Assembly: GCA_965223295.1 (NCBI GenBank)
Contig: CBDCWC010000002.1
Location: forward strand, 1,248,001-1,312,000
From: Nitrospirales bacterium
Lineage (GTDB): Bacteria; Nitrospirota; Nitrospiria; Nitrospirales; UBA8639
DNA length: 64,000 bases
Direction of reading: 5' to 3'
Shown: positions 1 to 64,000 of the stretch, piece by piece
How positions within the stretch are numbered: the first letter of the stretch is position 1
How the letters are laid out: every line of letters begins with the position of its first letter
Notes under the pieces: model-generated
Databases searched by the model: none
What the model saw: the letters and a program-made list of their open reading frames with translations, nothing else
Told to the model about the DNA's origin: nothing
Translations under genes and position numbers: made by a program

Positions 1-123
1 TTTACCTTTTCCCGAACCAGTATGAATAATCAACAATCCCTTTTCTTCTTGCGCCGCCGCAATTCGTTGATCCACTGATGACTTTAACCGTTGCATGCGA
101 GCTTGATGATTAGCCTCAGTCAT
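1..123 (-). CDS. cobO: Cob(I)alamin adenosyltransferase CobO/BtuR, 5' part only (runs off window)
   Basis: Manual translation from ATG at 123: MTEANHQARMQRLKSSVDQRIAAAQEEKGLLIIHTGSGKGK. This matches the CobO N-terminus with its TGxGKGK P-loop. It lies directly downstream of btuB. Confidence 0.9.
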   Translation of the reverse strand, partial: MTEANHQARMQRLKSSVDQRIAAAQEEKGLLIIHTGSGKGK

Positions 124-240
124 GACATATTTCTCTCACTATAGCTCGATGACCTCATTCAGGTTGAAACAGGAGCACCAACGTTACCATCGTCTTTCCG
201 ACACCATTATGAATACCGGCAATTAACAGTCGAGAAAACT

Positions 241-2256
241 TCATGAACTCGTAGCACCCACAGGAAGATCAAAGTTCACGCGAACTCCTCCATAAATAGA
301 ACGAACCGCCGTTCCAAAAAACCTTACTTCTTCATAGTTACGATTCAAAATATTTTCCACTCGCACATAGCCTTGCAAATTTTTCGTTACGTCATACGAT
401 GCCGCTAGATGAATCACATGAAAATCTGGAAGAGGCTGTTGATTGCCTGTGGTATTAAAACGCGATCCTACATAGCGAAATGTTGCCGTCAAACTAAGAG
501 GATCAATCGGTTGATAGGTCAATACCACACTGGCCTGTTGCACAGGCCAACGTGCGAGTCGAGCAGCCGTTTGCAAGTCACGTGTCATGGTATAGGTATA
601 TTGCGCTCCAAGATCCAAACGTCTCATGTAAGGCAAATTCTCTGCAACAACAAGATTTCCACTCAACTCCCAGCCATGGGCTTTTGCCGAACCAACGTTC
701 TGTGCACAAAAGCCAAAAGGAGATAATGGCGCGCATCCAGCCGGATCAAATGTCGTCGTAATCAACTGACGATAACGATTCCAAAAATAGCCCAGACTAA
801 CTTTGCCACGATGCCCCCAAAATGTTTGATCCACCGCTACATCCAAACTTTGGCTTTTTTCAGCCTTGAGATCAGGGTTGCCGAAATTTGGGAAAAAGAG
901 TTCATTAATGTCAGGGGCCCGAAATCCTGTGGCATAGCTTGCTCGAAGCTTGGTTCCCGTTTCTTTGTGAAGATACCCTCCAGTCACCCGATAAGTGGTG
1001 GCATCTCCAAATGTGTTGTGGGAATCTTGCCGAATCCCTCCTGTGGCAAAGACACGATCCCAGAGATTTAGTTGCAATTCTGCAAACCCTGCATGGCTAG
1101 ACAATTTCTTTTCTGAAAACTGTCCGGGATTCTCCCCTAATTGTTTACGGTATTGATACCCGAGCGTTAGCAACAGAGGGTCAGCTATCTGAAAATTATG
1201 TTGCCATTCCAACCGGGTATTTTCCGTATCAATTTGACTATTATTAAACGGAGAGGCTGGGCTTTGCGCTCCAGTGAGCACACTTTGCTGAATGGTGCCA
1301 GCTTGAGTTTCTAATTTCCCTTCGCTCCGAGCTACGGTTAGCTGCTGGTCCCACCAATTTGTGATGGGCTGATCATAAGCGGCCCCGTAAATAAACTGTC
1401 GATCAGTCGACTTGAGCTTAAAGACATCAAATGGACCTCCACCAAATGTCGATAGACTATCAAAATCAATGTCAGAATTGATCCATCGAAAATTCACGCT
1501 CACTCGTCCATCATTCGGCAGCGCCACACCAATCTGACTGGAGGCGGTCCAATTACGATGTGCATCACGCTCTACAGCACCTCGCCGGTAGTTAATAGCA
1601 GAAAATCCTTGAAAATCCCAACGAGACAAAGAAACAGAAAAATCTACAGGACCATGTTCTCCTGCAAGACTGGCACCTTCACGAATGGAATTAAATGACC
1701 CGTATTCAAAAAAACTCGAGACTCGAGGAACCCCCTTTCCTTGCTTTGTCGTAATATTAATCACTCCCCCCATGGCGTCCGAACCCCACATCATACTTTG
1801 AGCACCACGAAGAATTTCAATTTTTTCGATATTCTCCGTCATCAAACCGGCGAAATTAAATTGCCCAATTGTTCCGGTATTCATGACCGCGCCATCTAGA
1901 ATTACTAAGGTTTGATCTGCTGTTCCTCCACGCATGCGAACGGTCGTGTTGCTCCCCGGTCCTCCACTGGAAAACACGGCTAAATTTTGACTCAAGCGCA
2001 ACGCGTCGCTCACCGTTTTCAGACCTCGTCGCTGGAAGTCTTCTTCCGTAATGACCTCAACCGCACTCGTCACCTGACTTAATGGCACAGGCGTTTTTGT
2101 GGCAGTTACTACGACAGGATCTAAAGTGTGAACAGACTTGGAGTCTAGATCATCGAGGGCTAGAACACTATTGGAAAATCCAACTGACAAGAAAAAAGAA
2201 ACAAGAAGCCAAGAAAAATTCTGAAGAATAAATCGTAAAAATACGTTCGTGGACAT
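241..2256 (-). CDS. btuB: TonB-dependent outer-membrane receptor, BtuB-like (cobalamin)
   Basis: TonB box-like DPVVVTAT, plug motif IEILRGAQSMMWG and a beta-barrel C-terminus. Start reassigned to ATG 2256 (SD AGGGAGGT) because the ORF-track extension lies inside the riboswitch. Confidence 0.88.
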   Translation of the reverse strand: MSTNVFLRFILQNFSWLLVSFFLSVGFSNSVLALDDLDSKSVHTLDPVVVTATKTPVPLSQVTSAVEVITEEDFQRRGLKTVSDALRLSQNLAVFSSGGPGSNTTVRMRGGTADQTLVILDGAVMNTGTIGQFNFAGLMTENIEKIEILRGAQSMMWGSDAMGGVINITTKQGKGVPRVSSFFEYGSFNSIREGASLAGEHGPVDFSVSLSRWDFQGFSAINYRRGAVERDAHRNWTASSQIGVALPNDGRVSVNFRWINSDIDFDSLSTFGGGPFDVFKLKSTDRQFIYGAAYDQPITNWWDQQLTVARSEGKLETQAGTIQQSVLTGAQSPASPFNNSQIDTENTRLEWQHNFQIADPLLLTLGYQYRKQLGENPGQFSEKKLSSHAGFAELQLNLWDRVFATGGIRQDSHNTFGDATTYRVTGGYLHKETGTKLRASYATGFRAPDINELFFPNFGNPDLKAEKSQSLDVAVDQTFWGHRGKVSLGYFWNRYRQLITTTFDPAGCAPLSPFGFCAQNVGSAKAHGWELSGNLVVAENLPYMRRLDLGAQYTYTMTRDLQTAARLARWPVQQASVVLTYQPIDPLSLTATFRYVGSRFNTTGNQQPLPDFHVIHLAASYDVTKNLQGYVRVENILNRNYEEVRFFGTAVRSIYGGVRVNFDLPVGATSS

Positions 2257-2297
2257 GATCCACCTCCCTTTAGCTCGAAGGGGTTTTATGGAAGCAA

Positions 2298-2460
2298 CGA
2301 CTGTTGGGTTTCCTGACTTGCGGATTCTCGTTTCTCTGCGCCTTCTCATGAGCTTTCAGCCCACAATGGCCTGCTGCAGAATCACTCCCCGCTTACAGTG
2401 GCGGCACCGTGCTGGATTTCCACCAGCTTCCCCTTTACAACCGTCTCAATTCCGTCAAAT
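2298..2460 (-). ncRNA. Cobalamin riboswitch upstream of btuB
   Basis: Minus strand reads AAAGGGAAGCTGGTG-GAAATCCAGCACGGTGCCGCCACTGTAA...GAGAAGG...AAGTCAGGAAACC (B12-box). A CCCTT/AAGGG hairpin can occlude the btuB SD. Confidence 0.93.
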
Positions 2461-2520
2461 AACCCTCCTCCTTTGTCAAAATTAATAATGAACACACAGC
2501 AATAAACTCTAACAATGTAC

Positions 2521-3348
2521 TTACACAGGTAAGGATACGCGCGGCAGCCCCGACTGTGGATGGCGGTCAACGAGGACCGAACATCCATACGCTGCTTCGA
2601 TAACTTCTGGCTTTATCACTTTTTGAGGCGACCCCATCGCAGCCAGACGACCGTGGTTCAGCAACAAGACCTGATCGCAATATTGACTGGCCAAATTGAG
2701 ATCATGAGAGACTAGCACGACTGTCAACCCTCGTTCTCGATTAAGTCGTTTAATGATACGCGCAATATCTAACTGATGGTGAAGATCTAAAAAAGCGGTT
2801 GGTTCATCCAGCAATAGAATCTGCGGTTCCTGCACAAGCGCGCGGGCAATCACCGCCCGCTGCCGTTCGCCCCCAGACACGTCGTTCATCAAACGATGTC
2901 CCAGATGTGCCACATCCAGTTCTTCCATGGCTTGCTGGGCCACGGCCCAATCCTGCGCATCTTCCCAATGCCACCCTCCCCATCCCTGATGATGCGGAGA
3001 CCGTCCCATCAGGACCATTTCTGCAATCGTAAACGGAAAGACCTGTAGGGTTTCTTGCGGCACAAGCGCCACACGTTTGGCAATATCTAGCTGCGACAAA
3101 CCCGATAGTGATTTACCCAAAATGTCAATCGTACCTTGCTTGGGTTCATAGACTCGCGCCAATAATTTCAGCAAGGTACTTTTTCCCGACCCATTCGGAC
3201 CAAGGATTCCTAACACTCGACCGGAAAGAATGAGACAGGAGAGTTCATGTAAAACGGTATTCGATTCAGCGCTTGCTCTCCGTGTATACGAAAAACTGAC
3301 GTTCTGCAGAGCATACGCTACGCAAGAAGAATCTGTGTCGTTCAACAT
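2521..3348 (-). CDS. btuD: ABC transporter ATP-binding subunit (BtuD/FepC-like)
   Basis: Walker A GPNGSGKS, signature VSGGERQR, Walker B LLLDEP, H-loop SHD. Start could be 3348 or 3396. Confidence 0.88.
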   Translation of the reverse strand: MLNDTDSSCVAYALQNVSFSYTRRASAESNTVLHELSCLILSGRVLGILGPNGSGKSTLLKLLARVYEPKQGTIDILGKSLSGLSQLDIAKRVALVPQETLQVFPFTIAEMVLMGRSPHHQGWGGWHWEDAQDWAVAQQAMEELDVAHLGHRLMNDVSGGERQRAVIARALVQEPQILLLDEPTAFLDLHHQLDIARIIKRLNRERGLTVVLVSHDLNLASQYCDQVLLLNHGRLAAMGSPQKVIKPEVIEAAYGCSVLVDRHPQSGLPRVSLPV

Positions 3349-3353
3349 CGTTG

Positions 3354-4508
3354 TCAATTCATCCCTAATCGTGATTGGCGATTCATTAGCAGCCATAAAA
3401 AGATCGGACCACCCACCAAGGCCGTAATCACGCCAACCGGAAATTCACTGGGACTTAATGCGGTACGAGCGACCGTATCGGCCATCATTAAAAACATCCC
3501 TCCTACTAACCCTGCGACGGGAAGCAATAAGCGATGGTCTGCCGAAACGACTAGTCGCACTGCATGGGGAATGATCAGTCCGACAAAGCCAATGATGCCA
3601 CTAAAGCTGACTACTGCTCCCGTCAAGAGTGCTGCTGCAAGAAATATCCGTTTTTTCACTTGCTCCACGTCTACACCTAACGATTGAGCAGTTTCTTCGC
3701 CAAGCGTCAGCAAGTTCAGCGATTGCGCATGGAGACCAAGGATGAAAAGTCCCACTCCCAAATACAACACGAGCATGCCTAATGTCGGCCAATCTTGACC
3801 CGTTAAGGTTCCCATCAACCAAGCATACATGCCAAAGGCACGGTTGGGTTCAGCAATACTCGTCAGGAACATGATGAAGGCCGAAAAAATGGCATTCAGG
3901 ACGACTCCAGCTAACAACAAGGTATAGACAGAAAACCCATATTGCGCAGAAGAAATCCAGTACATGATTGTGAGCGCGAACAGAGCCCCAGCAAATGCAC
4001 ATAGAGGCAGGGCCGAGATACTCAGAACCGATATTCCAACACCAAAAAGGATGGCAATGGCAGCCCCCAAAGCCGCGCCGCTGGAAATACCTATCACAAA
4101 TGGGTCTGCCAGAGGATTGCGCAGCAAGGCCTGCAAGGCGACACCAACCATCGCTAAAGAGCTTCCTACAGCACAGGCTAAAAACACACGAGGCATTCTG
4201 ACTTGCATCAGGATAATGGATGTCGGGTCACCCATCGACTGATCTGTCGATGCACCTGCTACGGCGCTCATCACTACAGTCAAAATTTTCGAATAGGCAA
4301 TTGATTCCGTTCCAAATCCCAAACACACCAAGAAGACACCTATGGTGGAACACCCCACGCCCCCCACCCAAAGGATCCAGCGCGATCGAGTCAAAGAGGG
4401 GAAAGCCTGGACAGCTTTCGATTGTGTACGTGACACCGAACTCAACCCATCTGAAACCGAATCGACAGACTTCTTACGTACCAATGGAATTTCAAGAGTA
4501 GGCTTCAT
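3354..4508 (-). CDS. btuC: FecCD/BtuC-family ABC permease
   Basis: RMPRV, LRNPLADP and IGFVGLIIPH motifs; many transmembrane segments. Confidence 0.88.
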   Translation of the reverse strand: MKPTLEIPLVRKKSVDSVSDGLSSVSRTQSKAVQAFPSLTRSRWILWVGGVGCSTIGVFLVCLGFGTESIAYSKILTVVMSAVAGASTDQSMGDPTSIILMQVRMPRVFLACAVGSSLAMVGVALQALLRNPLADPFVIGISSGAALGAAIAILFGVGISVLSISALPLCAFAGALFALTIMYWISSAQYGFSVYTLLLAGVVLNAIFSAFIMFLTSIAEPNRAFGMYAWLMGTLTGQDWPTLGMLVLYLGVGLFILGLHAQSLNLLTLGEETAQSLGVDVEQVKKRIFLAAALLTGAVVSFSGIIGFVGLIIPHAVRLVVSADHRLLLPVAGLVGGMFLMMADTVARTALSPSEFPVGVITALVGGPIFLWLLMNRQSRLGMN

Positions 4509-4594
4509 AGCAGAACAACCGTCAAACAAATCTGGACAAGCTATAGTAAAGTGTTCGGGAATGGCTACATGCCCATCAGTTATGACAGCTTCTC

Positions 4595-5719
4595 TTACAG
4601 AGACACCTCCGGATGCAGTAATTTCATTAACTGTCGCAACCCTTCAATCACCCGTGGACCAGGACGGTTCAAAAGATCACTTTCCACTTGAAACAATTTT
4701 CCATCTTGTACGGCTCGTAAAGAATTCCAGCGTCGCCATTGATCTTGTTCGGTCTGTGGAATTCCCTCATATTCTCCGACGGGAAACAGCAAAATTTCTG
4801 GATTTTGAATCAACACTTCTTCCATGGTCAGCCGTGGATAGGGAGCTGTCGCTCGCTCTGCGGCATTTCGCCCACCCGCCAGTTCAATCAAATGGTGAAT
4901 GAAACTTCCAGGTCCCACGGTAATCAACGGTTCTGAATTGAGCACATAGAGCAACGTCGGACGCGGACGACCATCAACGCGTTTGGTTAGGTCGGCCACC
5001 TGCTTCCGCATAGTCGCCGTAAAGGCATTGGCTTCTGACGCACGTCCAACCATGCGCCCTATCAACTGAATATGTCCGTAAATACCTTCAACCGTTTTCG
5101 ATTCGAGTACAAAGGTTGGAATCTTGAGCTGGTCTAACTTGGCGAGTAAGTCTGCACGAAGAAACGAAGGCGGAGCCAATACAAGCTGCGGTTCAAGCCC
5201 CACCAAAACTTCCAGGTTGGGTTGAGAATAGCCAACTTTTGGCTTCTCTAATGCTCCTGGCGGATAGTTACAAAAATCCGTCACGCCAACAATTTCATCT
5301 TCTGCTCCAATGGCGAAGAGGATTTCCGTAATGCTGGGTGCTAACGAAACAATCCGTTTGGGTGGCTTGGCGAGATACAGCTTCCGATCTAAATCATCCA
5401 CAAACGTGCGGGGCGCAATATTGGCCATGAACGGCATGCCCGTTAAAATACCTTGTTGCCGCCGTCTCATGGTATCGTTCTCTTCAGCATAAACCTGGGT
5501 AGTTGGATAGGAAGTCGCAAGAAAGCAATGTACTATAGCAAAGACCAGCAACCAAATAACGCGCCGCCAATCATATCCCCTCGCCCTCTGAGGGAGAGGG
5601 TACGCACATCGAAAATCTCGACCAACTTTACTTCCCCAATAATTTGATAGGTGCCTCAAAATAAAAAATCCCCAAGGCTCCATGAACCTTGAGGATTGCA
5701 CCCGTTTCTTCATCCTCAC
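4595..5719 (-). CDS. btuF: Cobalamin-binding periplasmic protein BtuF with long N-terminal extension
   Basis: RIVSLAPSITEILFAIG, VGVTDFCNYP and RPGPR motifs; first gene after a B12 riboswitch. Start position uncertain. Confidence 0.85.
   Translation of the reverse strand: MRMKKRVQSSRFMEPWGFFILRHLSNYWGSKVGRDFRCAYPLPQRARGYDWRRVIWLLVFAIVHCFLATSYPTTQVYAEENDTMRRRQQGILTGMPFMANIAPRTFVDDLDRKLYLAKPPKRIVSLAPSITEILFAIGAEDEIVGVTDFCNYPPGALEKPKVGYSQPNLEVLVGLEPQLVLAPPSFLRADLLAKLDQLKIPTFVLESKTVEGIYGHIQLIGRMVGRASEANAFTATMRKQVADLTKRVDGRPRPTLLYVLNSEPLITVGPGSFIHHLIELAGGRNAAERATAPYPRLTMEEVLIQNPEILLFPVGEYEGIPQTEQDQWRRWNSLRAVQDGKLFQVESDLLNRPGPRVIEGLRQLMKLLHPEVSL
5577..5600. repeat. REP-like palindrome inside the btuF 5' region
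   Basis: CCCTCGCCCT-CTG-AGGGAGAGGG hairpin; translates in the btuF frame as PLPQRARG. Confidence 0.55.
5658..5697 (-). terminator. Intrinsic terminator-like hairpin in the first codons of btuF
   Basis: Minus strand AATCCTCAAGG-TTCATGGAG-CCTTGGGGATT followed by TTTTATTTT. Confidence 0.6.
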
Positions 5720-5757
5720 CTATTCCCCGGCCCTCGAGGGAATACTTGGTTAATGAT

Positions 5758-5980
5758 CACATGAGGTATTCTGGCTTCTGGGTAATAACCTACTGCCCGC
5801 GCCTTCCCACCCAAACCTCAGTAAGGAGTGAAAAGTAAGGAGAGGATTCTCTTTCCCCTCACTCTTGACACCTTACCTCTTTCGAACAGTGGCATTGCGG
5901 GGATCGTTCCCAGTCACAGCGGCGGGACCGCGCGGGACTCACACCCGCTTCCCATCATGCGCTCCGCATTTGTTGACGGT
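5758..5980 (-). ncRNA. Cobalamin riboswitch upstream of btuFCD, with an internal insertion
   Basis: Minus strand GGGAAGCGGGTGTGAGTCCCGCGCGGTCCCGCCGCTGTGA...GCCACTG...GGGAAGG...AAGCCAGAATACCT. Confidence 0.92.
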
Positions 5981-5981
5981 G

Positions 5982-6011
5982 ACAATAGAAAGAGGTGCCT
6001 CTTGTTGTCAA
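5982..6011 (-). promoter_or_regulatory. Putative sigma70 promoter for the riboswitch-btuFCD transcript
   Basis: Minus strand TTGACA-18 nt-TATTGT immediately upstream of the aptamer. Confidence 0.5.
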
Positions 6012-6053
6012 CTCTCCCCCAAAATCACCGCGAAGCCATCTCAACAAAAAAGA

Positions 6054-6587
6054 CTAATTGCCTAAATGTGCATTATTAGTTGGCTGTTTCAACCAGGTCG
6101 CAATATCTTGCCCAAGCACTTTCACTGTCCGTCCCAAGACAGAGCATGAGCCTTTATAACCCCCAAATACTCCTCCACCTGAAACTCTAGAACCAGTAAA
6201 TGAAGCCAAGAGTTTTCCATTCTGGTACAGTTCACCTCGGACAGATGTCGACTTACGGTGCCCAATGAACGCATTCCCTGCACTAAGGGCATGAGTAATC
6301 TCAACATCTAGGACATTTCCGGTTGTACCTGTATCGATAACATCCACTCCTCGCACTTTCAATCCTTTCTCTGCCGCAAATTCTTGAATATAAGCTGCAA
6401 GTTGTTGATTCAAACGACACTCTTGCTTGATATTGTTAGCAATGGTATTTCCGGGACTATAGCGTACGGAATTGGGAACTGTGATGGGACCGGGTGGTAG
6501 GCTAACAGGAGTTCCAAGCCGAATCTTGGACCCTCCACAGGCAGATAGAACCAATAGAAAACATAAGGCTGTCAAAATGGTCTTCAT
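6054..6587 (-). CDS. Hypothetical lipoprotein
   Basis: Signal peptide with lipobox LSAC; SD GGAGGAG; two further Cys (possible disulfide). Confidence 0.8.
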   Translation of the reverse strand: MKTILTALCFLLVLSACGGSKIRLGTPVSLPPGPITVPNSVRYSPGNTIANNIKQECRLNQQLAAYIQEFAAEKGLKVRGVDVIDTGTTGNVLDVEITHALSAGNAFIGHRKSTSVRGELYQNGKLLASFTGSRVSGGGVFGGYKGSCSVLGRTVKVLGQDIATWLKQPTNNAHLGN

Positions 6588-6886
6588 TGTTCTCCTCCAT
6601 AAGAATTGAAAAACGTCCCAATACGCTGGGAGATGTACGACGGTGATATTCCGAGTATCGCTTTTCAGTTTTCCATCTTTCTCGATTGACCTTGTAGCCT
6701 ATTTTTAATATTGTAGTCGTGTTTGCTTCCCCCACCGAAGTAGTTTTCTTTTCACAGTATCATCACGAACATACGACCTGAATACGGAAGGCAACAAGCC
6801 TTTTATCCGTTGACACGCCCATTCTCTCATCATTCAAAAGCATCAGACTGAGTTAACACATCCACTATTACCAGGAGGGGTTCTCT

Positions 6887-8017
6887 ATGTCACATGGATT
6901 GTTTGTTCGAGTTGCTATGATACTTGGGCTATGGCTCACTATTTCAACACTTCCCCAGCAAATGTCCTCCTTTCTTGCACCACCTATTGCTCACGCTGAG
7001 GATAAAGAGGCAGAAGACAAAGTTTCCATACATGATATTCAGGCCAAACATGTAAAATTCCCAGTACAATTGTCAGATGGATCAACCCACACTATGGCGG
7101 GAGTCTTCTATGTGAATCCTACACAGTGGGCGATCTGCAGCCATAAAAATACCCCACGCAAGGTCGAAAAATGTTTTTTAAAACTCACAACACTCCAAGT
7201 TCTCGTTCATGGATGGACCTATAACCATAAGTACTGGGACCCTTACGGCGCAGACAAGCCAGGCCGTTCATATGCTCGCTTCATGGCAAAGAAAGGGTAT
7301 CTCGTCCTCGCTCTGGATTTGTTGGGATCTGGGGAATCGAGTGTACCGAATGGAGAAACACTCAATTTCACTGAAAACGTGGGGAGCCTCATACAAGTTC
7401 TTACTCAGATTCGATCGCAACAGCATCTTCAAAAGAATCCTTTTCAACGTATTGCACTCGTCGGGCATTCGGGTGGAACAATTCTCTCTGTCCTTACCGC
7501 AGGAACCGTTCCCAATATCGTTGACTTTTTAATTGCCACCGGGTGGTCATATGTACCCCATCAGGTCTTTCCTCAATCCTTCATCAAACTTTTCCTGCAA
7601 CAAACTCCCTATATTCGTTTTCCTAGTGACATTCGTACCGCGTTGTTCTACTACACACCCAACGCAAAACCACGACAGATTGCCTTTGACAATAGCCAAC
7701 TAGCTGATCAACTTCCTCATGGAGCCTTAGCACAGGGCGTTCCTATACTCGATGCTCTGGAAAATGGAGATATTGAACTCATCAAAGCATTTTCACTGGT
7801 GGACCAAGTCAAGGTTCCAGTTTTAGTGCAGCTCGGAGATATGGATATCATAGCCAAACCCAGCTCGCTGACAGCAGAGGAAGAGTTCTATTCGAGTTCG
7901 CCAGATGTCACCGTCCAGCTATTGGAAAACATGGGACATTCCTTAAACTTACATATCGATAGAAAAACTGGTTGGCGAAACATCAATCGCTGGCTTAAAG
8001 ACCAGCTTTTCAATTGA
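6887..8017 (+). CDS. Secreted alpha/beta-fold hydrolase
   Basis: Signal peptide ending AHA; HG oxyanion motif (LVHGWTY); nucleophile GHSGG; His in MGHSL; SD AGGAGG. Confidence 0.85.
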   Translation: MSHGLFVRVAMILGLWLTISTLPQQMSSFLAPPIAHAEDKEAEDKVSIHDIQAKHVKFPVQLSDGSTHTMAGVFYVNPTQWAICSHKNTPRKVEKCFLKLTTLQVLVHGWTYNHKYWDPYGADKPGRSYARFMAKKGYLVLALDLLGSGESSVPNGETLNFTENVGSLIQVLTQIRSQQHLQKNPFQRIALVGHSGGTILSVLTAGTVPNIVDFLIATGWSYVPHQVFPQSFIKLFLQQTPYIRFPSDIRTALFYYTPNAKPRQIAFDNSQLADQLPHGALAQGVPILDALENGDIELIKAFSLVDQVKVPVLVQLGDMDIIAKPSSLTAEEEFYSSSPDVTVQLLENMGHSLNLHIDRKTGWRNINRWLKDQLFN

Positions 8018-8056
8018 ATCCATAACACGAAATAATCCCTTCCCTCATAGAGAAAA

Positions 8057-8094
8057 CCAACAGTGCACCTGGAAAAACCCAGGTACACTGTTGG
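8057..8094. terminator. Hairpin between the convergent hydrolase and cobQ genes
   Basis: CCAACAGTGCACCTGG-AAAAAC-CCAGGTACACTGTTGG, a 16-bp stem with one mismatch. Confidence 0.55.
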
Positions 8095-8172
8095 TGGCCA
8101 GTCAAAATCCACGATCTTCTCGTGAAATAAAAACCGTCTTTAGCGACCTTTTACCGAAAGACTTTCCATTCA

Positions 8173-8248
8173 GGGGCTGTTGAATAATGCTGATATCAAC
8201 GGCCAAATTTCGTGTCTGCGACGTGACATGTCAGAGGCCTCGGGTCTG
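8173..8248 (-). repeat. Solo 70-bp terminal module of the tripartite element, overlapping the cobQ stop codon
   Basis: GGGGCTGTTGAATAATGCTGATATCAACGG...ACATGTCAGAGGCCTCGGGTCTG aligns without gaps to 55961-56036. Confidence 0.75.
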
Positions 8249-9802
8249 CGTTTCTCCTGTTCCAAGAGAGACAAGAATTGGGGTTAAATTGAGATGCTGC
8301 TGAACATGATCAGCCCAACAATCAATGGCATTTGCCCATCTGTCTGACACAGCTTGAGATATTCCCATGTGAAGTGGTTGCAGGCTTTTTCTAACACGAA
8401 CACGATTCAGCCATTGACGACGAAATCTTGGCTGATCAAACACCCCATGAATATAGGTTCCCCACACCAAGCTATTGGCATCTATGGCTCCATCAAATTT
8501 TTTTGGCTTTTTGACGTCTGAACGAGAAGGTTGCGTCGCAAGAGAACCTTTTCCATGTGAAAGGACTTCAAAGGACGGCGACACTCCCGCCCCTCTTTTG
8601 GTTTCACCCATATGAATTTCATAACCTTCAACCAAACTTTCATCAGCCCAAGATTCAGAATGCGGGCGAGCACAAACTTGTCGGGTCTTCTTGAGTGGAA
8701 GAAGTTCCGTCTCCACATCAAGGAAACCAAGTCCCTTTGACGAACTTCCAGTTTCTACATGATGTGGATCTGTGATGGACTTTCCCAACATTTGAAATCC
8801 TCCACAGACCCCGACCATCTCACCACCACCACCTACATGTGCTAAGAACACCTCTTCAAATCCCAGCTCCCGGATATACTGTAAATCCGCTATCGTCGTT
8901 TTACTTCCTGGGAGAATGATGATATCCGCTCCCTGAAGTTCGTGCGGTGACGCGACATAACGAAACGCTACATCTGGCTCCGCGATAAGTTGATTGAAAT
9001 CTGTGAAATTACTCATATGTGGAAGCAATACCACTGCCACATTCACCATCTCTGTTCCAAAAGATGTTCGACGTAATTGTTCAACCCCCACACTATCTTC
9101 TTGATCCAATTCTAGGTTTTGCACATACGGGAGAACTCCTAACACAGGCACACCTGTACGTTCTTCTATGATCTTGATGCCATCATCAAATAACGTCAAA
9201 TCACCCCGAAACTTATTAATCACCACCCCGATCACTCGTCTCCGTTCTTCTGGAGACAACAGATCCATCGTTCCGATCACTTGGGCAAACACGCCACCCT
9301 GATCAATATCTGCCACCAGGGTGACTGAGGCATCTGCCATTTCGACGACTGGCCAATTGACGATGTCACGATCGCGAAGATTCATCTCTGCTGCACTCCC
9401 CGCTCCCTCGATCACAAGCACATCATACATCTCAGCCAATTGGCCATAGCTGGATCGCACCACCTCCCAAAGAACAGCTTTCTGATTGAAGTATGCCCGA
9501 GCCTCTTTCCGCTCCCAGACTTTACCCTGCACAATGACCTGCGACTGATTATCTGCCTCCGGCTTTAACAAGATGGGATTCATCAACACCGAAGGAGTAA
9601 GTCCACAGGCCTGCGCTTGTAATACTTGTGCTCGACCCATTTCCCCTCCTTCGGGCGTCACAAAAGAATTCAACGACATATTTTGAGCTTTGAACGGGGC
9701 CACCTTTACTCCATACCGATGCAGCAATCGACATAGCCCCGTAGTCACCAAGCTCTTCCCCACATCAGAACCCGTCCCTAATATCGCGATCGCCCTGCTC
9801 AT
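8231..9802 (-). CDS. cobQ: Cobyric acid synthase
   Basis: GTGSDVGKS, PFKAQNMSLN, EGAGSAAE, GATase GVCGGFQMLG and GTYIHG motifs. Confidence 0.95.
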   Translation of the reverse strand: MSRAIAILGTGSDVGKSLVTTGLCRLLHRYGVKVAPFKAQNMSLNSFVTPEGGEMGRAQVLQAQACGLTPSVLMNPILLKPEADNQSQVIVQGKVWERKEARAYFNQKAVLWEVVRSSYGQLAEMYDVLVIEGAGSAAEMNLRDRDIVNWPVVEMADASVTLVADIDQGGVFAQVIGTMDLLSPEERRRVIGVVINKFRGDLTLFDDGIKIIEERTGVPVLGVLPYVQNLELDQEDSVGVEQLRRTSFGTEMVNVAVVLLPHMSNFTDFNQLIAEPDVAFRYVASPHELQGADIIILPGSKTTIADLQYIRELGFEEVFLAHVGGGGEMVGVCGGFQMLGKSITDPHHVETGSSSKGLGFLDVETELLPLKKTRQVCARPHSESWADESLVEGYEIHMGETKRGAGVSPSFEVLSHGKGSLATQPSRSDVKKPKKFDGAIDANSLVWGTYIHGVFDQPRFRRQWLNRVRVRKSLQPLHMGISQAVSDRWANAIDCWADHVQQHLNLTPILVSLGTGETQTRGL

Positions 9803-9885
9803 ATTTTTTCATCCCTCACGAGAGACTCAGACAAGTATTTATCTCTTTTCAGCATACGGCCTAGCAAAGGAAAGACTCCCGACTT

Positions 9886-10328
9886 TTACAGTCGGTCTTC
9901 GTTATCGTTGTGTTTGATAAGATCGAGCCAAGTGATGATAGGTAGACGATCATCTACCAACAGGCCACATTTCTCTACCAATGCTGACTTGTTTTGATCA
10001 AAAGTTTGCTGAGTCAGGAAGCTTTGGGGTCAAAGGTGAGCACCATATTGTTCCATTCAGCTTTGTCTTCATCTATCAGATTCTTGCCATTGTCCATCAC
10101 CCATTAAGCAATGACCTCATCACTTTCTCCGTCTAAAACCCGCTTATCCTAATCGGCCCTTTGCAGTTCTAGCTTGTCGAGTAAATATCGATCAAAACCA
10201 GTCATCGGGTAATGATAATTTTGGATCTGCCCCGGCATTGTACATGCAAATTTATCGATGAGCCTAACCAAATAACAAAGCCCATTCATTTCATATTTGG
10301 GATTGCGTGGATACTGAGTAGTCAGCAT
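9886..10328 (-). pseudogene. DUF5069-like pseudogene
   Basis: SD AGGAGGGAG then MLTTQYPRNPKYEMNGLCYLVRLIDK...GQIQNYHYPMTGFDRYLLDKLELQRAD*DKRVLDGESDEVIA*WVMDNGK...EWNNMVL...WLDLI...EDRL*. In-frame stops and a frameshift. Confidence 0.72.
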
Positions 10329-10450
10329 ACTCCCTCCTGAATCTCTTTGCTATACAATTGCTAAAGACAAACTCCACGTTCAATCGAAAGTACATCTGTT
10401 CTATCTTATCGCTAGCCCGAACCCAAATAGGAATCTCCAGACTTTCTTGA

Positions 10451-12667
10451 CTACACCAACAAGAGCCCAACGGCCCTGGCTTTTTGAGCTGATGAAGAAC
10501 GCCACCATTTATCAAAACCTTTCGGCCCGTCGAACGGAAAACCGGCGCGAATTTCCTTGAACATGGGATAGCGATGGCCGCCAGGCTGATCGTGCGGCGT
10601 GGCTCGTTCGATCAGGTTCAGGAACCACGCGGCTTGTCCACGCTTGAGCTTTACTTCTTCATCCATCGTTCGATTTGGCAAGACAATATGATAGTAGGTC
10701 CCAGTCCCTCGCTCGATATCTGGTCGTCCACCAATCCATACCAGCTTACGCTCCATACGAGAACGGTCCTCTTCTGATCGAGTCTCCAATACTTTCCTGG
10801 CCCATGTTCGCGGCACTTTGGGCTTTGGCGTTCGTTCGGAAAACCATTCCCGCAGGTCCCGATTAAGTTCCAAGCCTTCCTGATAATGCCAGAGGGCCCT
10901 CCGCAAACCCTCGCCAACCCACAAGGGCATAGAAGCCTGGCTGTCCTCATGCACAAGGTTATTTTCCGCGAACCCTTCGAAGACAGGCCCAAGGATCTGA
11001 AGACCTGAAGCCTCAGGATTCAACCCAACAGGGCTGTGCGCCGTTGTCGTAAACCGATGCCAAAAGGCCGACTGAATGAGATCAAGTGAAAATAACTGTC
11101 GAATCCGCTCAAGACTCTCAACCGTTTCACGAATCGTTTCACTGGGCAACCCATACATCAGATAGGCATGCACAAGAATCCCCGCCTCGCGGCAAGCCTT
11201 CACAACTTGGACCGTTTGATTGACCGTAATACCTTTCTTGACCATCGCTAAGAGGCGATCACAAGCTGTTTCTAACCCTGCGCTCAGCGCAATGCATCCT
11301 GAGGCCGCCAACAAACGGCATAAATCCGGCGTAAAGGCAGGCTCGAACCGAACATTCCCCCACCAAGAAATCGTCACACGTCGTTCTAACAAAGAGAGAG
11401 CCAATTGTTTCAAACCTACCGGGGGCGCAGCCTCATCCACGAAATGAAACCCTCGTTTCCCTGTTTCTGAGATTAACGACTCGATACGATCAACCAACAT
11501 ATTCGCAGGTGAACCTTCATACCGACTGATGTAATCTAGCCCCACATCACAGAAAGTGCATTGTTTCCAATAACAGCCATGAGCCACAGTTAGCTTATTC
11601 CAATGTCCATCGGACCAGAGACGGTGCATGGGATTTAATGTATCCAACACCGAGATATATTGCTGAAGGTTCAGACCATCGTAGGTCGGCGTTCCGATTT
11701 CCGCTTGAGACACATCCGCTTCTTTCGCCTTGTTGCGCCACACCACCACTTGACCTGATCTAAGGAAGGTCCGGCAGAGATCGGTCTCCTTTCTTATTCC
11801 TTGCAAATATTCCAACACACACAGAAAAGGCCGCTCGCCATCATCTAACGTGACAAAATCTACCGCTTCAAAGAGACGTGGGTCTTCCACTCGTCGCAAT
11901 TCCGTATTGACATACCCTCCCCCTAGCACAACTTTGATGCCTGGTTTTCGAAGCCGTAACTGCTGTCCCATTCGAAGTGCACCGTAGAGATTGCCTGGAA
12001 AGGGCACGGTGAGACCGACAACAGATGGTTGATACTGATTAATATGACGCCACATGGCTGCGAGCATCCACTCATCAGTCAGACTAGGTGGCTGAACCAA
12101 AGCCTCCGCGAGGCCATCATACGATGTCGCTTGAATAGCGATGGATTCAGCATAACGACTAAGGGCAAAATGTGGAGTGATTGTCGCTTGTACAAGATCA
12201 GCCAAATCCTCTAGATACAACGTAGCCAAGTGTTTCGCCTGATCGGTTTGACTATGCTGAAAACTCATCGATTCCTGGTGACTTGAACCGTTCATGGAAA
12301 ATCGTGGACCCTGAGGAAGAAAGTTAGGCTGACAAATGCGCGAAGCCAACGTCGGATCCTGCCCCTGTAAAAATCGAATCACCGGCTCAATTGTTTCCAC
12401 ATACGCGTACTCTAAACTCAACATTTGGCGAGCTTCTCCCGGCAAATCATTGACAGGCTTCTCTCGAAGGGCATCAAAAACCTGGCTCAACCCTGCTTCT
12501 GAATACAGAGCCAACACCATTTCAATGCCCACGTCAGCCTGCTGAACACGATACCCACGTGACCGCAAAAAACCAGTCAAATATGCAGTCGAGGGATAGG
12601 GTGTGTTGAGTTGCGTCAAAGGCGGGATAATAAGCAGAACCGAGGGGTCAGACATAGCAGACAACAC
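10451..12667 (-). CDS. B12-binding-domain radical SAM protein
   Basis: CYWKQCTFC (CxxxCxxC); N-terminal PPLTQLNTPYP; B12-domain-like VVLGGGY; FHFVDEAAPP. Confidence 0.85.
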   Translation of the reverse strand: MLSAMSDPSVLLIIPPLTQLNTPYPSTAYLTGFLRSRGYRVQQADVGIEMVLALYSEAGLSQVFDALREKPVNDLPGEARQMLSLEYAYVETIEPVIRFLQGQDPTLASRICQPNFLPQGPRFSMNGSSHQESMSFQHSQTDQAKHLATLYLEDLADLVQATITPHFALSRYAESIAIQATSYDGLAEALVQPPSLTDEWMLAAMWRHINQYQPSVVGLTVPFPGNLYGALRMGQQLRLRKPGIKVVLGGGYVNTELRRVEDPRLFEAVDFVTLDDGERPFLCVLEYLQGIRKETDLCRTFLRSGQVVVWRNKAKEADVSQAEIGTPTYDGLNLQQYISVLDTLNPMHRLWSDGHWNKLTVAHGCYWKQCTFCDVGLDYISRYEGSPANMLVDRIESLISETGKRGFHFVDEAAPPVGLKQLALSLLERRVTISWWGNVRFEPAFTPDLCRLLAASGCIALSAGLETACDRLLAMVKKGITVNQTVQVVKACREAGILVHAYLMYGLPSETIRETVESLERIRQLFSLDLIQSAFWHRFTTTAHSPVGLNPEASGLQILGPVFEGFAENNLVHEDSQASMPLWVGEGLRRALWHYQEGLELNRDLREWFSERTPKPKVPRTWARKVLETRSEEDRSRMERKLVWIGGRPDIERGTGTYYHIVLPNRTMDEEVKLKRGQAAWFLNLIERATPHDQPGGHRYPMFKEIRAGFPFDGPKGFDKWWRSSSAQKARAVGLLLV

Positions 12668-13147
12668 CTACCATATCAAACTTCATTCAAGCTAGCCAGA
12701 TAGGCGTGGGAATTACTCTTATTAATTGTCTATTGAGTACTTCCATGCCAAGACACATTTCTTAAACAAGTGCTTAAAACTGGCTGCTAGTTTGAGCCAA
12801 CAGAAATAGAACAACATAGCGCAATTATTCGTTAGCCTCAGAAAAACTATGAATTGATAGTCAATGGAACAAAACTACGCGACCAGAAGCAGACAGGATT
12901 GACCCATCAGATCCGACTCGCCCCGCCCTGTCGAAAAACTTTTCAGCTCTCTGTTTCTATACTATGGCTATTCTACTCGAACATTGTTGGATATGTTCCG
13001 TTGGCAGACAACCTTTCCCAAGGTCGTTACTCGTACCGACGATTAGAACACGATAGATGTCGATCTTCTTACCCCCAATAGGCCGGTTAACAAAATTTGC
13101 ATGGAGAATCAAGGCTTTAGGATTCTGGGTATGAGGTTCATTGTCGA

Positions 13148-13163
13148 TGGCAATAGTTTTGCT
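13148..13163 (+). promoter_or_regulatory. Putative sigma54 (-24/-12) promoter
   Basis: TGGCAATAGTTTTGCT = GG-N10-GC, about 85 nt upstream of ATG 13247. Confidence 0.6.
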
Positions 13164-13246
13164 TCACTTCAAACGCTCAACATGATCTAGTTGATCGAAA
13201 GATTGAGCCGGTTCAGCAGGCGTTCATCACACAGGAGGAGGAAGAA

Positions 13247-13564
13247 ATGACGTACGCAAATGCTCAGTACATTAATGTGGCTCGTGCCAGCGAAATGCAG
13301 CATCATGAATACACAATGGAACAGCTACAGGCTAAAATTACACAACTCACCAAAGCCGTGACTTGGGAATTAACACAACATCAGGCACGTCTGAAGGAAC
13401 TACAGCAAGTCGAAAATTCACTCAACGCACCAACTCCATCCAAACCATTGCGCACCCATCAGCCAACATTAGATCCTCTTCCTTCTTCAAAGAACCGATG
13501 GATACAGTCGAGAAAATATGTCCGTCGGGCGTTGCATAAGCCAGCTGCTCAGCTTGTGGCATAA
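13247..13564 (+). CDS. Small hypothetical coiled-coil protein
   Basis: Strong SD AGGAGGAGG; Q/E/L-rich heptad region; downstream hairpin. Confidence 0.7.
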   Translation: MTYANAQYINVARASEMQHHEYTMEQLQAKITQLTKAVTWELTQHQARLKELQQVENSLNAPTPSKPLRTHQPTLDPLPSSKNRWIQSRKYVRRALHKPAAQLVA

Positions 13565-13581
13565 CTGAATTGTTTTCGTTC

Positions 13582-13636
13582 GAGCCATCTGCACCCACCA
13601 AGACACACACACCTTGGTGGGTTCAGCATAGGGCTC
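13582..13636 (+). terminator. Long 3' hairpin
   Basis: Core stem ACCCACCAAG-ACACACACAC-CTTGGTGGGT with extended flanking pairing (GAGCC/GGCTC). Confidence 0.5.
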
Positions 13637-13784
13637 AATCACGTTCATTACTCATCAAAATGAGTCAGATCAAGTTTCGAAACAGACCTCGCAGAGAACA
13701 GATAGTCCAAAAAGCAGGCGTAGAAATCAAGCAGGCAGGCTGCAGATAGGGTGTGCAGACTATGTCGAAAAGGAAAGAAAGGGC

Positions 13785-14471
13785 TTATTCTTTTAAGGTG
13801 ATTTGGAGCTGTCCATCCTGAATCCTTAGATCCTCAACACCTTTTGCAAACTGATCCCAAAACCCTCCAGGACCACCGAACTCTTCCACTAAATTGATAT
13901 GCTTAATATCACCCCACCAGGCACTGGGTAATGGAACCCCACCTAAACTAATTCCTTGCATAGCCACGACTGGCTTGCCATTGGCATAACTGAGCTCTAC
14001 ACCAAAATTCAATTTCAATGTTTTGCCCCCAACCAACGGTACTTCGTCATTCACGGGTACAACAAGTTTGACACTGACAAGATCATCAGCCAGATCAACG
14101 GCCACATGTTTTGCCATCTCTGCATCCTTGGCAATAAGCGAATTTAGCTCTCGTTCGGTTAACTGAATTTCTCGTGAAGCCCCCTCTTCAGAATAAAGCT
14201 CAGGTTCAAGTGGATCACCTGAAGACGAAACAGAGGTTTTCGGTAGAGAAGAACGTGGCTGATCACTATGATGCAATTGAGCCATTTTTGACTCTAACGA
14301 TTGTTGCTCTATCTGAGTTAATCGTGTCGGTTCAAACGTCGCGGCATAGAGATACTGATTCACCCACCAGGAAGTGATCAAAGCCGTCCCTAAGACCGTC
14401 ATCCCTATCAGGAGTATCACTTGAGTGCCAGTAAATCGTCTCTGGTTTTTTGTAACTTGCTTTGGTTCCAT
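13785..14471 (-). CDS. Hypothetical membrane-anchored protein
   Basis: Single N-terminal TM; EIQLTERELNSLI and LGGVPLPSAW motifs; SD AAAGGGGAG before ATG 14471. Confidence 0.75.
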   Translation of the reverse strand: MEPKQVTKNQRRFTGTQVILLIGMTVLGTALITSWWVNQYLYAATFEPTRLTQIEQQSLESKMAQLHHSDQPRSSLPKTSVSSSGDPLEPELYSEEGASREIQLTERELNSLIAKDAEMAKHVAVDLADDLVSVKLVVPVNDEVPLVGGKTLKLNFGVELSYANGKPVVAMQGISLGGVPLPSAWWGDIKHINLVEEFGGPGGFWDQFAKGVEDLRIQDGQLQITLKE

Positions 14472-14764
14472 GTCTATATACTCCCCTTTCGTGTAAAAAA
14501 TCCCAATAACCCTGTGAGGGAAGAACGTCAATGAGGGGATAAGAAGTTTGTTGAAAAGGACAACTCACTTCTAGGCATTTTTTTCTCTCTTTATCCAACC
14601 ATGTTTTCCATCGTTTCATCAAGTTGATGCCTGTTCCTTTTCTATGACTCATTTTCAAGAGATAAAACGCGTGAGCAGACTTTACTAATCGCAACAGACC
14701 AGATATGGTTGAGAAAATTATTTACCCCCCCCTCGTCACCAAAGCACATTCTAGGAGGTTTTCT

Positions 14765-15202
14765 ATGGGATTATTTGATTTTGTTCGAACCATTGGCGAA
14801 AAGATTTTTGGCGGAAGCGATGACCCTGCGACAAAGATTCGCGAACACCTTGAATCTCGAGCCTTGGGTATCACGGACCTAAAAGTTGATTATCAGAAAG
14901 ACGACGGAAAGGTCTTTTTATATGGCCAGGCCCCGAGTCCCGAGGCCAAAGAAAAAGCCGTGTTATTAGCAGGCAACGTGAAAGGCGTCGCCGAAGTTTT
15001 TGCCGAAAAACTGACGGCTCCCGAGCAAAAGGCCAAAGTCGAATACTATACAATCCAATCAGGGGATACCCTATCAAAAATTGCGAAACAATATTTGGGT
15101 GATGCGATGGCCTATCCAAAAATTTTTGAAGCCAACCGTGAAGTCATTCAAGATCCCAACAAAATTTACCCAGGGCAAAAAATTCGTATTCCCCTGGGCT
15201 AA
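14765..15202 (+). CDS. ygaU: BON-LysM protein (YgaU/Kbp family)
   Basis: MGLFDFV...GEKIF N-terminus, AGNVKGV, LysM YTIQSGDTLSKIAK...IYPGQKIRIP; SD AGGAGG. Confidence 0.9.
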   Translation: MGLFDFVRTIGEKIFGGSDDPATKIREHLESRALGITDLKVDYQKDDGKVFLYGQAPSPEAKEKAVLLAGNVKGVAEVFAEKLTAPEQKAKVEYYTIQSGDTLSKIAKQYLGDAMAYPKIFEANREVIQDPNKIYPGQKIRIPLG

Positions 15203-15236
15203 CCTCTTCAACAGTCTGATACAGTCTTTCAGACAG

Positions 15237-15273
15237 CGAAGGCTTTTCGGAAACCTTTTCCGAAAAGCCTTCG
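15237..15273. terminator. Perfect hairpin downstream of ygaU
   Basis: CGAAGGCTTTTCGGAAA-CCT-TTTCCGAAAAGCCTTCG. Confidence 0.65.
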
Positions 15274-15496
15274 TGTCATTGAGCTTTTTCCTATTCCAAA
15301 CCAATACATACGTTTTAGCCATCGCAGATTAGTTCAGACTGGGCTGCAGCATCAGAAAACATAATGGCAGCAAATACGTATATTTACGTATGAAACTCCA
15401 ATCTTCATTGAATTAAGCTTTAAACCCCTCTTATTCTTCTGCTCAACGCAGAAATTTCGTTTTTATACTTTTACCCAGATGAAAGGAGTGCTTCTC

Positions 15497-16051
15497 ATGA
15501 ATCTGTTAGATACGATTCTCAATGCAGGCGGCGGTGCGGTTGTACAAAACATGTCAAAATCATTAGGTCTTGGGGAATCACAAACACAAAGTGCTTTAGG
15601 CCAACTTCTCCCCGCAGTAGCCAGAGCCATTGGGAAAAACGGTTCTTCCGGAGACGGGTTAAGCGCATTGATGGGAGCATTAGGTAAAGGTAACCATCAA
15701 CGGTACTTGAACGACCCAAGTGCGTTAAGCCACGAAGATTGTGCAAGAGAAGGCAATGGCATCTTGGGACATCTTTTTGGCAGTAAAGACGTGAGTCGCG
15801 GCATTGCTACTCGCGCCGCAGAAAAAACAGGGGTTGGCGCAGACATTTTAAAAAAAATGTTACCCATGGTGGCCTCAGTGGCTATGGGAGCCCTCAGCCA
15901 AAAGGCTGCCAGGTCAGGCATGCTGGGCGCACAGCAAGCCCAAGCACGACCATCAGGCTTAGGTGGGTTATCTTCATTTTTGGATTTTGATGGAGATGGT
16001 TCCATTGCTGATGATTTACTGGGGATTGCTGCCAAGAAATTTTTCAGTTGA
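15497..16051 (+). CDS. DUF937 family protein
   Basis: GNGILGHLFGSKDV and KKMLPMVA motifs; C-terminal DFDGDGSIADDL calcium-loop-like motif. Confidence 0.8.
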   Translation: MNLLDTILNAGGGAVVQNMSKSLGLGESQTQSALGQLLPAVARAIGKNGSSGDGLSALMGALGKGNHQRYLNDPSALSHEDCAREGNGILGHLFGSKDVSRGIATRAAEKTGVGADILKKMLPMVASVAMGALSQKAARSGMLGAQQAQARPSGLGGLSSFLDFDGDGSIADDLLGIAAKKFFS

Positions 16052-16113
16052 TGAGACTGCCCGAAATAGATTCACACGCATCACCTTGCAATAGAGAATA
16101 GAGGCATGAGTAC

Positions 16114-16992
16114 ATGCGATTAGGTTCATTTGGACAACGCAGAGGAACGGGCGGCCAACCACGCCGACGCATGAGTTGGAAAGTCCGACTCATTCCTATC
16201 GTTCTTTTTGCCATCTATGGCCTATACTATTACGTATCTAACCAAGAAACCGTTCCTATAACTGGCCGTTCACAGTTAGTGGATATGACCAGGGAACAAG
16301 AAATGTCTCTTGGGCTGCAGTCCTATCAAGAAATTCTTGGCAAGTCCCAGGTATTGCAACAAGGCGAAGTCGTCGATCTAGTCAAATCTATCGGCCGAAA
16401 ATTAGCCAACGCGGCTGTAAACGTTGACCCTGGGTTTAACTGGGAATTTAATGTGATCAAATCCGAACAGGCCAATGCCTTTGCCTTACCTGGGGGAAAA
16501 ACAGCAGTCTACACAGGGTTACTTCCAGTCGCTGAAAATGCCAACGGGCTGGCGGTGGTCATGGGTCATGAAATTGCCCATGCCATCGCCCGCCATGGCG
16601 CCGAGCGAATGGCGTATCAGAAACTCGTTCAAATTGGGTCGATGGCCGCCAGCGTCGCGTTGGGAGATATGGATTACCAAACTCAGCGGGCAGTCATGGG
16701 TGCTTTAGGGGTCGGCACTCAATATGGTGTTCTCCTACCCTTCTCTCGCGACCATGAATCGGAAGCTGACTATATGGGCCTTCTGTTTGTCGCCCGCGCC
16801 TGTTTCGATCCGACAGAAGCCCCAAAACTCTGGGAACGCATGGGACAAATGAGCCAAGGGAAGCAACCCTCTGAATTTATGTCCACTCATCCCAGTCATG
16901 AAACGCGCATCAAACAATTTGAGGAATGGATGCCTGAAGCTCTCGCCCTCCGCGATCAACATTGCAACTCTCGACCTTCGACTAGACCCTAA
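16114..16992 (+). CDS. M48-family zinc metallopeptidase
   Basis: NAFALPGG, HEIAH (HExxH), FSRDHESEAD, STHPS. Confidence 0.92.
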   Translation: MRLGSFGQRRGTGGQPRRRMSWKVRLIPIVLFAIYGLYYYVSNQETVPITGRSQLVDMTREQEMSLGLQSYQEILGKSQVLQQGEVVDLVKSIGRKLANAAVNVDPGFNWEFNVIKSEQANAFALPGGKTAVYTGLLPVAENANGLAVVMGHEIAHAIARHGAERMAYQKLVQIGSMAASVALGDMDYQTQRAVMGALGVGTQYGVLLPFSRDHESEADYMGLLFVARACFDPTEAPKLWERMGQMSQGKQPSEFMSTHPSHETRIKQFEEWMPEALALRDQHCNSRPSTRP

Positions 16993-17080
16993 TAGACAGC
17001 CTCGATATTTCCAATCTGTCAATTTTGGGAAAACCCACGATCCTCGTGCATTTCAAGGCCCTGCAAAAACAACCTCTAGC

Positions 17081-18442
17081 TTATTTCGTTTTCAAAGTTT
17101 TAGACGGAAGCACATCGACGAAAAGTTTAGCAGAATAAAGAATCTGGGTATGGGATCGCGACTTAGCTTCTTGTAGAAGCGTTTCAATATCGGGGTGAAG
17201 CATTCCCTCAAACGATTGCTGTCCATTCGTCTCTACAACAACTGGCTGCGAAAAATCCACGAGGTCTTGATTGAAGTAGAGCGTATAGTGCCGCACTCGA
17301 CTTGTACTCACGGAAAATCTGTTGGGCCCTATGTTTTCGGCCTGTAACAAGGCATATACTTTTCCCGTAATCAATTCATCTCGACGATCAACCAAGTTTT
17401 CTGAAAAGGCCGCAACTTGATCGGTCTCATTAATTTGCACCCAGTTCATTCGCTCAAGATGCGTCGCATCTCGGACAAGCGAAATACTTTTGGGCAACGG
17501 CACACGTCCTTGCTGATCAAACCATGTAATGAGGGACGGTAATTCCTGTCTGGGGAAGAAATGCCCGCCGGCATGAGGATGTGTCCAGGAATGCTCACGA
17601 TAAGTATGCACAATACCAAGACGGTTCATTTCCTTGACCAAAGCCCGACTCAATTGCACCGGCATGACTTGATCTGTCTCTCCATGAAGCACATATACAG
17701 GCGTATTCACTAAATTTTCAACAAAGGGGAACAGCACGTCATCAAGTCCACTAGCCATCGGGGCAATGCCAGCAAATCGATCAGCATGATGCATCCCGAT
17801 CATCCACGCACCGATCCCTCCATTCGACATACCGGTTAAAAAAATCCGATCTTGATCAATATGATACTCTTTGGAAAGATTTTCCAAAATAGCCAGCACC
17901 AGATCTTCACCAAAACGCGTCCACCACGCTCCCCTGCCCATAGTAGGACACGCCAGGATATATCGATCTTCCAGACGAGGCACCCAGCGTTCAAGATAAG
18001 ATTCTCCCGTAAAGCCTGCTCCATGCAAACACACAATCAATGGATACAATTGTGCAGGATCATAGGAAGGAGGGACATACAAGGCATAGGAAGCCTTCTT
18101 GTCTCTGACCGTGATCGAACGCCGCGGCTGCGCCCCCACGGGCGCTATTTCATAGCGCGGAACGCTGCGAATCGCTGCTTCAACTGCTTGAAAATTGCCA
18201 TCAGGATGTTTCAAAATCTCAGATAGCACTTGCTCCCTAGATTGATCGGATTGGGTTTCTATATACCTTTCAACTAAAGCATCAAGCGCCCTTTTACCTT
18301 CGGAACTGTTTGAATGATCAGAATTTTCTGCTCCCGACACGGGCCAAACCAGCCAAACACTTAAGCACCAAAGACTCACTAACATGACAATTCGGCCCAC
18401 AGGCTTCGGATGATGAATCCTCAAAACTCTATCCTTAGACAA
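17081..18442 (-). CDS. Secreted alpha/beta hydrolase (esterase/peptidase-like)
   Basis: LYVPPSYDP, LHGAG, nucleophile GMSNGG, HGETD, GHFF. Signal peptide suggests a later start. Confidence 0.8.
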   Translation of the reverse strand: MSKDRVLRIHHPKPVGRIVMLVSLWCLSVWLVWPVSGAENSDHSNSSEGKRALDALVERYIETQSDQSREQVLSEILKHPDGNFQAVEAAIRSVPRYEIAPVGAQPRRSITVRDKKASYALYVPPSYDPAQLYPLIVCLHGAGFTGESYLERWVPRLEDRYILACPTMGRGAWWTRFGEDLVLAILENLSKEYHIDQDRIFLTGMSNGGIGAWMIGMHHADRFAGIAPMASGLDDVLFPFVENLVNTPVYVLHGETDQVMPVQLSRALVKEMNRLGIVHTYREHSWTHPHAGGHFFPRQELPSLITWFDQQGRVPLPKSISLVRDATHLERMNWVQINETDQVAAFSENLVDRRDELITGKVYALLQAENIGPNRFSVSTSRVRHYTLYFNQDLVDFSQPVVVETNGQQSFEGMLHPDIETLLQEAKSRSHTQILYSAKLFVDVLPSKTLKTK

Positions 18443-18471
18443 GAATATTGGAAAACCCGAAGAACAGTAGA

Positions 18472-18804
18472 CTATGCGGGATCTTCATAGAAGATGTAGG
18501 AAGTGGAGTAGTCGCTAAACTCGAAATAGACTTTTTGCTCGCCGACATCCTTAACGCCATTGAGATTGGCATCCAAGACACCATAGCCAAACCGGTAGGG
18601 TCTTGGTTCGCTGTCACTTGTTCCCATCGCGGTCGACAACTTATCAATGCCCATAAACCGCTTCACCAGTTTCTCCCCGGCGTAAATTTCTAGGACGCCA
18701 TCCGTCCCTGTCCAGTTTTGTACGGCACGGCTCAGTTTGTTTTGAGATTCCTGAGTGCAGGCTGCCAAAAGCAAGTGGAGAATAAGAATGCATCGATATA
18801 ACAT
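18472..18804 (-). CDS. Hypothetical lipoprotein
   Basis: Lipobox LAAC; co-oriented, closely spaced with neighbours. Confidence 0.75.
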   Translation of the reverse strand: MLYRCILILHLLLAACTQESQNKLSRAVQNWTGTDGVLEIYAGEKLVKRFMGIDKLSTAMGTSDSEPRPYRFGYGVLDANLNGVKDVGEQKVYFEFSDYSTSYIFYEDPA

Positions 18805-18815
18805 TTCTTGATTAT

Positions 18816-19610
18816 TTAATTTCGTGAGGCTAACTGTTGATAGGTCTCACGAACTAAAGCTTTGCCATAGATCCGCTCTAACCGCCGGACAATAAAATGC
18901 CCGCGTGCCATATTTTGAAAATGATCCATAAAAAGCAGATTCACTGTCGCTCCACCAGCCGCACCTAACACGGGAATGGCTTGAGCTGCGGCTTTTTCAG
19001 ATACTTGGATGCTATATCGAGAAGCAATTTTGGCAAGGAACCTCACTAAAGCTGGAGCTCCAGTGGTAGCCATTCCATGTTCAGCTAAATACTTGGCCGC
19101 TTCGGTCATGGCTCCAGCTAGCGCAGCTCGCACAGCAAAATAACCCGTGTCCACCCCATCATCGTCTTGCTTGGCACCTCCCAGCGCAAATACTTCCAAA
19201 CAGGCTAATTTTGTATCAGCTTCGGAGAGCGGCTCACCTTCACTTCGGGCAATGTCCGCAATCGACCGAAGCATGATTGTCGTTGAGATAGGTAACTCCA
19301 CTGTCAGTGCCACCAGCCCAAATGCCCCTCCGACCGCTCCGCTCACGGAAGTCAAAAACCGATGTGCACCATCTGCAGATTGACCATGATACCGCTCATC
19401 CAATGTGGAAACAGCTAAGTCTATGGCCTTCGAGAGGGCTTTTTCCGTCGACTGCACAACTTTGTCAGACACGCCTTCAGGCAACATCCCAATTGCTCTC
19501 TCTACTGGGGCCCCAATGAGATTGGTTACTTTCGCAGCAAATGAAGGATTTTCCAGAAAATCAACCGCTCGTGCTAGTTGTTGGTAATCTGTAGAATTAA
19601 GATCATTCAT
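18816..19610 (-). CDS. EcsC family protein
   Basis: GAVGGAFG, ELPISTTIMLRSIADIARSEG and PVLGAAGGA motifs. Confidence 0.8.
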   Translation of the reverse strand: MNDLNSTDYQQLARAVDFLENPSFAAKVTNLIGAPVERAIGMLPEGVSDKVVQSTEKALSKAIDLAVSTLDERYHGQSADGAHRFLTSVSGAVGGAFGLVALTVELPISTTIMLRSIADIARSEGEPLSEADTKLACLEVFALGGAKQDDDGVDTGYFAVRAALAGAMTEAAKYLAEHGMATTGAPALVRFLAKIASRYSIQVSEKAAAQAIPVLGAAGGATVNLLFMDHFQNMARGHFIVRRLERIYGKALVRETYQQLASRN

Positions 19611-19715
19611 AACCTTACATCTCCCATTGCTGTTCTTACTTCATGCCTGTCGCAAAGATTAATTTTCATTTTTTCAAAAATAGTCGAATTAGTTTTTTTC
19701 GGGAATACCCTTTCC

Positions 19716-20849
19716 CTATCTTCTTACAGCAACAGTGGCCAATACCAGCCAATCGTTCCCCATTTTCTTAATCTGAGGATTTTCCAAAGGCCAGGCTTTT
19801 TCGAGCCTACTTGGCGACAACCCACCGATCAACCCTTTCGCATCTTGTCCCCCAAGTAATTGAGGCGCCACATACAATCTTACCTGATTCACCCACCCCT
19901 CTTGAAGGGCTGTGCCATTCAACGTACCACCACCTTCGATCAGCAAAGAAGAAATCCCCTCCTTACCTAATCGAGCCAAGACAGCTCTCAAGGACACTCT
20001 TCTCTTCTTTTGGGGAAGGACCCAAACAAGGACATCTCGGGCACGAAGCGCCAGAATTTTCCTTTTGGAGGCCTGTGCCGTAGTACAAACAATCGTAGGT
20101 TGTTCCCAAACCCACCGCAACACCCTTGATTTTTCTGAAATACGCAAATGGCTATCTAACACCACTCGCACTGGCTGACGACCTTTGCGCCGCTTCGTAT
20201 CATTGGCTATTTCTCTAGCTGATAACTCTGGATCGTCAGCTACCACAGTTTCAATCCCCACCATCACTGCATCAACATGACTGCGAATCTGATGAACATC
20301 TTGTCGGGCACGTTGGCCGGTGATCCATTTCGACCGGCCTGATCCTGTCGCAATTTTGCCATCAAGAGTCATCGCGCCTTTGAGAATCACAAAGGGACGT
20401 CCCGTCGTAATCCAATGCTGATAGATTTCGTTGAGTTGCTGTGCTTCTTCTTCTAATATGCCCACCGTCACAGACAGGCCTGCCTGTTCCAGCAACTGAA
20501 GCCCTTGGCCTTGGACTTGAGGATTAGGATCAGCCATAGCTACACACACCCGTCGCAAGCCAGACTGAATCAACAGGGGCGCACAAGGAGGTGTGCGTTT
20601 GGTCAAATGGCAACAAGGCTCGAGCGTGACATAGAGCGTCCCTCCTCTCGCCCGGGGACCTGCTTGGTGCAACGCTAAAACTTCGGCATGGGGCTGTCCG
20701 GCTTGGCGATGGTAAGCCTCACCAACAATCTTCCCTTTATTGACAATCACAGCGCCAACCATGGGATTAGGATTTGTTTTGCCCTTTCCCCGAACTGCCA
20801 GGGAAAGGGCCCGTTTCATGTATCGTTGATCAGTTTGGACGGAGGTCAC
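19716..20849 (-). CDS. ribD: Riboflavin biosynthesis deaminase/reductase
   Basis: PNPMVGAVIV, HAE, LEPCCH...PPC, TLDGKIAT, IEGGG. Confidence 0.95.
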   Translation of the reverse strand: MTSVQTDQRYMKRALSLAVRGKGKTNPNPMVGAVIVNKGKIVGEAYHRQAGQPHAEVLALHQAGPRARGGTLYVTLEPCCHLTKRTPPCAPLLIQSGLRRVCVAMADPNPQVQGQGLQLLEQAGLSVTVGILEEEAQQLNEIYQHWITTGRPFVILKGAMTLDGKIATGSGRSKWITGQRARQDVHQIRSHVDAVMVGIETVVADDPELSAREIANDTKRRKGRQPVRVVLDSHLRISEKSRVLRWVWEQPTIVCTTAQASKRKILALRARDVLVWVLPQKKRRVSLRAVLARLGKEGISSLLIEGGGTLNGTALQEGWVNQVRLYVAPQLLGGQDAKGLIGGLSPSRLEKAWPLENPQIKKMGNDWLVLATVAVRR

Positions 20850-23800
20850 CGTCGTTTCGAGGAGCTAGATGATTTCTTACGGGACATAACTTTCTTAGAT
20901 AGGGCTTTCTTTCTGTTTGACGTTTTTTTCGCCGGAGTCTTTTTCGCTATGACTTTCTTCGCCACTGCCTTCTTTTTCAACATCTTCTTAGTGGATTTGG
21001 CAGCAGTCATTCGCTTCTTTCTGCCGCCCTTGCTTGACAACGACCGGCTTTCTTCACGTTCAAGCACAGCAACCGCCGCCTGTGCTGCAGCAAGCCGTGC
21101 AATCGGAACACGATAGGGTGAACAGCTCACATAATTGAGCCCCAATTCATGGCAGAACGCGACCGAACTGGGTTCTCCTCCATGCTCCCCGCAAATACCT
21201 AATTTAATGCTGGGGCGCGTCTTGCGACCTTCCTGAATAGCCAACTTCATCAACCTGCCCACTCCGACTTGATCCAATACGGCAAAAGGATCGGCCTCTA
21301 AGATATTGTCGGCTTTATTCTCTATCGTAGCCTTGCACATACGACAGACCATCTTTTTCCAATCCACATTACTGCGCTGACAGAACGGGCATCGATCCTG
21401 CCGGTCCAAATAAAAGCCAATATAAGGGCCGGCATCATCACGAGAAAACCCAAACGTGGTCTGTGTTAAGTCATTTGTTCCAAAAGAAAAGAACTCTGCA
21501 TCTTGGGCAATCTGTTCGGCTGTCACCGCCGCACGCGGGAGTTCAATCATCGTACCGACCAAATAATTTAATTTTACGCTGTATTGGGCCATCGTCCGCT
21601 GAGCCACATCGCGAATCAACTCCTTTTGAGCTTTCATCTCCGAGGCCATGCCCACTAAAGGGATCATAATTTCCGGCACAATCTTTTTGCCTTCCTGTGC
21701 CACTTCACAGGCGGCTTCAAAAATCGCTTGCACCTGCATTCTGGTAATTTCCGGCATCGTAATTCCCAGGCGGCATCCCCGCAGTCCCAGCATCGGATTA
21801 AATTCATGCAGTTCTTCCACCCGAGCAAGAATTTTTTGTTTCTCTTTGATGACAGCCGAATCACCATTCGACAGCTCGAGTTTGGCTAAATCCACCAGCA
21901 ATTGCTCCCGCTTGGGTAAAAATTCGTGCAGAGGCGGATCCAACAAACGGATCGTGACGGGGAATCCCTTCATCTCTCGATAGAGTCCAATGAAATCTCG
22001 CCGCTGAAGTGGGAGTAATTTTTCTAGATAAATTTCACGCTCTTCACGGGAAGAGGCTAAAATCATTTGCTGCATGATTGCGACCCGGTCTTCTGCAAAA
22101 AACATATGCTCGGTTCGGCAGAGCCCAATCCCTTCGGCGCCAAAACCACGTGCAATTTGCGCTTGATCCGGCACATCCGCATTAGACCGAACGCGCAGCA
22201 CACGAAACGCATCAGCCCATTTCAAAATCGTTGAGAAGTAACCATACTTTTCGGATTCTTTCGGATCCATCCGACCTTGAATGACTTGAATCACTTCTGA
22301 ATCTACGACAGGAATATCGCCTGCATAGACTTGTCCCGTAAAACCATTCAACGAGATATATTCACCCTCCGCCAAGACTAAACTGCCAAACTGCACTTTC
22401 CCATCAGGCAACACTTCAACTTCATCACACCCAGCAATACAAACTTTCCCCATCTGCCGGGCCACCACCGCTGCATGTGACGTCATTCCGCCTTTGGCCG
22501 TCAAAAATCCTTCCGCCGCATGCATGCCATGAATGTCGTCCGGACTTGTCTCATGACGCACTAACACCGCACGTTCCCCTTTGGCTTTCAGTTCCACGGC
22601 TCGATCAGGAGTCAGTGCGATTCGGCCAGCTGCCGCCCCTGGTCCCGCAGGAAGCCCCTTCCCAACAGCTTGAAATTTCGCTTCATCTCGACTTTCAAAA
22701 ATAGGATAGAGATACTGGGAGAGTTGTTCAGGTGCGACACGCTTGACGGCTTCGCGCCGATCAATCAGCCCCTGCCGAACCATATCCACAGCAATTCTGA
22801 CAGCCGCAATCCCTGTTCGTTTCCCAACACGGGTTTGCAGCATATACAACGTGCCTTCCTGGATCGTAAATTCCAAATCCAGCATGTCACGGTAATGCTT
22901 TTCCAAGGTCCGTTGCGTCTTGATGAGATCTTTATAAGCACCAGGCAGCGTCTCCTGTAACGACCCGACCGGCAAGGGTGTCCGAATCCCAGCCACCACG
23001 TCTTCCCCCTGAGCATTCAAGAGACATTCACCAAAAAATGTGTCCGTGCCATTGGCGGGATTTCGGGTAAACGCCACCCCCGTTCCACTGGTATCCCCCA
23101 TATTTCCAAACACCATCGATTGCACATTCACTGCCGTGCCCCATTCATCAGGAATATCATAGAGACGCCGATAGGTCACCGCCCGATCACCATACCAGGA
23201 ATCAAACACCGCATTGATGGACATGCGTAATTGTTCAAAAGGATCCTGTGGAAAGTCACTCCCCACTTCGATTTTCACCAATGCCAGATACTGATCGACT
23301 AACTGACGCAAAGATTGTTCATTAAGATCCGTATCATGCTTGGCCCCTTCTGCTTCTTTTAAAGCATCGAGGGCTTGCTCAAACCCTTCACGAGACATGC
23401 CCATTACCACGCTGGCAAACATAGTTATAAACCGCCGGTACGCATCCACCGCAAATCGAGGATTGTTGGTTTTTTTCGCTAGACCTTCAACCGTTTGCTG
23501 ATTGAGCCCCAGATTTAAGACAGTATCCATCATGCCGGGCATGGATGCCCTGGCACCAGAACGGACGGAAACCAGCAACGGGTGCTCAGGGTCACCTAAG
23601 CGGGCTTTCATTGCTTGCTCCACTTTACGAAGACCTTCTAACGCTTGATCCCACATCCCACCTGGGTATCGCTTCTTGGAATGAAAATATTCGACACAGG
23701 CATCTGTTGTGATGGTGAATCCCGGTGGCACCGAAATTTTCAGACTGGTCATTTCCGCCAAACCGGATCCCTTCCCACCTAACAACTCTCTCATCGTCCC

Positions 23801-23854
23801 CGACCCTTCGGCCTTTCCCTTACCGAAGAAATAGACGTATTTTTTCTGCCGCAT
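20846..23854 (-). CDS. ppdK: Pyruvate, phosphate dikinase with a Cys4 insertion and Lys-rich tail
   Basis: SVRSGA, GGMTSHAAVVAR (phospho-His), FSFGTNDLTQ, GICGEH; SD AAGGAG before ATG 23854. Confidence 0.96.
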   Translation of the reverse strand: MRQKKYVYFFGKGKAEGSGTMRELLGGKGSGLAEMTSLKISVPPGFTITTDACVEYFHSKKRYPGGMWDQALEGLRKVEQAMKARLGDPEHPLLVSVRSGARASMPGMMDTVLNLGLNQQTVEGLAKKTNNPRFAVDAYRRFITMFASVVMGMSREGFEQALDALKEAEGAKHDTDLNEQSLRQLVDQYLALVKIEVGSDFPQDPFEQLRMSINAVFDSWYGDRAVTYRRLYDIPDEWGTAVNVQSMVFGNMGDTSGTGVAFTRNPANGTDTFFGECLLNAQGEDVVAGIRTPLPVGSLQETLPGAYKDLIKTQRTLEKHYRDMLDLEFTIQEGTLYMLQTRVGKRTGIAAVRIAVDMVRQGLIDRREAVKRVAPEQLSQYLYPIFESRDEAKFQAVGKGLPAGPGAAAGRIALTPDRAVELKAKGERAVLVRHETSPDDIHGMHAAEGFLTAKGGMTSHAAVVARQMGKVCIAGCDEVEVLPDGKVQFGSLVLAEGEYISLNGFTGQVYAGDIPVVDSEVIQVIQGRMDPKESEKYGYFSTILKWADAFRVLRVRSNADVPDQAQIARGFGAEGIGLCRTEHMFFAEDRVAIMQQMILASSREEREIYLEKLLPLQRRDFIGLYREMKGFPVTIRLLDPPLHEFLPKREQLLVDLAKLELSNGDSAVIKEKQKILARVEELHEFNPMLGLRGCRLGITMPEITRMQVQAIFEAACEVAQEGKKIVPEIMIPLVGMASEMKAQKELIRDVAQRTMAQYSVKLNYLVGTMIELPRAAVTAEQIAQDAEFFSFGTNDLTQTTFGFSRDDAGPYIGFYLDRQDRCPFCQRSNVDWKKMVCRMCKATIENKADNILEADPFAVLDQVGVGRLMKLAIQEGRKTRPSIKLGICGEHGGEPSSVAFCHELGLNYVSCSPYRVPIARLAAAQAAVAVLEREESRSLSSKGGRKKRMTAAKSTKKMLKKKAVAKKVIAKKTPAKKTSNRKKALSKKVMSRKKSSSSSKRR

Positions 23855-24094
23855 AGCGTGACTCTCCTTTACCCGCACAGAACTCGTCGATAGATAAAAT
23901 GAAAAGAATACAGCATCGACCTCCAGAAATGGCTACGACATGACTCTGACAGATGCAACGGCTGCCCTGGACGCACCACGAGACGTGGCCCCAACACCCA
24001 CTGGATGATCCACTGCTTGATAGAAACTTGTATGTATTGAAGAGGAATGAGTACGAAGTGAGGTGGTATCACAGCTGACGTGTAGCCCCGACAC

Positions 24095-24583
24095 TCATGT
24101 CGACTGATGAGAGATAGTTTGGAGATGGACCTGATACTTAGCGATTAACTGACGTTTTATCCACATCCCTAATGCGATCACCACTATGGCAAAAATCATC
24201 AGCGCAATCAACCGATAATTTTCTTTAACTTGCCCAGGGAAGTACAAATTTCCATCCGCATCCATAGCCAAGGCTTTCCCGGGCGCCAAGGAATGCGTTT
24301 GCCCCGAGAGATCAGAAAAGTCTAACCATTCGGAACAGACTTTGACCAGACCATCGGCTCCTGTCACTTTTTCCCATTGCACCCCGACACAATGCCCATT
24401 GGCCGGATCAAACAGCTCCGGTTTGGCTAACGTGGCCTCTAGATCTATTCCACTGACCCATAGCCCTAAGAACAACAGAGCGTTACAGACCAAAATGAGC
24501 ACAACAGTAACCATGAGCGTAAACCGTCGAATCCGCCAAGATTGGTCCGGATTCTCTAAAGATGGCCGTTCCGTACTCATCAC
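24095..24583 (-). CDS. Hypothetical two-TM membrane protein
   Basis: Two hydrophobic helices flanking a loop with two Cys; SD GGAGG. Confidence 0.7.
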   Translation of the reverse strand: MMSTERPSLENPDQSWRIRRFTLMVTVVLILVCNALLFLGLWVSGIDLEATLAKPELFDPANGHCVGVQWEKVTGADGLVKVCSEWLDFSDLSGQTHSLAPGKALAMDADGNLYFPGQVKENYRLIALMIFAIVVIALGMWIKRQLIAKYQVHLQTISHQST

Positions 24584-24637
24584 ATCATGAGTCCTCCGCC
24601 CTCTAGCTTCGACCCAATTTACTTGAACTCTAAAAAC

Positions 24638-26833
24638 TTATGTAGTCTCAGTTCCAGCATATTGGATACAGGAAAAATCAGCAAGCGTGAGAAACAGATG
24701 ATCAATTACTGTTAACAAGGAAAGTCGATTTTCTCGAATCTGTGGCTCAGGGTCGTTGACCAAGACTGCTTCAAAAAACTCATCAATTGGCGACTTCAAT
24801 GCCAGTAACCCACACAAGGCCTCACCATAATGTTGATCTCTTATAGACTCCGACACTTCTTGCTGAGCTATCTTCAATGTTTGGAAAAGGTCTTGTTCAC
24901 ATCGATGCTGGAACAATTCAGGATTCACCGCCATCTGCGTCCATCCTTCTTTTTCGACAATTCGGTGTGCTCGCTTAAATCCAATCATAAGCGTTTCAAA
25001 ATCTGACTGGCTCACAATAGCCTGCAATGCCTGAATTCGGGATAACAGATCCTTTAAATCAGCTGTATGACTAGGTCGAACACGAGTGACGGCTTCCATG
25101 ACATCATCCCGTAATCCCATTGAACTCCGTCCATAAAATTTAAGCCGATCCATGAGAAATCCAATGATTTCCTTTAATGTCTTGGGGTTACCTTGTCCCA
25201 CCCCTTGCTTGGAGAGGATCTGAAGTGTCTGCTCAAACACATCAACGAAATTTAGCTCAAGGGAAGTCTCACTAGCGATTCGAACCAGCCCATACGCCGC
25301 CCTCCGCAATCCCAATGGATCTTCTGACCCGGAAGGAGACATCCCCACCGCAAAAAACGAGACGATCGAATCACATCGGTCCGCGCAGGCCAGAAGCCTG
25401 CCGACAAAACTCGCGGGCAACAGATCATCAGGAAATCGAGGAAGATAATGCTCACCGATAGCCTGGCAGACTTCTTCAGCCTCTCCATTATGCTCCGCAT
25501 ATACTTCTCCCATGACACCCTGCAATGTAGGAAATTCCCCAACCATCCCGGTTGTCAAATCAGCTTTGGACAAAAGCCCAGCGCACTCACAAATTCCCTT
25601 TAAATCTTCTCGGCCAAGCGTCACCGCAAGCCACCCGGCCAAATCCCGCACACGCTCAACTTTTTGACGCATAGTACCCAATTGGTGATGAAACATGATT
25701 CCATCTAACGCTGAGACACGTTGATGAAGTGGGTGCTTGACATCCTCATTAAAAAAATATTGTGCGTCATTGAGGCGAGCAGCAAGCACTCGCTCATTGC
25801 CTTTTCGCATAAGCGCCCTATCACCCCAAGGCATATTGGTTACCGTCATAAACTTCGGCAACAATTCCCCGTCTTGTCCGACGAGAGAAAAGAAGCCTTG
25901 ATGCTCTTTCATGGATGAAATCAACACAGGCTTGGGAAGCCTGAGAAATTCTTTGTTAAATGATCCCAGCAGGGTGAGGGGGTGTTCAACGCTCCAAACC
26001 GCTTCGTCCACTAACTCTTCACGATGACTAGGAGCAATTTTCCCCTTGGCTGATTTGGATAAAGCCGAAGTCTGTTGAATAATGAGGGCACGCCGCTCTG
26101 CCGGATCCACGAGCACACCAAGCTTCTTCATCGCTGCAACATAGGTGGTCGCATTTGGCAATGTGCTTCCCTGCACAACTTTTTTTCCTCTCGTCCGCAA
26201 ATAGCGATGCCCCCACGTCACGCCACTAGATTGAACACCCGCGAATTCGATCTTCAGAACTTGCTGATCTAATAACGCCACCACCCATCGAACCGGACGG
26301 GCAAATTTTGTTTGCAAAACATTCCAACGCATAGCCTTCGGGAAGTGTAATTTGGCTAAATATTCAGGAAGTCTTGCGGTAAGTATCTGCTTAGCAGATT
26401 GGCCCTTTTCATGTCTCTCAACTGCGAGATAGAGTCCCCTGGGTGTCTCTGTGACGGCAAGTTGCTCAACTGACACGCTTTGAGATTTGGCAAATCCCAG
26501 TGCAGCGTTCGTTGGAGACCCCGAAGCATCAAATGCCGCAGATTTTGGCGGCCCAACCACTTGTTGCGTGACAGATCGTTGCCGGGTATGCAAACCATCC
26601 ACGAGTAACGCCAGCCGCCTACAGGTTCCAACCGTGCGGACCTTGTCATAGTCTAACCGGCATTCCGCTAAAAGCTGGCGTCCGACCTCAGCTAAATCTT
26701 CAAGAGCTTGAGGAAAAAACGTAGTCGGAATTTCTTCAGTGCCAATTTCTATTAACAACGACAACGAGGGATCTTTTGTCTTGCGGCGAGCAGTTGCTTG
26801 ACATTTAGTCTGTGATTTTTTTTGAATCGGCAT
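24638..26833 (-). CDS. glyS: Glycine-tRNA ligase beta subunit
   Basis: LLIEIGTEEIP, GNERVLAARLNDA, MVGEFPTLQG, GSEDPLGLRR. Confidence 0.95.
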   Translation of the reverse strand: MPIQKKSQTKCQATARRKTKDPSLSLLIEIGTEEIPTTFFPQALEDLAEVGRQLLAECRLDYDKVRTVGTCRRLALLVDGLHTRQRSVTQQVVGPPKSAAFDASGSPTNAALGFAKSQSVSVEQLAVTETPRGLYLAVERHEKGQSAKQILTARLPEYLAKLHFPKAMRWNVLQTKFARPVRWVVALLDQQVLKIEFAGVQSSGVTWGHRYLRTRGKKVVQGSTLPNATTYVAAMKKLGVLVDPAERRALIIQQTSALSKSAKGKIAPSHREELVDEAVWSVEHPLTLLGSFNKEFLRLPKPVLISSMKEHQGFFSLVGQDGELLPKFMTVTNMPWGDRALMRKGNERVLAARLNDAQYFFNEDVKHPLHQRVSALDGIMFHHQLGTMRQKVERVRDLAGWLAVTLGREDLKGICECAGLLSKADLTTGMVGEFPTLQGVMGEVYAEHNGEAEEVCQAIGEHYLPRFPDDLLPASFVGRLLACADRCDSIVSFFAVGMSPSGSEDPLGLRRAAYGLVRIASETSLELNFVDVFEQTLQILSKQGVGQGNPKTLKEIIGFLMDRLKFYGRSSMGLRDDVMEAVTRVRPSHTADLKDLLSRIQALQAIVSQSDFETLMIGFKRAHRIVEKEGWTQMAVNPELFQHRCEQDLFQTLKIAQQEVSESIRDQHYGEALCGLLALKSPIDEFFEAVLVNDPEPQIRENRLSLLTVIDHLFLTLADFSCIQYAGTETT

Positions 26834-26875
26834 GTCGTAAAAACCTAAGGCCATGCAAAACGACAATCGTCCCGT

Positions 26876-27844
26876 CTATCGTTTTTTTCGAATTCGCGTT
26901 CCTTTTGTGGTTCCTTTTGTGGCTACCTTCTGATGGAGCAAAGGAAATCCCATACGTTCTCGTTGTTCATAATAGGCCTGCGCACATGCTCTGGCTAAAT
27001 TCCGGACACGGCCAATATACCCCGTACGTTGGGCCACGCTGATGGCTCCCCTTGCATCAAGGACATTAAAAAAATGAGAGCATTTCATACAGTAATCATA
27101 GGCCGGGAGCACAAGACCGCGTGGATGTTCCAATAATTGTCGACATTCCTGTTCAAAACGATCGAACGAAGTTGTCAGCAAATCCACATCAGCGGTTTCA
27201 AAATTATAAGTTGACCATTGCACTTCCGACTCATGATACAACTCGCCATATCGCACACCTTCAGTCCATAACAAATCATAGACATTGTCCACTTCCTGCA
27301 AGTACATGGCGATCCGTTCCAGGCCATACGTCAGTTCCACGGTCACGGGATTCATTTCCAAGCTACCAACTTCTTGAAAATAGGTGAATTGAGTAATTTC
27401 CATGCCATCTAGGCGAACTTCCCAACCTAGGCCCCAGGCTCCCAAGGTGGGGGATTCCCAATCATCTTGTAAAAATTGAATATCATGCCGGTACGGATCT
27501 AACCCTAAATAGGCAAGACTCTGTAAATACAAATTCTGAGAATCAGCCGGAGCCGGCTTCAAGACTACTTGATACTGGAAATAATGCTGCAGTCGGTTAG
27601 GATTATCTCCATACCGACCATCAGTAGGACGCCGGCAAGGCTCAATATAGGCTGCGCGCCAGGGCTCCGGCCCAATGGCACGCAGAAACGTGGATGGGTT
27701 AAACGTTCCTGCACCTTTCTCGGTGTCATAGGGCTGCGTCAGGATACAGTTATGGGATTTCCAAAACTGATGGAGGGAGAGAATAATCTCTTGAAAGGTC
27801 ACAACGCTGAGCTTTTGGTCAGAAACCGCCTCAGATATCGGCAA
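26876..27844 (-). CDS. glyQ: Glycine-tRNA ligase alpha subunit
   Basis: [44 protein letters not shown]. Confidence 0.97.
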
Positions 27845-28066
27845 GCGTTCATCTCAATCCTGACAGCATCTCACGAGAAAAAACCCAAGTAGGCAAAGCT
27901 TTTTACCGTAGCAACAACATTTTGACCAGTCAAGAAATGTTCCGTGAATCGTCATGCCATCTTCTCGGGAAAAAATATTGGGACGAAATGGGTTCTAACT
28001 TGTTTTTCATAGGCCCACTCAAGTATATTTGTGCCCGAGTTTATCCACTGAGGAGGGGCGTAACCA

Positions 28067-28378
28067 ATGAAACCATTTGCTCAATTGTTCTTATGGTCCA
28101 GTATCGGTCTTGCCACCCTGACGATGGGGTGTGCAGAAATGAATGGAGGTTCAATGGCCGGGACAGGATCTACCGCGCCGGGTGCTTCGAGTGCCGGAAC
28201 CAGCGTCGTCACGACAGGGCCGAACCGAGTATCCCAGGGCGCACAAGGTGACACCTTAGACGCATGTATGGCTCGTATCCCAGGTGACGCATCGGCCGGC
28301 CAACGCATGATCGCCGAACGAACATGTCAACGGGATAATGAAAACCGCGCCTCCATCCTGGCGGTTCCTGGCCAATAG
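28067..28378 (+). CDS. Small hypothetical lipoprotein
   Basis: Lipobox MGC; C-terminal helical pair with two Cys; SD GAGGAGG; downstream hairpin. Confidence 0.75.
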   Translation: MKPFAQLFLWSSIGLATLTMGCAEMNGGSMAGTGSTAPGASSAGTSVVTTGPNRVSQGAQGDTLDACMARIPGDASAGQRMIAERTCQRDNENRASILAVPGQ

Positions 28379-28397
28379 TCAGCATTTGATTTTTTTA

Positions 28398-28428
28398 GGT
28401 TCGCTGGCCTCTGCCTAGCCAGCGAACC
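28398..28428. terminator. Hairpin terminator
   Basis: GGTTCGCTGGC-9 nt-GCCAGCGAACC. Confidence 0.6.
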
Positions 28429-28526
28429 GTATACCTCTCTTATCGGCAACCCACATTCCTGCTTGTTGGGTGCCGTGTGTTACTATCCTTTCACATTTTG
28501 TATCATCCTTATTTCAGGAGACATTC

Positions 28527-29459
28527 TTGATCAGCAAGAAGATGACTTCATCTATCCTCATTACAGGTATTCAACTCAATGCACATTGTGGAGTCACCGA
28601 TCGTGAACAACGGCATGCCCAGCCGATCATGGTAGACCTGACATTACGATGCCCCAATCAACATGCGTTCCAAAGTGACAAACTAGAAGACACAGTTGAT
28701 TATGCAGCCGTCACGAAATCCGTGAAGGCAGTCAACGAAGGTCGTACGTTCACTCTCTTGGAAGCATTGACTGAACGGATTTGCCAACAACTCTTTCGAG
28801 ACTTTCCTGTCACACACATCAAAATTTGGGTCAGAAAAATTCGTCCGCCCATAAAAAATTTTTCAGGCTCTGTCGGGATCCGGCTACTACGGACACGACA
28901 CGATCATGCACAACTTCCATACGGAGCCCCAGCGCCCTTTCTCACGGCACAACTTTCACGATTGCCTCGAGGCAAGGTCCTAGACGTGGCTACAGGACGG
29001 GGGCGCCATGCTCATTTTCTGGCCACCCGTGGTTTCTCCGTACACGGGGTCGATCGTGACCGTGAAGCCCTCAATTTCATCGAAGCTCAGGCTCCACAAA
29101 CAGAATCCTTCGGTATTACGACCGAATGCTTAGACTTGGAGACCGATAACCAACATCCTCCAGACCTTGGGACATCGACATACGACGTCGTCTTAGTATT
29201 TTTTTACCTCTATCGACCTCTGTTTCCGAAATTGCTCAAAGCCTTAAAGCCTGGTGGTATCATTCTGTACGAAACCTTTCTTCTGGAAAATCATCTTCAG
29301 CGGCAACACCCACGTCGAAAAGAGTTTTGCCTGCAGACAAATGAATTGCTCACTCTCATTCAGGGTTGTCACATACTCCACTATGACGAAGGTGATCATA
29401 AAGAAACAGGCACCACCAAACGGACATTTACCGCACGTCTCGCGGCGCGAAAACTGTAA
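28527..29459 (+). CDS. folB: Dihydroneopterin aldolase fused to a class I SAM methyltransferase (TehB-like)
   Basis: FolB motifs HCGV..E, SD.LEDTVDY, LLE, VRK..PP; then VLDVATGRGR and LKPGG. Start TTG 28527 (SD AGGAG) or ATG 28542. Confidence 0.85.
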   Translation: MISKKMTSSILITGIQLNAHCGVTDREQRHAQPIMVDLTLRCPNQHAFQSDKLEDTVDYAAVTKSVKAVNEGRTFTLLEALTERICQQLFRDFPVTHIKIWVRKIRPPIKNFSGSVGIRLLRTRHDHAQLPYGAPAPFLTAQLSRLPRGKVLDVATGRGRHAHFLATRGFSVHGVDRDREALNFIEAQAPQTESFGITTECLDLETDNQHPPDLGTSTYDVVLVFFYLYRPLFPKLLKALKPGGIILYETFLLENHLQRQHPRRKEFCLQTNELLTLIQGCHILHYDEGDHKETGTTKRTFTARLAARKL

Positions 29460-29474
29460 CTGCCATTCACAACT

Positions 29475-30320
29475 ATGAGCCATATCGATCTTCATACCCA
29501 CACCACATTTTCAGATGGAAGTCTCTCCCCTACCGATTTAGTCGAACATGCAATCCAACAAGGCCTGCAGACCCTTGCCATCACCGATCATGATACAACC
29601 CATGGCTTATCTGAAGCCCTAACAACCATCAACGGACGTCCACTGGAATTGATTCCCGGCGTTGAATTGAGCACACAATTCAAGAATCGAGAGACTCATA
29701 TTTTAGGGTATTTCATTGATCCAAATGATCTCCAATTTCAAACCCACCTACAGGCGCTTCGCTCCACTCGCATAGACCGAATCCGTCAAATAGTTGATCG
29801 ATTGAATATTCTAGGAATCGATATCACTCTGGAGGAAGTTGAGGAGATCTCTGAAACCGGCACCATCGGCCGTCCACATATCGCACAAGTCCTCATCGCC
29901 AAAGGATACGTGGCACATATGAAAGACGCCTTTGAGCAATTCTTAGGGACCCGAGGAAAGGCCTATGTTCAACGGGCAGTCCCTGAAGCCCATGAAGTCA
30001 TCAGCTGGATTATCAACGCAGGAGGGCTGCCTGTTCTGGCTCATCCTTACTGGGAAGGACTGAATAAAGAACAGAGCATCGCCGCATGTCAAAGGTTAGT
30101 CGAACAAGGGTTACGCGGCATTGAAGTATTTTACGGCACGTTTTCGGCTCGTCATATTTCATTCAATTTGGGGTTAGCAAAACAGTTTGATTTGCTGGTC
30201 ACTGGAGGGAGTGATTTCCACGGAGACATGAAACCAGAGGTTAAACTGGGGAAAGGACGAGGCTCATTACATGTCCCGACGAAAGTTGTTGATCGGTTAC
30301 GAATAGCAGCAGGACAATAA
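29475..30320 (+). CDS. PHP-domain phosphoesterase (TrpH/YciV-like)
   Basis: DLHTHTTFSDG, AITDHD, GRPHIA, LAHP, GGSDFHG. Confidence 0.9.
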   Translation: MSHIDLHTHTTFSDGSLSPTDLVEHAIQQGLQTLAITDHDTTHGLSEALTTINGRPLELIPGVELSTQFKNRETHILGYFIDPNDLQFQTHLQALRSTRIDRIRQIVDRLNILGIDITLEEVEEISETGTIGRPHIAQVLIAKGYVAHMKDAFEQFLGTRGKAYVQRAVPEAHEVISWIINAGGLPVLAHPYWEGLNKEQSIAACQRLVEQGLRGIEVFYGTFSARHISFNLGLAKQFDLLVTGGSDFHGDMKPEVKLGKGRGSLHVPTKVVDRLRIAAGQ

Positions 30321-30370
30321 ACGGGAAGCCTGAATCGGCGCAATTATATCAATCCTGTCAAACACACTTT

Positions 30371-30561
30371 GGGTCTGTTAAAAAAATCTGCCAGCGGCAT
30401 TCTTGCCATTGTTCCGTGCTCACGTACTGCCAGTACGCTCCGCGCGCAAAAATGGCTGTGGCCTTGCTGGCCGGACTTTTTTGAACCGACCCGACGCTCT
30501 TGCTTTCTAAGAGCTTCTTGGCGAAATACGTCTTTTGCTATCTTCATGATTCAACACTCCC
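30371..30561 (+). mobile_element. Tripartite MITE-like element, copy A
   Basis: GGGTCTGTTAAAAAA...core...TTTTTTGAACCGACC plus a 70-bp module ending TTCAACACTCCC; homologous to copies at 33023, 36890 and 55961. Confidence 0.85.
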
Positions 30562-30564
30562 ACA

Positions 30565-31578
30565 CTAATTGTCGGAAGCTTCGACGATATGATTTTCAAA
30601 TCTGGTACAGCCCTCGGCCAGTAAGCGATTCGTCAGCATTTCTCCCGGCCATTCAATAGGCAAATCAGCGGTAAAGACCCATACATCCGGCGATGTCCAT
30701 ATGGGGCCATGTTCTTCGGGAAGGTCCGGATCGAATAAATCTGTCCACACGGGCATATAGACTCCATTGCCGCATTGCGTATGAAGGTGTACCACTGTGC
30801 GGCTACGGATAGGGCCTTCCAAATCATGCCAAACTGCCGCGGTTTCATCAGCCAAGCGATGGAGACGCACAGCATTTTGCGCATCGAATAAAGCATAGGC
30901 GGCATAGTTGGGCGCTTCCAACATTTGCGGCGCCATCGCGATTTCAGAACATTGCGTCACCAATCCATCCATAATGGCCTGACAATCACTTTCCTGCAAC
31001 GTATCAGCCAACGTGGTATCCGGTACGCCCAAAATTTCAAAAAACAAGAAGGCCGTCGCCTCGACCGGAGGATGAAGACGAGCAGCGATGGCTTGCCGAC
31101 GTTGTCCTTCAGCCAAGTTCGTGATGTGATCATGGACTTTCTCTAAATTCAGAAAATCCAACGTGGTATCGGTCAGGAGACGCGGCTCAACTGTAATCGC
31201 AACCCCTTTTGGCATATGAAGATGTCTTCGCAAGAGATCTGCGGTCTCAATAGGATCAATTTTCAATTTCAAGGGAAAGTCCAAATTTGCTTGAAGAGGG
31301 AGTTCCAAGGAGGCGAGGATGGCAAACGTTTCCGCTTCTTCGTGTTCCGTGTCCATCACACCGCAACTGGCAGCTTCAGCCAACAGATCAAACAACCATT
31401 CCGCCATGTTCTCATCTAAGGCCGCAAGAACCGTCAGCACCTCATGTTCACGGTCCTGATCTAACAAGGCTTGCAGCACTTCGATCGCCAAACTGGGATC
31501 ACCATGTTCATGACGACGCGCATTGATAAGATGAATAAGATCACGTGTGAGAGGATCAGGACGATACCAACTAGACAT
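30565..31578 (-). CDS. Hypothetical acidic protein
   Basis: 337-aa ORF with natural composition; no motif recognised. Confidence 0.7.
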   Translation of the reverse strand: MSSWYRPDPLTRDLIHLINARRHEHGDPSLAIEVLQALLDQDREHEVLTVLAALDENMAEWLFDLLAEAASCGVMDTEHEEAETFAILASLELPLQANLDFPLKLKIDPIETADLLRRHLHMPKGVAITVEPRLLTDTTLDFLNLEKVHDHITNLAEGQRRQAIAARLHPPVEATAFLFFEILGVPDTTLADTLQESDCQAIMDGLVTQCSEIAMAPQMLEAPNYAAYALFDAQNAVRLHRLADETAAVWHDLEGPIRSRTVVHLHTQCGNGVYMPVWTDLFDPDLPEEHGPIWTSPDVWVFTADLPIEWPGEMLTNRLLAEGCTRFENHIVEASDN

Positions 31579-31683
31579 GAAAAGAGATGTCCTTTATTGA
31601 CGAGGATACGGAACGAAACGTGTGGACATATGCTGTTGAGGCTAGCAGCATTTTCCCATTACCAGAACCTCTTTGCCAACTTT

Positions 31684-32097
31684 TCATTCTCCTATAACTT
31701 TGACTAACACCCGCTTGCGGCGACGCCCATCAAATTCTCCATAAAAAATTTGCTCCCATGTACCAAAATCCAAGGCTCCGTTCGTAATCGCCACAACCAC
31801 TTCCCGCCCCATAATCTGCCGTTTGATATGCGCGTCGCCGTTATCCTCACCAGTCAGATTATGTTGATACTCATCCGCATGGGGAGCAAGCCGTTCAAGG
31901 AACCGTTCATAATCCTGCAACAGGCCTGATTCATCATCATTGATATACACACTGGCTGTAATATGCATGGCATTAACCAGCACCAGCCCCTCTTGGATGC
32001 CACTCTGCTCAACCACGCGTTCCACTTGTGGGGTGATATTCACAAACTCCCGCCGTGATTGTGTATGAAACCAGAGTTCTTCTCGATACGATTTCAT
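31684..32097 (-). CDS. yjbQ: YjbQ/UPF0047 family protein
   Basis: [14 protein letters not shown]...[20 protein letters not shown]. Confidence 0.9.
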
Positions 32098-32378
32098 GGG
32101 TATCCTTTTCTTCGAGTCTTTCAGCCGGAGCAGCCGTACTGGATTCTCGCTCACTGGAAACATCATTGCAAGTAGGAAGCTTTCATCTCGTTTTATCATT
32201 CACATATAGAGAATATCAGATGGTTGGAGGTTTGACAGAACCGCCAAGTGGTGGTAATAAAGTTAACCATTAGGTTATTTCCCTACGACAGTAATTTTTA
32301 CACCATTGCCAATACACTGACATATGCATGGGTCGCCATGCACATCGTGTCTTTCATTAGAAAAAGGAGGCAGGGCTC

Positions 32379-32888
32379 ATGACAGCCACGCTTGGAAACC
32401 TGTTTTCAGCAACACACCCGACAGGGGGTCACGTGCTGTTTGCCGAAGATTCCGATAAGGATTTAGATTTTGACGAAGGATTTGAAGAGGATGAACTCCA
32501 CCAATCCAAACCACCTTCACGGCGACCTCTTATGTGGATTCTCATCCTTCTCTTGCTGGCAGGCGTTGCCTATTGGGTGCTCAATAATCCAACAGGACAA
32601 ATGGGAAATTCTGGTTCCATGAATGCAGGAACAGACAGCTATTCAGCATCAACTGCCGAGACCATACAATCTCCTCTTTTCAGCGAAGATCAATTGGTGA
32701 TACTTGTCGAAAAAGCCGTACTCATGGGAGATCCCGCCAATACTCTCCCTGGCCCTCTCGTACAAGCTGGCGATCAATTGACGATTCTTGATGGAAGTTA
32801 TGAATCCCAAGGGTGGGTGTATTTGGTAAAAACAACCACGGGAAAAACAGGATGGATTCCCGGCGAGAAACTTAAGAGTCAGTCGTAA
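32379..32888 (+). CDS. Membrane-anchored protein with a C-terminal SH3-like domain
   Basis: Acidic N-terminal patch, single TM, C-terminal WVYLVKT..GKTGWIP; SD AGGAGG. Confidence 0.7.
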   Translation: MTATLGNLFSATHPTGGHVLFAEDSDKDLDFDEGFEEDELHQSKPPSRRPLMWILILLLLAGVAYWVLNNPTGQMGNSGSMNAGTDSYSASTAETIQSPLFSEDQLVILVEKAVLMGDPANTLPGPLVQAGDQLTILDGSYESQGWVYLVKTTTGKTGWIPGEKLKSQS

Positions 32889-33022
32889 GGAAACGATAAA
32901 GACTCAACACTCGAGTCCCATTCAAGCACCTAGTTGCTCTGACCTCAACCATCTTTTCATTCGACAATTCAGCCTACCACACACGACTTCTATCCAACTG
33001 ACAACCCACTCTATAACAGCGT

Positions 33023-33245
33023 GGGGCTGTTGAAAGAATCTACCAGCGATGTTCCCGGCCTTCGCCGTGGCGGCTTCGCGCAGGCAGGTCGTCATTTTTC
33101 TGTGCTCACGCAGTACCAGTAGCTCCGCGCGCAAAAATGCTATGGCCTTGCTGGATGAATTTTTTGGGACCGACCCGAAGCTTTTGATATCTGATGGGAA
33201 CATAAGCAAATTTGCTTTTGGTGTTTTGTATTATTCAACACTCCC
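33023..33245 (+). mobile_element. Tripartite MITE-like element, copy B, with a nested 34-bp repeat
   Basis: GGGGCTGTTGAAAG...TTCAACACTCCC; extra 34 bp at 33055-33088 relative to the other copies. Confidence 0.82.
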
Positions 33246-33314
33246 AGCATCGTCGTTCGACATTGAACCACTAGGAGCATCCTTGCTAGGGTGAAGTTGA
33301 GGGTTCATCGCATC

Positions 33315-34247
33315 ATGACCGTTTCAAATATCTCTTCGATTTCCAACCAGGATCCACAAACGCCAATGTCTCCGGACGACGCCCAACAACTCTGTACCGC
33401 TTATACAAAATCAAGTGGGAGTAATTTTTACTATTCGTTTCTGTTTCTCCCTCGTCAACGGCGGGAAGCCATGTATACCATTTATGCATTATGCCGAATG
33501 GTGGACAGTGCTGTGGATGACCCACCACCAGGGAGCAAGCCGCTAGAGGTCCTGGCAACTTGGCGAGAAGAAGTGTCCGCAGCCTACAAAGGTCAACCGA
33601 CCCTCCCCGCAACGATCAGTTTGGCTACACACCTGCAAGAGTTTGATATTCCCGAAGATTTAATTCAAGAACTTATCACAGGCGTCGAAATGGATTTAAC
33701 GATCAATCGCTACGAAACATTTTCGGATTTATACCCCTACTGTTACCGAGTGGCATCTGTGGTGGGATTAGTCTGTCTCAAAATTTTCAAAACAGAATCT
33801 CCCAAAGCGGAAGACTATGCTGAAAATTTGGGCATTGCTTTTCAACTTACGAATATGCTTCGCGACCTGTATAGCGATGCCCAAGAAAATCGCGTCTATC
33901 TGCCACAAGAAGACTTTCAGCGATTTGGTTATTCGGTCGAATCATTGCTCAACAAAGAATCATCTCCTGAACTCGTTGAATTCATGAAATTCCAATGTGC
34001 TCGAGCACACTCGTATTATCAGAAAGCCCAAGATGTCCTCAGCTCCCTCCCCGCCCCAGATCAAAAAGCGCTCGTTGTCGCGGAAATTATGCGAGGCGTT
34101 TACAGTACGATTCTTCACAAAATTGAGTCCCAAAACTATCCCATTTTTGGGCCCCGGACGCGAGTCTCGTCATTTCAACGTCTGGGCATTGCCTCAAACA
34201 TTTGGCTGCGCTCGTTGCTCACGCGACCTGTCGCCACATCCATGTGA
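33315..34247 (+). CDS. hpnD: Presqualene diphosphate synthase (squalene/phytoene synthase family)
   Basis: SGSNFYYSF, YCYRVASVVG, LGIAFQLTNMLRD, RVYLP; followed by an hpnE-like gene. Confidence 0.82.
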   Translation: MTVSNISSISNQDPQTPMSPDDAQQLCTAYTKSSGSNFYYSFLFLPRQRREAMYTIYALCRMVDSAVDDPPPGSKPLEVLATWREEVSAAYKGQPTLPATISLATHLQEFDIPEDLIQELITGVEMDLTINRYETFSDLYPYCYRVASVVGLVCLKIFKTESPKAEDYAENLGIAFQLTNMLRDLYSDAQENRVYLPQEDFQRFGYSVESLLNKESSPELVEFMKFQCARAHSYYQKAQDVLSSLPAPDQKALVVAEIMRGVYSTILHKIESQNYPIFGPRTRVSSFQRLGIASNIWLRSLLTRPVATSM

Positions 34248-35626
34248 CACGCCACGTTCTTCTACTCGGGAACAATCTCACCGGGCTGGTTACAGCCTAC
34301 CGGCTCGTCCACTATGGTTTTCGTGTCAGTATTATTGATACGCAATCTGATACTCCTTCCCGCATTCCCTCTAGACTCCGTCAAGAAGCAAAGAAACCAA
34401 GAGCAGCAGCACCTCTTTCTAGCCCTTACAACGACGGTTATCCTCTAATTTTGCACGGTTTTTATCAGGCCACATGGTCACTGCTACAGGAACTATGCTT
34501 TGAATGGCCATCACAGACTGCCCACGCTGTTTGTTTAGAATTTGGGAACCAGAACCTCGCAGAACCACGAATCCGGCTCCCCAAACCATCCCGGATAGCC
34601 TGGATGCATCCAATGAGGCCATTACTCTTCTTCAAAGGGCTTTCCTGGTCAGACCGCTGGAATATCATCAACCTCCTAGAAAAACAATGGGAAGAGAATC
34701 GCCTGACCGATTACCACCCTGATATCCAAAGCGCTGAAAGCTGGCTCATCGCCGCAAAACAGTCGGACCATAGTCGTACATACTTCTGGAATCCTTTGTG
34801 CCGGTTTTTTCTACATTGCAATCTCTCAGAAGCCTCCCTCAGTTCCTTCATTGAAGTCTTCTCGCGCTACTGGTTTGGGCAACCCATCGATGCTGCAACC
34901 TACCTGACGCTATACGAGACTTTGGAAAAACTGGAAACCCACCTACGGCAATGGCTCATCCACAAAGGAACTCGATTTCACATATCAACTGGAGCACTCA
35001 ATCTCCACACAAACAACGACGAGGTTCGAGCAATTGGGACAGCTGACGACAATCTTACGGCCTACGCCTATGTTTCAGCCCTGACCCCAAAGCATCTCTG
35101 TTCTCTACTCCCTGAACGCGCGTTGGCTCATTACGGGTATTTTTCCTCCTTAGCACACATACCAGAAGTTTATGGCTTAGCCGTTCGATTCACTGTCAAG
35201 AATACCCTTCTCCCTCCTCGGCTCATTCTTCACGCCGCTTCATTTGATTGGATTACCAGTCAACCAAATTCACAATCAGGTGAAGCTGAAACCATAATGA
35301 CCTGCGCCACACTTGAAGAACCTACTGTTCAACGTGATACCGAAGAACTCATCCACTATGCCTCGGCTTCTATAGAACATCTATTCAAACTGTCTCCAGG
35401 TCAAACCCTCGAATCCTCTCAACCTCAAATTATTCAGCATGCAGGTCCATTGTACCCATGCCAGCAAGGATCTCGAACCCATCGGCCCCTCCCCGAAACA
35501 CCCCTTTCCAATTTTTTTCTGGCTGGTCCTTGGACAGCTACCAGCCTTCCCGCTTCTATAGAAAGTACGATACAAAGCGCCAGCGCATGTGCACAGGCTG
35601 TGAGTTCAGCCTTCTACGGATCTTGA
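34244..35626 (+). CDS. hpnE: HpnE-like FAD-dependent oxidoreductase, divergent
   Basis: GTG start overlaps the hpnD stop; FWNPLC and C-terminal NFFLAGPWTATSLPASIESTIQS; N-terminal Rossmann motif degenerate. Confidence 0.65.
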   Translation: MTRHVLLLGNNLTGLVTAYRLVHYGFRVSIIDTQSDTPSRIPSRLRQEAKKPRAAAPLSSPYNDGYPLILHGFYQATWSLLQELCFEWPSQTAHAVCLEFGNQNLAEPRIRLPKPSRIAWMHPMRPLLFFKGLSWSDRWNIINLLEKQWEENRLTDYHPDIQSAESWLIAAKQSDHSRTYFWNPLCRFFLHCNLSEASLSSFIEVFSRYWFGQPIDAATYLTLYETLEKLETHLRQWLIHKGTRFHISTGALNLHTNNDEVRAIGTADDNLTAYAYVSALTPKHLCSLLPERALAHYGYFSSLAHIPEVYGLAVRFTVKNTLLPPRLILHAASFDWITSQPNSQSGEAETIMTCATLEEPTVQRDTEELIHYASASIEHLFKLSPGQTLESSQPQIIQHAGPLYPCQQGSRTHRPLPETPLSNFFLAGPWTATSLPASIESTIQSASACAQAVSSAFYGS

Positions 35627-35628
35627 GA

Positions 35629-35657
35629 TTGACATCCTTCCTCCTCAAACTTAAGAT
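35629..35657 (+). promoter_or_regulatory. Sigma70 promoter for udg, probably leaderless
   Basis: TTGACA-17 nt-TAAGAT ending 8 nt before ATG 35666. Confidence 0.65.
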
Positions 35658-35665
35658 CCCTAGCT

Positions 35666-36322
35666 ATGGATTTAGCTCAACTCAAAACTTCTCTACACAA
35701 TTGCCAGCGCTGTCAGCTCTCCAAAGGCCGAACCCAAGTCGTCTTTGGGACTGGGAACCCGGAGGCCTCTATCATGTTCGTGGGAGAAGCTCCTGGATTT
35801 TACGAAGACCGCCAAGGCGAACCCTTTGTAGGCGCTGCAGGGAAATTACTCACAGAGCTCTTACAATCAATCGGGCTCGAACGGACCGACATCTTTATTG
35901 CCAACGTCATCAAATGCCGTCCACCCAACAATCGCGATCCCTTACCCGAAGAAATCGAGACCTGCAAACCTTTTCTCCTTCAGCAAATTGAACTCATTCA
36001 GCCGAAGCTCGTCTGCACCTTAGGCAATTTCGCCACTCAAACATTGTTGGAAAGAAAAGTCGGCATCACCAAAGTCCGTGGACAGGTCATTAAACTCGAA
36101 AAATTCGTCGTCTTTCCATTATTCCATCCTGCTGCCGCCCTCCACCAAGGCAACCTGCGCGTGCCCCTCAAAGAAGATTTCCAAAAACTCAAAAACGTCC
36201 TGGTAGACATGAGCAAAACCCCAACTCTCCCCAACACCTCCTCACCTCCAACACTTACCACCTCAAAAGAATCCTCCAAAGAAACCCCAGCCAATCCCCC
36301 AACCCAAATGAGTTTGTTTTAG
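35666..36322 (+). CDS. Family-4 uracil-DNA glycosylase ([4Fe-4S])
   Basis: CQRC, GEAPG, KCRPP..R.P...EI..C, HPAA. Confidence 0.93.
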   Translation: MDLAQLKTSLHNCQRCQLSKGRTQVVFGTGNPEASIMFVGEAPGFYEDRQGEPFVGAAGKLLTELLQSIGLERTDIFIANVIKCRPPNNRDPLPEEIETCKPFLLQQIELIQPKLVCTLGNFATQTLLERKVGITKVRGQVIKLEKFVVFPLFHPAAALHQGNLRVPLKEDFQKLKNVLVDMSKTPTLPNTSSPPTLTTSKESSKETPANPPTQMSLF

Positions 36323-36531
36323 AAGAATACTTTCCAATAACAAGAGAACTCGCAAAGCATCGGAGCCACAAATTTTTCTTTGCGACTATCTGCGTAGTTC
36401 AAGTAGACCCACCTTCTGCGCCTCACAATTAATAATAAGTTTTTAGTGGTTTCTCTTTACATAAGACTACTTTCCGTTAAGAATAAAAAATATGCACCTA
36501 CGGAACCACACATCTCAACAATGGAGGTCAC

Positions 36532-36693
36532 ATGGACACAGGTTACCCCGCGCTCATCGCTGAACTCCCCGACAAAAAAAATAACTTAAAGATCCCCGCC
36601 GGCTCTCAGAATCCAGAGTCCAAAAATCTCCCAGCCACAAAAAATATCCCTGAAGAAACCAGCTCCCCTCCGACAACCAACACCCTTTCCTAA
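36532..36693 (+). CDS. Putative 53-aa small protein
   Basis: SD GGAGG 4 nt before ATG; MDTGYPALIAELPDKKNNLKIPAGSQNPESKNLPATKNIPEETSSPPTTNTLS*; below the ORF-track length cutoff. Confidence 0.4.
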   Translation: MDTGYPALIAELPDKKNNLKIPAGSQNPESKNLPATKNIPEETSSPPTTNTLS

Positions 36694-36732
36694 AATCCTT
36701 TCGTTTCATTGCTCAACTTCAGAACCCCCTAA

Positions 36733-36752
36733 AAGGGGTCAGAATCGATTAA
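36733..36752. repeat. Single arm of the GGGGTCAGACTCGATT palindromic element
   Basis: AAGGGGTCAGAATCGATTAA, one mismatch to the arms at 41691 and 43136. Confidence 0.6.
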
Positions 36753-36889
36753 CCACTGTGCATTGCCACACATTGCCCCATTCATGACCCTTGTGGTGCA
36801 GATGCTCTCACCGATAACATGCAAACACCTCTCTATTGTTTTAGACAGACTATTGCACCTATGCCTCACACGCATCATGATTCCCTCCA

Positions 36890-37080
36890 GGGTCTGTTGA
36901 AAAAAGCCGCCAGCGACGTTCTCTCCATTTTTCCGTGCTCACGTAGGACCAGTAGGTTCCGCGCGCAAAAATGGCTGCGGCCTTGCTGGACGGACTTTTT
37001 AGAACCGACCCGATACTGTTGATCGCCAAGGGCTTTCTGAAGAAAAATGATCTTTGATATCTTCATTATTCAACGCTCCC
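36890..37080 (+). mobile_element. Tripartite MITE-like element, copy C
   Basis: GGGTCTGTTGAAAAAAGCCGCCAGC...GCTGGACGGACTTTTTAGAACCGACC plus 70 bp ending TTCAACGCTCCC. Confidence 0.85.
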
Positions 37081-37132
37081 CTCCAATCTCTCATTTGTTC
37101 AATCTTGCATTCTTCGACCCATTTTCCCGATC

Positions 37133-39922
37133 ATGAAATTTCTGAAGTTTCTGGGCTGGTCAGCGGTTGGGCTTTTACTTCTCCTAGGATTAGCCTTTTG
37201 GTATCTCCCAATCTTGGCCAGTATGGCCATTACTCAGGGATTGACGAGCCAAGGATTTGAGAATGTCTCGGCGACTCTGGACTATCCCAGCACAACGACT
37301 CTGAAAATTCGTTCTCTCGCATTCGATTCGCCAACGAAATTCGGCTCAAATTCAATCCGCATTGAAAATACCGATATTACCTATTCTCTGGACTCTCTGT
37401 TGAACCGCATGGTGGAACGGGTGGAGATTGAACACATGGCAATTACTTGGGATTCTTCGCTACTGGAGGGAGATTCCTCCCAATCACCCTCGACAATCGA
37501 ATCTGATATTCCACTCGACTTGAGTAGCTTTGACTCTGGAATTCCGCTCCCAATCCTTCCCTTTCAGCATCTCCACATTCAACAAGCAGACATTTCTAAC
37601 CCTTTGGCACCGCCGGCGCTCAAAAAACTCTCACTCAATGCTACGATCGATGCGATAAAGGAAGGATATGAGGGAAACATGCGACTGAACGGAGAAGAGC
37701 TTCTGCTTAACTCCCTTTCTTTTTCACTGACCAAACAAGGTACGGTAGCTTTTCAGGGAACCCATACAAGCGCTCCAGAACACCGCCTTCTAGAATTAAA
37801 AACTTCGTTACATCAATCCAACTCGGGGCTAAGCCTTCAAGGCAAAACGCTTCTCAAGCTTCATCCTATTATTCACACGCTCTCCGCACTGCACCCACTT
37901 CCCCCACATTACCAAGACATCTCGGGAACCTTATCTGGGAAGTGGACAGGGGTAATCAATGAACAACCATCACCCACGGGTTCAGTCATCGGACCGATTC
38001 AGGGCAAGTTTTCCCTTGATGCTCAGGTACCTACTTGGCCCCCCTTTGCCCACAACATACAGCTTCAAACAAAAGGAACAGTGACTGTCACCAATGAACG
38101 TGCCATCCTGGCGGTTCAACCTTCATCCTCCGGCTCGGTTACCGTCGCAATGGGCTCTTTCATTCCGCCAGTGATCGACGCCTTCATCAGACATGACAAC
38201 CGCCGGTCCGTGGACTGGAACATTCGGAAACCCATTCATGTAGAGGTCCCGATACAGCAAAAGGTTGAGACGATCCGAATCTCCTCAGGAAACATTCACA
38301 TGGCCGTCAACAACGCCTCCGAACAATTGACCATGTTCCTTTCTCCCAAAGACCTTCTCTGGACCGCAACCAGCGGGGTTGCCGGCAAGGCTCATCTAAA
38401 GCTCAGTACCCAACTCACACCTGGTCCCACACCAACCTGGCACCCCGAAACACTGTTAATCGAGGCTGATGCTAGCATCATAGTATCGCCACAAGACATC
38501 ACTCTAGCTTTCAACTCCTCTTCTTATTTTCACTTTTCAGACATGAAACAGGAGAGCCTGTACGTCCCGACACTTGTTAGCCGCTTTCCAGAAGGGGCAT
38601 CTGCGACGTACCTGCTAGACAAGCGAATATTGACGGTGAGAACTGCCAGGTCAATTCTTTCTCTCCCGTCTGTTTTTATGAAAGATCAAGAATGGACCAT
38701 TCATAAAGTTTTCACCAAGGACCTTACCATCCAAAACACACCAGAGAGTTGGACCATCAATGGAAAGTCAGAGATAAAAAAAGTACATGTACCATTTGAC
38801 GCCATCAAAATCCCAGATTCAAATTGGCAAGCACGGTATTCAGTCAATCCCCAAACTTTGACGGCTTCCTTCAATGGACGAACACTTCAGCATCCCATAC
38901 GCATAGGTGGACAAGCCAAACTGAATCTTGAGAAAGAACAGGCCGTGATTGCAGTATCGATGAAGCCTCTTCTGTTGGCCCCAAAGACCCGAATTCTCAG
39001 CCAAATCATCCAGCCCTGGCCATTACGCGATATGGATGTCACTCACGGTACCATCTCGGCGTCTGCAAAAGTGTCCCTTGCCCAAAATCCAACTACCGCT
39101 GCCATCCCCTTTCACATCACACACCTGCATGGGATTCTCAACTTGAAAGACATCGGTGGATTTTTGAAACCCACTATCTTGGAAGGGTTTACGACGCGCA
39201 TTGAAGTTCTCGGCAACAATGATACATTCCATATTCCCCCCACCCCCCTACGCATACAACGCATTCTATCGGCCGTTGATTTGACCGACACCTCTTTTCT
39301 GCTGTCATCCGGAACTTTTCAGTTAGATTCTCCACCTTCGCTTTCTGTCAGCAATGTTTCCACGCATCTGCTAGGAGGAACCGTTGCCCTCTCGCAAGCC
39401 ACATACGATCCAGCACAGCCTGGTCAAAACTTAGCCTTAGAAGTCCAAGGGATGGATCTGAACGAGATACTCCTCCTGGAACAGCAAGAAACAGTAAAAG
39501 GCACAGGCACCCTTGACGGCCATCTACCCTTGTTTGTCTCTGGGACAGATGTAGAAATTCATGAAGGCACATTAACCGTCCGCCCACCAGGTGGTATCAT
39601 CCAGATGAACCTATCGGAAGACACAGCGGATAGTTGGTCCAAAAGCCAACCCCATTTAGATCTCATCGTCCAAAGCTTAGAAAATTTTCACTATTCCCAA
39701 TTGGACGTTGGTATCGATTACAACAAACATGGTATCCTGAAATTGGCAACGAAACTTAAAGGGAAAAATCCAGAATACCGCAATGGAGTGCCCATTCATT
39801 TCAACCTCAATATCGAAGAAGACATTCCCGCACTCTTGGAAAGCCTGTCACTCATCAAAAACCTGGAAGAAAAAATTGGCACAATGATGACAGGAGAAGA
39901 ACAATCATCAGAGGAACAGTAG
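37133..39922 (+). CDS. ydbH: YdbH-like (AsmA superfamily) intermembrane lipid transport protein
   Basis: N-terminal TM, beta-rich body, C-terminal G.LDG.LP...LENFHY...G.N...PIHFNLNIEEDI; followed by ynbE and ydbL. Confidence 0.8.
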   Translation: MKFLKFLGWSAVGLLLLLGLAFWYLPILASMAITQGLTSQGFENVSATLDYPSTTTLKIRSLAFDSPTKFGSNSIRIENTDITYSLDSLLNRMVERVEIEHMAITWDSSLLEGDSSQSPSTIESDIPLDLSSFDSGIPLPILPFQHLHIQQADISNPLAPPALKKLSLNATIDAIKEGYEGNMRLNGEELLLNSLSFSLTKQGTVAFQGTHTSAPEHRLLELKTSLHQSNSGLSLQGKTLLKLHPIIHTLSALHPLPPHYQDISGTLSGKWTGVINEQPSPTGSVIGPIQGKFSLDAQVPTWPPFAHNIQLQTKGTVTVTNERAILAVQPSSSGSVTVAMGSFIPPVIDAFIRHDNRRSVDWNIRKPIHVEVPIQQKVETIRISSGNIHMAVNNASEQLTMFLSPKDLLWTATSGVAGKAHLKLSTQLTPGPTPTWHPETLLIEADASIIVSPQDITLAFNSSSYFHFSDMKQESLYVPTLVSRFPEGASATYLLDKRILTVRTARSILSLPSVFMKDQEWTIHKVFTKDLTIQNTPESWTINGKSEIKKVHVPFDAIKIPDSNWQARYSVNPQTLTASFNGRTLQHPIRIGGQAKLNLEKEQAVIAVSMKPLLLAPKTRILSQIIQPWPLRDMDVTHGTISASAKVSLAQNPTTAAIPFHITHLHGILNLKDIGGFLKPTILEGFTTRIEVLGNNDTFHIPPTPLRIQRILSAVDLTDTSFLLSSGTFQLDSPPSLSVSNVSTHLLGGTVALSQATYDPAQPGQNLALEVQGMDLNEILLLEQQETVKGTGTLDGHLPLFVSGTDVEIHEGTLTVRPPGGIIQMNLSEDTADSWSKSQPHLDLIVQSLENFHYSQLDVGIDYNKHGILKLATKLKGKNPEYRNGVPIHFNLNIEEDIPALLESLSLIKNLEEKIGTMMTGEEQSSEEQ

Positions 39923-39998
39923 TATCTCTGCTTCAGCGATCACCCGTGACAGAATGCCGTTCAAAGCCATCGTTATATACTGCAGACAAGGGGACTTT

Positions 39999-40220
39999 AT
40001 GATTCGACAATTTCAACCCAACCAGATATTTCGAAGCCTTGGAATCTTCCTTGTGGTTCTTTCAGCGGGGGTACTGCTAAATTGCACGCCTCGCGTAGAA
40101 GTGGCTGTGCCTGAAGAACCCATTACTGTCAACTTAAATGTCAAAATCGACCATGAAGTCCGTGTCAAAGTCGAAAAAGATTTAGACAATGTCTTTACCG
40201 ATCAAAGCGGACTCTTCTAA
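39999..40220 (+). CDS. ynbE: YnbE family lipoprotein
   Basis: CTPRVEVAVPEEPITVNLNVKIDHEVRVKV...LF. Confidence 0.88.
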   Translation: MIRQFQPNQIFRSLGIFLVVLSAGVLLNCTPRVEVAVPEEPITVNLNVKIDHEVRVKVEKDLDNVFTDQSGLF

Positions 40221-40238
40221 AAAACACGAGGTATCATT

Positions 40239-40595
40239 ATGACTCCATCAACTTACAACCCAAGATTCTTTGGCATTGTCTTGTGCAGCCTACTGCTCGC
40301 TCTCACACCCCTCATTGCTTTTGGGCTCTCCCTTGACGAAGCTAAACAACAAGGCTTACTCGGAGAACGCCCTGACGGATACTTAGGTGTTGCTAATCCA
40401 TCTGCATCTGCTGAAGCCGTCGCACTCATGAAAGACATCAATCGAAAACGACGAGAAGTCTACAAAGGGATTGCCGAGAAAAACGGCACCGAACTTTCAG
40501 CAGTCGAAGCTCTGGCGGGGGAAAAAGCCATCAAAAAAACCCAATCCGGCCAAGCCATCATGCAACCCAACGGCACCTGGATACAGAAGCCTTAA
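40239..40595 (+). CDS. ydbL: YdbL (DUF1318) family protein
   Basis: LDEAKQQGLLGERPDGYLG, IN.KR...Y..IA.KNG. Confidence 0.88.
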   Translation: MTPSTYNPRFFGIVLCSLLLALTPLIAFGLSLDEAKQQGLLGERPDGYLGVANPSASAEAVALMKDINRKRREVYKGIAEKNGTELSAVEALAGEKAIKKTQSGQAIMQPNGTWIQKP

Positions 40596-40756
40596 CCATA
40601 CCTAATCTCAGATTTATGTTGCTAACGACATAAGTAAAGAGGCTACTTAAAGCCATAGTGCCCTTATCTATATTCACTGAGAAGATACCTCAACTTCATA
40701 AACACAGAAAGACATCCATCCAGGGTTATAGAGACAAATCTCGTAAAGCTTAAAAT

Positions 40757-40775
40757 AAGGGTCCTGACACCTTAT
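40757..40775. repeat. Minimal REP-like palindrome
   Basis: TAAGGGTCCTGACACCTTA, related to the ends of the 80-bp elements. Confidence 0.45.
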
Positions 40776-41055
40776 TTTTTATAAATTCACCTGTTTTTCA
40801 TTTGCATCGCCTGCAACACAATCACAACCATTGCTACATCCAAAGATTCGGCAAGCACCTATTTAAGCACAGCAAGTTGCGCCGCTATTGGATGCAGCAA
40901 GGCTCTTTCTATTTCACAAATCTACGCCGGGCGACAATAGTTTTGGGCCCTTTTGCCGAAACAAAAGGGCTTCGGCTGCTGGGCCGAAACCCAGCAAACA
41001 TTCAATTCCTAGGAAATTCTTTCCGACAAAGGTTACATCACTTTTTTCTACAGCC

Positions 41056-41610
41056 ATGAAAACTCCTACACCATCTTTCGAATTCCAGTTTTCCCTAACA
41101 ACGCAAGATTTTTGGGATTTCCAGCAGCTACTGCAAAAACGTTTAAATACTCCGCCATTAGGCCCAAGAATAAAAAATCTTCTGTTTTGGATTTTTCTAT
41201 GTTTCTTCTTGATTATTATAGCGGGAGGAGTAAAGGATATAGTGTTTAGCACCCCCCTATTAGTAGGGCTAGCTACAGGTCTATGCACATTTGTATTGTT
41301 CGCCAAATATACGCAGGCTTCATTTAAAAAAACATGCACTCCTATGCCTCACGGTATCATATTGAGTGAACGAAAGTTGCTTGTCACCGAGAGTGGCGTA
41401 ACACAAGAATGGAAAGAGGCCGAAGGTTGTATATCTTGGTCATTAATTGAAGATATCTACGAAAATGATACTCTTATTTTATTGAAAGTCGATTCAATTT
41501 TAGGCATTCCTATCCCCAATCGAGTTTTTTCTACAGACACAGAAAAACAAAAATTTCTTTCACGCATCAGAGAATTTTGGAAGCTACAACATCCTCAAAC
41601 CAAAACCTAA
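41056..41610 (+). CDS. YcxB-like membrane protein
   Basis: Two TMs, then SW..I..I.E....ILL......IPIPNRVF; visibly AT-rich. Start 41056 preferred over 40888. Confidence 0.7.
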   Translation: MKTPTPSFEFQFSLTTQDFWDFQQLLQKRLNTPPLGPRIKNLLFWIFLCFFLIIIAGGVKDIVFSTPLLVGLATGLCTFVLFAKYTQASFKKTCTPMPHGIILSERKLLVTESGVTQEWKEAEGCISWSLIEDIYENDTLILLKVDSILGIPIPNRVFSTDTEKQKFLSRIREFWKLQHPQTKT

Positions 41611-41690
41611 TGCTTATAATCCTTTTAGGTCACATGTGGCATAGTCAAAAGACTTGTTGAATCCAAAAAATTCAGCAAGCACTTGCTTAT

Positions 41691-41770
41691 AAGGGGTCAG
41701 ACTCGATTAAATTTCACCTTTTGCTCTGTAGCGAAGTGATGTTTGTTGAATTTATCGAGTCTGACCCCTT
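41691..41770 (+). repeat. 80-bp palindromic REPIN/MITE-like element, copy 1
   Basis: AAGGGGTCAGACTCGATTAAATT-spacer-AATTTATCGAGTCTGACCCCTT. Confidence 0.9.
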
Positions 41771-41808
41771 ATTGCAGGAATATATAGACAGAGCCCCTTG
41801 ACTGAAAA

Positions 41809-42786
41809 TCACACCACCTCGGCCTTCAGCTTCGCTGGGATTTGGGCATCCTTAAAAATTTCCGTGGGGAAAGTGGGTTGTATCCCAACGGTCTCTAACG
41901 TTTCGACAATTCTTCCTGGACGACCCCAGTCACTCCACAAGACCTTTTCCAATTCCATGACCCCTAATTGCCCAGAAAGGGGCTGCAAAACTTCATGTGA
42001 GAAATTGGAGGTGGGCATATCGCGGTAGATGGCTTGAAGAACAGATTCCTCTTCCGGAGTTCCAATGCTTTGCCGTAAACGCTCAAATCGCTCCATCACC
42101 TCAGGAACACAGTCCCACCCAGCCGTCCACAACGTTTCGGCGTTCGCCACAAGAACCAAGGTATTCCATACGGCTCCTTGACTCATCAAACTCACGGCAT
42201 CCGCTGATCGAGGCTTTTCAACAAACTCTCGAACACGGCGAATACATGACCCCTCACTCCATCCCAAAACTTTTCCTTGGGTGATCCACCCATAGTCAAG
42301 CTCGAGATGAGAAGGGCGCACACCCAACAGAATCATCTGATCCCGCCAAACATCAACCGCCCGTACAGCCCGCCGCACTATTTCCACAAATTGACCTTCG
42401 GGAAACACAAAATGATCAGACGGAAAAATCACGACGACAGATTGAGGATCCCAGGTTTTTACATAGGTCAATGGGAGAAACACTCCTGGCGACGTCCCAC
42501 AATTCCGCGGCTGCAGAATCACTGTTCCTTCACGTTGATCTTGGAAATGTCCACCCGATCGTTGCTGATGCGTTCGGCCAACAACCGTCACCTTTCTGCA
42601 CGGCTGAACAATCTGGTTCGCCCGCCCCCATGTATGTTGCAACATGGACCTGGTGCCAACAAAGGTACAATATTGTTTTGGCAACGAGTATCCCAACCAT
42701 CTTCGAATACAAGGCTGAATTCGTTCACCATCACCCCCAGCCAATACGATGGACCACCGAGAGGACATTCGACTTTGCGCACTCAT
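41809..42786 (-). CDS. Mannose-1-phosphate guanylyltransferase-like sugar nucleotidyltransferase (no PMI domain)
   Basis: LAGGDGER, PKQY, QPRNCGT, PSDH, YGWI, FVEKP, WSDWG; SD AGGAGG. Confidence 0.85.
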   Translation of the reverse strand: MSAQSRMSSRWSIVLAGGDGERIQPCIRRWLGYSLPKQYCTFVGTRSMLQHTWGRANQIVQPCRKVTVVGRTHQQRSGGHFQDQREGTVILQPRNCGTSPGVFLPLTYVKTWDPQSVVVIFPSDHFVFPEGQFVEIVRRAVRAVDVWRDQMILLGVRPSHLELDYGWITQGKVLGWSEGSCIRRVREFVEKPRSADAVSLMSQGAVWNTLVLVANAETLWTAGWDCVPEVMERFERLRQSIGTPEEESVLQAIYRDMPTSNFSHEVLQPLSGQLGVMELEKVLWSDWGRPGRIVETLETVGIQPTFPTEIFKDAQIPAKLKAEVV

Positions 42787-43135
42787 AAGAGACCTCCTGG
42801 AGATATATACATCATGATCACATCGATTCTCACTAAAATATCAACGCAGCCTACAGAACGGAACAACATGAACGATTTACAACTGCTCCTCGTTCATCTA
42901 GATCCACAAAGACAGAACTGGAGCTCCCGCATCTGCGTCACACTCAAAACAAAAATTCGAGCTTAGGAGCTACGAGAAAAAACAGATGAGTACGGAAAGA
43001 AAAAAATAAAGCAGAATAAAAGATAATGATAGCGAATGAAGAGACCAACACTATGCCAGAACTACATGAAAAAAGAAACAGCTGAATGAGGCAAACCCGA
43101 AAAAAATTTTACCTAAGCTCAGTACCTCATTAATT

Positions 43136-43216
43136 AAGGGGTCAGACTCGATTAAATTCAACAAACATCACTTCGCTACAGAGCAAAAGGTAAAATTTAA
43201 TCGAGTCTGACCCCTT
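43136..43216 (-). repeat. 81-bp palindromic element, copy 2, inverted relative to copy 1
   Basis: Reverse complement matches 41691-41770 except one substitution and one indel. Confidence 0.9.
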
Positions 43217-43232
43217 AAAACAGGAAACTGGA

Positions 43233-43871
43233 TCACAAGAGACTCTTTCGTAAAGTGTTGATTTGCTTCATAATTTCTTTTGTGCATGATTGGATGGATT
43301 TTTTACTGGGTTTGGTTTCTTGAGGAAAGTACAACGGCTTGCCATAGCAAATTTTCGCTTTACTGGGAACGACTAGCGTTTTGACCATTGATGTCACAGA
43401 ATGGGGGCCTTCCCAGATAATGGAGGCTGGGATCACTGACGCTCCCGACTTGATAGCCAAATAGCCAATTCCTGGATGCCCTTCATCCATCCGATGCCGA
43501 TCCAATCCACCCTCAGGGAAAAGGCCAATCACCTCACTAGCGGCTAATTCCTCCAGCATAGTTCGAATGGCCTTCACATCTCGTTTCCCGCGCTGAACAG
43601 GAATGCAGCCATATGCTTCAAATGCCCACCGAATATGCGGCAGGGCGTAAATCTCTTGCGCCATGAGAAACCGAATGGGCCGGCCCGCCGTGGCTGCGAG
43701 CACTAACGGGTCACCCAGAGAAGTATGGTCGCATACAATCAGCGCCGGTCCATGAAGGGGAATGGGCGATTGTTCAGGCGCCTTCACTCCATACATGACC
43801 TGACACACCCAGGTATTGAGTTGATGAAGAAAAGTATAGAGGAAACCTCGTTTTTTGGATGGAGCAGACAA
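43233..43871 (-). CDS. plsC: 1-acyl-sn-glycerol-3-phosphate acyltransferase
   Basis: DHTSLGD (HxxxxD) and FPEG motifs. Confidence 0.85.
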   Translation of the reverse strand: MSAPSKKRGFLYTFLHQLNTWVCQVMYGVKAPEQSPIPLHGPALIVCDHTSLGDPLVLAATAGRPIRFLMAQEIYALPHIRWAFEAYGCIPVQRGKRDVKAIRTMLEELAASEVIGLFPEGGLDRHRMDEGHPGIGYLAIKSGASVIPASIIWEGPHSVTSMVKTLVVPSKAKICYGKPLYFPQETKPSKKSIQSCTKEIMKQINTLRKSLL

Positions 43872-43978
43872 CGTGGAGGCAAGAAAGAGATATGTGTAGC
43901 GGCTAAATCACGTTTCCCAATCCCATGGCTGTCGGAAACATGTCCCGTAGGTCTAAGGGCCAACTGACAGGAAACAGG

Positions 43979-44473
43979 TTAAGGACGAGTACTTTGTGCT
44001 TCAGCCGTACCAGCAGAATCAGATGATGCGTCTCCTTCAGAATCAGCCTCCGAATCCCCGGACCTTTCTTCATCGGTCTCATCATCACCTTCTTCTTCTG
44101 GCTCCTCAAACCAATTGACGAGCATATCTTCCCACCACACCAGATCAACGTCTGCACCAGGATCTTCCCCGAGAAATGCAACATGCTCCTTGGTAAAGTC
44201 AGGATCGATTACCGTAGGCTTGAACAACGCTCGATCAATAACCTCTTTGGTGGCAAAGCCTCCAACAATCCAGGAAGGGGGGTCGGCTCGTCTGGACTTA
44301 TACGCTTGGAGCGCAACCTTGAGATATAAGAATATCTTTCGCTGTACATCATCATTGAACCCCGAAGGGGGCAAACCTAATGTTTTTTCTATTTTCTTTC
44401 GCCATTCCCGTTGATCATATCGGGAGGTGATGAGTTGAAGGGCTTTGACCCCATCTTCTGGCTCAAGTGGCAT
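43979..44473 (-). CDS. Hypothetical protein with an acidic C-terminal tail
   Basis: 164-aa ORF with SD GGAG, downstream of pmbA. Confidence 0.75.
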   Translation of the reverse strand: MPLEPEDGVKALQLITSRYDQREWRKKIEKTLGLPPSGFNDDVQRKIFLYLKVALQAYKSRRADPPSWIVGGFATKEVIDRALFKPTVIDPDFTKEHVAFLGEDPGADVDLVWWEDMLVNWFEEPEEEGDDETDEERSGDSEADSEGDASSDSAGTAEAQSTRP

Positions 44474-44528
44474 ATGACTTCTCCATCACACGATTCGTCG
44501 TCACAACAATTGATTGTGGTCTATTTTC

Positions 44529-45899
44529 TTACTGCCCCGCAACCATCATTTTTCGCAGTTTGACGGTTGGACTGGCCGTTCGGCCTCGAAAGATCAAGTC
44601 GTTCCCAATTATCTCAATATCATGAAACATGTCCTTTAAGTTTCCAGCGATGGTCACTTCTTCAACCGGATGGACAATTTCTCCATTTTCTATCCAAAAT
44701 CCCACGGCTCCTCGGGAATAGTCTCCCGTCACCATATTGACCCCAAATCCAATGAGTTCCGTCACCAGCAGCCCACGCTTTGTTGATTGTACAATCTCTT
44801 CTGGCGATACGGTACCAGGCGACATGAATAAGTTTGTCGTCCCCACCGTTGGATTTTCACCAACGGAGCGCGAGGCATTGCCCGTAGACGGCATACCCAA
44901 TTTTCGCCCGGAGTAGGTATCCAATAAATAACTGGTCAAGACGCCCTTATCGACGACAACATTTCTTCGAGTGGGTAACCCTTCCCCATCAAAGGGACGA
45001 GAACCTAAGCCGTTGGCTAACCGACCATCGTCCACCACGGTGACTGATTCAGCCGCAATCTTTTTCCCTAGTTGTCCCATCAGAAAGGAGGCACCTTTAT
45101 AAAGCGAATATCCCGATACGGCTGAAGCAATATGGCCCAACAAGCCTTTGGCCATTTCCGGATCGAAAATAACCGGCACCTCCTGCGTGGCAATAGATCG
45201 GCTTCCCAGCCGTCTCACCGTGCGGCGGGCCGCCTCCTGTCCAATTTCCTCAGGACTTTCTAATTCTTGGAATTTTCGTTTCATCGAATACCAATAATCC
45301 CGCTGCATACCGCCATTTTGGCTATCCATCGCAATGGGCGAAACCGAGACAGAATATGAAGAACTGGAATAGGAACCAACAAACCCATGAGAGTTCGCCA
45401 GTAAAATCGAGCCATACCCAGCCGAGCAATCGGCGCCCTCAGAATTTGTCACCCGCGAGTCGGCGTCGAAAGCCGATTTTTCTGCGCGTTGAGCCAGGTT
45501 GATTTCTTCATCAACCGTCAGTTGCCGGCTATCTCGCATATCCATATCAGGAATATCAGAAGTCATTTGATCAGAAGCAGGCAATCCTGATGTTTCATCT
45601 TCCACGACCGCTTTGGCTAAGCTACAGGTATCATTCACCAAACGATCTAACGAGGCCTCGGAAAAATCCGATGTCGACGAGCTGGCAGACCGCTTACCAA
45701 AGAACACACGAATACCTAAGACTTTCTCACGCGCCTTCGAAAGCCTCTCCACTTCTGACATGCGCACTTGCACTGATACGGAATCCCCTTCAGCGACAAG
45801 AAGGTCCGCTTCTGTGGCGCCTAACGACTTGGCTCGAGTGAGCACAGCTGCCGCTAAATCAGGAAAACGGTCAACCTGCATGGTTGGGACATTGGTCAT
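44529..45899 (-). CDS. pmbA: TldE/PmbA protease subunit
   Basis: RPFDGEG, STGNA, TGDYSRGA, EVTIAGNL. Confidence 0.93.
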   Translation of the reverse strand: MTNVPTMQVDRFPDLAAAVLTRAKSLGATEADLLVAEGDSVSVQVRMSEVERLSKAREKVLGIRVFFGKRSASSSTSDFSEASLDRLVNDTCSLAKAVVEDETSGLPASDQMTSDIPDMDMRDSRQLTVDEEINLAQRAEKSAFDADSRVTNSEGADCSAGYGSILLANSHGFVGSYSSSSYSVSVSPIAMDSQNGGMQRDYWYSMKRKFQELESPEEIGQEAARRTVRRLGSRSIATQEVPVIFDPEMAKGLLGHIASAVSGYSLYKGASFLMGQLGKKIAAESVTVVDDGRLANGLGSRPFDGEGLPTRRNVVVDKGVLTSYLLDTYSGRKLGMPSTGNASRSVGENPTVGTTNLFMSPGTVSPEEIVQSTKRGLLVTELIGFGVNMVTGDYSRGAVGFWIENGEIVHPVEEVTIAGNLKDMFHDIEIIGNDLIFRGRTASPTVKLRKMMVAGQ

Positions 45900-45936
45900 C
45901 GTTTAAAAGGAAAAAAGTTAAACGGGAGGTGTTCCA

Positions 45937-47367
45937 TTAGCCAAGGGCAGTTCCACCAACGGTCATCTCGTCAACTTTGATAGTGGGAAGCCCTACGCCG
46001 ACTGGAACGGATTGGCCTTCTTTTCCACAAGTCCCAATGCCTTCATCTAGCTTCATATCATGTCCCACTGCCGAGACCTTTTTGAGAACATCGGGACCAT
46101 TGCCAATCAACGTTGCCCCTTTGACAGGTTTGGTCACTTTCCCATCTTCAATGAGGTAGGCTTCACTGGCTGAAAACACAAACTTGCCGCTGGTGATATC
46201 TACTTGTCCGCCCCCAAATGAGGCCGCATACAATCCTTTTTTCACTGACCGGATAATGTCATCAGGTTCCGACTCTCCAGCCAACATGAACGTATTCGTC
46301 ATCCGAGGGAGCACAACGCTACGAAAATCTTCTCTCCGCCCATTACCAGTCAAGGGAATACCCATCAAGCGAGCATTCATCCGATCCGTGATATAGCCGC
46401 GTAAAATACCTTTTTCAATAAGCATGGTTCGGGAAGTGGGCGTCCCCTCATCATCAATATTCATGGAGCCACGACGAAATGGCAGAGTTCCATCATCCAC
46501 AATGGTACAGAGTTCGGAAGCCACAGGCTGCCCAATCAAATCGCTAAAAGCCGAGGTCTTACGACGATTAAAATCAGCCTCTAGCCCGTGGCCAATCGCT
46601 TCATGCAACAAGATTCCCGGCCACCCGCCACCTAGCACCACCGGCATCAATCCGGCTGGAGCGTCCACGGCATCTAAATTCACGATGGCTTGGCGCGCAG
46701 CTTCTCTGGCAAATTCCAAAGCTCTCTCGTTTTCAACAAAGAAAGAAAAACCAACTCGTCCTCCTCCCCCGTAACTTCCCACTTGTCTATTCTCACCATC
46801 TTCGGCAATACAGGTGACTTGAAGACGTGCGAGCGGCTGCACATCTCCCACAAGTCGACCTTCTGAATTCATCACCAAAAATATTTTTTGTTCAGTATTA
46901 AATGATGCCATCACTTTGGCGATGCGAGGATCATATTTTCTAGCTTCCACATCAATATCATTTAGTAAATCAACACGGACTTCTGTCGTAATATCGGTCA
47001 ACGATTGTGTGAGCGGATACAGATTCTGCGAAGGGCCCGTCCGATGAGTCACGGCAACGGGGGTTTCTCCTTGTGGAGACTCTGCAATGTATCGTGCCGT
47101 TTCAGCCGCCTGTTCTAAATCTCGAACCGAGAGGTCATCTGAGTAGGCAAAGCCCGTGCGCTCCCCTGCCACCGCTCGAATCCCTACACCTTGAGCGACA
47201 TTTTTCACAGCACGCTTTACCAAGCTTTCTTCCATGGAAACTGAATCTGTCACCGAAGACTCCAAATACATATCCGCGTAATCCACATCCCGAGCCTTTG
47301 CTTTATTCAAGGCCTGAAGAATATCTTGTTCTCGAAGAGCAAAATCTGAGGGGTTGGGAGTTTTCAT
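45937..47367 (-). CDS. tldD: TldD metalloprotease
   Basis: GILLHEAIGHGLEAD, DDEGTP, PRMTNT, CGKEGQSVPV. Start at ATG 47367. Confidence 0.95.
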   Translation of the reverse strand: MKTPNPSDFALREQDILQALNKAKARDVDYADMYLESSVTDSVSMEESLVKRAVKNVAQGVGIRAVAGERTGFAYSDDLSVRDLEQAAETARYIAESPQGETPVAVTHRTGPSQNLYPLTQSLTDITTEVRVDLLNDIDVEARKYDPRIAKVMASFNTEQKIFLVMNSEGRLVGDVQPLARLQVTCIAEDGENRQVGSYGGGGRVGFSFFVENERALEFAREAARQAIVNLDAVDAPAGLMPVVLGGGWPGILLHEAIGHGLEADFNRRKTSAFSDLIGQPVASELCTIVDDGTLPFRRGSMNIDDEGTPTSRTMLIEKGILRGYITDRMNARLMGIPLTGNGRREDFRSVVLPRMTNTFMLAGESEPDDIIRSVKKGLYAASFGGGQVDITSGKFVFSASEAYLIEDGKVTKPVKGATLIGNGPDVLKKVSAVGHDMKLDEGIGTCGKEGQSVPVGVGLPTIKVDEMTVGGTALG

Positions 47368-47483
47368 ACTAATGGAATGTTTTCGGATTGAAAGACGAGA
47401 GCGCCAGATAGAGGGAAAATAGTATAGCCCATCTCCTTGATGTGCGCAATTTTGTTCACAGCAACAAACCTCATCAGAAGAAT

Positions 47484-47512
47484 TTGACAAGAATCTTATT
47501 CATTATTAGACT
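47484..47512 (+). promoter_or_regulatory. Sigma70 promoter for the uppS operon
   Basis: TTGACA-17 nt-TAGACT. Confidence 0.65.
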
Positions 47513-47607
47513 GAATTTGTTCACAAATCTCTTATGTTTGTGAATGAATCGATTCCCCCTATACGGATTCCGGCTTTTACCTCGACACGTAACGTTCTGC
47601 GTCTTTC

Positions 47608-48393
47608 ATGGATGATTTCCCGACAGTAGAAGCTAAACACCTCGCTGAAGACGAGCTTTGGACTCAACTCGACCGTGAGTCCCTTCCTCGACACATCGCG
47701 ATTATTATGGATGGGAATGGTCGTTGGGCCGCTCAACGTGGCTTGCCTCGGATCGCCGGGCACCAGGAAGGACTACGTGCCCTCCACGATGTGCTTGAAA
47801 TCGGACAAGAGCTGAACATTCCTTTTTTGACGATTTATGCCTTTTCACAGGAAAATTGGAATCGTCCGGAAATGGAAGTTCGGTTGCTCATGAATTTGTT
47901 AGAGCAATATCTGACCAAAGAACGAGAACGATTTCACGAGCAGAAAATTCGATTTTTCCCAATTGGACGATTAGAACAACTTCCTGCCCCCGCACGCTCC
48001 CTTGTCATGGAAGTCGCCGAAGAAACCCAACATTATTCGGAGCGGACCTTGGCCGTGGCCTTGAGTTATGGCGGACGGGCCGAGATTCTGGATGCCGTTC
48101 AGCAAATTGCCTTTGCGGTCAAGATGGGCACCCTGACCCCTGAGGAAATCAGTGAGTCCCTTTTCGAGCAGCACCTCACCACCTGGAATATTCCTCACCC
48201 TGACCTTCTTATCCGAACCTCCGGAGAAACACGCATTAGCAATTTTCTGCTCTGGCAAATTGCCTATACCGAATTGTATTTCACGCCCACTCTTTGGCCT
48301 GATTTTCGTCGCTGTGACATACTGCTTGCTCTCCTGGACTATCAAAGACGTGAGCGGCGGTTTGGACGCGTCAGCCAAGTAGTTTCTCCTTAG
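47608..48393 (+). CDS. uppS: Undecaprenyl diphosphate synthase
   Basis: HIAIIMDGNGRWA, YAFSQENW, RTSGETRISNFLLWQ. Confidence 0.96.
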   Translation: MDDFPTVEAKHLAEDELWTQLDRESLPRHIAIIMDGNGRWAAQRGLPRIAGHQEGLRALHDVLEIGQELNIPFLTIYAFSQENWNRPEMEVRLLMNLLEQYLTKERERFHEQKIRFFPIGRLEQLPAPARSLVMEVAEETQHYSERTLAVALSYGGRAEILDAVQQIAFAVKMGTLTPEEISESLFEQHLTTWNIPHPDLLIRTSGETRISNFLLWQIAYTELYFTPTLWPDFRRCDILLALLDYQRRERRFGRVSQVVSP

Positions 48394-48470
48394 AGGTTCT
48401 GAGATTTCACGATCAAACCCTATCTTCCCTCATTTCTTCTAACTCCCGCGTTTCTCCATCGGTCCCCTCT

Positions 48471-49277
48471 ATGGATCCACGCCGTCTCTATTCTGCCCTT
48501 GTATTTGTGCCACTGTTGTACGTAGGGATTGGTTACAGTCCTCCATGGCTTTTTGCCCTGTTAATCGGCACAGTTGCATTATTTGCACTTTGGGAATTTT
48601 TTTCTTTCTATTTCTTAAATACCCTCTCAACAGCTCAAAAAGTCCTTTCCTGCATCATGGCAAGCCTTCTCCTTGTCGGCATGTATCAAGGCATTTCACA
48701 TTTAGTTCTTGGGAGCCTTCTTGGATTCGTGACCATGATCCTGGTGGGATTTTTTCTCTCTCCAGCTAGTACCAAGGCACGACTCTCCGGCTGGACGTCT
48801 TATCTCTTCGGCATCTTCTACGTGACACTTTTATTGGGGTATTATATTCTGTTACGAAATCTTGAATACGGTGTCTCTTTAGTCTTTTTTGTTATTATTG
48901 TCACGTGGCTATCCGATACTGGAGGATTTTTTATTGGAAAAACCTTCGGAAAGCATCCTCTGGCTCCAACATTGAGTCCCCAAAAAACGATCGAAGGCTT
49001 ACTCGGAGGTATGCTGTTTTCTGTGGTAGGGGGGATTGTCAGCCACTTCACGTTTACCCCCTTTTTCTCCTTGACCGAATGCGTTATCCTCGGAGTGAGT
49101 TTAGCTCTGCTGGGTGCTATCGGAGATTTAACCGAGTCAGCCATTAAACGTAGCGTCCATGTCAAAGATTCGGGCACGATTATTCCCGGGCATGGTGGTG
49201 TTCTTGATCGCATAGACAGTCTTTTATTCACTGGACCTGCCATGTATTACTATGTCATGTTTTCTCTTCCTTCTTAA
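48471..49277 (+). CDS. cdsA: Phosphatidate cytidylyltransferase
   Basis: SPQKTIEG, KDSG.IIPGHGGVLDRIDS. Confidence 0.95.
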   Translation: MDPRRLYSALVFVPLLYVGIGYSPPWLFALLIGTVALFALWEFFSFYFLNTLSTAQKVLSCIMASLLLVGMYQGISHLVLGSLLGFVTMILVGFFLSPASTKARLSGWTSYLFGIFYVTLLLGYYILLRNLEYGVSLVFFVIIVTWLSDTGGFFIGKTFGKHPLAPTLSPQKTIEGLLGGMLFSVVGGIVSHFTFTPFFSLTECVILGVSLALLGAIGDLTESAIKRSVHVKDSGTIIPGHGGVLDRIDSLLFTGPAMYYYVMFSLPS

Positions 49278-49313
49278 TGCCTTTGTAATTCCAAGAAAAA
49301 GGACATCGGCTTC

Positions 49314-50480
49314 GTGAAACGTATCATCATTTTGGGGTCAACTGGCTCAATAGGGGCTAGTACATTAGACGTGGTGTCACAATTTCCGGATCATTTTCAA
49401 ATTGTCGGATTAGCGGCGGGATCAAATGATCAAATCTTAGAAGACCAGATTCGGACGTTCCAACCAAAAATTGTCGCGTTGTCTTGTCCCGATGCCGCCA
49501 ACCGATTACGCACACGCATTCATTCCACCCAAGCTGAAATCTTAGAGGGCGAACCCGGCCTCTGTGATGTGGCAAGCTTCCCAGACTGTGATTTAGTGAT
49601 CTCGGCCATCGTCGGTGGTGCAGGCCTCAAGCCCACGCTTTCGGCTATTCAAGCTGGCAGACAAGTGGCCCTGGCGAATAAAGAACCCATGGTCATGGCC
49701 GGGCAACTCATGCAGCACGAAGCCAACAAGCATGGCGTCACCATTTTCCCCATCGATAGCGAGCATAGTGCAATTTTTCAATCTATGGAAGGACACCGAA
49801 AAATAGATATTCGTCGGGTGGTCCTTACTGCCTCGGGTGGGCCGTTTTGGGACTGGCCTGCAGCCGACCTTGAACATGTCAGCACAGAACAAGCCCTTAA
49901 ACATCCTAACTGGAAAATGGGAGCGAAAATTACCATTGATTCCGCAACACTTATGAATAAGGGGCTTGAAGTAATTGAAGCCCGATGGCTCTTTGACCTT
50001 CCACCGAACCAAATCGATGTGGTGGTTCACCGGGAAAGCATCATTCATTCTTTGGTAGAATATTGTGATGGATCGGTCATCTCGCAATTGGGACATCCAG
50101 ATATGCGTACACCAATTTCCTATGCTATGCACTATCCGGAGCGGGTTCCCCTTTATCCGCCACTGTTGGATTTAGGTCAGATTGGGAAACTTACGTTTTC
50201 GCCGCCGGATACCGAAAAGTTTCCTTGTCTACAGTTGGCCTATGACGCCCTAGCTGGAGGAGCTGGACTCCCAGCAACACTCAATGCCGCTAATGAAGTG
50301 GCAGTCCAAGCCTTCCTCAAGAACCAGATTGCATTTTTGGATATTCCAAAAATTATTCAAGAAACTATGACGGCATATTCACCAACACCATTATCAACGA
50401 TTGAAGACGTGTTGGACATCGACCAATGGGCTCGTCGAACGGCTGAAGATATCATGAAGACCTGCGTCGCACCTGCATAA
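49314..50480 (+). CDS. dxr: 1-deoxy-D-xylulose-5-phosphate reductoisomerase
   Basis: LGSTGSIG, ALANKE, PIDSEH, HPNWKMG. Confidence 0.97.
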   Translation: MKRIIILGSTGSIGASTLDVVSQFPDHFQIVGLAAGSNDQILEDQIRTFQPKIVALSCPDAANRLRTRIHSTQAEILEGEPGLCDVASFPDCDLVISAIVGGAGLKPTLSAIQAGRQVALANKEPMVMAGQLMQHEANKHGVTIFPIDSEHSAIFQSMEGHRKIDIRRVVLTASGGPFWDWPAADLEHVSTEQALKHPNWKMGAKITIDSATLMNKGLEVIEARWLFDLPPNQIDVVVHRESIIHSLVEYCDGSVISQLGHPDMRTPISYAMHYPERVPLYPPLLDLGQIGKLTFSPPDTEKFPCLQLAYDALAGGAGLPATLNAANEVAVQAFLKNQIAFLDIPKIIQETMTAYSPTPLSTIEDVLDIDQWARRTAEDIMKTCVAPA

Positions 50481-50511
50481 CCCTAAATGATTGTTTGACG
50501 GCAAAATATTT

Positions 50512-51906
50512 ATGAATAGCCTCTCTTTGTTCTCTCCAGACGCAATATACATTTTTGGACAAAAACTCTGGTGGTTTTTGATTGTATTAGGCGTGCTGGT
50601 TACATTCCATGAATACGGCCATTACTTAGCTGCTCGTTGGGTCGGCGTGAAAGTCCTCAAATTTTCAATAGGATTTGGTCCACGCTTGGTAGGCCGCCAA
50701 GTTGGCGATACCGAATATGTGGTATCTGCGATACCTCTCGGAGGCTATGTCAAGATGTTTGGAGAGGAAGGTGGAGAAACCATTTCCGCTGAGGACCAAA
50801 AGGGCTCTTTCCTCCATCAGTCCCTGCCGCATAAAACACTCATCGTGGCAGCTGGACCTGGGTTCAACTTTATTCTTAGCTATCTCATTTTTACCGGCAT
50901 GTTAGCATTTGGCTCGCCACTCTTCGTCCCGAATATTGACAAAATGCTTCCTGTGGTCGAAGCCATCACACCCGACTCCCCTGCTGCACTTTCTGGATTA
51001 GAGCTCGGAGATCGTATTACCCGAGTCAACGAAGAAGAGATCTCAACGTTAGGAGAATTGTATCAGATTATTGATAAAACCCATGGCCGCCCAGTCACAT
51101 TGGATGTCATGCGCAGGGACAAGATTAAGACCTTTATTATCACGCCAACCACTCAGGAGAATAAGAGTAACTCTGAAGACGAACCCATTTATCTACTTGG
51201 CATCGAAGATCATGTGCCAAAGATCGGGAAAGTCATGCCCGGCACGCCGGCTAAGGCTTCAGGGCTTCAAGCAGATGATCGAATTACTCAAATCAATGAC
51301 ACGCCGATTGTCACATGGTCTCAGATGACGGATATTATTCAGAAAAGCGCAGGGGTGCCACTTGAAGTACACATAGAGCGAAAAGGAGCCCCTCTGACCC
51401 TTTCGGTGACCCCGAAAGCCCACACCCTTACGCAACCTGACGGAGAGAGCCGAGCCATTGGCCGCATTGGCATTCAAATTTCTGGACGGGGAACCATCTT
51501 ACAAAGCTCCGAATGGTATCTGGCTCCATGGCAAGGCTTACAAGCCACCTGGGATTGGTGCAAACTCACGGTGCTCGGGATAGCCAAATTGGTGACAGGA
51601 GAAATTTCTTCAAAAAATATAGGCGGGCCTTTAATGATCGCCAGCGTTTCAGGAGAGCATGGCGAACAGGGCTTTGGTGCGATCTTGTGGCTTATTGCCA
51701 TTCTCAGCATTAATTTAGGCATTTTAAATTTATTACCCATTCCTGTCTTGGATGGCGGCCATCTCTTCTTTTTTGCCTGCGAAGCCATCCTAGGCCGCCC
51801 ATTACAAGAACGTTCACGGGAAATGGCCCAACAAGCCGGGATCATCCTGTTATTCTGTCTGATGGGTTTTGCCTTCTGGAACGACATTAATCGCCTGCTT
51901 CAATAG
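50512..51906 (+). CDS. rseP: RIP metalloprotease RseP with two PDZ domains
   Basis: HEYGH, AGP, NLLPIPVLDGG. Confidence 0.95.
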   Translation: MNSLSLFSPDAIYIFGQKLWWFLIVLGVLVTFHEYGHYLAARWVGVKVLKFSIGFGPRLVGRQVGDTEYVVSAIPLGGYVKMFGEEGGETISAEDQKGSFLHQSLPHKTLIVAAGPGFNFILSYLIFTGMLAFGSPLFVPNIDKMLPVVEAITPDSPAALSGLELGDRITRVNEEEISTLGELYQIIDKTHGRPVTLDVMRRDKIKTFIITPTTQENKSNSEDEPIYLLGIEDHVPKIGKVMPGTPAKASGLQADDRITQINDTPIVTWSQMTDIIQKSAGVPLEVHIERKGAPLTLSVTPKAHTLTQPDGESRAIGRIGIQISGRGTILQSSEWYLAPWQGLQATWDWCKLTVLGIAKLVTGEISSKNIGGPLMIASVSGEHGEQGFGAILWLIAILSINLGILNLLPIPVLDGGHLFFFACEAILGRPLQERSREMAQQAGIILLFCLMGFAFWNDINRLLQ

Positions 51907-51990
51907 ATCTCTCCTCTAAAACCGGTCAAACATTATCTGTTGATGACTTCTCAAAACTGTGTGCGTTCCATTTGGTAAAGTGGACTATTT

Positions 51991-53715
51991 ATGAGACTTT
52001 CAGAATCGTTTATTCCCACCTTACGACAAGATCCCGGCGAAGCCGAAGTCATCAGCCACCGCTTGATGCTGCGTGCCGGCATGATTCGAAAAGTCGCCGC
52101 GGGCATCTATTCGTATCTGCCATTAGGCCTGCGAGTCATTCGAAAGATCGAAACAATCGTTCGAGAAGAAATGAATCGAGCCGGAGCCCAAGAGCTCTTA
52201 CTGCCGATCCTTTCACCCGCCGAACTATGGGAAGAAACCGGACGTTGGGACTTCTATGGCAAAGAACTTGTGCGGTTACAGGATCGCCATGAACGAGACT
52301 TTTGCTTAGGGCCCACACATGAAGAAGTCATCACCGACTTGTTCCGGCGAGAAGTACGTTCCTATCGGCAACTACCACTCATTCTCTATCAAATTCAAAC
52401 GAAGTTTCGTGATGAAATTCGCCCGCGATTTGGACTAATGCGGGGAAGAGAATTCATCATGAAAGATGCCTACAGTTTTGACCAGCATGAGAGGGATGCA
52501 AAGCACAATTATCAAAAGATGTACGACGCTTATTGTCGAATTTTTACACGTACAGGACTACAATTTCGTCCCGTTGAGGCTGACACCGGGCTTATTGGAG
52601 GTATTTCCTCACATGAGTTTATGGTGTTAGCCAATACCGGCGAAGAACTTATTGTCTTCGATCCTGAAAGCTCCTATGCCGCAAATGTCGAACGCGCAGA
52701 AGTCATCCCTTCGAAAACCAATGAAATCGAAGAACTCAAGCCATTAGAAAAAGTCGCAACCCCTCGAGCCAAATCAGTTGAAGACCTGTGCACAGCTCTC
52801 AACATTCCCTCACATCGTGTCGTTAAAACTCTGTTATACGAAACCGGAGACAAGGAGATTACCGCCGTGTTAATCCGCGGCGACCACCAGGCAAACGAAA
52901 TAAAAATTCAGCGGCATTTAGGCCTGCATGATATCTCTTTAGCGTCACCCGAACTGGTGGCAAAAGTGACGGCCGCACCGGTTGGCTTCGTTGGACCAGT
53001 GGGACTGTCAAACGTGAAGATTTTGGCTGACCATGCAGTCAGTGCCCTTGCCAACTTAGTCGTAGGAGCCAACGAACAAGATTTTCATTTCACGAACGTG
53101 AACCCGGAAAGAGATTTTACCATTCAAGATATTGGAGATTTCCGACAAGCTCAGGCCGGGGATCCGTCCCCCAATGGCGGTGGACCGCTTCAAACGGCCC
53201 GAGGCATTGAAGTTGGTCATGTCTTCATGCTAGGCACCAAGTATAGCGAAAAGATGGGTGCGACGTATCTTGATGCCGAGAGCCAAAGTCATCCCGCCAT
53301 CATGGGTTGTTACGGAATTGGCATCGGACGAACCGCAGCAGCAGCCATCGAGCAGAACCATGATGAACACGGTATTTGCTGGCCCATGCCCATCGCTCCT
53401 TTTCAAGCGCAAATTCTTCCAGTGACAAATTCTGACGCGGTCCGTGTGGCATCCGAAAAATTATATAAGGAGTTAGGGAAACACAATCTTGAAGTTTTGC
53501 TAGATGACCGAAACGAGCGAGGTGGGGTGAAATTTAAGGATGCCGACATGATTGGTATACCCTATCACATCATTATTGGTGATAAAGGATTGGCGACTAA
53601 CACTATCGAAATCAAAGATCGAAAAACTGGAGAAAAAGTCCTTCTCTCACCAGAGCAAGTGACCGACTGGATCAAAAATAGAGTGACAGAACAGCTTAGA
53701 TATCAAAACTCATGA
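51991..53715 (+). CDS. proS: Proline-tRNA ligase
   Basis: LGPTHEE, FRDEIRPRFGLMRGREF, MGCYGIG; internal editing domain. Confidence 0.97.
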   Translation: MRLSESFIPTLRQDPGEAEVISHRLMLRAGMIRKVAAGIYSYLPLGLRVIRKIETIVREEMNRAGAQELLLPILSPAELWEETGRWDFYGKELVRLQDRHERDFCLGPTHEEVITDLFRREVRSYRQLPLILYQIQTKFRDEIRPRFGLMRGREFIMKDAYSFDQHERDAKHNYQKMYDAYCRIFTRTGLQFRPVEADTGLIGGISSHEFMVLANTGEELIVFDPESSYAANVERAEVIPSKTNEIEELKPLEKVATPRAKSVEDLCTALNIPSHRVVKTLLYETGDKEITAVLIRGDHQANEIKIQRHLGLHDISLASPELVAKVTAAPVGFVGPVGLSNVKILADHAVSALANLVVGANEQDFHFTNVNPERDFTIQDIGDFRQAQAGDPSPNGGGPLQTARGIEVGHVFMLGTKYSEKMGATYLDAESQSHPAIMGCYGIGIGRTAAAAIEQNHDEHGICWPMPIAPFQAQILPVTNSDAVRVASEKLYKELGKHNLEVLLDDRNERGGVKFKDADMIGIPYHIIIGDKGLATNTIEIKDRKTGEKVLLSPEQVTDWIKNRVTEQLRYQNS

Positions 53716-53968
53716 AAAAGGCTCAGCCAAAAGGTCAACTCGTCTATTTACCTCTATCTTTCTAGAATTTTCATGAGAATTCGTTCACGATTACGACCCC
53801 ATTTAATGTGCCTTTCGTGTATACTATCTTATGTATTCAGGGACTTCTGAACCAGGAGCAATTTTTCTCGCAGAACCTCAGCTGTTCATTGACGAATCCT
53901 TGAAGTAGATGGTACCCTTCAAGGTTGAATTTCCTAAAGAATATCAGCATGTTGAGAACAAGTTATCC

Positions 53969-54424
53969 ATGTTAAATCAAATGAATGTTCGGGGACTTCT
54001 TTTTGACCCCTACAACAATGCGTATATCGTCATCCTCCGCGATGAGCAACATTCGGACATGCTGCCCATCTGGGTGGGAAAGTCCGAGGCCAGTGCGATT
54101 AGCTTCGCTCTTGAAAAAATTGCACCTCCTCGGCCCATGACCCATGATCTCATGAAAACCTTGTTGGATAATATGGATGCCAAAGTTATCAGTACAGTCA
54201 TCACCGACCTCAAAGAGAATACCTATTTTGCCAAAATTCATTTGCTGTTTGGTGACTCTGAATTCACCATTGATTCACGCCCCAGTGATGCCATCGCCGT
54301 CGCCCTTCGCACGGAAGCGCCTATCTTCGCCTCTGGTGAAGTCTTACACAAACAGAACTCCGAAGAATTGGAACGGTGGCTTGAAAATCTTAAGCCTGAA
54401 GACTTTGGAAAACCTGATGCGTAG
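53969..54424 (+). CDS. Bifunctional nuclease (DUF151), paralog 1
   Basis: LPIWVG, PRPMTHDL, DSRPSDAIA. Start at ATG 53969. Confidence 0.9.
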   Translation: MLNQMNVRGLLFDPYNNAYIVILRDEQHSDMLPIWVGKSEASAISFALEKIAPPRPMTHDLMKTLLDNMDAKVISTVITDLKENTYFAKIHLLFGDSEFTIDSRPSDAIAVALRTEAPIFASGEVLHKQNSEELERWLENLKPEDFGKPDA

Positions 54425-54465
54425 AAGAGATTTTTTCATCTGATCTATCAACGAGTTTACCTGTG

Positions 54466-54936
54466 ATGGCTGAAACAGATACGCTTATTTCATTAAAAGT
54501 TCATGGGGTGTTAGTGGATCCTAACACCGACACGCAAATTGTTGTCTTACGGGACGAGCAAAACTCTGAAGTCTTGCCCATCTGGGTGGGCACGGCAGAG
54601 GGAACATCCATACGGCTCGCTCTTGAAAATGTCATCCCGCCACGTCCCATGAGCCATGATTTAATCTGTAGCTTTACTTCATATCTTGGATTTACGCTTA
54701 ATAAAGTCGTAATTACTGAAGTCAAGAATAATACCTATTTTTCCACCTTGTGCTTATCAAAAGATGATCTGGAAAAATCCATAGACTCCCGTCCCAGCGA
54801 TGCCATTGCTCTAGCCGTTCGTTGCCAATGCCCAATTTATGTCACCCCGGAGGTATTGGAGCAACGCGGTGGCGAAGATCTGGATACATGGCTCTCGAAA
54901 CTTGACCAAAAGGGAACGGAACAACCGGAAACCTAA
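54466..54936 (+). CDS. Bifunctional nuclease (DUF151), paralog 2
   Basis: LPIWVG, PRPMSHDL, DSRPSDAIA. Confidence 0.9.
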   Translation: MAETDTLISLKVHGVLVDPNTDTQIVVLRDEQNSEVLPIWVGTAEGTSIRLALENVIPPRPMSHDLICSFTSYLGFTLNKVVITEVKNNTYFSTLCLSKDDLEKSIDSRPSDAIALAVRCQCPIYVTPEVLEQRGGEDLDTWLSKLDQKGTEQPET

Positions 54937-54985
54937 ATTTCTACCATACTGAATTTTCGACAGTTGGAAAGGACATGTCAGGCTC

Positions 54986-55414
54986 ATGCGATCATTTCAA
55001 GCAAAGCCCTTAGAGGTTGAACGAAAATGGTTTGTCGTTGATGCGGCGGGAAAAACCGTTGGCCGTTTGGCGACGCAGGTCGCGTCTATTCTCCGCGGCA
55101 AGCATAAACCTATTTTCACTCCGAATGTAGACACAGGCGATCACGTCGTCATCATCAATTCAAGCCAAGTACAGTTTACCCGTAATAAATTTCGCGACAA
55201 AATTTATTACCATCATACAGGGTATCCAGGTGGGATAAAGGCTATATCTGCAGAACACCTCCATGCAAAAAAACCAACAGAAGTTTTATCCAAAGCCATA
55301 CGAGGCATGCTGCCAAAATGTACGTTGGGTAAACAAATGGCCAAGAAACTTCGAATTTATAGTGGAGCCGAACACCGACACCAAGCTCAAAATCCCACTC
55401 CGTTGAACCTCTAA
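54986..55414 (+). CDS. rplM: 50S ribosomal protein L13
   Basis: [27 protein letters not shown]. Confidence 0.98.
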
Positions 55415-55457
55415 GTAACGTGATGCTCTTAGCGTAAAAAGGAGAGAGAGTTCTATT

Positions 55458-55850
55458 ATGGTAGACACTGTTCAGTATGCAACTGGAAAAAAGAAATATG
55501 CTATTGCCCGTGCCTGGATTGAACCTGGGCAGGGAAACATTCACATCAATTCCCGGTCGTTAGAAGACTATTTCCCTCGATTATCCCATCAAATTCAAGT
55601 CCAGACGCCTTTTGAAGTCACTAAAACGGAAGGGCAGTTTAATGTGAAAGCCTCTCTTTCCGGTGGCGGGATTTCAGGCCAGGCTGGTGCTCTTCGCCAT
55701 GCCATTGCCAAAGCCTTATCTTTACATGACGCTTCCTTACGTGACCCACTCAAAAAACAGGGCTTACTGACACGTGACTCTCGCGTCAAAGAACGGAAAA
55801 AGTATGGACAAAAAGGAGCACGGGCAAAGTTCCAATATTCTAAACGTTAA
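55458..55850 (+). CDS. rpsI: 30S ribosomal protein S9
   Basis: GGGISGQAGA, LTRDSRVKERKKYG, QYSKR. Confidence 0.98.
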   Translation: MVDTVQYATGKKKYAIARAWIEPGQGNIHINSRSLEDYFPRLSHQIQVQTPFEVTKTEGQFNVKASLSGGGISGQAGALRHAIAKALSLHDASLRDPLKKQGLLTRDSRVKERKKYGQKGARAKFQYSKR

Positions 55851-55887
55851 TTCCTCGACTTCAACAAGAATATTTTTCAGAATGTGT

Positions 55888-55918
55888 AAGGGGAGGTTGC
55901 CACAACCTCCCCTTTTTT
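55888..55918 (+). terminator. Intrinsic terminator after rpsI
   Basis: AAGGGGAGGTTG-CCA-CAACCTCCCCTT followed by a T-run. Confidence 0.85.
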
Positions 55919-55960
55919 GATGGCTGGCGCAACTAGACCGACATGTCATTCAACATGAAT

Positions 55961-56151
55961 AGGACTGTTGAGTAATGATGATATCAACGACCACATTTAG
56001 CCTCTGAGGCAGAACATGTCAGAAGGGTCGGGGCTGTTCAAAAAAGTCCGTCCAGCAAGGCCGCAGCCATTTTTGCGCGCGGAGCGTACTGGTCCTACGT
56101 GAACACGAAAAAATGGCGAGAACGCCGCTGGCGGCTTTTTTCAACAGACCC
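55961..56151 (-). mobile_element. Tripartite MITE-like element, copy D, reverse orientation
   Basis: Reverse complement aligns end to end with copies A and C. Confidence 0.85.
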
Positions 56152-56251
56152 TGAATAAGTAGGCCGAAGATAATCTTTGGTCTGGTAATCAAAACCCTGT
56201 CGCCACAGACCTCGTCATGCTTAATTTCACAATGTCTTCAGCGAGAAAGTC

Positions 56252-57325
56252 ATGACAAATCAACTTCGCGTCTCCGTCATTGGCGCAAGCGGATATACCG
56301 GTGGAGAATTGCTCCGTCTCCTGAGCCTCCACCCCCAGATCAAAATCGAAAAAATCGTGGCTTCTCGTAGATCAGAAGGCCTTGCTATCTCTTCCCTCTT
56401 GCCAAATCTTGCCAAAAGTATAGATAGTCAGCTTTCTGAACTTGATATTCCCAGCATTGCCAAGCAAGTTGACTTGGTTTTTTTAGCCCTGCCTCATACT
56501 CAGTCTCTACAACCAGTCGCCGACTTTATTGCGCACAAGAAAATGGTCATTGATCTGAGTGCGGATTATCGACTCCAAGACCCTCAAGTCTATGAACAAT
56601 GGTATCAAACACCTCATCTGTATCCCGAGTTACTGCAAGAGGCGGTATATGGATTACCGGAATTGCACCGTTCAGTCATTCAGAAGACCAAGTTGGTAGC
56701 CGTTCCAGGCTGCTACCCAACCGTGGCCATTTTGCAGTTAGCGCCGTTTATTGCCCATCAACTCATCGATCCAACCTCCATCATTATAGATGCAAAATCT
56801 GGCGTGTCTGGTGCGGGGCGCTCACCTGCTCTCGGCCTTCATTTTCCAGAAGCACATGAAGCCATCCATGCTTATAAAATAGCTACTCACAGACACCTCC
56901 CGGAGATTGAGCAAGGACTGAATACTTGTATCCCTCTATCCGTTAAGGGCCTCTCTCCTCCCCTCTCACTGATGTTTACCCCGCACCTAGTTCCCATCAA
57001 TCGCGGCATACTGAGTACTGCCTATGCCAAAATTCGTGGAGACATAAAACAAGAGGACATTGAAAATGTCTATCACCATTTCTACAAAGACGAACCGTTT
57101 ATTCGAGTGTTCCCTAAAGCTGAGTTGGTTAACCCTCGAAACCTTCGAGGAGCAAATTTCTTTGATGTAAGCTGTTCCTATGATGCTCGAACAGGTCATA
57201 TCATTAGCAGCGGTGCCATCGATAATCTCGTGAAAGGAGCAGCCGGCCAAGCCATTCAATGCATGAATCTCATGGCTGGATTTCCAGAAACCTTGGGGTT
57301 AACGAGTCCGGGACTTTTTCCCTAA
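56252..57325 (+). CDS. argC: N-acetyl-gamma-glutamyl-phosphate reductase
   Basis: GASGYTG, DLSADYR, PGCYPT, DNLVKGAAGQA. Confidence 0.96.
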   Translation: MTNQLRVSVIGASGYTGGELLRLLSLHPQIKIEKIVASRRSEGLAISSLLPNLAKSIDSQLSELDIPSIAKQVDLVFLALPHTQSLQPVADFIAHKKMVIDLSADYRLQDPQVYEQWYQTPHLYPELLQEAVYGLPELHRSVIQKTKLVAVPGCYPTVAILQLAPFIAHQLIDPTSIIIDAKSGVSGAGRSPALGLHFPEAHEAIHAYKIATHRHLPEIEQGLNTCIPLSVKGLSPPLSLMFTPHLVPINRGILSTAYAKIRGDIKQEDIENVYHHFYKDEPFIRVFPKAELVNPRNLRGANFFDVSCSYDARTGHIISSGAIDNLVKGAAGQAIQCMNLMAGFPETLGLTSPGLFP

Positions 57326-57366
57326 GACCTACTTATCCGCTCAAACCAACTACATGGACAAGTATA

Positions 57367-58575
57367 ATGTCTAAACGTATACAAGGAGGAATTACAGCCC
57401 CTAAGGGATTCCTTGCGGCAGGAATTTGCTGCGGCATAAAACAGAAGGGGCAACGAGATCTTGCTCTTGTGACTTCTGAGAACCCTGGACCTATCGCTGG
57501 CGTATTTACAAGAAATACCATCCCTGCGGCCGCAGTTAAGCTTGATCGACGGCACCTCAAAAAGAAGCTTGGACAAGCCCTTATCATCAATAGCGGCAAC
57601 GCCAATGCCTTTACAGGGTCTGAAGGGACTCAAAATGCTGTTGAAACGGCCCGCCTCGTTGCAGCTCAGCTTGGCATTCCGCACCACTATGTTTTTGTGG
57701 GGTCCACAGGAGTCATTGGAGTTCCACTTCCGATGCCGGTGGTGCGGAAAGGTATTCCCATTCTTGTGTCCAAGCGTCGAAAAACCGGTCATCGAGATGC
57801 AGCTCAAGCTATTCTGACAACCGATACCAAACCAAAGACCATTGCCTTACAGCAACGCATTGGGGGAACCGTCGTCACGATGGGTGGCATGGCTAAGGGC
57901 TCTGGGATGATTCACCCCAACATGGCGACCATGTTGGCCTATCTCACTACTGATGCAGCCGTCGAGCCAACTATATTCCAAAAAATGCTGCGCCTTGCAG
58001 TGGATCAAACCTTTAATTGCATTTCAGTTGATGGAGATTCCAGCACGAATGACACAGTACTGGCTTTGGCTAATGGCAAGGCTGGCAATCAAATCATCAG
58101 AGCAAAAGGGTCAGCTCACAACCAGTTGCAAGAACTCCTGATTGAAGCCTGCCATTCCCTCGCTATGGATATTTGCCGGGACGGGGAAGGGGTCACGAAA
58201 GTTGTTACACTCCACATCAATGAAGCCCCGAGTCATCGAGCTGCTAAGACTATCGCCCAAACCCTAGCCACATCGCTACTTGTCAAAACCGCAATTTTCG
58301 GAGCTGACCCCAATTGGGGCCGCCTCATTGCCGCCCTCGGACGATCAGGCTATCCTCTTCGCCCCAACCGTATCGTCATCGCCTTCAATCACCTCACGAT
58401 CGTCAAAAATGGTAAAGGATTGGGAACTCGCATTGAAGAACAGATTAAAAAAATCATGCAACGTCCCACATTTACGATTACGGTTTCTTTAGGTATGGGG
58501 AAGGGAACAGCTACACAATGGACAACGGACTTGACTTATGACTACGTCAAAATTAACGCATCCTACCGGTCTTAA
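57367..58575 (+). CDS. argJ: Bifunctional ornithine acetyltransferase
   Basis: NSGNANA, KGSGMIHPNMATML, DGEG, DPNWGR. Start at ATG 57367. Confidence 0.95.
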   Translation: MSKRIQGGITAPKGFLAAGICCGIKQKGQRDLALVTSENPGPIAGVFTRNTIPAAAVKLDRRHLKKKLGQALIINSGNANAFTGSEGTQNAVETARLVAAQLGIPHHYVFVGSTGVIGVPLPMPVVRKGIPILVSKRRKTGHRDAAQAILTTDTKPKTIALQQRIGGTVVTMGGMAKGSGMIHPNMATMLAYLTTDAAVEPTIFQKMLRLAVDQTFNCISVDGDSSTNDTVLALANGKAGNQIIRAKGSAHNQLQELLIEACHSLAMDICRDGEGVTKVVTLHINEAPSHRAAKTIAQTLATSLLVKTAIFGADPNWGRLIAALGRSGYPLRPNRIVIAFNHLTIVKNGKGLGTRIEEQIKKIMQRPTFTITVSLGMGKGTATQWTTDLTYDYVKINASYRS

Positions 58576-58617
58576 CAGTCTGGCTGTTTTTGACCAACCC
58601 CTTAGTAGCCGATCGAC

Positions 58618-60000
58618 CTATTTTTTTATATTATGGCGGGAGATGAGATCATGAAGGGTGGGACGGCTCACCCCAAGAAGGGTGGCGGCTTTTGTAATAT
58701 TTCCTCCAGTTTTCCCAAGCGTTTGTTCAATAACCTGCTTTTCAACCCTATCTCTGGCCTCCTTCAACGTTGGTCCAGCCTGCACGTCTTTCGGCTCTTC
58801 TAAATCTAAATCCGCAGGGGCGATTCTCGGGTTGTCCGACAGCGTCACTGCCCGGCGAACCCGGTTTTCTAATTCCCGAACATTACCTGGCCAATGATAC
58901 TGTTCCAGAGATAAGAGAGCCTCTCGTGAAAATCCCGCAATTTTCTTTTTCGCCTCATCTCCAAAACGCTGAAGCAGCACTTTAGCCAACATGGCGATAT
59001 CGGCTCCACGATCCCGCAATGGGGGGACAGGAATGGTCACGGTATTCAATCGATAATAGAGATCTTCACGAAAACGTCCCTCTTTCATCGCGAGCTGTAA
59101 ATTACTGTTGGTAGCGGCTAACACTCTAGTATCTACAGGGATTTCGACTCGTCCACCAACACGTTCAATGCTTCGCTCTTGTAAAACACGAAGAAGTTTA
59201 ACCTGCAACGCAGGAGAAATTTCCCCGATTTCATCCAGAAAAAGGGTCCCTCCCTCAGCAGATTCAATTCGCCCGGCGCGCTGCATATGAGCACCGGTAA
59301 ATGCTCCCTTCTCATGGCCAAACAACTCACTTTCTAGGAGTGTCTCCGGAATCGCTCCGCAATTGATGGCGACAAACGGTCCCTCTTTTCGATGACTTTG
59401 CTGATGAATGGCCCGAGCCACCAGCTCTTTTCCCGTTCCACTCTCTCCAACAATTAATATAGAAATGTCCGATCCAGCGACCCGGCGAATGGTATCAAAA
59501 ACTTTCGCCATCACGGGACTTGCACCAATAATGTCCGAAACTCCCCGTTTTTCCTGACGCTCTACTAACTTTTTATTTTCCTTTTCGATCCCTGAGAGAT
59601 ACCCTGCACGTTGAAGGACAGTTTTTAGTACTTCTATATCGACAGGTTTATCTAAGAAGTCGTAGGCACCTAGCTCTACAGCTTTTAAAGCATTGGCTCG
59701 GTCTTGGTTTCCAGTTATGACGACTACCTTGAGAAAAGGATCCCTTTCAACGAATTGCTCTAAGGCATGCAACCCTTCCGTCGCGCCATCGGCATCAGGA
59801 GGGAGACCTAGATCTAGGGTGACCAATCCTATGGTCTCACGTTGCAGGCTTTCCATAGCCTCTTCACGATTTTCAGCCTCAAAAACCCTATAGTTTCCCT
59901 TTAAGCCCCACTTCATTTGTTCCCGGATTTCCTGACTATCATCAACCAATAACAGGGAAGGGAGTGAATCAACATCTTGTCCGTTGTCTATAGTTGACAT
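58618..60000 (-). CDS. prsR: PEP-CTERM system sigma54 response regulator
   Basis: Receiver TLDLGLPP, GESGTGKE, GAFTGA, Fis-type HTH; adjacent to prsK and exosortase. Confidence 0.88.
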   Translation of the reverse strand: MSTIDNGQDVDSLPSLLLVDDSQEIREQMKWGLKGNYRVFEAENREEAMESLQRETIGLVTLDLGLPPDADGATEGLHALEQFVERDPFLKVVVITGNQDRANALKAVELGAYDFLDKPVDIEVLKTVLQRAGYLSGIEKENKKLVERQEKRGVSDIIGASPVMAKVFDTIRRVAGSDISILIVGESGTGKELVARAIHQQSHRKEGPFVAINCGAIPETLLESELFGHEKGAFTGAHMQRAGRIESAEGGTLFLDEIGEISPALQVKLLRVLQERSIERVGGRVEIPVDTRVLAATNSNLQLAMKEGRFREDLYYRLNTVTIPVPPLRDRGADIAMLAKVLLQRFGDEAKKKIAGFSREALLSLEQYHWPGNVRELENRVRRAVTLSDNPRIAPADLDLEEPKDVQAGPTLKEARDRVEKQVIEQTLGKTGGNITKAATLLGVSRPTLHDLISRHNIKK

Positions 60001-60059
60001 ATCTCGTACCTTGAACGCGTAAAATCCCAACCAGGAAAAACTTGACTGACCGGATTCTC

Positions 60060-62150
60060 CTATATATCGGCTGTTTCCACCGGAAATGTGAGGATTACTT
60101 TGGTCCCTATCCTTTCTTGGCTCTCAATGCGAATTTGCCCCCTATTATCCTCCACCATTTGCTTGCATTGAAATAGACCAACCCCCAGTCCAGTTTTCTT
60201 TGAACTTCTAAAGGGTTGGAACAAGTGCTCTAAGCGCTCCAGTGGAATTCCAGGACCTGAATCCACAATTTCTACCTTCAGATCCTTACCTTCGGAGTAC
60301 GTGGCAATATGAATAGAACCTTTTTCATTCACAGCCTGACGTGCATTTAAGATCAGATTCAGTAAGACTTGCTTGACTGGTTCCACTTGCAATTGACGTT
60401 TGGGAATTTCCGTCCCTGGCGTAAAGGTTGGTGAACATCCTGAGCCATTTAAGGATTCAAGGGTTTCTTGAATCAACTCGTTCATATCAACGGCTTCCTG
60501 ACTATTTTTGGCCTCAGACTCAAAACCTTTCGATTGTTTGGCCAACTTGGCCATCAGATCCATCATACGTTGAGAAGTCTTTCGAACCGTCCTCATAGCT
60601 GAGGCCTGAAAGTCAGGATCCTGACCATATTGTTCGGCATTCTGGACCACCATTGATAAACTCGAGGCCAAATTTTTTAGATCATGGAGATAAAACCCTG
60701 AAAATCTATGGACCGCCTCCCACTTAGACATCGCATTCTGCTCTTCAACTAGTTGAAATTGATGTAGCAACATGGTGACATGATAGGCAATAGCACGGAG
60801 AAGGTCACAATCATCCTGATCGTAGCTTCGATCATGCAGTTCTTTGCTTAACGTACAAAACCCCAGAAGGTCTCTCTCAGACATAGAAAGTGGCACACAA
60901 ATATGTGCCTTAGTACTCTGAAGAAATTCTATCAAGCCCTTGTCGTCCTCCTCGTCCTCATCAATTAAATATGGTTCCCTCGTTAGTAGCATTTTTTGAA
61001 CGATGAAATGATTCCCATCAATCGGCGGAGGCGGGTCTTCTGAGTTCACAGTTCGAATTTGATGAAACCGGCCATCAACCTCAAATTTCTTCCAAATCGT
61101 CACTCGTGGAGCACCAAAGGTTTGGCTTAGCCATTCAAGATATCGATCCCAAATTTGGTGGCTGTCCTGACAAGCCGAAAACGCTTCAGTAATTTCTAGC
61201 CAGATTTTTCGATAATCATATTTTGTTCGAAAAAAATGTCTTCCGACAAACTGCTGGAGCTCCAGTCGCGCCTGGCGGGACGCCAGGACCACAACGAGAC
61301 CCATGCCAGACACAAACATCACCAGGACACCAAGTGCTTCTCCCAACTCCCAACCAGTATTTTGAATCACCTGCGCGACGATTCCTACAAGAACCAAATA
61401 ACCTCCCACCAGTAAAAAGGTTAAAGAGGTATACAGCGCCTGATGACTGACCTGAAAATTTTGGCCAAAATCGTGAATACGCCATCTGGCCAATCCAAAT
61501 ACAATCACAAGCAAGGAAAGACACGTGGCAATACTCCCGACCCAGACATATGTTTGTGTCCAGAGGGGCAATAAGAGTAGTTGACTGGCTTGGGCGATTG
61601 AAATCCCAGCCAGCCCTCCCAACCCAATTAACACAAACTTCATTTGAAAGCGAAGTGGATCACGTGTGCTGCGAAGAATCTGTTCCAATTCAGAGAGTCC
61701 AATGACGACAACAATAAGAATAAAGCCCCAAATGGTCCACCCGACAACTTGAGGAAAAACAATTCCCCCACTCGCCGCAAGTTGCATCACTGAGTCAGGC
61801 CAAGCAAACAGCCATACACATAAGAGCACGGCGACTCCTGCCATCACAAAGAATTTTGTGCGGTTTTGTTGAATGGAAGCAGGAGAGAGATGGAAAAGAA
61901 ACGTTGACGTGACATAACCAAGGGCAACTGGAAAAGCCAGTTCACCGAAGAGAATAAGTTGCTTTCCGAGAAGGAGATGTTGAGGAAATACGAGACTCAG
62001 TCCATTGAGCCCCTGTACCCAGGCCACGACAACCATGAGCAAGGTTAAGGGGAAAAATACTGGGCTATCGGCTTTTTTCCAAAAAAGGGTTCCTCCGAGA
62101 ATCAGAGCCCCCCCCGCACTTAAAAAACAGGGAATCGCCCACATGCTCAT
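60060..62150 (-). CDS. prsK: PEP-CTERM system histidine kinase
   Basis: Multi-TM N-terminus, KYDYRKIW, GAF domain, HDLKN H-box, DSGPG, GLGVGL. Confidence 0.88.
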   Translation of the reverse strand: MSMWAIPCFLSAGGALILGGTLFWKKADSPVFFPLTLLMVVVAWVQGLNGLSLVFPQHLLLGKQLILFGELAFPVALGYVTSTFLFHLSPASIQQNRTKFFVMAGVAVLLCVWLFAWPDSVMQLAASGGIVFPQVVGWTIWGFILIVVVIGLSELEQILRSTRDPLRFQMKFVLIGLGGLAGISIAQASQLLLLPLWTQTYVWVGSIATCLSLLVIVFGLARWRIHDFGQNFQVSHQALYTSLTFLLVGGYLVLVGIVAQVIQNTGWELGEALGVLVMFVSGMGLVVVLASRQARLELQQFVGRHFFRTKYDYRKIWLEITEAFSACQDSHQIWDRYLEWLSQTFGAPRVTIWKKFEVDGRFHQIRTVNSEDPPPPIDGNHFIVQKMLLTREPYLIDEDEEDDKGLIEFLQSTKAHICVPLSMSERDLLGFCTLSKELHDRSYDQDDCDLLRAIAYHVTMLLHQFQLVEEQNAMSKWEAVHRFSGFYLHDLKNLASSLSMVVQNAEQYGQDPDFQASAMRTVRKTSQRMMDLMAKLAKQSKGFESEAKNSQEAVDMNELIQETLESLNGSGCSPTFTPGTEIPKRQLQVEPVKQVLLNLILNARQAVNEKGSIHIATYSEGKDLKVEIVDSGPGIPLERLEHLFQPFRSSKKTGLGVGLFQCKQMVEDNRGQIRIESQERIGTKVILTFPVETADI

Positions 62151-62185
62151 ATCAACCTTTGGAAATGACTCGCGAGGTCGGAAAT

Positions 62186-62917
62186 TTAAATCACGGAATG
62201 ATCAGGCATATGATCAAGAAGAGTCGGCCAAAGATCGTGTAAAAAATCCACCGCATGATCATAGGCCTCCTGAACGGTTCCATCTTTCACAGGCACCGAA
62301 ATACGGACTAGCGAGCCATCCGACCGATTCTTGGTCATCGCATCCCAAATAAGGTAACCTTTTGCCCAATATTCGCTAGCTATCACTCGACCCCGATCAT
62401 GATACCAATACAAGATGACTTGTTTCTCCAGACCCTTTTGAATCAGCACGTTATTCACGGTAATTGTTGCTTGACCTGGCATTGTCAACGTCACAAAATC
62501 TGATGCCATAAATTGCCAGCCTGCGCCAGGTAGACAATTTTTAGGTGAGTGATACGTGGCCCCAGTCCGTTGGCTCTGATAAAAACCAACATACAACCAC
62601 ACCGGGAGGTTTGCCTTCACACGGCTCATATGGGTGTGCTGAGCATTTTGATCATCAATCACAACCACTTCAGATTCCGTTCCCCCTTGCCCAACAACTG
62701 GCACATACACTCGCATCATATAATCACTCAGTTTAAGAACATTAAGAACTTTCTCATCCAAGCCTAATTCTTTCCCCTTCCATTCTTCTGCTAAATTTAA
62801 TGGAAACTCTTCAAAGGCTTTATTACTCATGAGCTCTTCCGTTTTGGAGACCGATTGCATGAGACCAAACGTCCCAATCAATAGGAGAATAGCAATGAGA
62901 AAAGGCCATTTTTTCAT
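62186..62917 (-). CDS. epsI: EpsI family exosortase-associated protein
   Basis: HSPKNCLPGAGW, LYWY...GR, DGSLVRIS. Start at ATG 62917. Confidence 0.85.
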   Translation of the reverse strand: MKKWPFLIAILLLIGTFGLMQSVSKTEELMSNKAFEEFPLNLAEEWKGKELGLDEKVLNVLKLSDYMMRVYVPVVGQGGTESEVVVIDDQNAQHTHMSRVKANLPVWLYVGFYQSQRTGATYHSPKNCLPGAGWQFMASDFVTLTMPGQATITVNNVLIQKGLEKQVILYWYHDRGRVIASEYWAKGYLIWDAMTKNRSDGSLVRISVPVKDGTVQEAYDHAVDFLHDLWPTLLDHMPDHSVI

Positions 62918-62943
62918 GATACAAATATCAAATACACGTTCAA

Positions 62944-63828
62944 TTAAGAAGTACTGGCCTGAGATTGAGGAACGTCCGTTCCAATTTTCCCTAATACCAG
63001 CCCACAAATAAAGAGCAACACAAAAGCCACAACAAAGACCAGCCATCCCTCAAACGTATGATAGAACCCCTCAGCCGCTTCTTCGCCAAAATAATGTGCC
63101 AGAATCCCTGTCCCGCTCACCCGAGCGGCATTCGCAATAATGGCAATAGGCACAGACAGAAATACCAGCATCCACCGTTTCCACATGACATTTTGAGAAA
63201 AGTAACCATAGACAGTTCCCAATGCCAGTAATGACAGTAATGAACGCAAGCCGCTACAGGCCTCAGCCACTTCTAATGTTGTGGAGGCTAGCATGATCAG
63301 ATTGCCTTCTCGAAGAACTGGGATCCCTAACGAGAACAAACAAAACGAAGCCGTTTGGGCCGCGAAGAGCTGGAGGGGAAACGCAATGGTGTTCACCACA
63401 ATAGCCGGCAGGGGTATCATGAACACCAAAAATCCAATCGGAAGACTCAACAGCCATAAGTACTTCCATCCTAATATTAATAGGACGAGTCCAGATAACA
63501 CCACAATCAACGATGCGCGCTGTACGTATAGCTCAGCTCCGACAAGCCCAATCACCAGAGAAAGCAAGCCCAATGCAAGAAGTCCAACTCCCCAGATACT
63601 AGGAGAAGGCGTTTCATGAGTCAAAGCCGTCCAGCGTTCCCAAATAAAAAAAGCGGAAAGAAACGGGACGAGAAACCCATGAGAATAATCCGGATTGTTA
63701 TTCCAGTCACTCCCCAATCCCCACAACACATCTTGGTACAGAAAGATGACTAAGCCAACAATAACAAGACTGGCACCGACCAGCCACGTTTCATTGAATA
63801 AGCTTTTATCAAAACTATGGCTTTTCAT
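62944..63828 (-). CDS. Exosortase (EpsH/XrtA family)
   Basis: YSHG, catalytic VAEACSGLR, ANAARV, FYH. Confidence 0.92.
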   Translation of the reverse strand: MKSHSFDKSLFNETWLVGASLVIVGLVIFLYQDVLWGLGSDWNNNPDYSHGFLVPFLSAFFIWERWTALTHETPSPSIWGVGLLALGLLSLVIGLVGAELYVQRASLIVVLSGLVLLILGWKYLWLLSLPIGFLVFMIPLPAIVVNTIAFPLQLFAAQTASFCLFSLGIPVLREGNLIMLASTTLEVAEACSGLRSLLSLLALGTVYGYFSQNVMWKRWMLVFLSVPIAIIANAARVSGTGILAHYFGEEAAEGFYHTFEGWLVFVVAFVLLFICGLVLGKIGTDVPQSQASTS

Positions 63829-64000
63829 AGTCAAAAAATACCCGAAATCATCAAAAATAAGAAGGGCCCTGCATGTTTACCCCTTCCAAAATATAATTAT
63901 ACTAACCTCTGTATATTTCGGAAAATCCTGAGAAAACTAAAGGAAAACGAGATTTTACCAATCTTGAGCAAGCGCGCATATAAAGGGGGGAATTACTCTA

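Follow-up and report, generated by a model that had tools for sequence, protein, structure and literature searches.

A three-part miniature element widespread in Nitrospirales and probably mobilised in trans by an IS5/IS1182-superfamily transposase

The window, by which we mean the whole 64,000-nt stretch of a Nitrospirales genome that was analysed, carries four full copies of a short repeat, each consisting of a palindromic core (A) followed by a module (B), as well as one solo module. Copies were located by reading the coordinates proposed in an earlier, sequence-only reading of this DNA and by profile searches. All five were recovered exactly where that reading had placed them, and the profile search of the window returned no further copies. 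Their parts are as follows.

8173..8242, - strand: solo module B, subfamily B2 (65/70 to the consensus), with about 6 nt (CAGACC) of the right end of the core adjoining
30371..30491, + strand: copy 1, core A, a 121-nt imperfect palindrome with left tip GGGTCTGTTAAA and, on the 3' side, the inner inverted end (nhmmer match to A 1-121 with E 3.5e-37)
30492..30561, + strand: copy 1, module B, 70 nt, subfamily B1 (58/70 to the B1 consensus), outer tip TTCAACACTCCC
33023..33175, + strand: copy 2, core A, 153 nt including a 32-nt palindromic insertion
33176..33245, + strand: copy 2, module B, 70 nt, subfamily B3 (61/70 to the consensus)
36885..36889, + strand: copy 3, left 5-bp target-site duplication, CTCCA
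36890..37010, + strand: copy 3, core A, 121 nt, from the profile search
37011..37080, + strand: copy 3, module B, 70 nt, subfamily B1 (61/70)
37081..37085, + strand: copy 3, right 5-bp target-site duplication, CTCCA
55961..56030, - strand: copy 4, module B, 70 nt, subfamily B2 (58/70)
56031..56151, - strand: copy 4, core A, 121 nt
56152-56156 and 55956-55960: copy 4, duplication ATTCA (read on the - strand)

The 5-mers flanking copy 2 (AGCGT / AGCAT) match at 4/5 positions, and those flanking copy 1 (ACTTT / ACACT) match poorly. The 32-nt insertion variant of the copy 2 core is also seen in other copies in the genome (A = 153-155 nt). The final codons of a cobQ-like ORF (8231-9802, - strand) fall within the solo module. 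As the sequence-only reading held, the module is exactly 70 bp in all five cases and the middles differ strongly, with positions 13-47 having 14-25/35 positions in common in pairwise comparison. The anchors it picked out also recur in the consensus over five subfamilies and several genomes (CGA at 1-3, TG at 10-11, AAAT at about 33-36 and T.G at 44-46).

One A+B unit of about 191 bp comprises a left tip (GGGTCTGTTGAA), the 121-nt core A and the 70-nt module B, itself made up of a 54-nt interior and a 16-nt outer tip (ATTATTCAACACTCCC). The terminal inverted repeats, GGGTCTGTTGAA on the left and GGGAGTGTTGAA as the reverse complement of the right end, match at 10/12 positions and are conserved in the 209-copy consensus; only about 12-17 nt are common to the two ends. 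The right arm of core A closes with an inner tip, the third in the unit, in which C replaces G at tip position 10. In the source-genome consensus this C stands against G in both active tips and in both tips of the insertion sequence (IS) described below, and C10 was read by eye in 6/6 elements from five other genomes. Core A is exactly 121 nt long in only 130/248 copies, many others differing by one nucleotide, and a small dyad is centred exactly at the module midpoint. Because the core varies in length by ±1 and the reverse-strand ORF, translated by eye, runs into stop codons in the module types of other genomes, we consider the element, a short unit of 191 nt, to be without coding capacity; no coding signal was found in module B.

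Repeats of this kind far exceed chance. An nhmmer search of the whole genome gave 359 core matches and 245 module matches, which occupy 322 separate stretches; these add up to 54,699 bp and make up 1.45% of the genome. The 5-mers on either side of A+B are identical in 109/209 full copies, where shuffles predict 1.2, and differ by at most one mismatch in 154/209, where shuffles predict 9; A and T together account for 68-79% at every one of the five target positions. Measured from the right end of the core, the duplicated 5-mer begins after 70 nt in 78 cases, 69 nt in 12 and 71 nt in 10, and never at 0 nt, while at most 4/187 complete cores are without a module. Since the AT-rich 5-bp duplication brackets A+B and is never found around A by itself, the unit that transposed is the whole A+B. 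Total lengths confirmed by target duplications are 69, 122, about 155, 187-195 and 224-226 nt. Five minis of 69 nt that have no core show perfect duplications; these may be in-place deletions between CTGTTGA repeats and are no proof that the core is dispensable. Past mobility is supported by the duplications and by a single empty site, the one site that the occupied-versus-empty comparison covers: in a congeneric genome (G046), the site orthologous to that of copy 3 is unoccupied and contains CTCAA once, whereas in the window CTCCA borders the element at either end.

A transposase with the same ends, which the sequence-only reading had proposed looking for, is present in four congeneric genomes. 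There, an IS of 1226-1229 bp is bounded by GGGACTGTTGAA(T/G)AA ... ATTATTCAACA(G/C)TCCC (G124, with two copies, G288, G286 and G152). Flanks were read for four IS copies, of which three have perfect 5-bp duplications (TCAAT, TATAG and CTCAA) and the fourth reads CTAAT / CTCAT. The IS encodes a 328-aa protein with DUF772 and DDE_Tnp_1 domains. Against NCBIfam models, the G124 transposase scores 127.3 bits for IS5_4 (cut-off 140) and 160.3 bits for IS1182 (cut-off 270), and a related transposase from another family of the order (G024) scores 278.9 bits for IS5_4 (cut-off 140); in both proteins DUF772 and DDE_Tnp_1 lie above the Pfam cut-offs. We read the repeats, at a probability of roughly 0.85, as a MITE (miniature inverted-repeat transposable element) that is moved in trans by a transposase of the DDE type from the IS5/IS1182 superfamily. 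The tips, the duplications and the tip-matching IS bear out the earlier description of a MITE-like tripartite element. No IS with matching tips was found in the source genome; as such an IS is present in four congeneric genomes and not here, the ~300 source-genome copies are orphans decaying in place. Alignment of the IS to the element gave nothing past the first 16-17 nt of either end, and a search for the core signature sequences in both IS types found them absent; on these grounds the element is not a simple internal-deletion derivative of the IS.

GGG tips and a 5-bp AT-rich duplication are also described for Tn3-derived miniature elements (TIMEs), which likewise have conserved ends and a less conserved core and hold their size constant despite that core's divergence (PMC4133298). 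A Tn3-family transposase could accordingly be proposed as the mobilising enzyme, and the first 11 nt of a Tn3-family element in a confamilial genome (L162) are indeed common with the inner end. The same account gives TIMEs 38-bp Tn3-type repeats, mostly single copies and a match to Tn3-family transposases (PMC4133298), whereas here the ends have 12-17 nt in common, the outer tips are 16 nt long, about 300 copies occur in one genome, and the exact tips are those of a 1.23-kb IS encoding a DUF772+DDE_Tnp_1 protein. PF01526 has 0 matches in the source genome, and only 12/151 genomes of the order have one. Five Tn3-family elements in relatives have different repeats, the best with 11 nt in common, and we rejected this candidate as highly improbable.

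The core is present in 104/151 Nitrospirales genomes, spanning 19/27 genera. In three genomes of another family it measures 123 nt, the module is 76-77 nt and the duplication is a 4-bp YTAR. One of these genomes, G024, has a 1316-bp IS whose 16-nt tips are identical to those of its local element and whose duplication is TTAG. The core and the three-part plan persist, whereas the tips track the local IS, as does the size of the duplication (5 bp in one case, a 4-bp YTAR in the other). The very strong conservation of all 121 core positions across the order exceeds what a transposase-binding site usually needs, which counts against the MITE reading.

Most modules in the source genome belong to a few types: among 209 copies, B1 accounts for 98, B2 for 61 and B3 for 20, or 179/209 in three types. 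Within subfamilies, module and core are similarly divergent (distances of 0.18-0.22 for B and 0.16-0.26 for A), which is what the sequence-only reading had named as evidence against its own view. Between subfamily consensuses, the module interior differs at 21-28/54 positions and the core at 2-6/121 (Fisher P about 1e-10); the interior has diverged roughly tenfold more than the core at unchanged net length, and modules of 76-77 nt in other families repeat this behaviour. The description of the module as hypervariable accordingly holds between subfamilies and fails copy by copy; these distances indicate a right arm that exists in a few subfamily lineages of equal length, rather than a per-copy process.

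Whether the constant length reflects selection on spacing is a separate matter. The simplest account, to which we give close to even odds, is that module length is unconstrained, the subfamilies descending from one 70-nt ancestor with indels rare relative to substitutions; it bears only on the claim of a spacing constraint and is itself compatible with a MITE. The ratio of indels to substitutions is 60/1659 (0.036) in decayed copies, or ~0.0125 when taken from 18/192 off-length matches. Because 1-3 indels would be expected among the five subfamily masters at the measured ratio, the probability of observing none is about 0.05-0.3, and the earlier claim that an indel-free length is incompatible with neutral decay was overstated; the observation lies only marginally past neutral expectation. 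Lengths other than 70 nt occur at 35/189 source-genome loci. In another genome (G045), 8/17 parsed modules depart from 76 nt, the pattern that neutral decay would give, and in B4, a deep subfamily of the source genome, the outer tip lies 1 nt closer. What speaks for constraint is that a tight length is repeated independently in several genomes and in more than one family: 222/275 loci have the outer motif at offset 54, and in G024 the module is 76 nt in 19/21 copies across at least five sequence types despite interior identity as low as 0.26-0.29. The conserved anchors also hold fixed positions. We regard a spacing constraint as possible, at somewhat less than even odds. The proposal that the module is a protein-binding or recombination site survives in that its last 16 nt are the terminal inverted repeat of the congeneric IS, while the spacing constraint attached to it is weak.

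Under the preferred reading, a MITE moved in trans, the IS5-like transposase of sister genomes would act on A+B units through their common tips. Strong purifying selection on the ability to transpose would have preserved the core and tips of master copies, and the module interior would have drifted. The inner tip would stay disabled through C10, so that the palindrome is always carried with the module. Common descent and a low indel rate would explain why the module stays so close to 70 nt here and to 76-77 nt in other families; a geometric requirement on the spacing from palindrome to active tip within the transposition complex may add to this.

A long conserved hairpin adjoining a variable stretch could also be taken for a small, structured RNA carrying a variable guide or spacer slot, as the sequence-only reading had suggested, or for a REP/BIME repeat served by a Y1 (RAYT) transposase, of which the source genome has five genes (Y1_Tnp). 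We give either very little credence. The modules belong to a few types, each represented by dozens of copies, no consensus pairs were found in them by RNAalifold, and a search of plasmids and phages with an element copy as query gave no match; the guide or spacer slot was rejected on the three dominant types and this lack of a plasmid or phage match. At gathering score, Rfam 15 returned only two cobalamin riboswitches in the window and none at the element, and copy 3 as query gave no Rfam 15 match at E<=1. The terminal repeats and target duplications are clear, and REPs are without these. No element comes closer than 1855 nt to any Y1 gene, and the REP/BIME candidate was rejected on this distance and the duplications.

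The order-wide persistence of the core would also be expected if the host had recruited the palindrome, with or without the module, either as a hairpin that stabilises or terminates transcripts or as a site bound by a nucleoid or regulatory protein, and if this function, not transposition, kept it conserved. The core outlasts the change of tips and duplication length between lineages, a small dyad is centred in mid-module, and the covariation check proposed in the earlier reading found 11 two-sided, hairpin-keeping pairs against 5.4 ± 1.3 in shuffles, with 0/500 shuffles as high; palindrome-templated mutation, however, can imitate such compensatory change. Gene placement and orientation show no strong bias (tandem contexts 65 versus 42, P 0.03; convergent 33; divergent 32), terminator-like and promoter-like sites show no excess over shuffles, and Rfam has no match to the element. 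The source-genome copies, moreover, decay freely, with about 20% pairwise divergence. Taken together, these observations leave host co-option improbable.

A broader version, which we think unlikely, is that the core is an order-wide functional DNA or RNA hairpin that changed between at least two transposase specificities, and that either the three-part geometry itself is selected or the host uses the hairpin. The two specificities would be CAGG... tips with a 4-bp YTAR duplication and GGG.CTG... tips with a 5-bp duplication; the inner end is disabled (C10) in both lineages, and the arm has a fixed length and free sequence. If this were so, a cruciform or hairpin hinge might need a set distance to the single active tip for the complex to assemble; alternatively, the host might use the hairpin and tolerate its spread.

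The element belongs to the known MITE kind and calls for no new category; neither a guide-RNA nor a regulatory system is indicated. Like bacterial MITEs from IS5-superfamily IS, it is short and non-coding, has hundreds of copies whose terminal repeats are also, letter for letter, the ends of an autonomous IS, makes a fixed-length duplication, is polymorphic in insertion among relatives and occurs as orphan copies without a transposase. Unlike these, it has only the 16-nt tips in common with the IS, carries a conserved 121-nt palindrome with a third, altered tip followed by a fixed-length arm, and keeps its three-part plan and core across an order while tips and duplication length follow the local IS. 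The BOX repeats of pneumococci, the BIMEs of enterobacteria and the Correia elements of Neisseria are modular or mosaic repeats with recurring sub-modules and long hairpins that are abundant in intergenic DNA. The element resembles them in its several sub-module combinations, long hairpins and intergenic abundance, and differs from them in its transposon tips, target duplications and identified autonomous partner.

Among the interspersed repeats of the nitrite-oxidising Nitrospirales, this element is the dominant one. It causes short-read assemblies to break wherever a copy lies, supplies many rearrangement sites and can land inside gene ends, as in the cobQ-like ORF over the solo copy. It also offers a natural series in which one plan and one core, the latter not derived from an IS, go with two related transposases that differ in end sequence and duplication length. 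With subfamilies that differ almost only in the fixed-length arm, what a MITE needs beyond its tips becomes testable with simple donor constructs.

The repeats in the window are copies of a MITE of ~191 bp, in which a palindromic core (A, 121 nt) is followed by a module (B, 70 nt) that ends in a 16-nt outer tip. Profile HMMs built from genomic copies recovered the exact set of the earlier sequence-only reading, four full copies and one solo module, with none extra in the window; a repeat search of the window grouped the copies into families of direct and inverted repeats:

8173-8242, reverse strand: solo module
30371-30561: copy 1, full element
33023-33245: copy 2, full element with an enlarged core
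36890-37080: copy 3, full element
55961-56151, reverse strand: copy 4, full element

The anatomy proposed in that reading is correct: the sequence at the five places has the parts described, a left end, a palindromic core, an inner inverted end and a further 70 nt. The left end is GGG(T/G)CTGTT(G/A)AAA, and direct reading shows a core of ~121 nt whose halves are inverted copies of one another. The core closes with the inner inverted end …TTTTTTGAAC.GACCC, and the 70 nt 3' of it terminate in TTCAAC.(C/G)TCC. As that reading had counted, the module measures 70 nt in 5/5 window copies, and the module middles are alike at 14-25 of 35 positions in pairwise comparison. Copy 2 has a core of 153 nt owing to a 32-nt insertion (33050-33085), which is a recurrent GC-rich palindromic sub-module. 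In other genomic copies this sub-module is either inserted, giving cores of 153-155 nt, or takes the place of the core centre, giving short cores of ~85 nt, so that the element family is a mosaic of at least three modules.

The own genome (3.78 Mb, three contigs) carries several hundred matches, and at most four complete cores stand truly alone. Core length is looser than module length because the core contains four homopolymer runs and repeatedly shows insertion or deletion variants.

Census of the element in the own genome
Core (A) matches, nhmmer: 359
Module (B) matches, nhmmer: 245
Separate covered stretches: 322, covering 54,699 bp or 1.45% of the genome
Distinct core loci, after merging the two-strand matches that a palindrome yields: 291
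Core loci with both ends complete: 187
Complete core loci with the outer-tip motif downstream: 172/187
Outer motif at offset 54 and at offset 53: 143 and 18 loci
Truly core-only among complete cores: at most 4/187
Module exactly 70 nt: 174/192 full-length B matches
Core exactly 121 nt: 130/248

Target duplications define the mobile unit. The 5 bases before the left tip equal the 5 after the outer tip in 109/209 full copies and differ by at most one mismatch in 154/209, against expectations of 1.2 and 9 when right flanks are shuffled; A+T makes up 68-79% at every one of the five target positions. Downstream of the core, the left-flank 5-mer recurs at 70 nt (78 cases), 69 nt (12) and 71 nt (10), with zero cases at 0 and no peak for a control 5-mer in the same search, which indicates that core and module move together and that the core never moves alone. 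Within the window, the duplications of copy 3 (CTCCA) and copy 4 (ATTCA, reverse strand) are perfect, the flanks of copy 2 agree at 4/5 positions, and those of copy 1 are degraded. The site orthologous to copy 3 in the congeneric genome G046 lacks the element and holds a single CTCAA. DNA contigs over the stretch end in repeats, and no empty-site joint was found in them. The left end is confirmed by a duplication in 102/238 module matches, and the duplication-confirmed elements fall into total-length classes of 69 nt (5 minis), 122 nt (3), 146-157 nt, 187-195 nt (68) and 224-226 nt (8), with a few longer. Each 69-nt mini corresponds to an A+B unit that has lost the segment separating two CTGTTGA direct repeats; since the minis may be in-place deletions, they are not counted as proof that the core is dispensable.

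The module had been described as hypervariable, with a substitution-saturated middle. Overall it is indeed less alike than the core (pairwise identity 0.65 vs 0.82 over 209 full copies), and a conserved core does stand beside a variable arm, but the variability lies between subfamilies. Clustering splits the modules into B1 (98 copies), B2 (61), B3 (20) and a remainder of minor types, among them B4, which is 68-69 nt long and joined to a core variant. Within subfamilies, distances are 0.16-0.26 for the core and 0.18-0.22 for the module, and core and module decay alike after insertion. Between consensuses, B1 and B2 differ at 2/121 core positions and 21/54 module interior positions, and B3 differs from B1 or B2 at 6/121 and 24-28/54 (Fisher P ~1e-10 for the A-versus-B contrast), while the last 16 nt of the module differ at 1-2/16. 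For 65% of cores (42% expected), the nearest-neighbour core is joined to the same module type, and the two parts are therefore inherited as one. The window modules comprise two B1, one B3 and two B2, and this spread over three subfamilies is why they looked saturated.

A length free of indels had suggested a spacing-constrained site. Comparison of 188 decayed modules with their subfamily consensus gave 60 indel events per 1659 substitutions (0.036), some of these events being paired gaps from mis-assigned minor types, and the 18/192 off-length module matches give a ratio of ~0.0125. The five 70-nt masters are joined by a tree of ~86 substitutions, on which 1-3 indels are expected and the probability of none is ~0.05-0.3; the data do not require a constraint. 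The spread of module lengths in G045, a genome of another Nitrospirales family (f2), is what such an indel rate predicts (8/17 other than 76 nt). Because tight lengths recur in independent genomes and the anchors hold fixed positions, a spacing constraint stays plausible as a minority reading, to which we give somewhat less than even odds.

Across 76 elements, 92.7% of the core hairpin is paired. Eleven core pairs are changed on both sides, compared with 5.4 ± 1.3 in shuffles (0/500 shuffles as high), and the core has 48 doubly changed cells vs 9-38 in slid controls. The palindrome is thus maintained, and relatedness and palindrome-templated mutation could contribute to this signal. Among master lineages, core and tips change ~tenfold more slowly than the module, a difference that we attribute to selection for transposition competence; the main alternative is that a host function of the hairpin explains the slow change of the core. 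Promoter and terminator scans of the elements gave counts no higher than shuffles. Elements adjoin unrelated housekeeping genes, in the window those for a PHP-domain protein, UPF0047, phytoene/squalene synthase, amine oxidase, UDG, a YdbH-like protein, rpsI, semialdehyde dehydrogenase, a hydrolase and cobQ. Genome-wide, placement shows no strong preference for a type of intergenic region, and the orientation bias is weak (65 vs 42, P 0.03, with crude ORF calls).

The module itself yields no consensus pairs by RNAalifold over 76 whole elements and 14 modules of the f2 family. A weak dyad symmetry is centred exactly on the module midpoint, with 39% complementarity vs ~23% when slid, and stems mainly from a short central dyad. 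TTGAT-like anchors stand at module positions 9-13 and 44-48. Rfam holds no match to the element, and a search of plasmid and phage sequence returned none. The suggestion that the module is a guide slot attached to a structured RNA is therefore not supported. The reverse strand of B1 and B2 begins with a Shine-Dalgarno-like GGGAG and an ATG; a coding reading was rejected, since other module types contain stops and the core has a ±1 length polymorphism.

Several further features lie in the window:

2286-2481, reverse strand: cobalamin riboswitch aptamer (Rfam RF00174), 88.6 bits
5765-5953, reverse strand: cobalamin riboswitch aptamer (Rfam RF00174), 65.8 bits
8231-9802, reverse strand: cobQ-like ORF
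41687-41754 and 43153-43220: 68-nt inverted repeats, 97% complementary, 1398 nt apart
41751 and 43197: related 30-nt direct repeat
55890-55920, forward reading: perfect GC-rich hairpin followed by a T-run

Both riboswitches are upstream of the region that also holds the cobQ-like gene. The stop and last codons of this gene (8231-8242) fall in the solo module, and a decayed element thus supplies the end of a gene. The 68-nt repeat pair resembles the termini of a further small mobile element, and the hairpin just after rpsI, adjoining copy 4, looks like an ordinary intrinsic terminator separate from the element.

The GGG tips and 5-bp AT-rich duplication, which excerpts of PMC4133298 give for TIMEs, first led us to suspect a Tn3 derivative. 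PF01526 has no match in the own genome, and a related-locus search with one Tn3-family transposase of relatives returned none. Seven loci around Tn3-family genes in relatives were inspected and the ends of five of them read, with a best match of 11 nt, and this origin was rejected. Resident candidates were also set aside: an IS6-type gene (contig C3, position 448303) has ends that differ from the MITE, a 475-aa IS1182-type element has different repeats and no 5-bp duplication, and three multi-copy rve-type IS have TG... ends. PF13546 has no match, and the own genome contains no long element of 0.3-12 kb with MITE tips and a perfect duplication. The rve-type IS, which lie outside the window (1200-1244 bp, for example at C2:749701, C2:765162 and C2:866644), have 7, 5 and 4 copies that are mostly 99.8-100% identical; they are recently active, in contrast to the decayed MITE copies.

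A transposase with matching ends, which the sequence-only reading had proposed to look for, occurs in congeneric genomes and not in the own genome. In G124 (two copies), G288, G286 and G152, elements 1226-1229 bp long have the boundaries GGGACTGTTGAA(T/G)AA … ATTATTCAACA(G/C)TCCC. These are the MITE tips, and they take in the final 16 nt of the module. Flanks read in four copies show three perfect 5-bp duplications (TCAAT, TATAG and CTCAA) and a fourth that agrees at 4/5. The 328-aa ORF, which in a G124 copy lies at L295:964-1950 on the reverse strand, contains DUF772 and DDE_Tnp_1; its scores narrowly miss the curated cut-offs for IS5 and IS1182. No gene for this transposase was found in the own genome, whose MITE copies are thus orphans.

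The element is widespread in the order, being present in 104/151 sampled genomes, 19/27 genera and 16/16 genomes of the own genus; a sample spanning the phylum yielded the core from families f1, f2 and f5 only, with none in the other families searched. An exact left-arm 28-mer occurs at at least 113 loci, nearly all in assemblies titled Nitrospira or Nitrospirales, and among the 28-mer matches listed the module is present at 96/113 and is 70 nt in 50/57 full-length matches. An alignment of 76 elements adds further 70-nt module types with a near-identical core from other genomes. With own and other genomes pooled, the offset of the outer motif is 54 in 222/275 loci, 53 in 28 and 55 in 7. The five largest module types are all 70 nt and have in common only sparse anchors, which coincide with those picked out from the window copies, and the 16-nt tip.

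After direct reading of elements from other genera, those in three f2 genomes were parsed. Their left tip is CAGGATGC(G/T)GAAAAAG, followed by a homologous core of 123 nt with an inner inverted end and then a module ending in the outer tip …TTTTTCCGCAGCCTG, all flanked by a 4-bp YTAR duplication, mostly CTAG. Unparsed loci are truncated or variant copies that escape the strict patterns.

Elements parsed in three f2 genomes
G024: 21/30 loci; module 76 nt in 19 and 77 nt in 2, at least five unrelated-looking types; 4-bp duplication equal in 16/21
G045: 17/30 loci; module 76 nt in 9, 72-77 nt in 15, two large deletions; 4-bp duplication equal in 10/17
G001: 9/30 loci; module 76-77 nt in 7; 4-bp duplication equal in 5/9

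G024 also harbours a 1316-bp IS with a TTAG duplication and perfect 16-nt repeats, CAGGCTGCGGAAAAAC, equal to the f2 MITE outer tip. Against NCBIfam IS5_4 (cut-off 140), the 342-aa transposase of this IS reaches 278.9 bits. Used as a query against the own genus, it picked up distant relatives in 9/31 genomes, including those that sit in the 1226-1229-bp elements. The MITE superfamily has an identified IS5-like partner. Beyond the tips, the MITE does not align with the ends of either IS, and core signature sequences are absent from both IS types. The palindrome has one fixed asymmetry: position 10 of the inner tip is C, compared with G in both outer tips and both IS types. This C is present in the own-genome consensus and in 6/6 elements read by eye in five other genomes, and the asymmetry holds across lineages whose tip sequences differ entirely.

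Among f2 copies with a module of exactly 76 nt, mean pairwise identity of the module interiors is 0.61 in G024 (n=18) and 0.54 in G045 (n=9), vs 0.95 and 0.89 for their cores. Full-text literature on Nitrospira MITEs and repetitive palindromic elements yielded no description of this repeat. As far as these searches show, the elements constitute a previously undescribed MITE superfamily of Nitrospirales, and the variable f2 modules beside conserved cores make the fixed-length variable arm a property of the superfamily as a whole.
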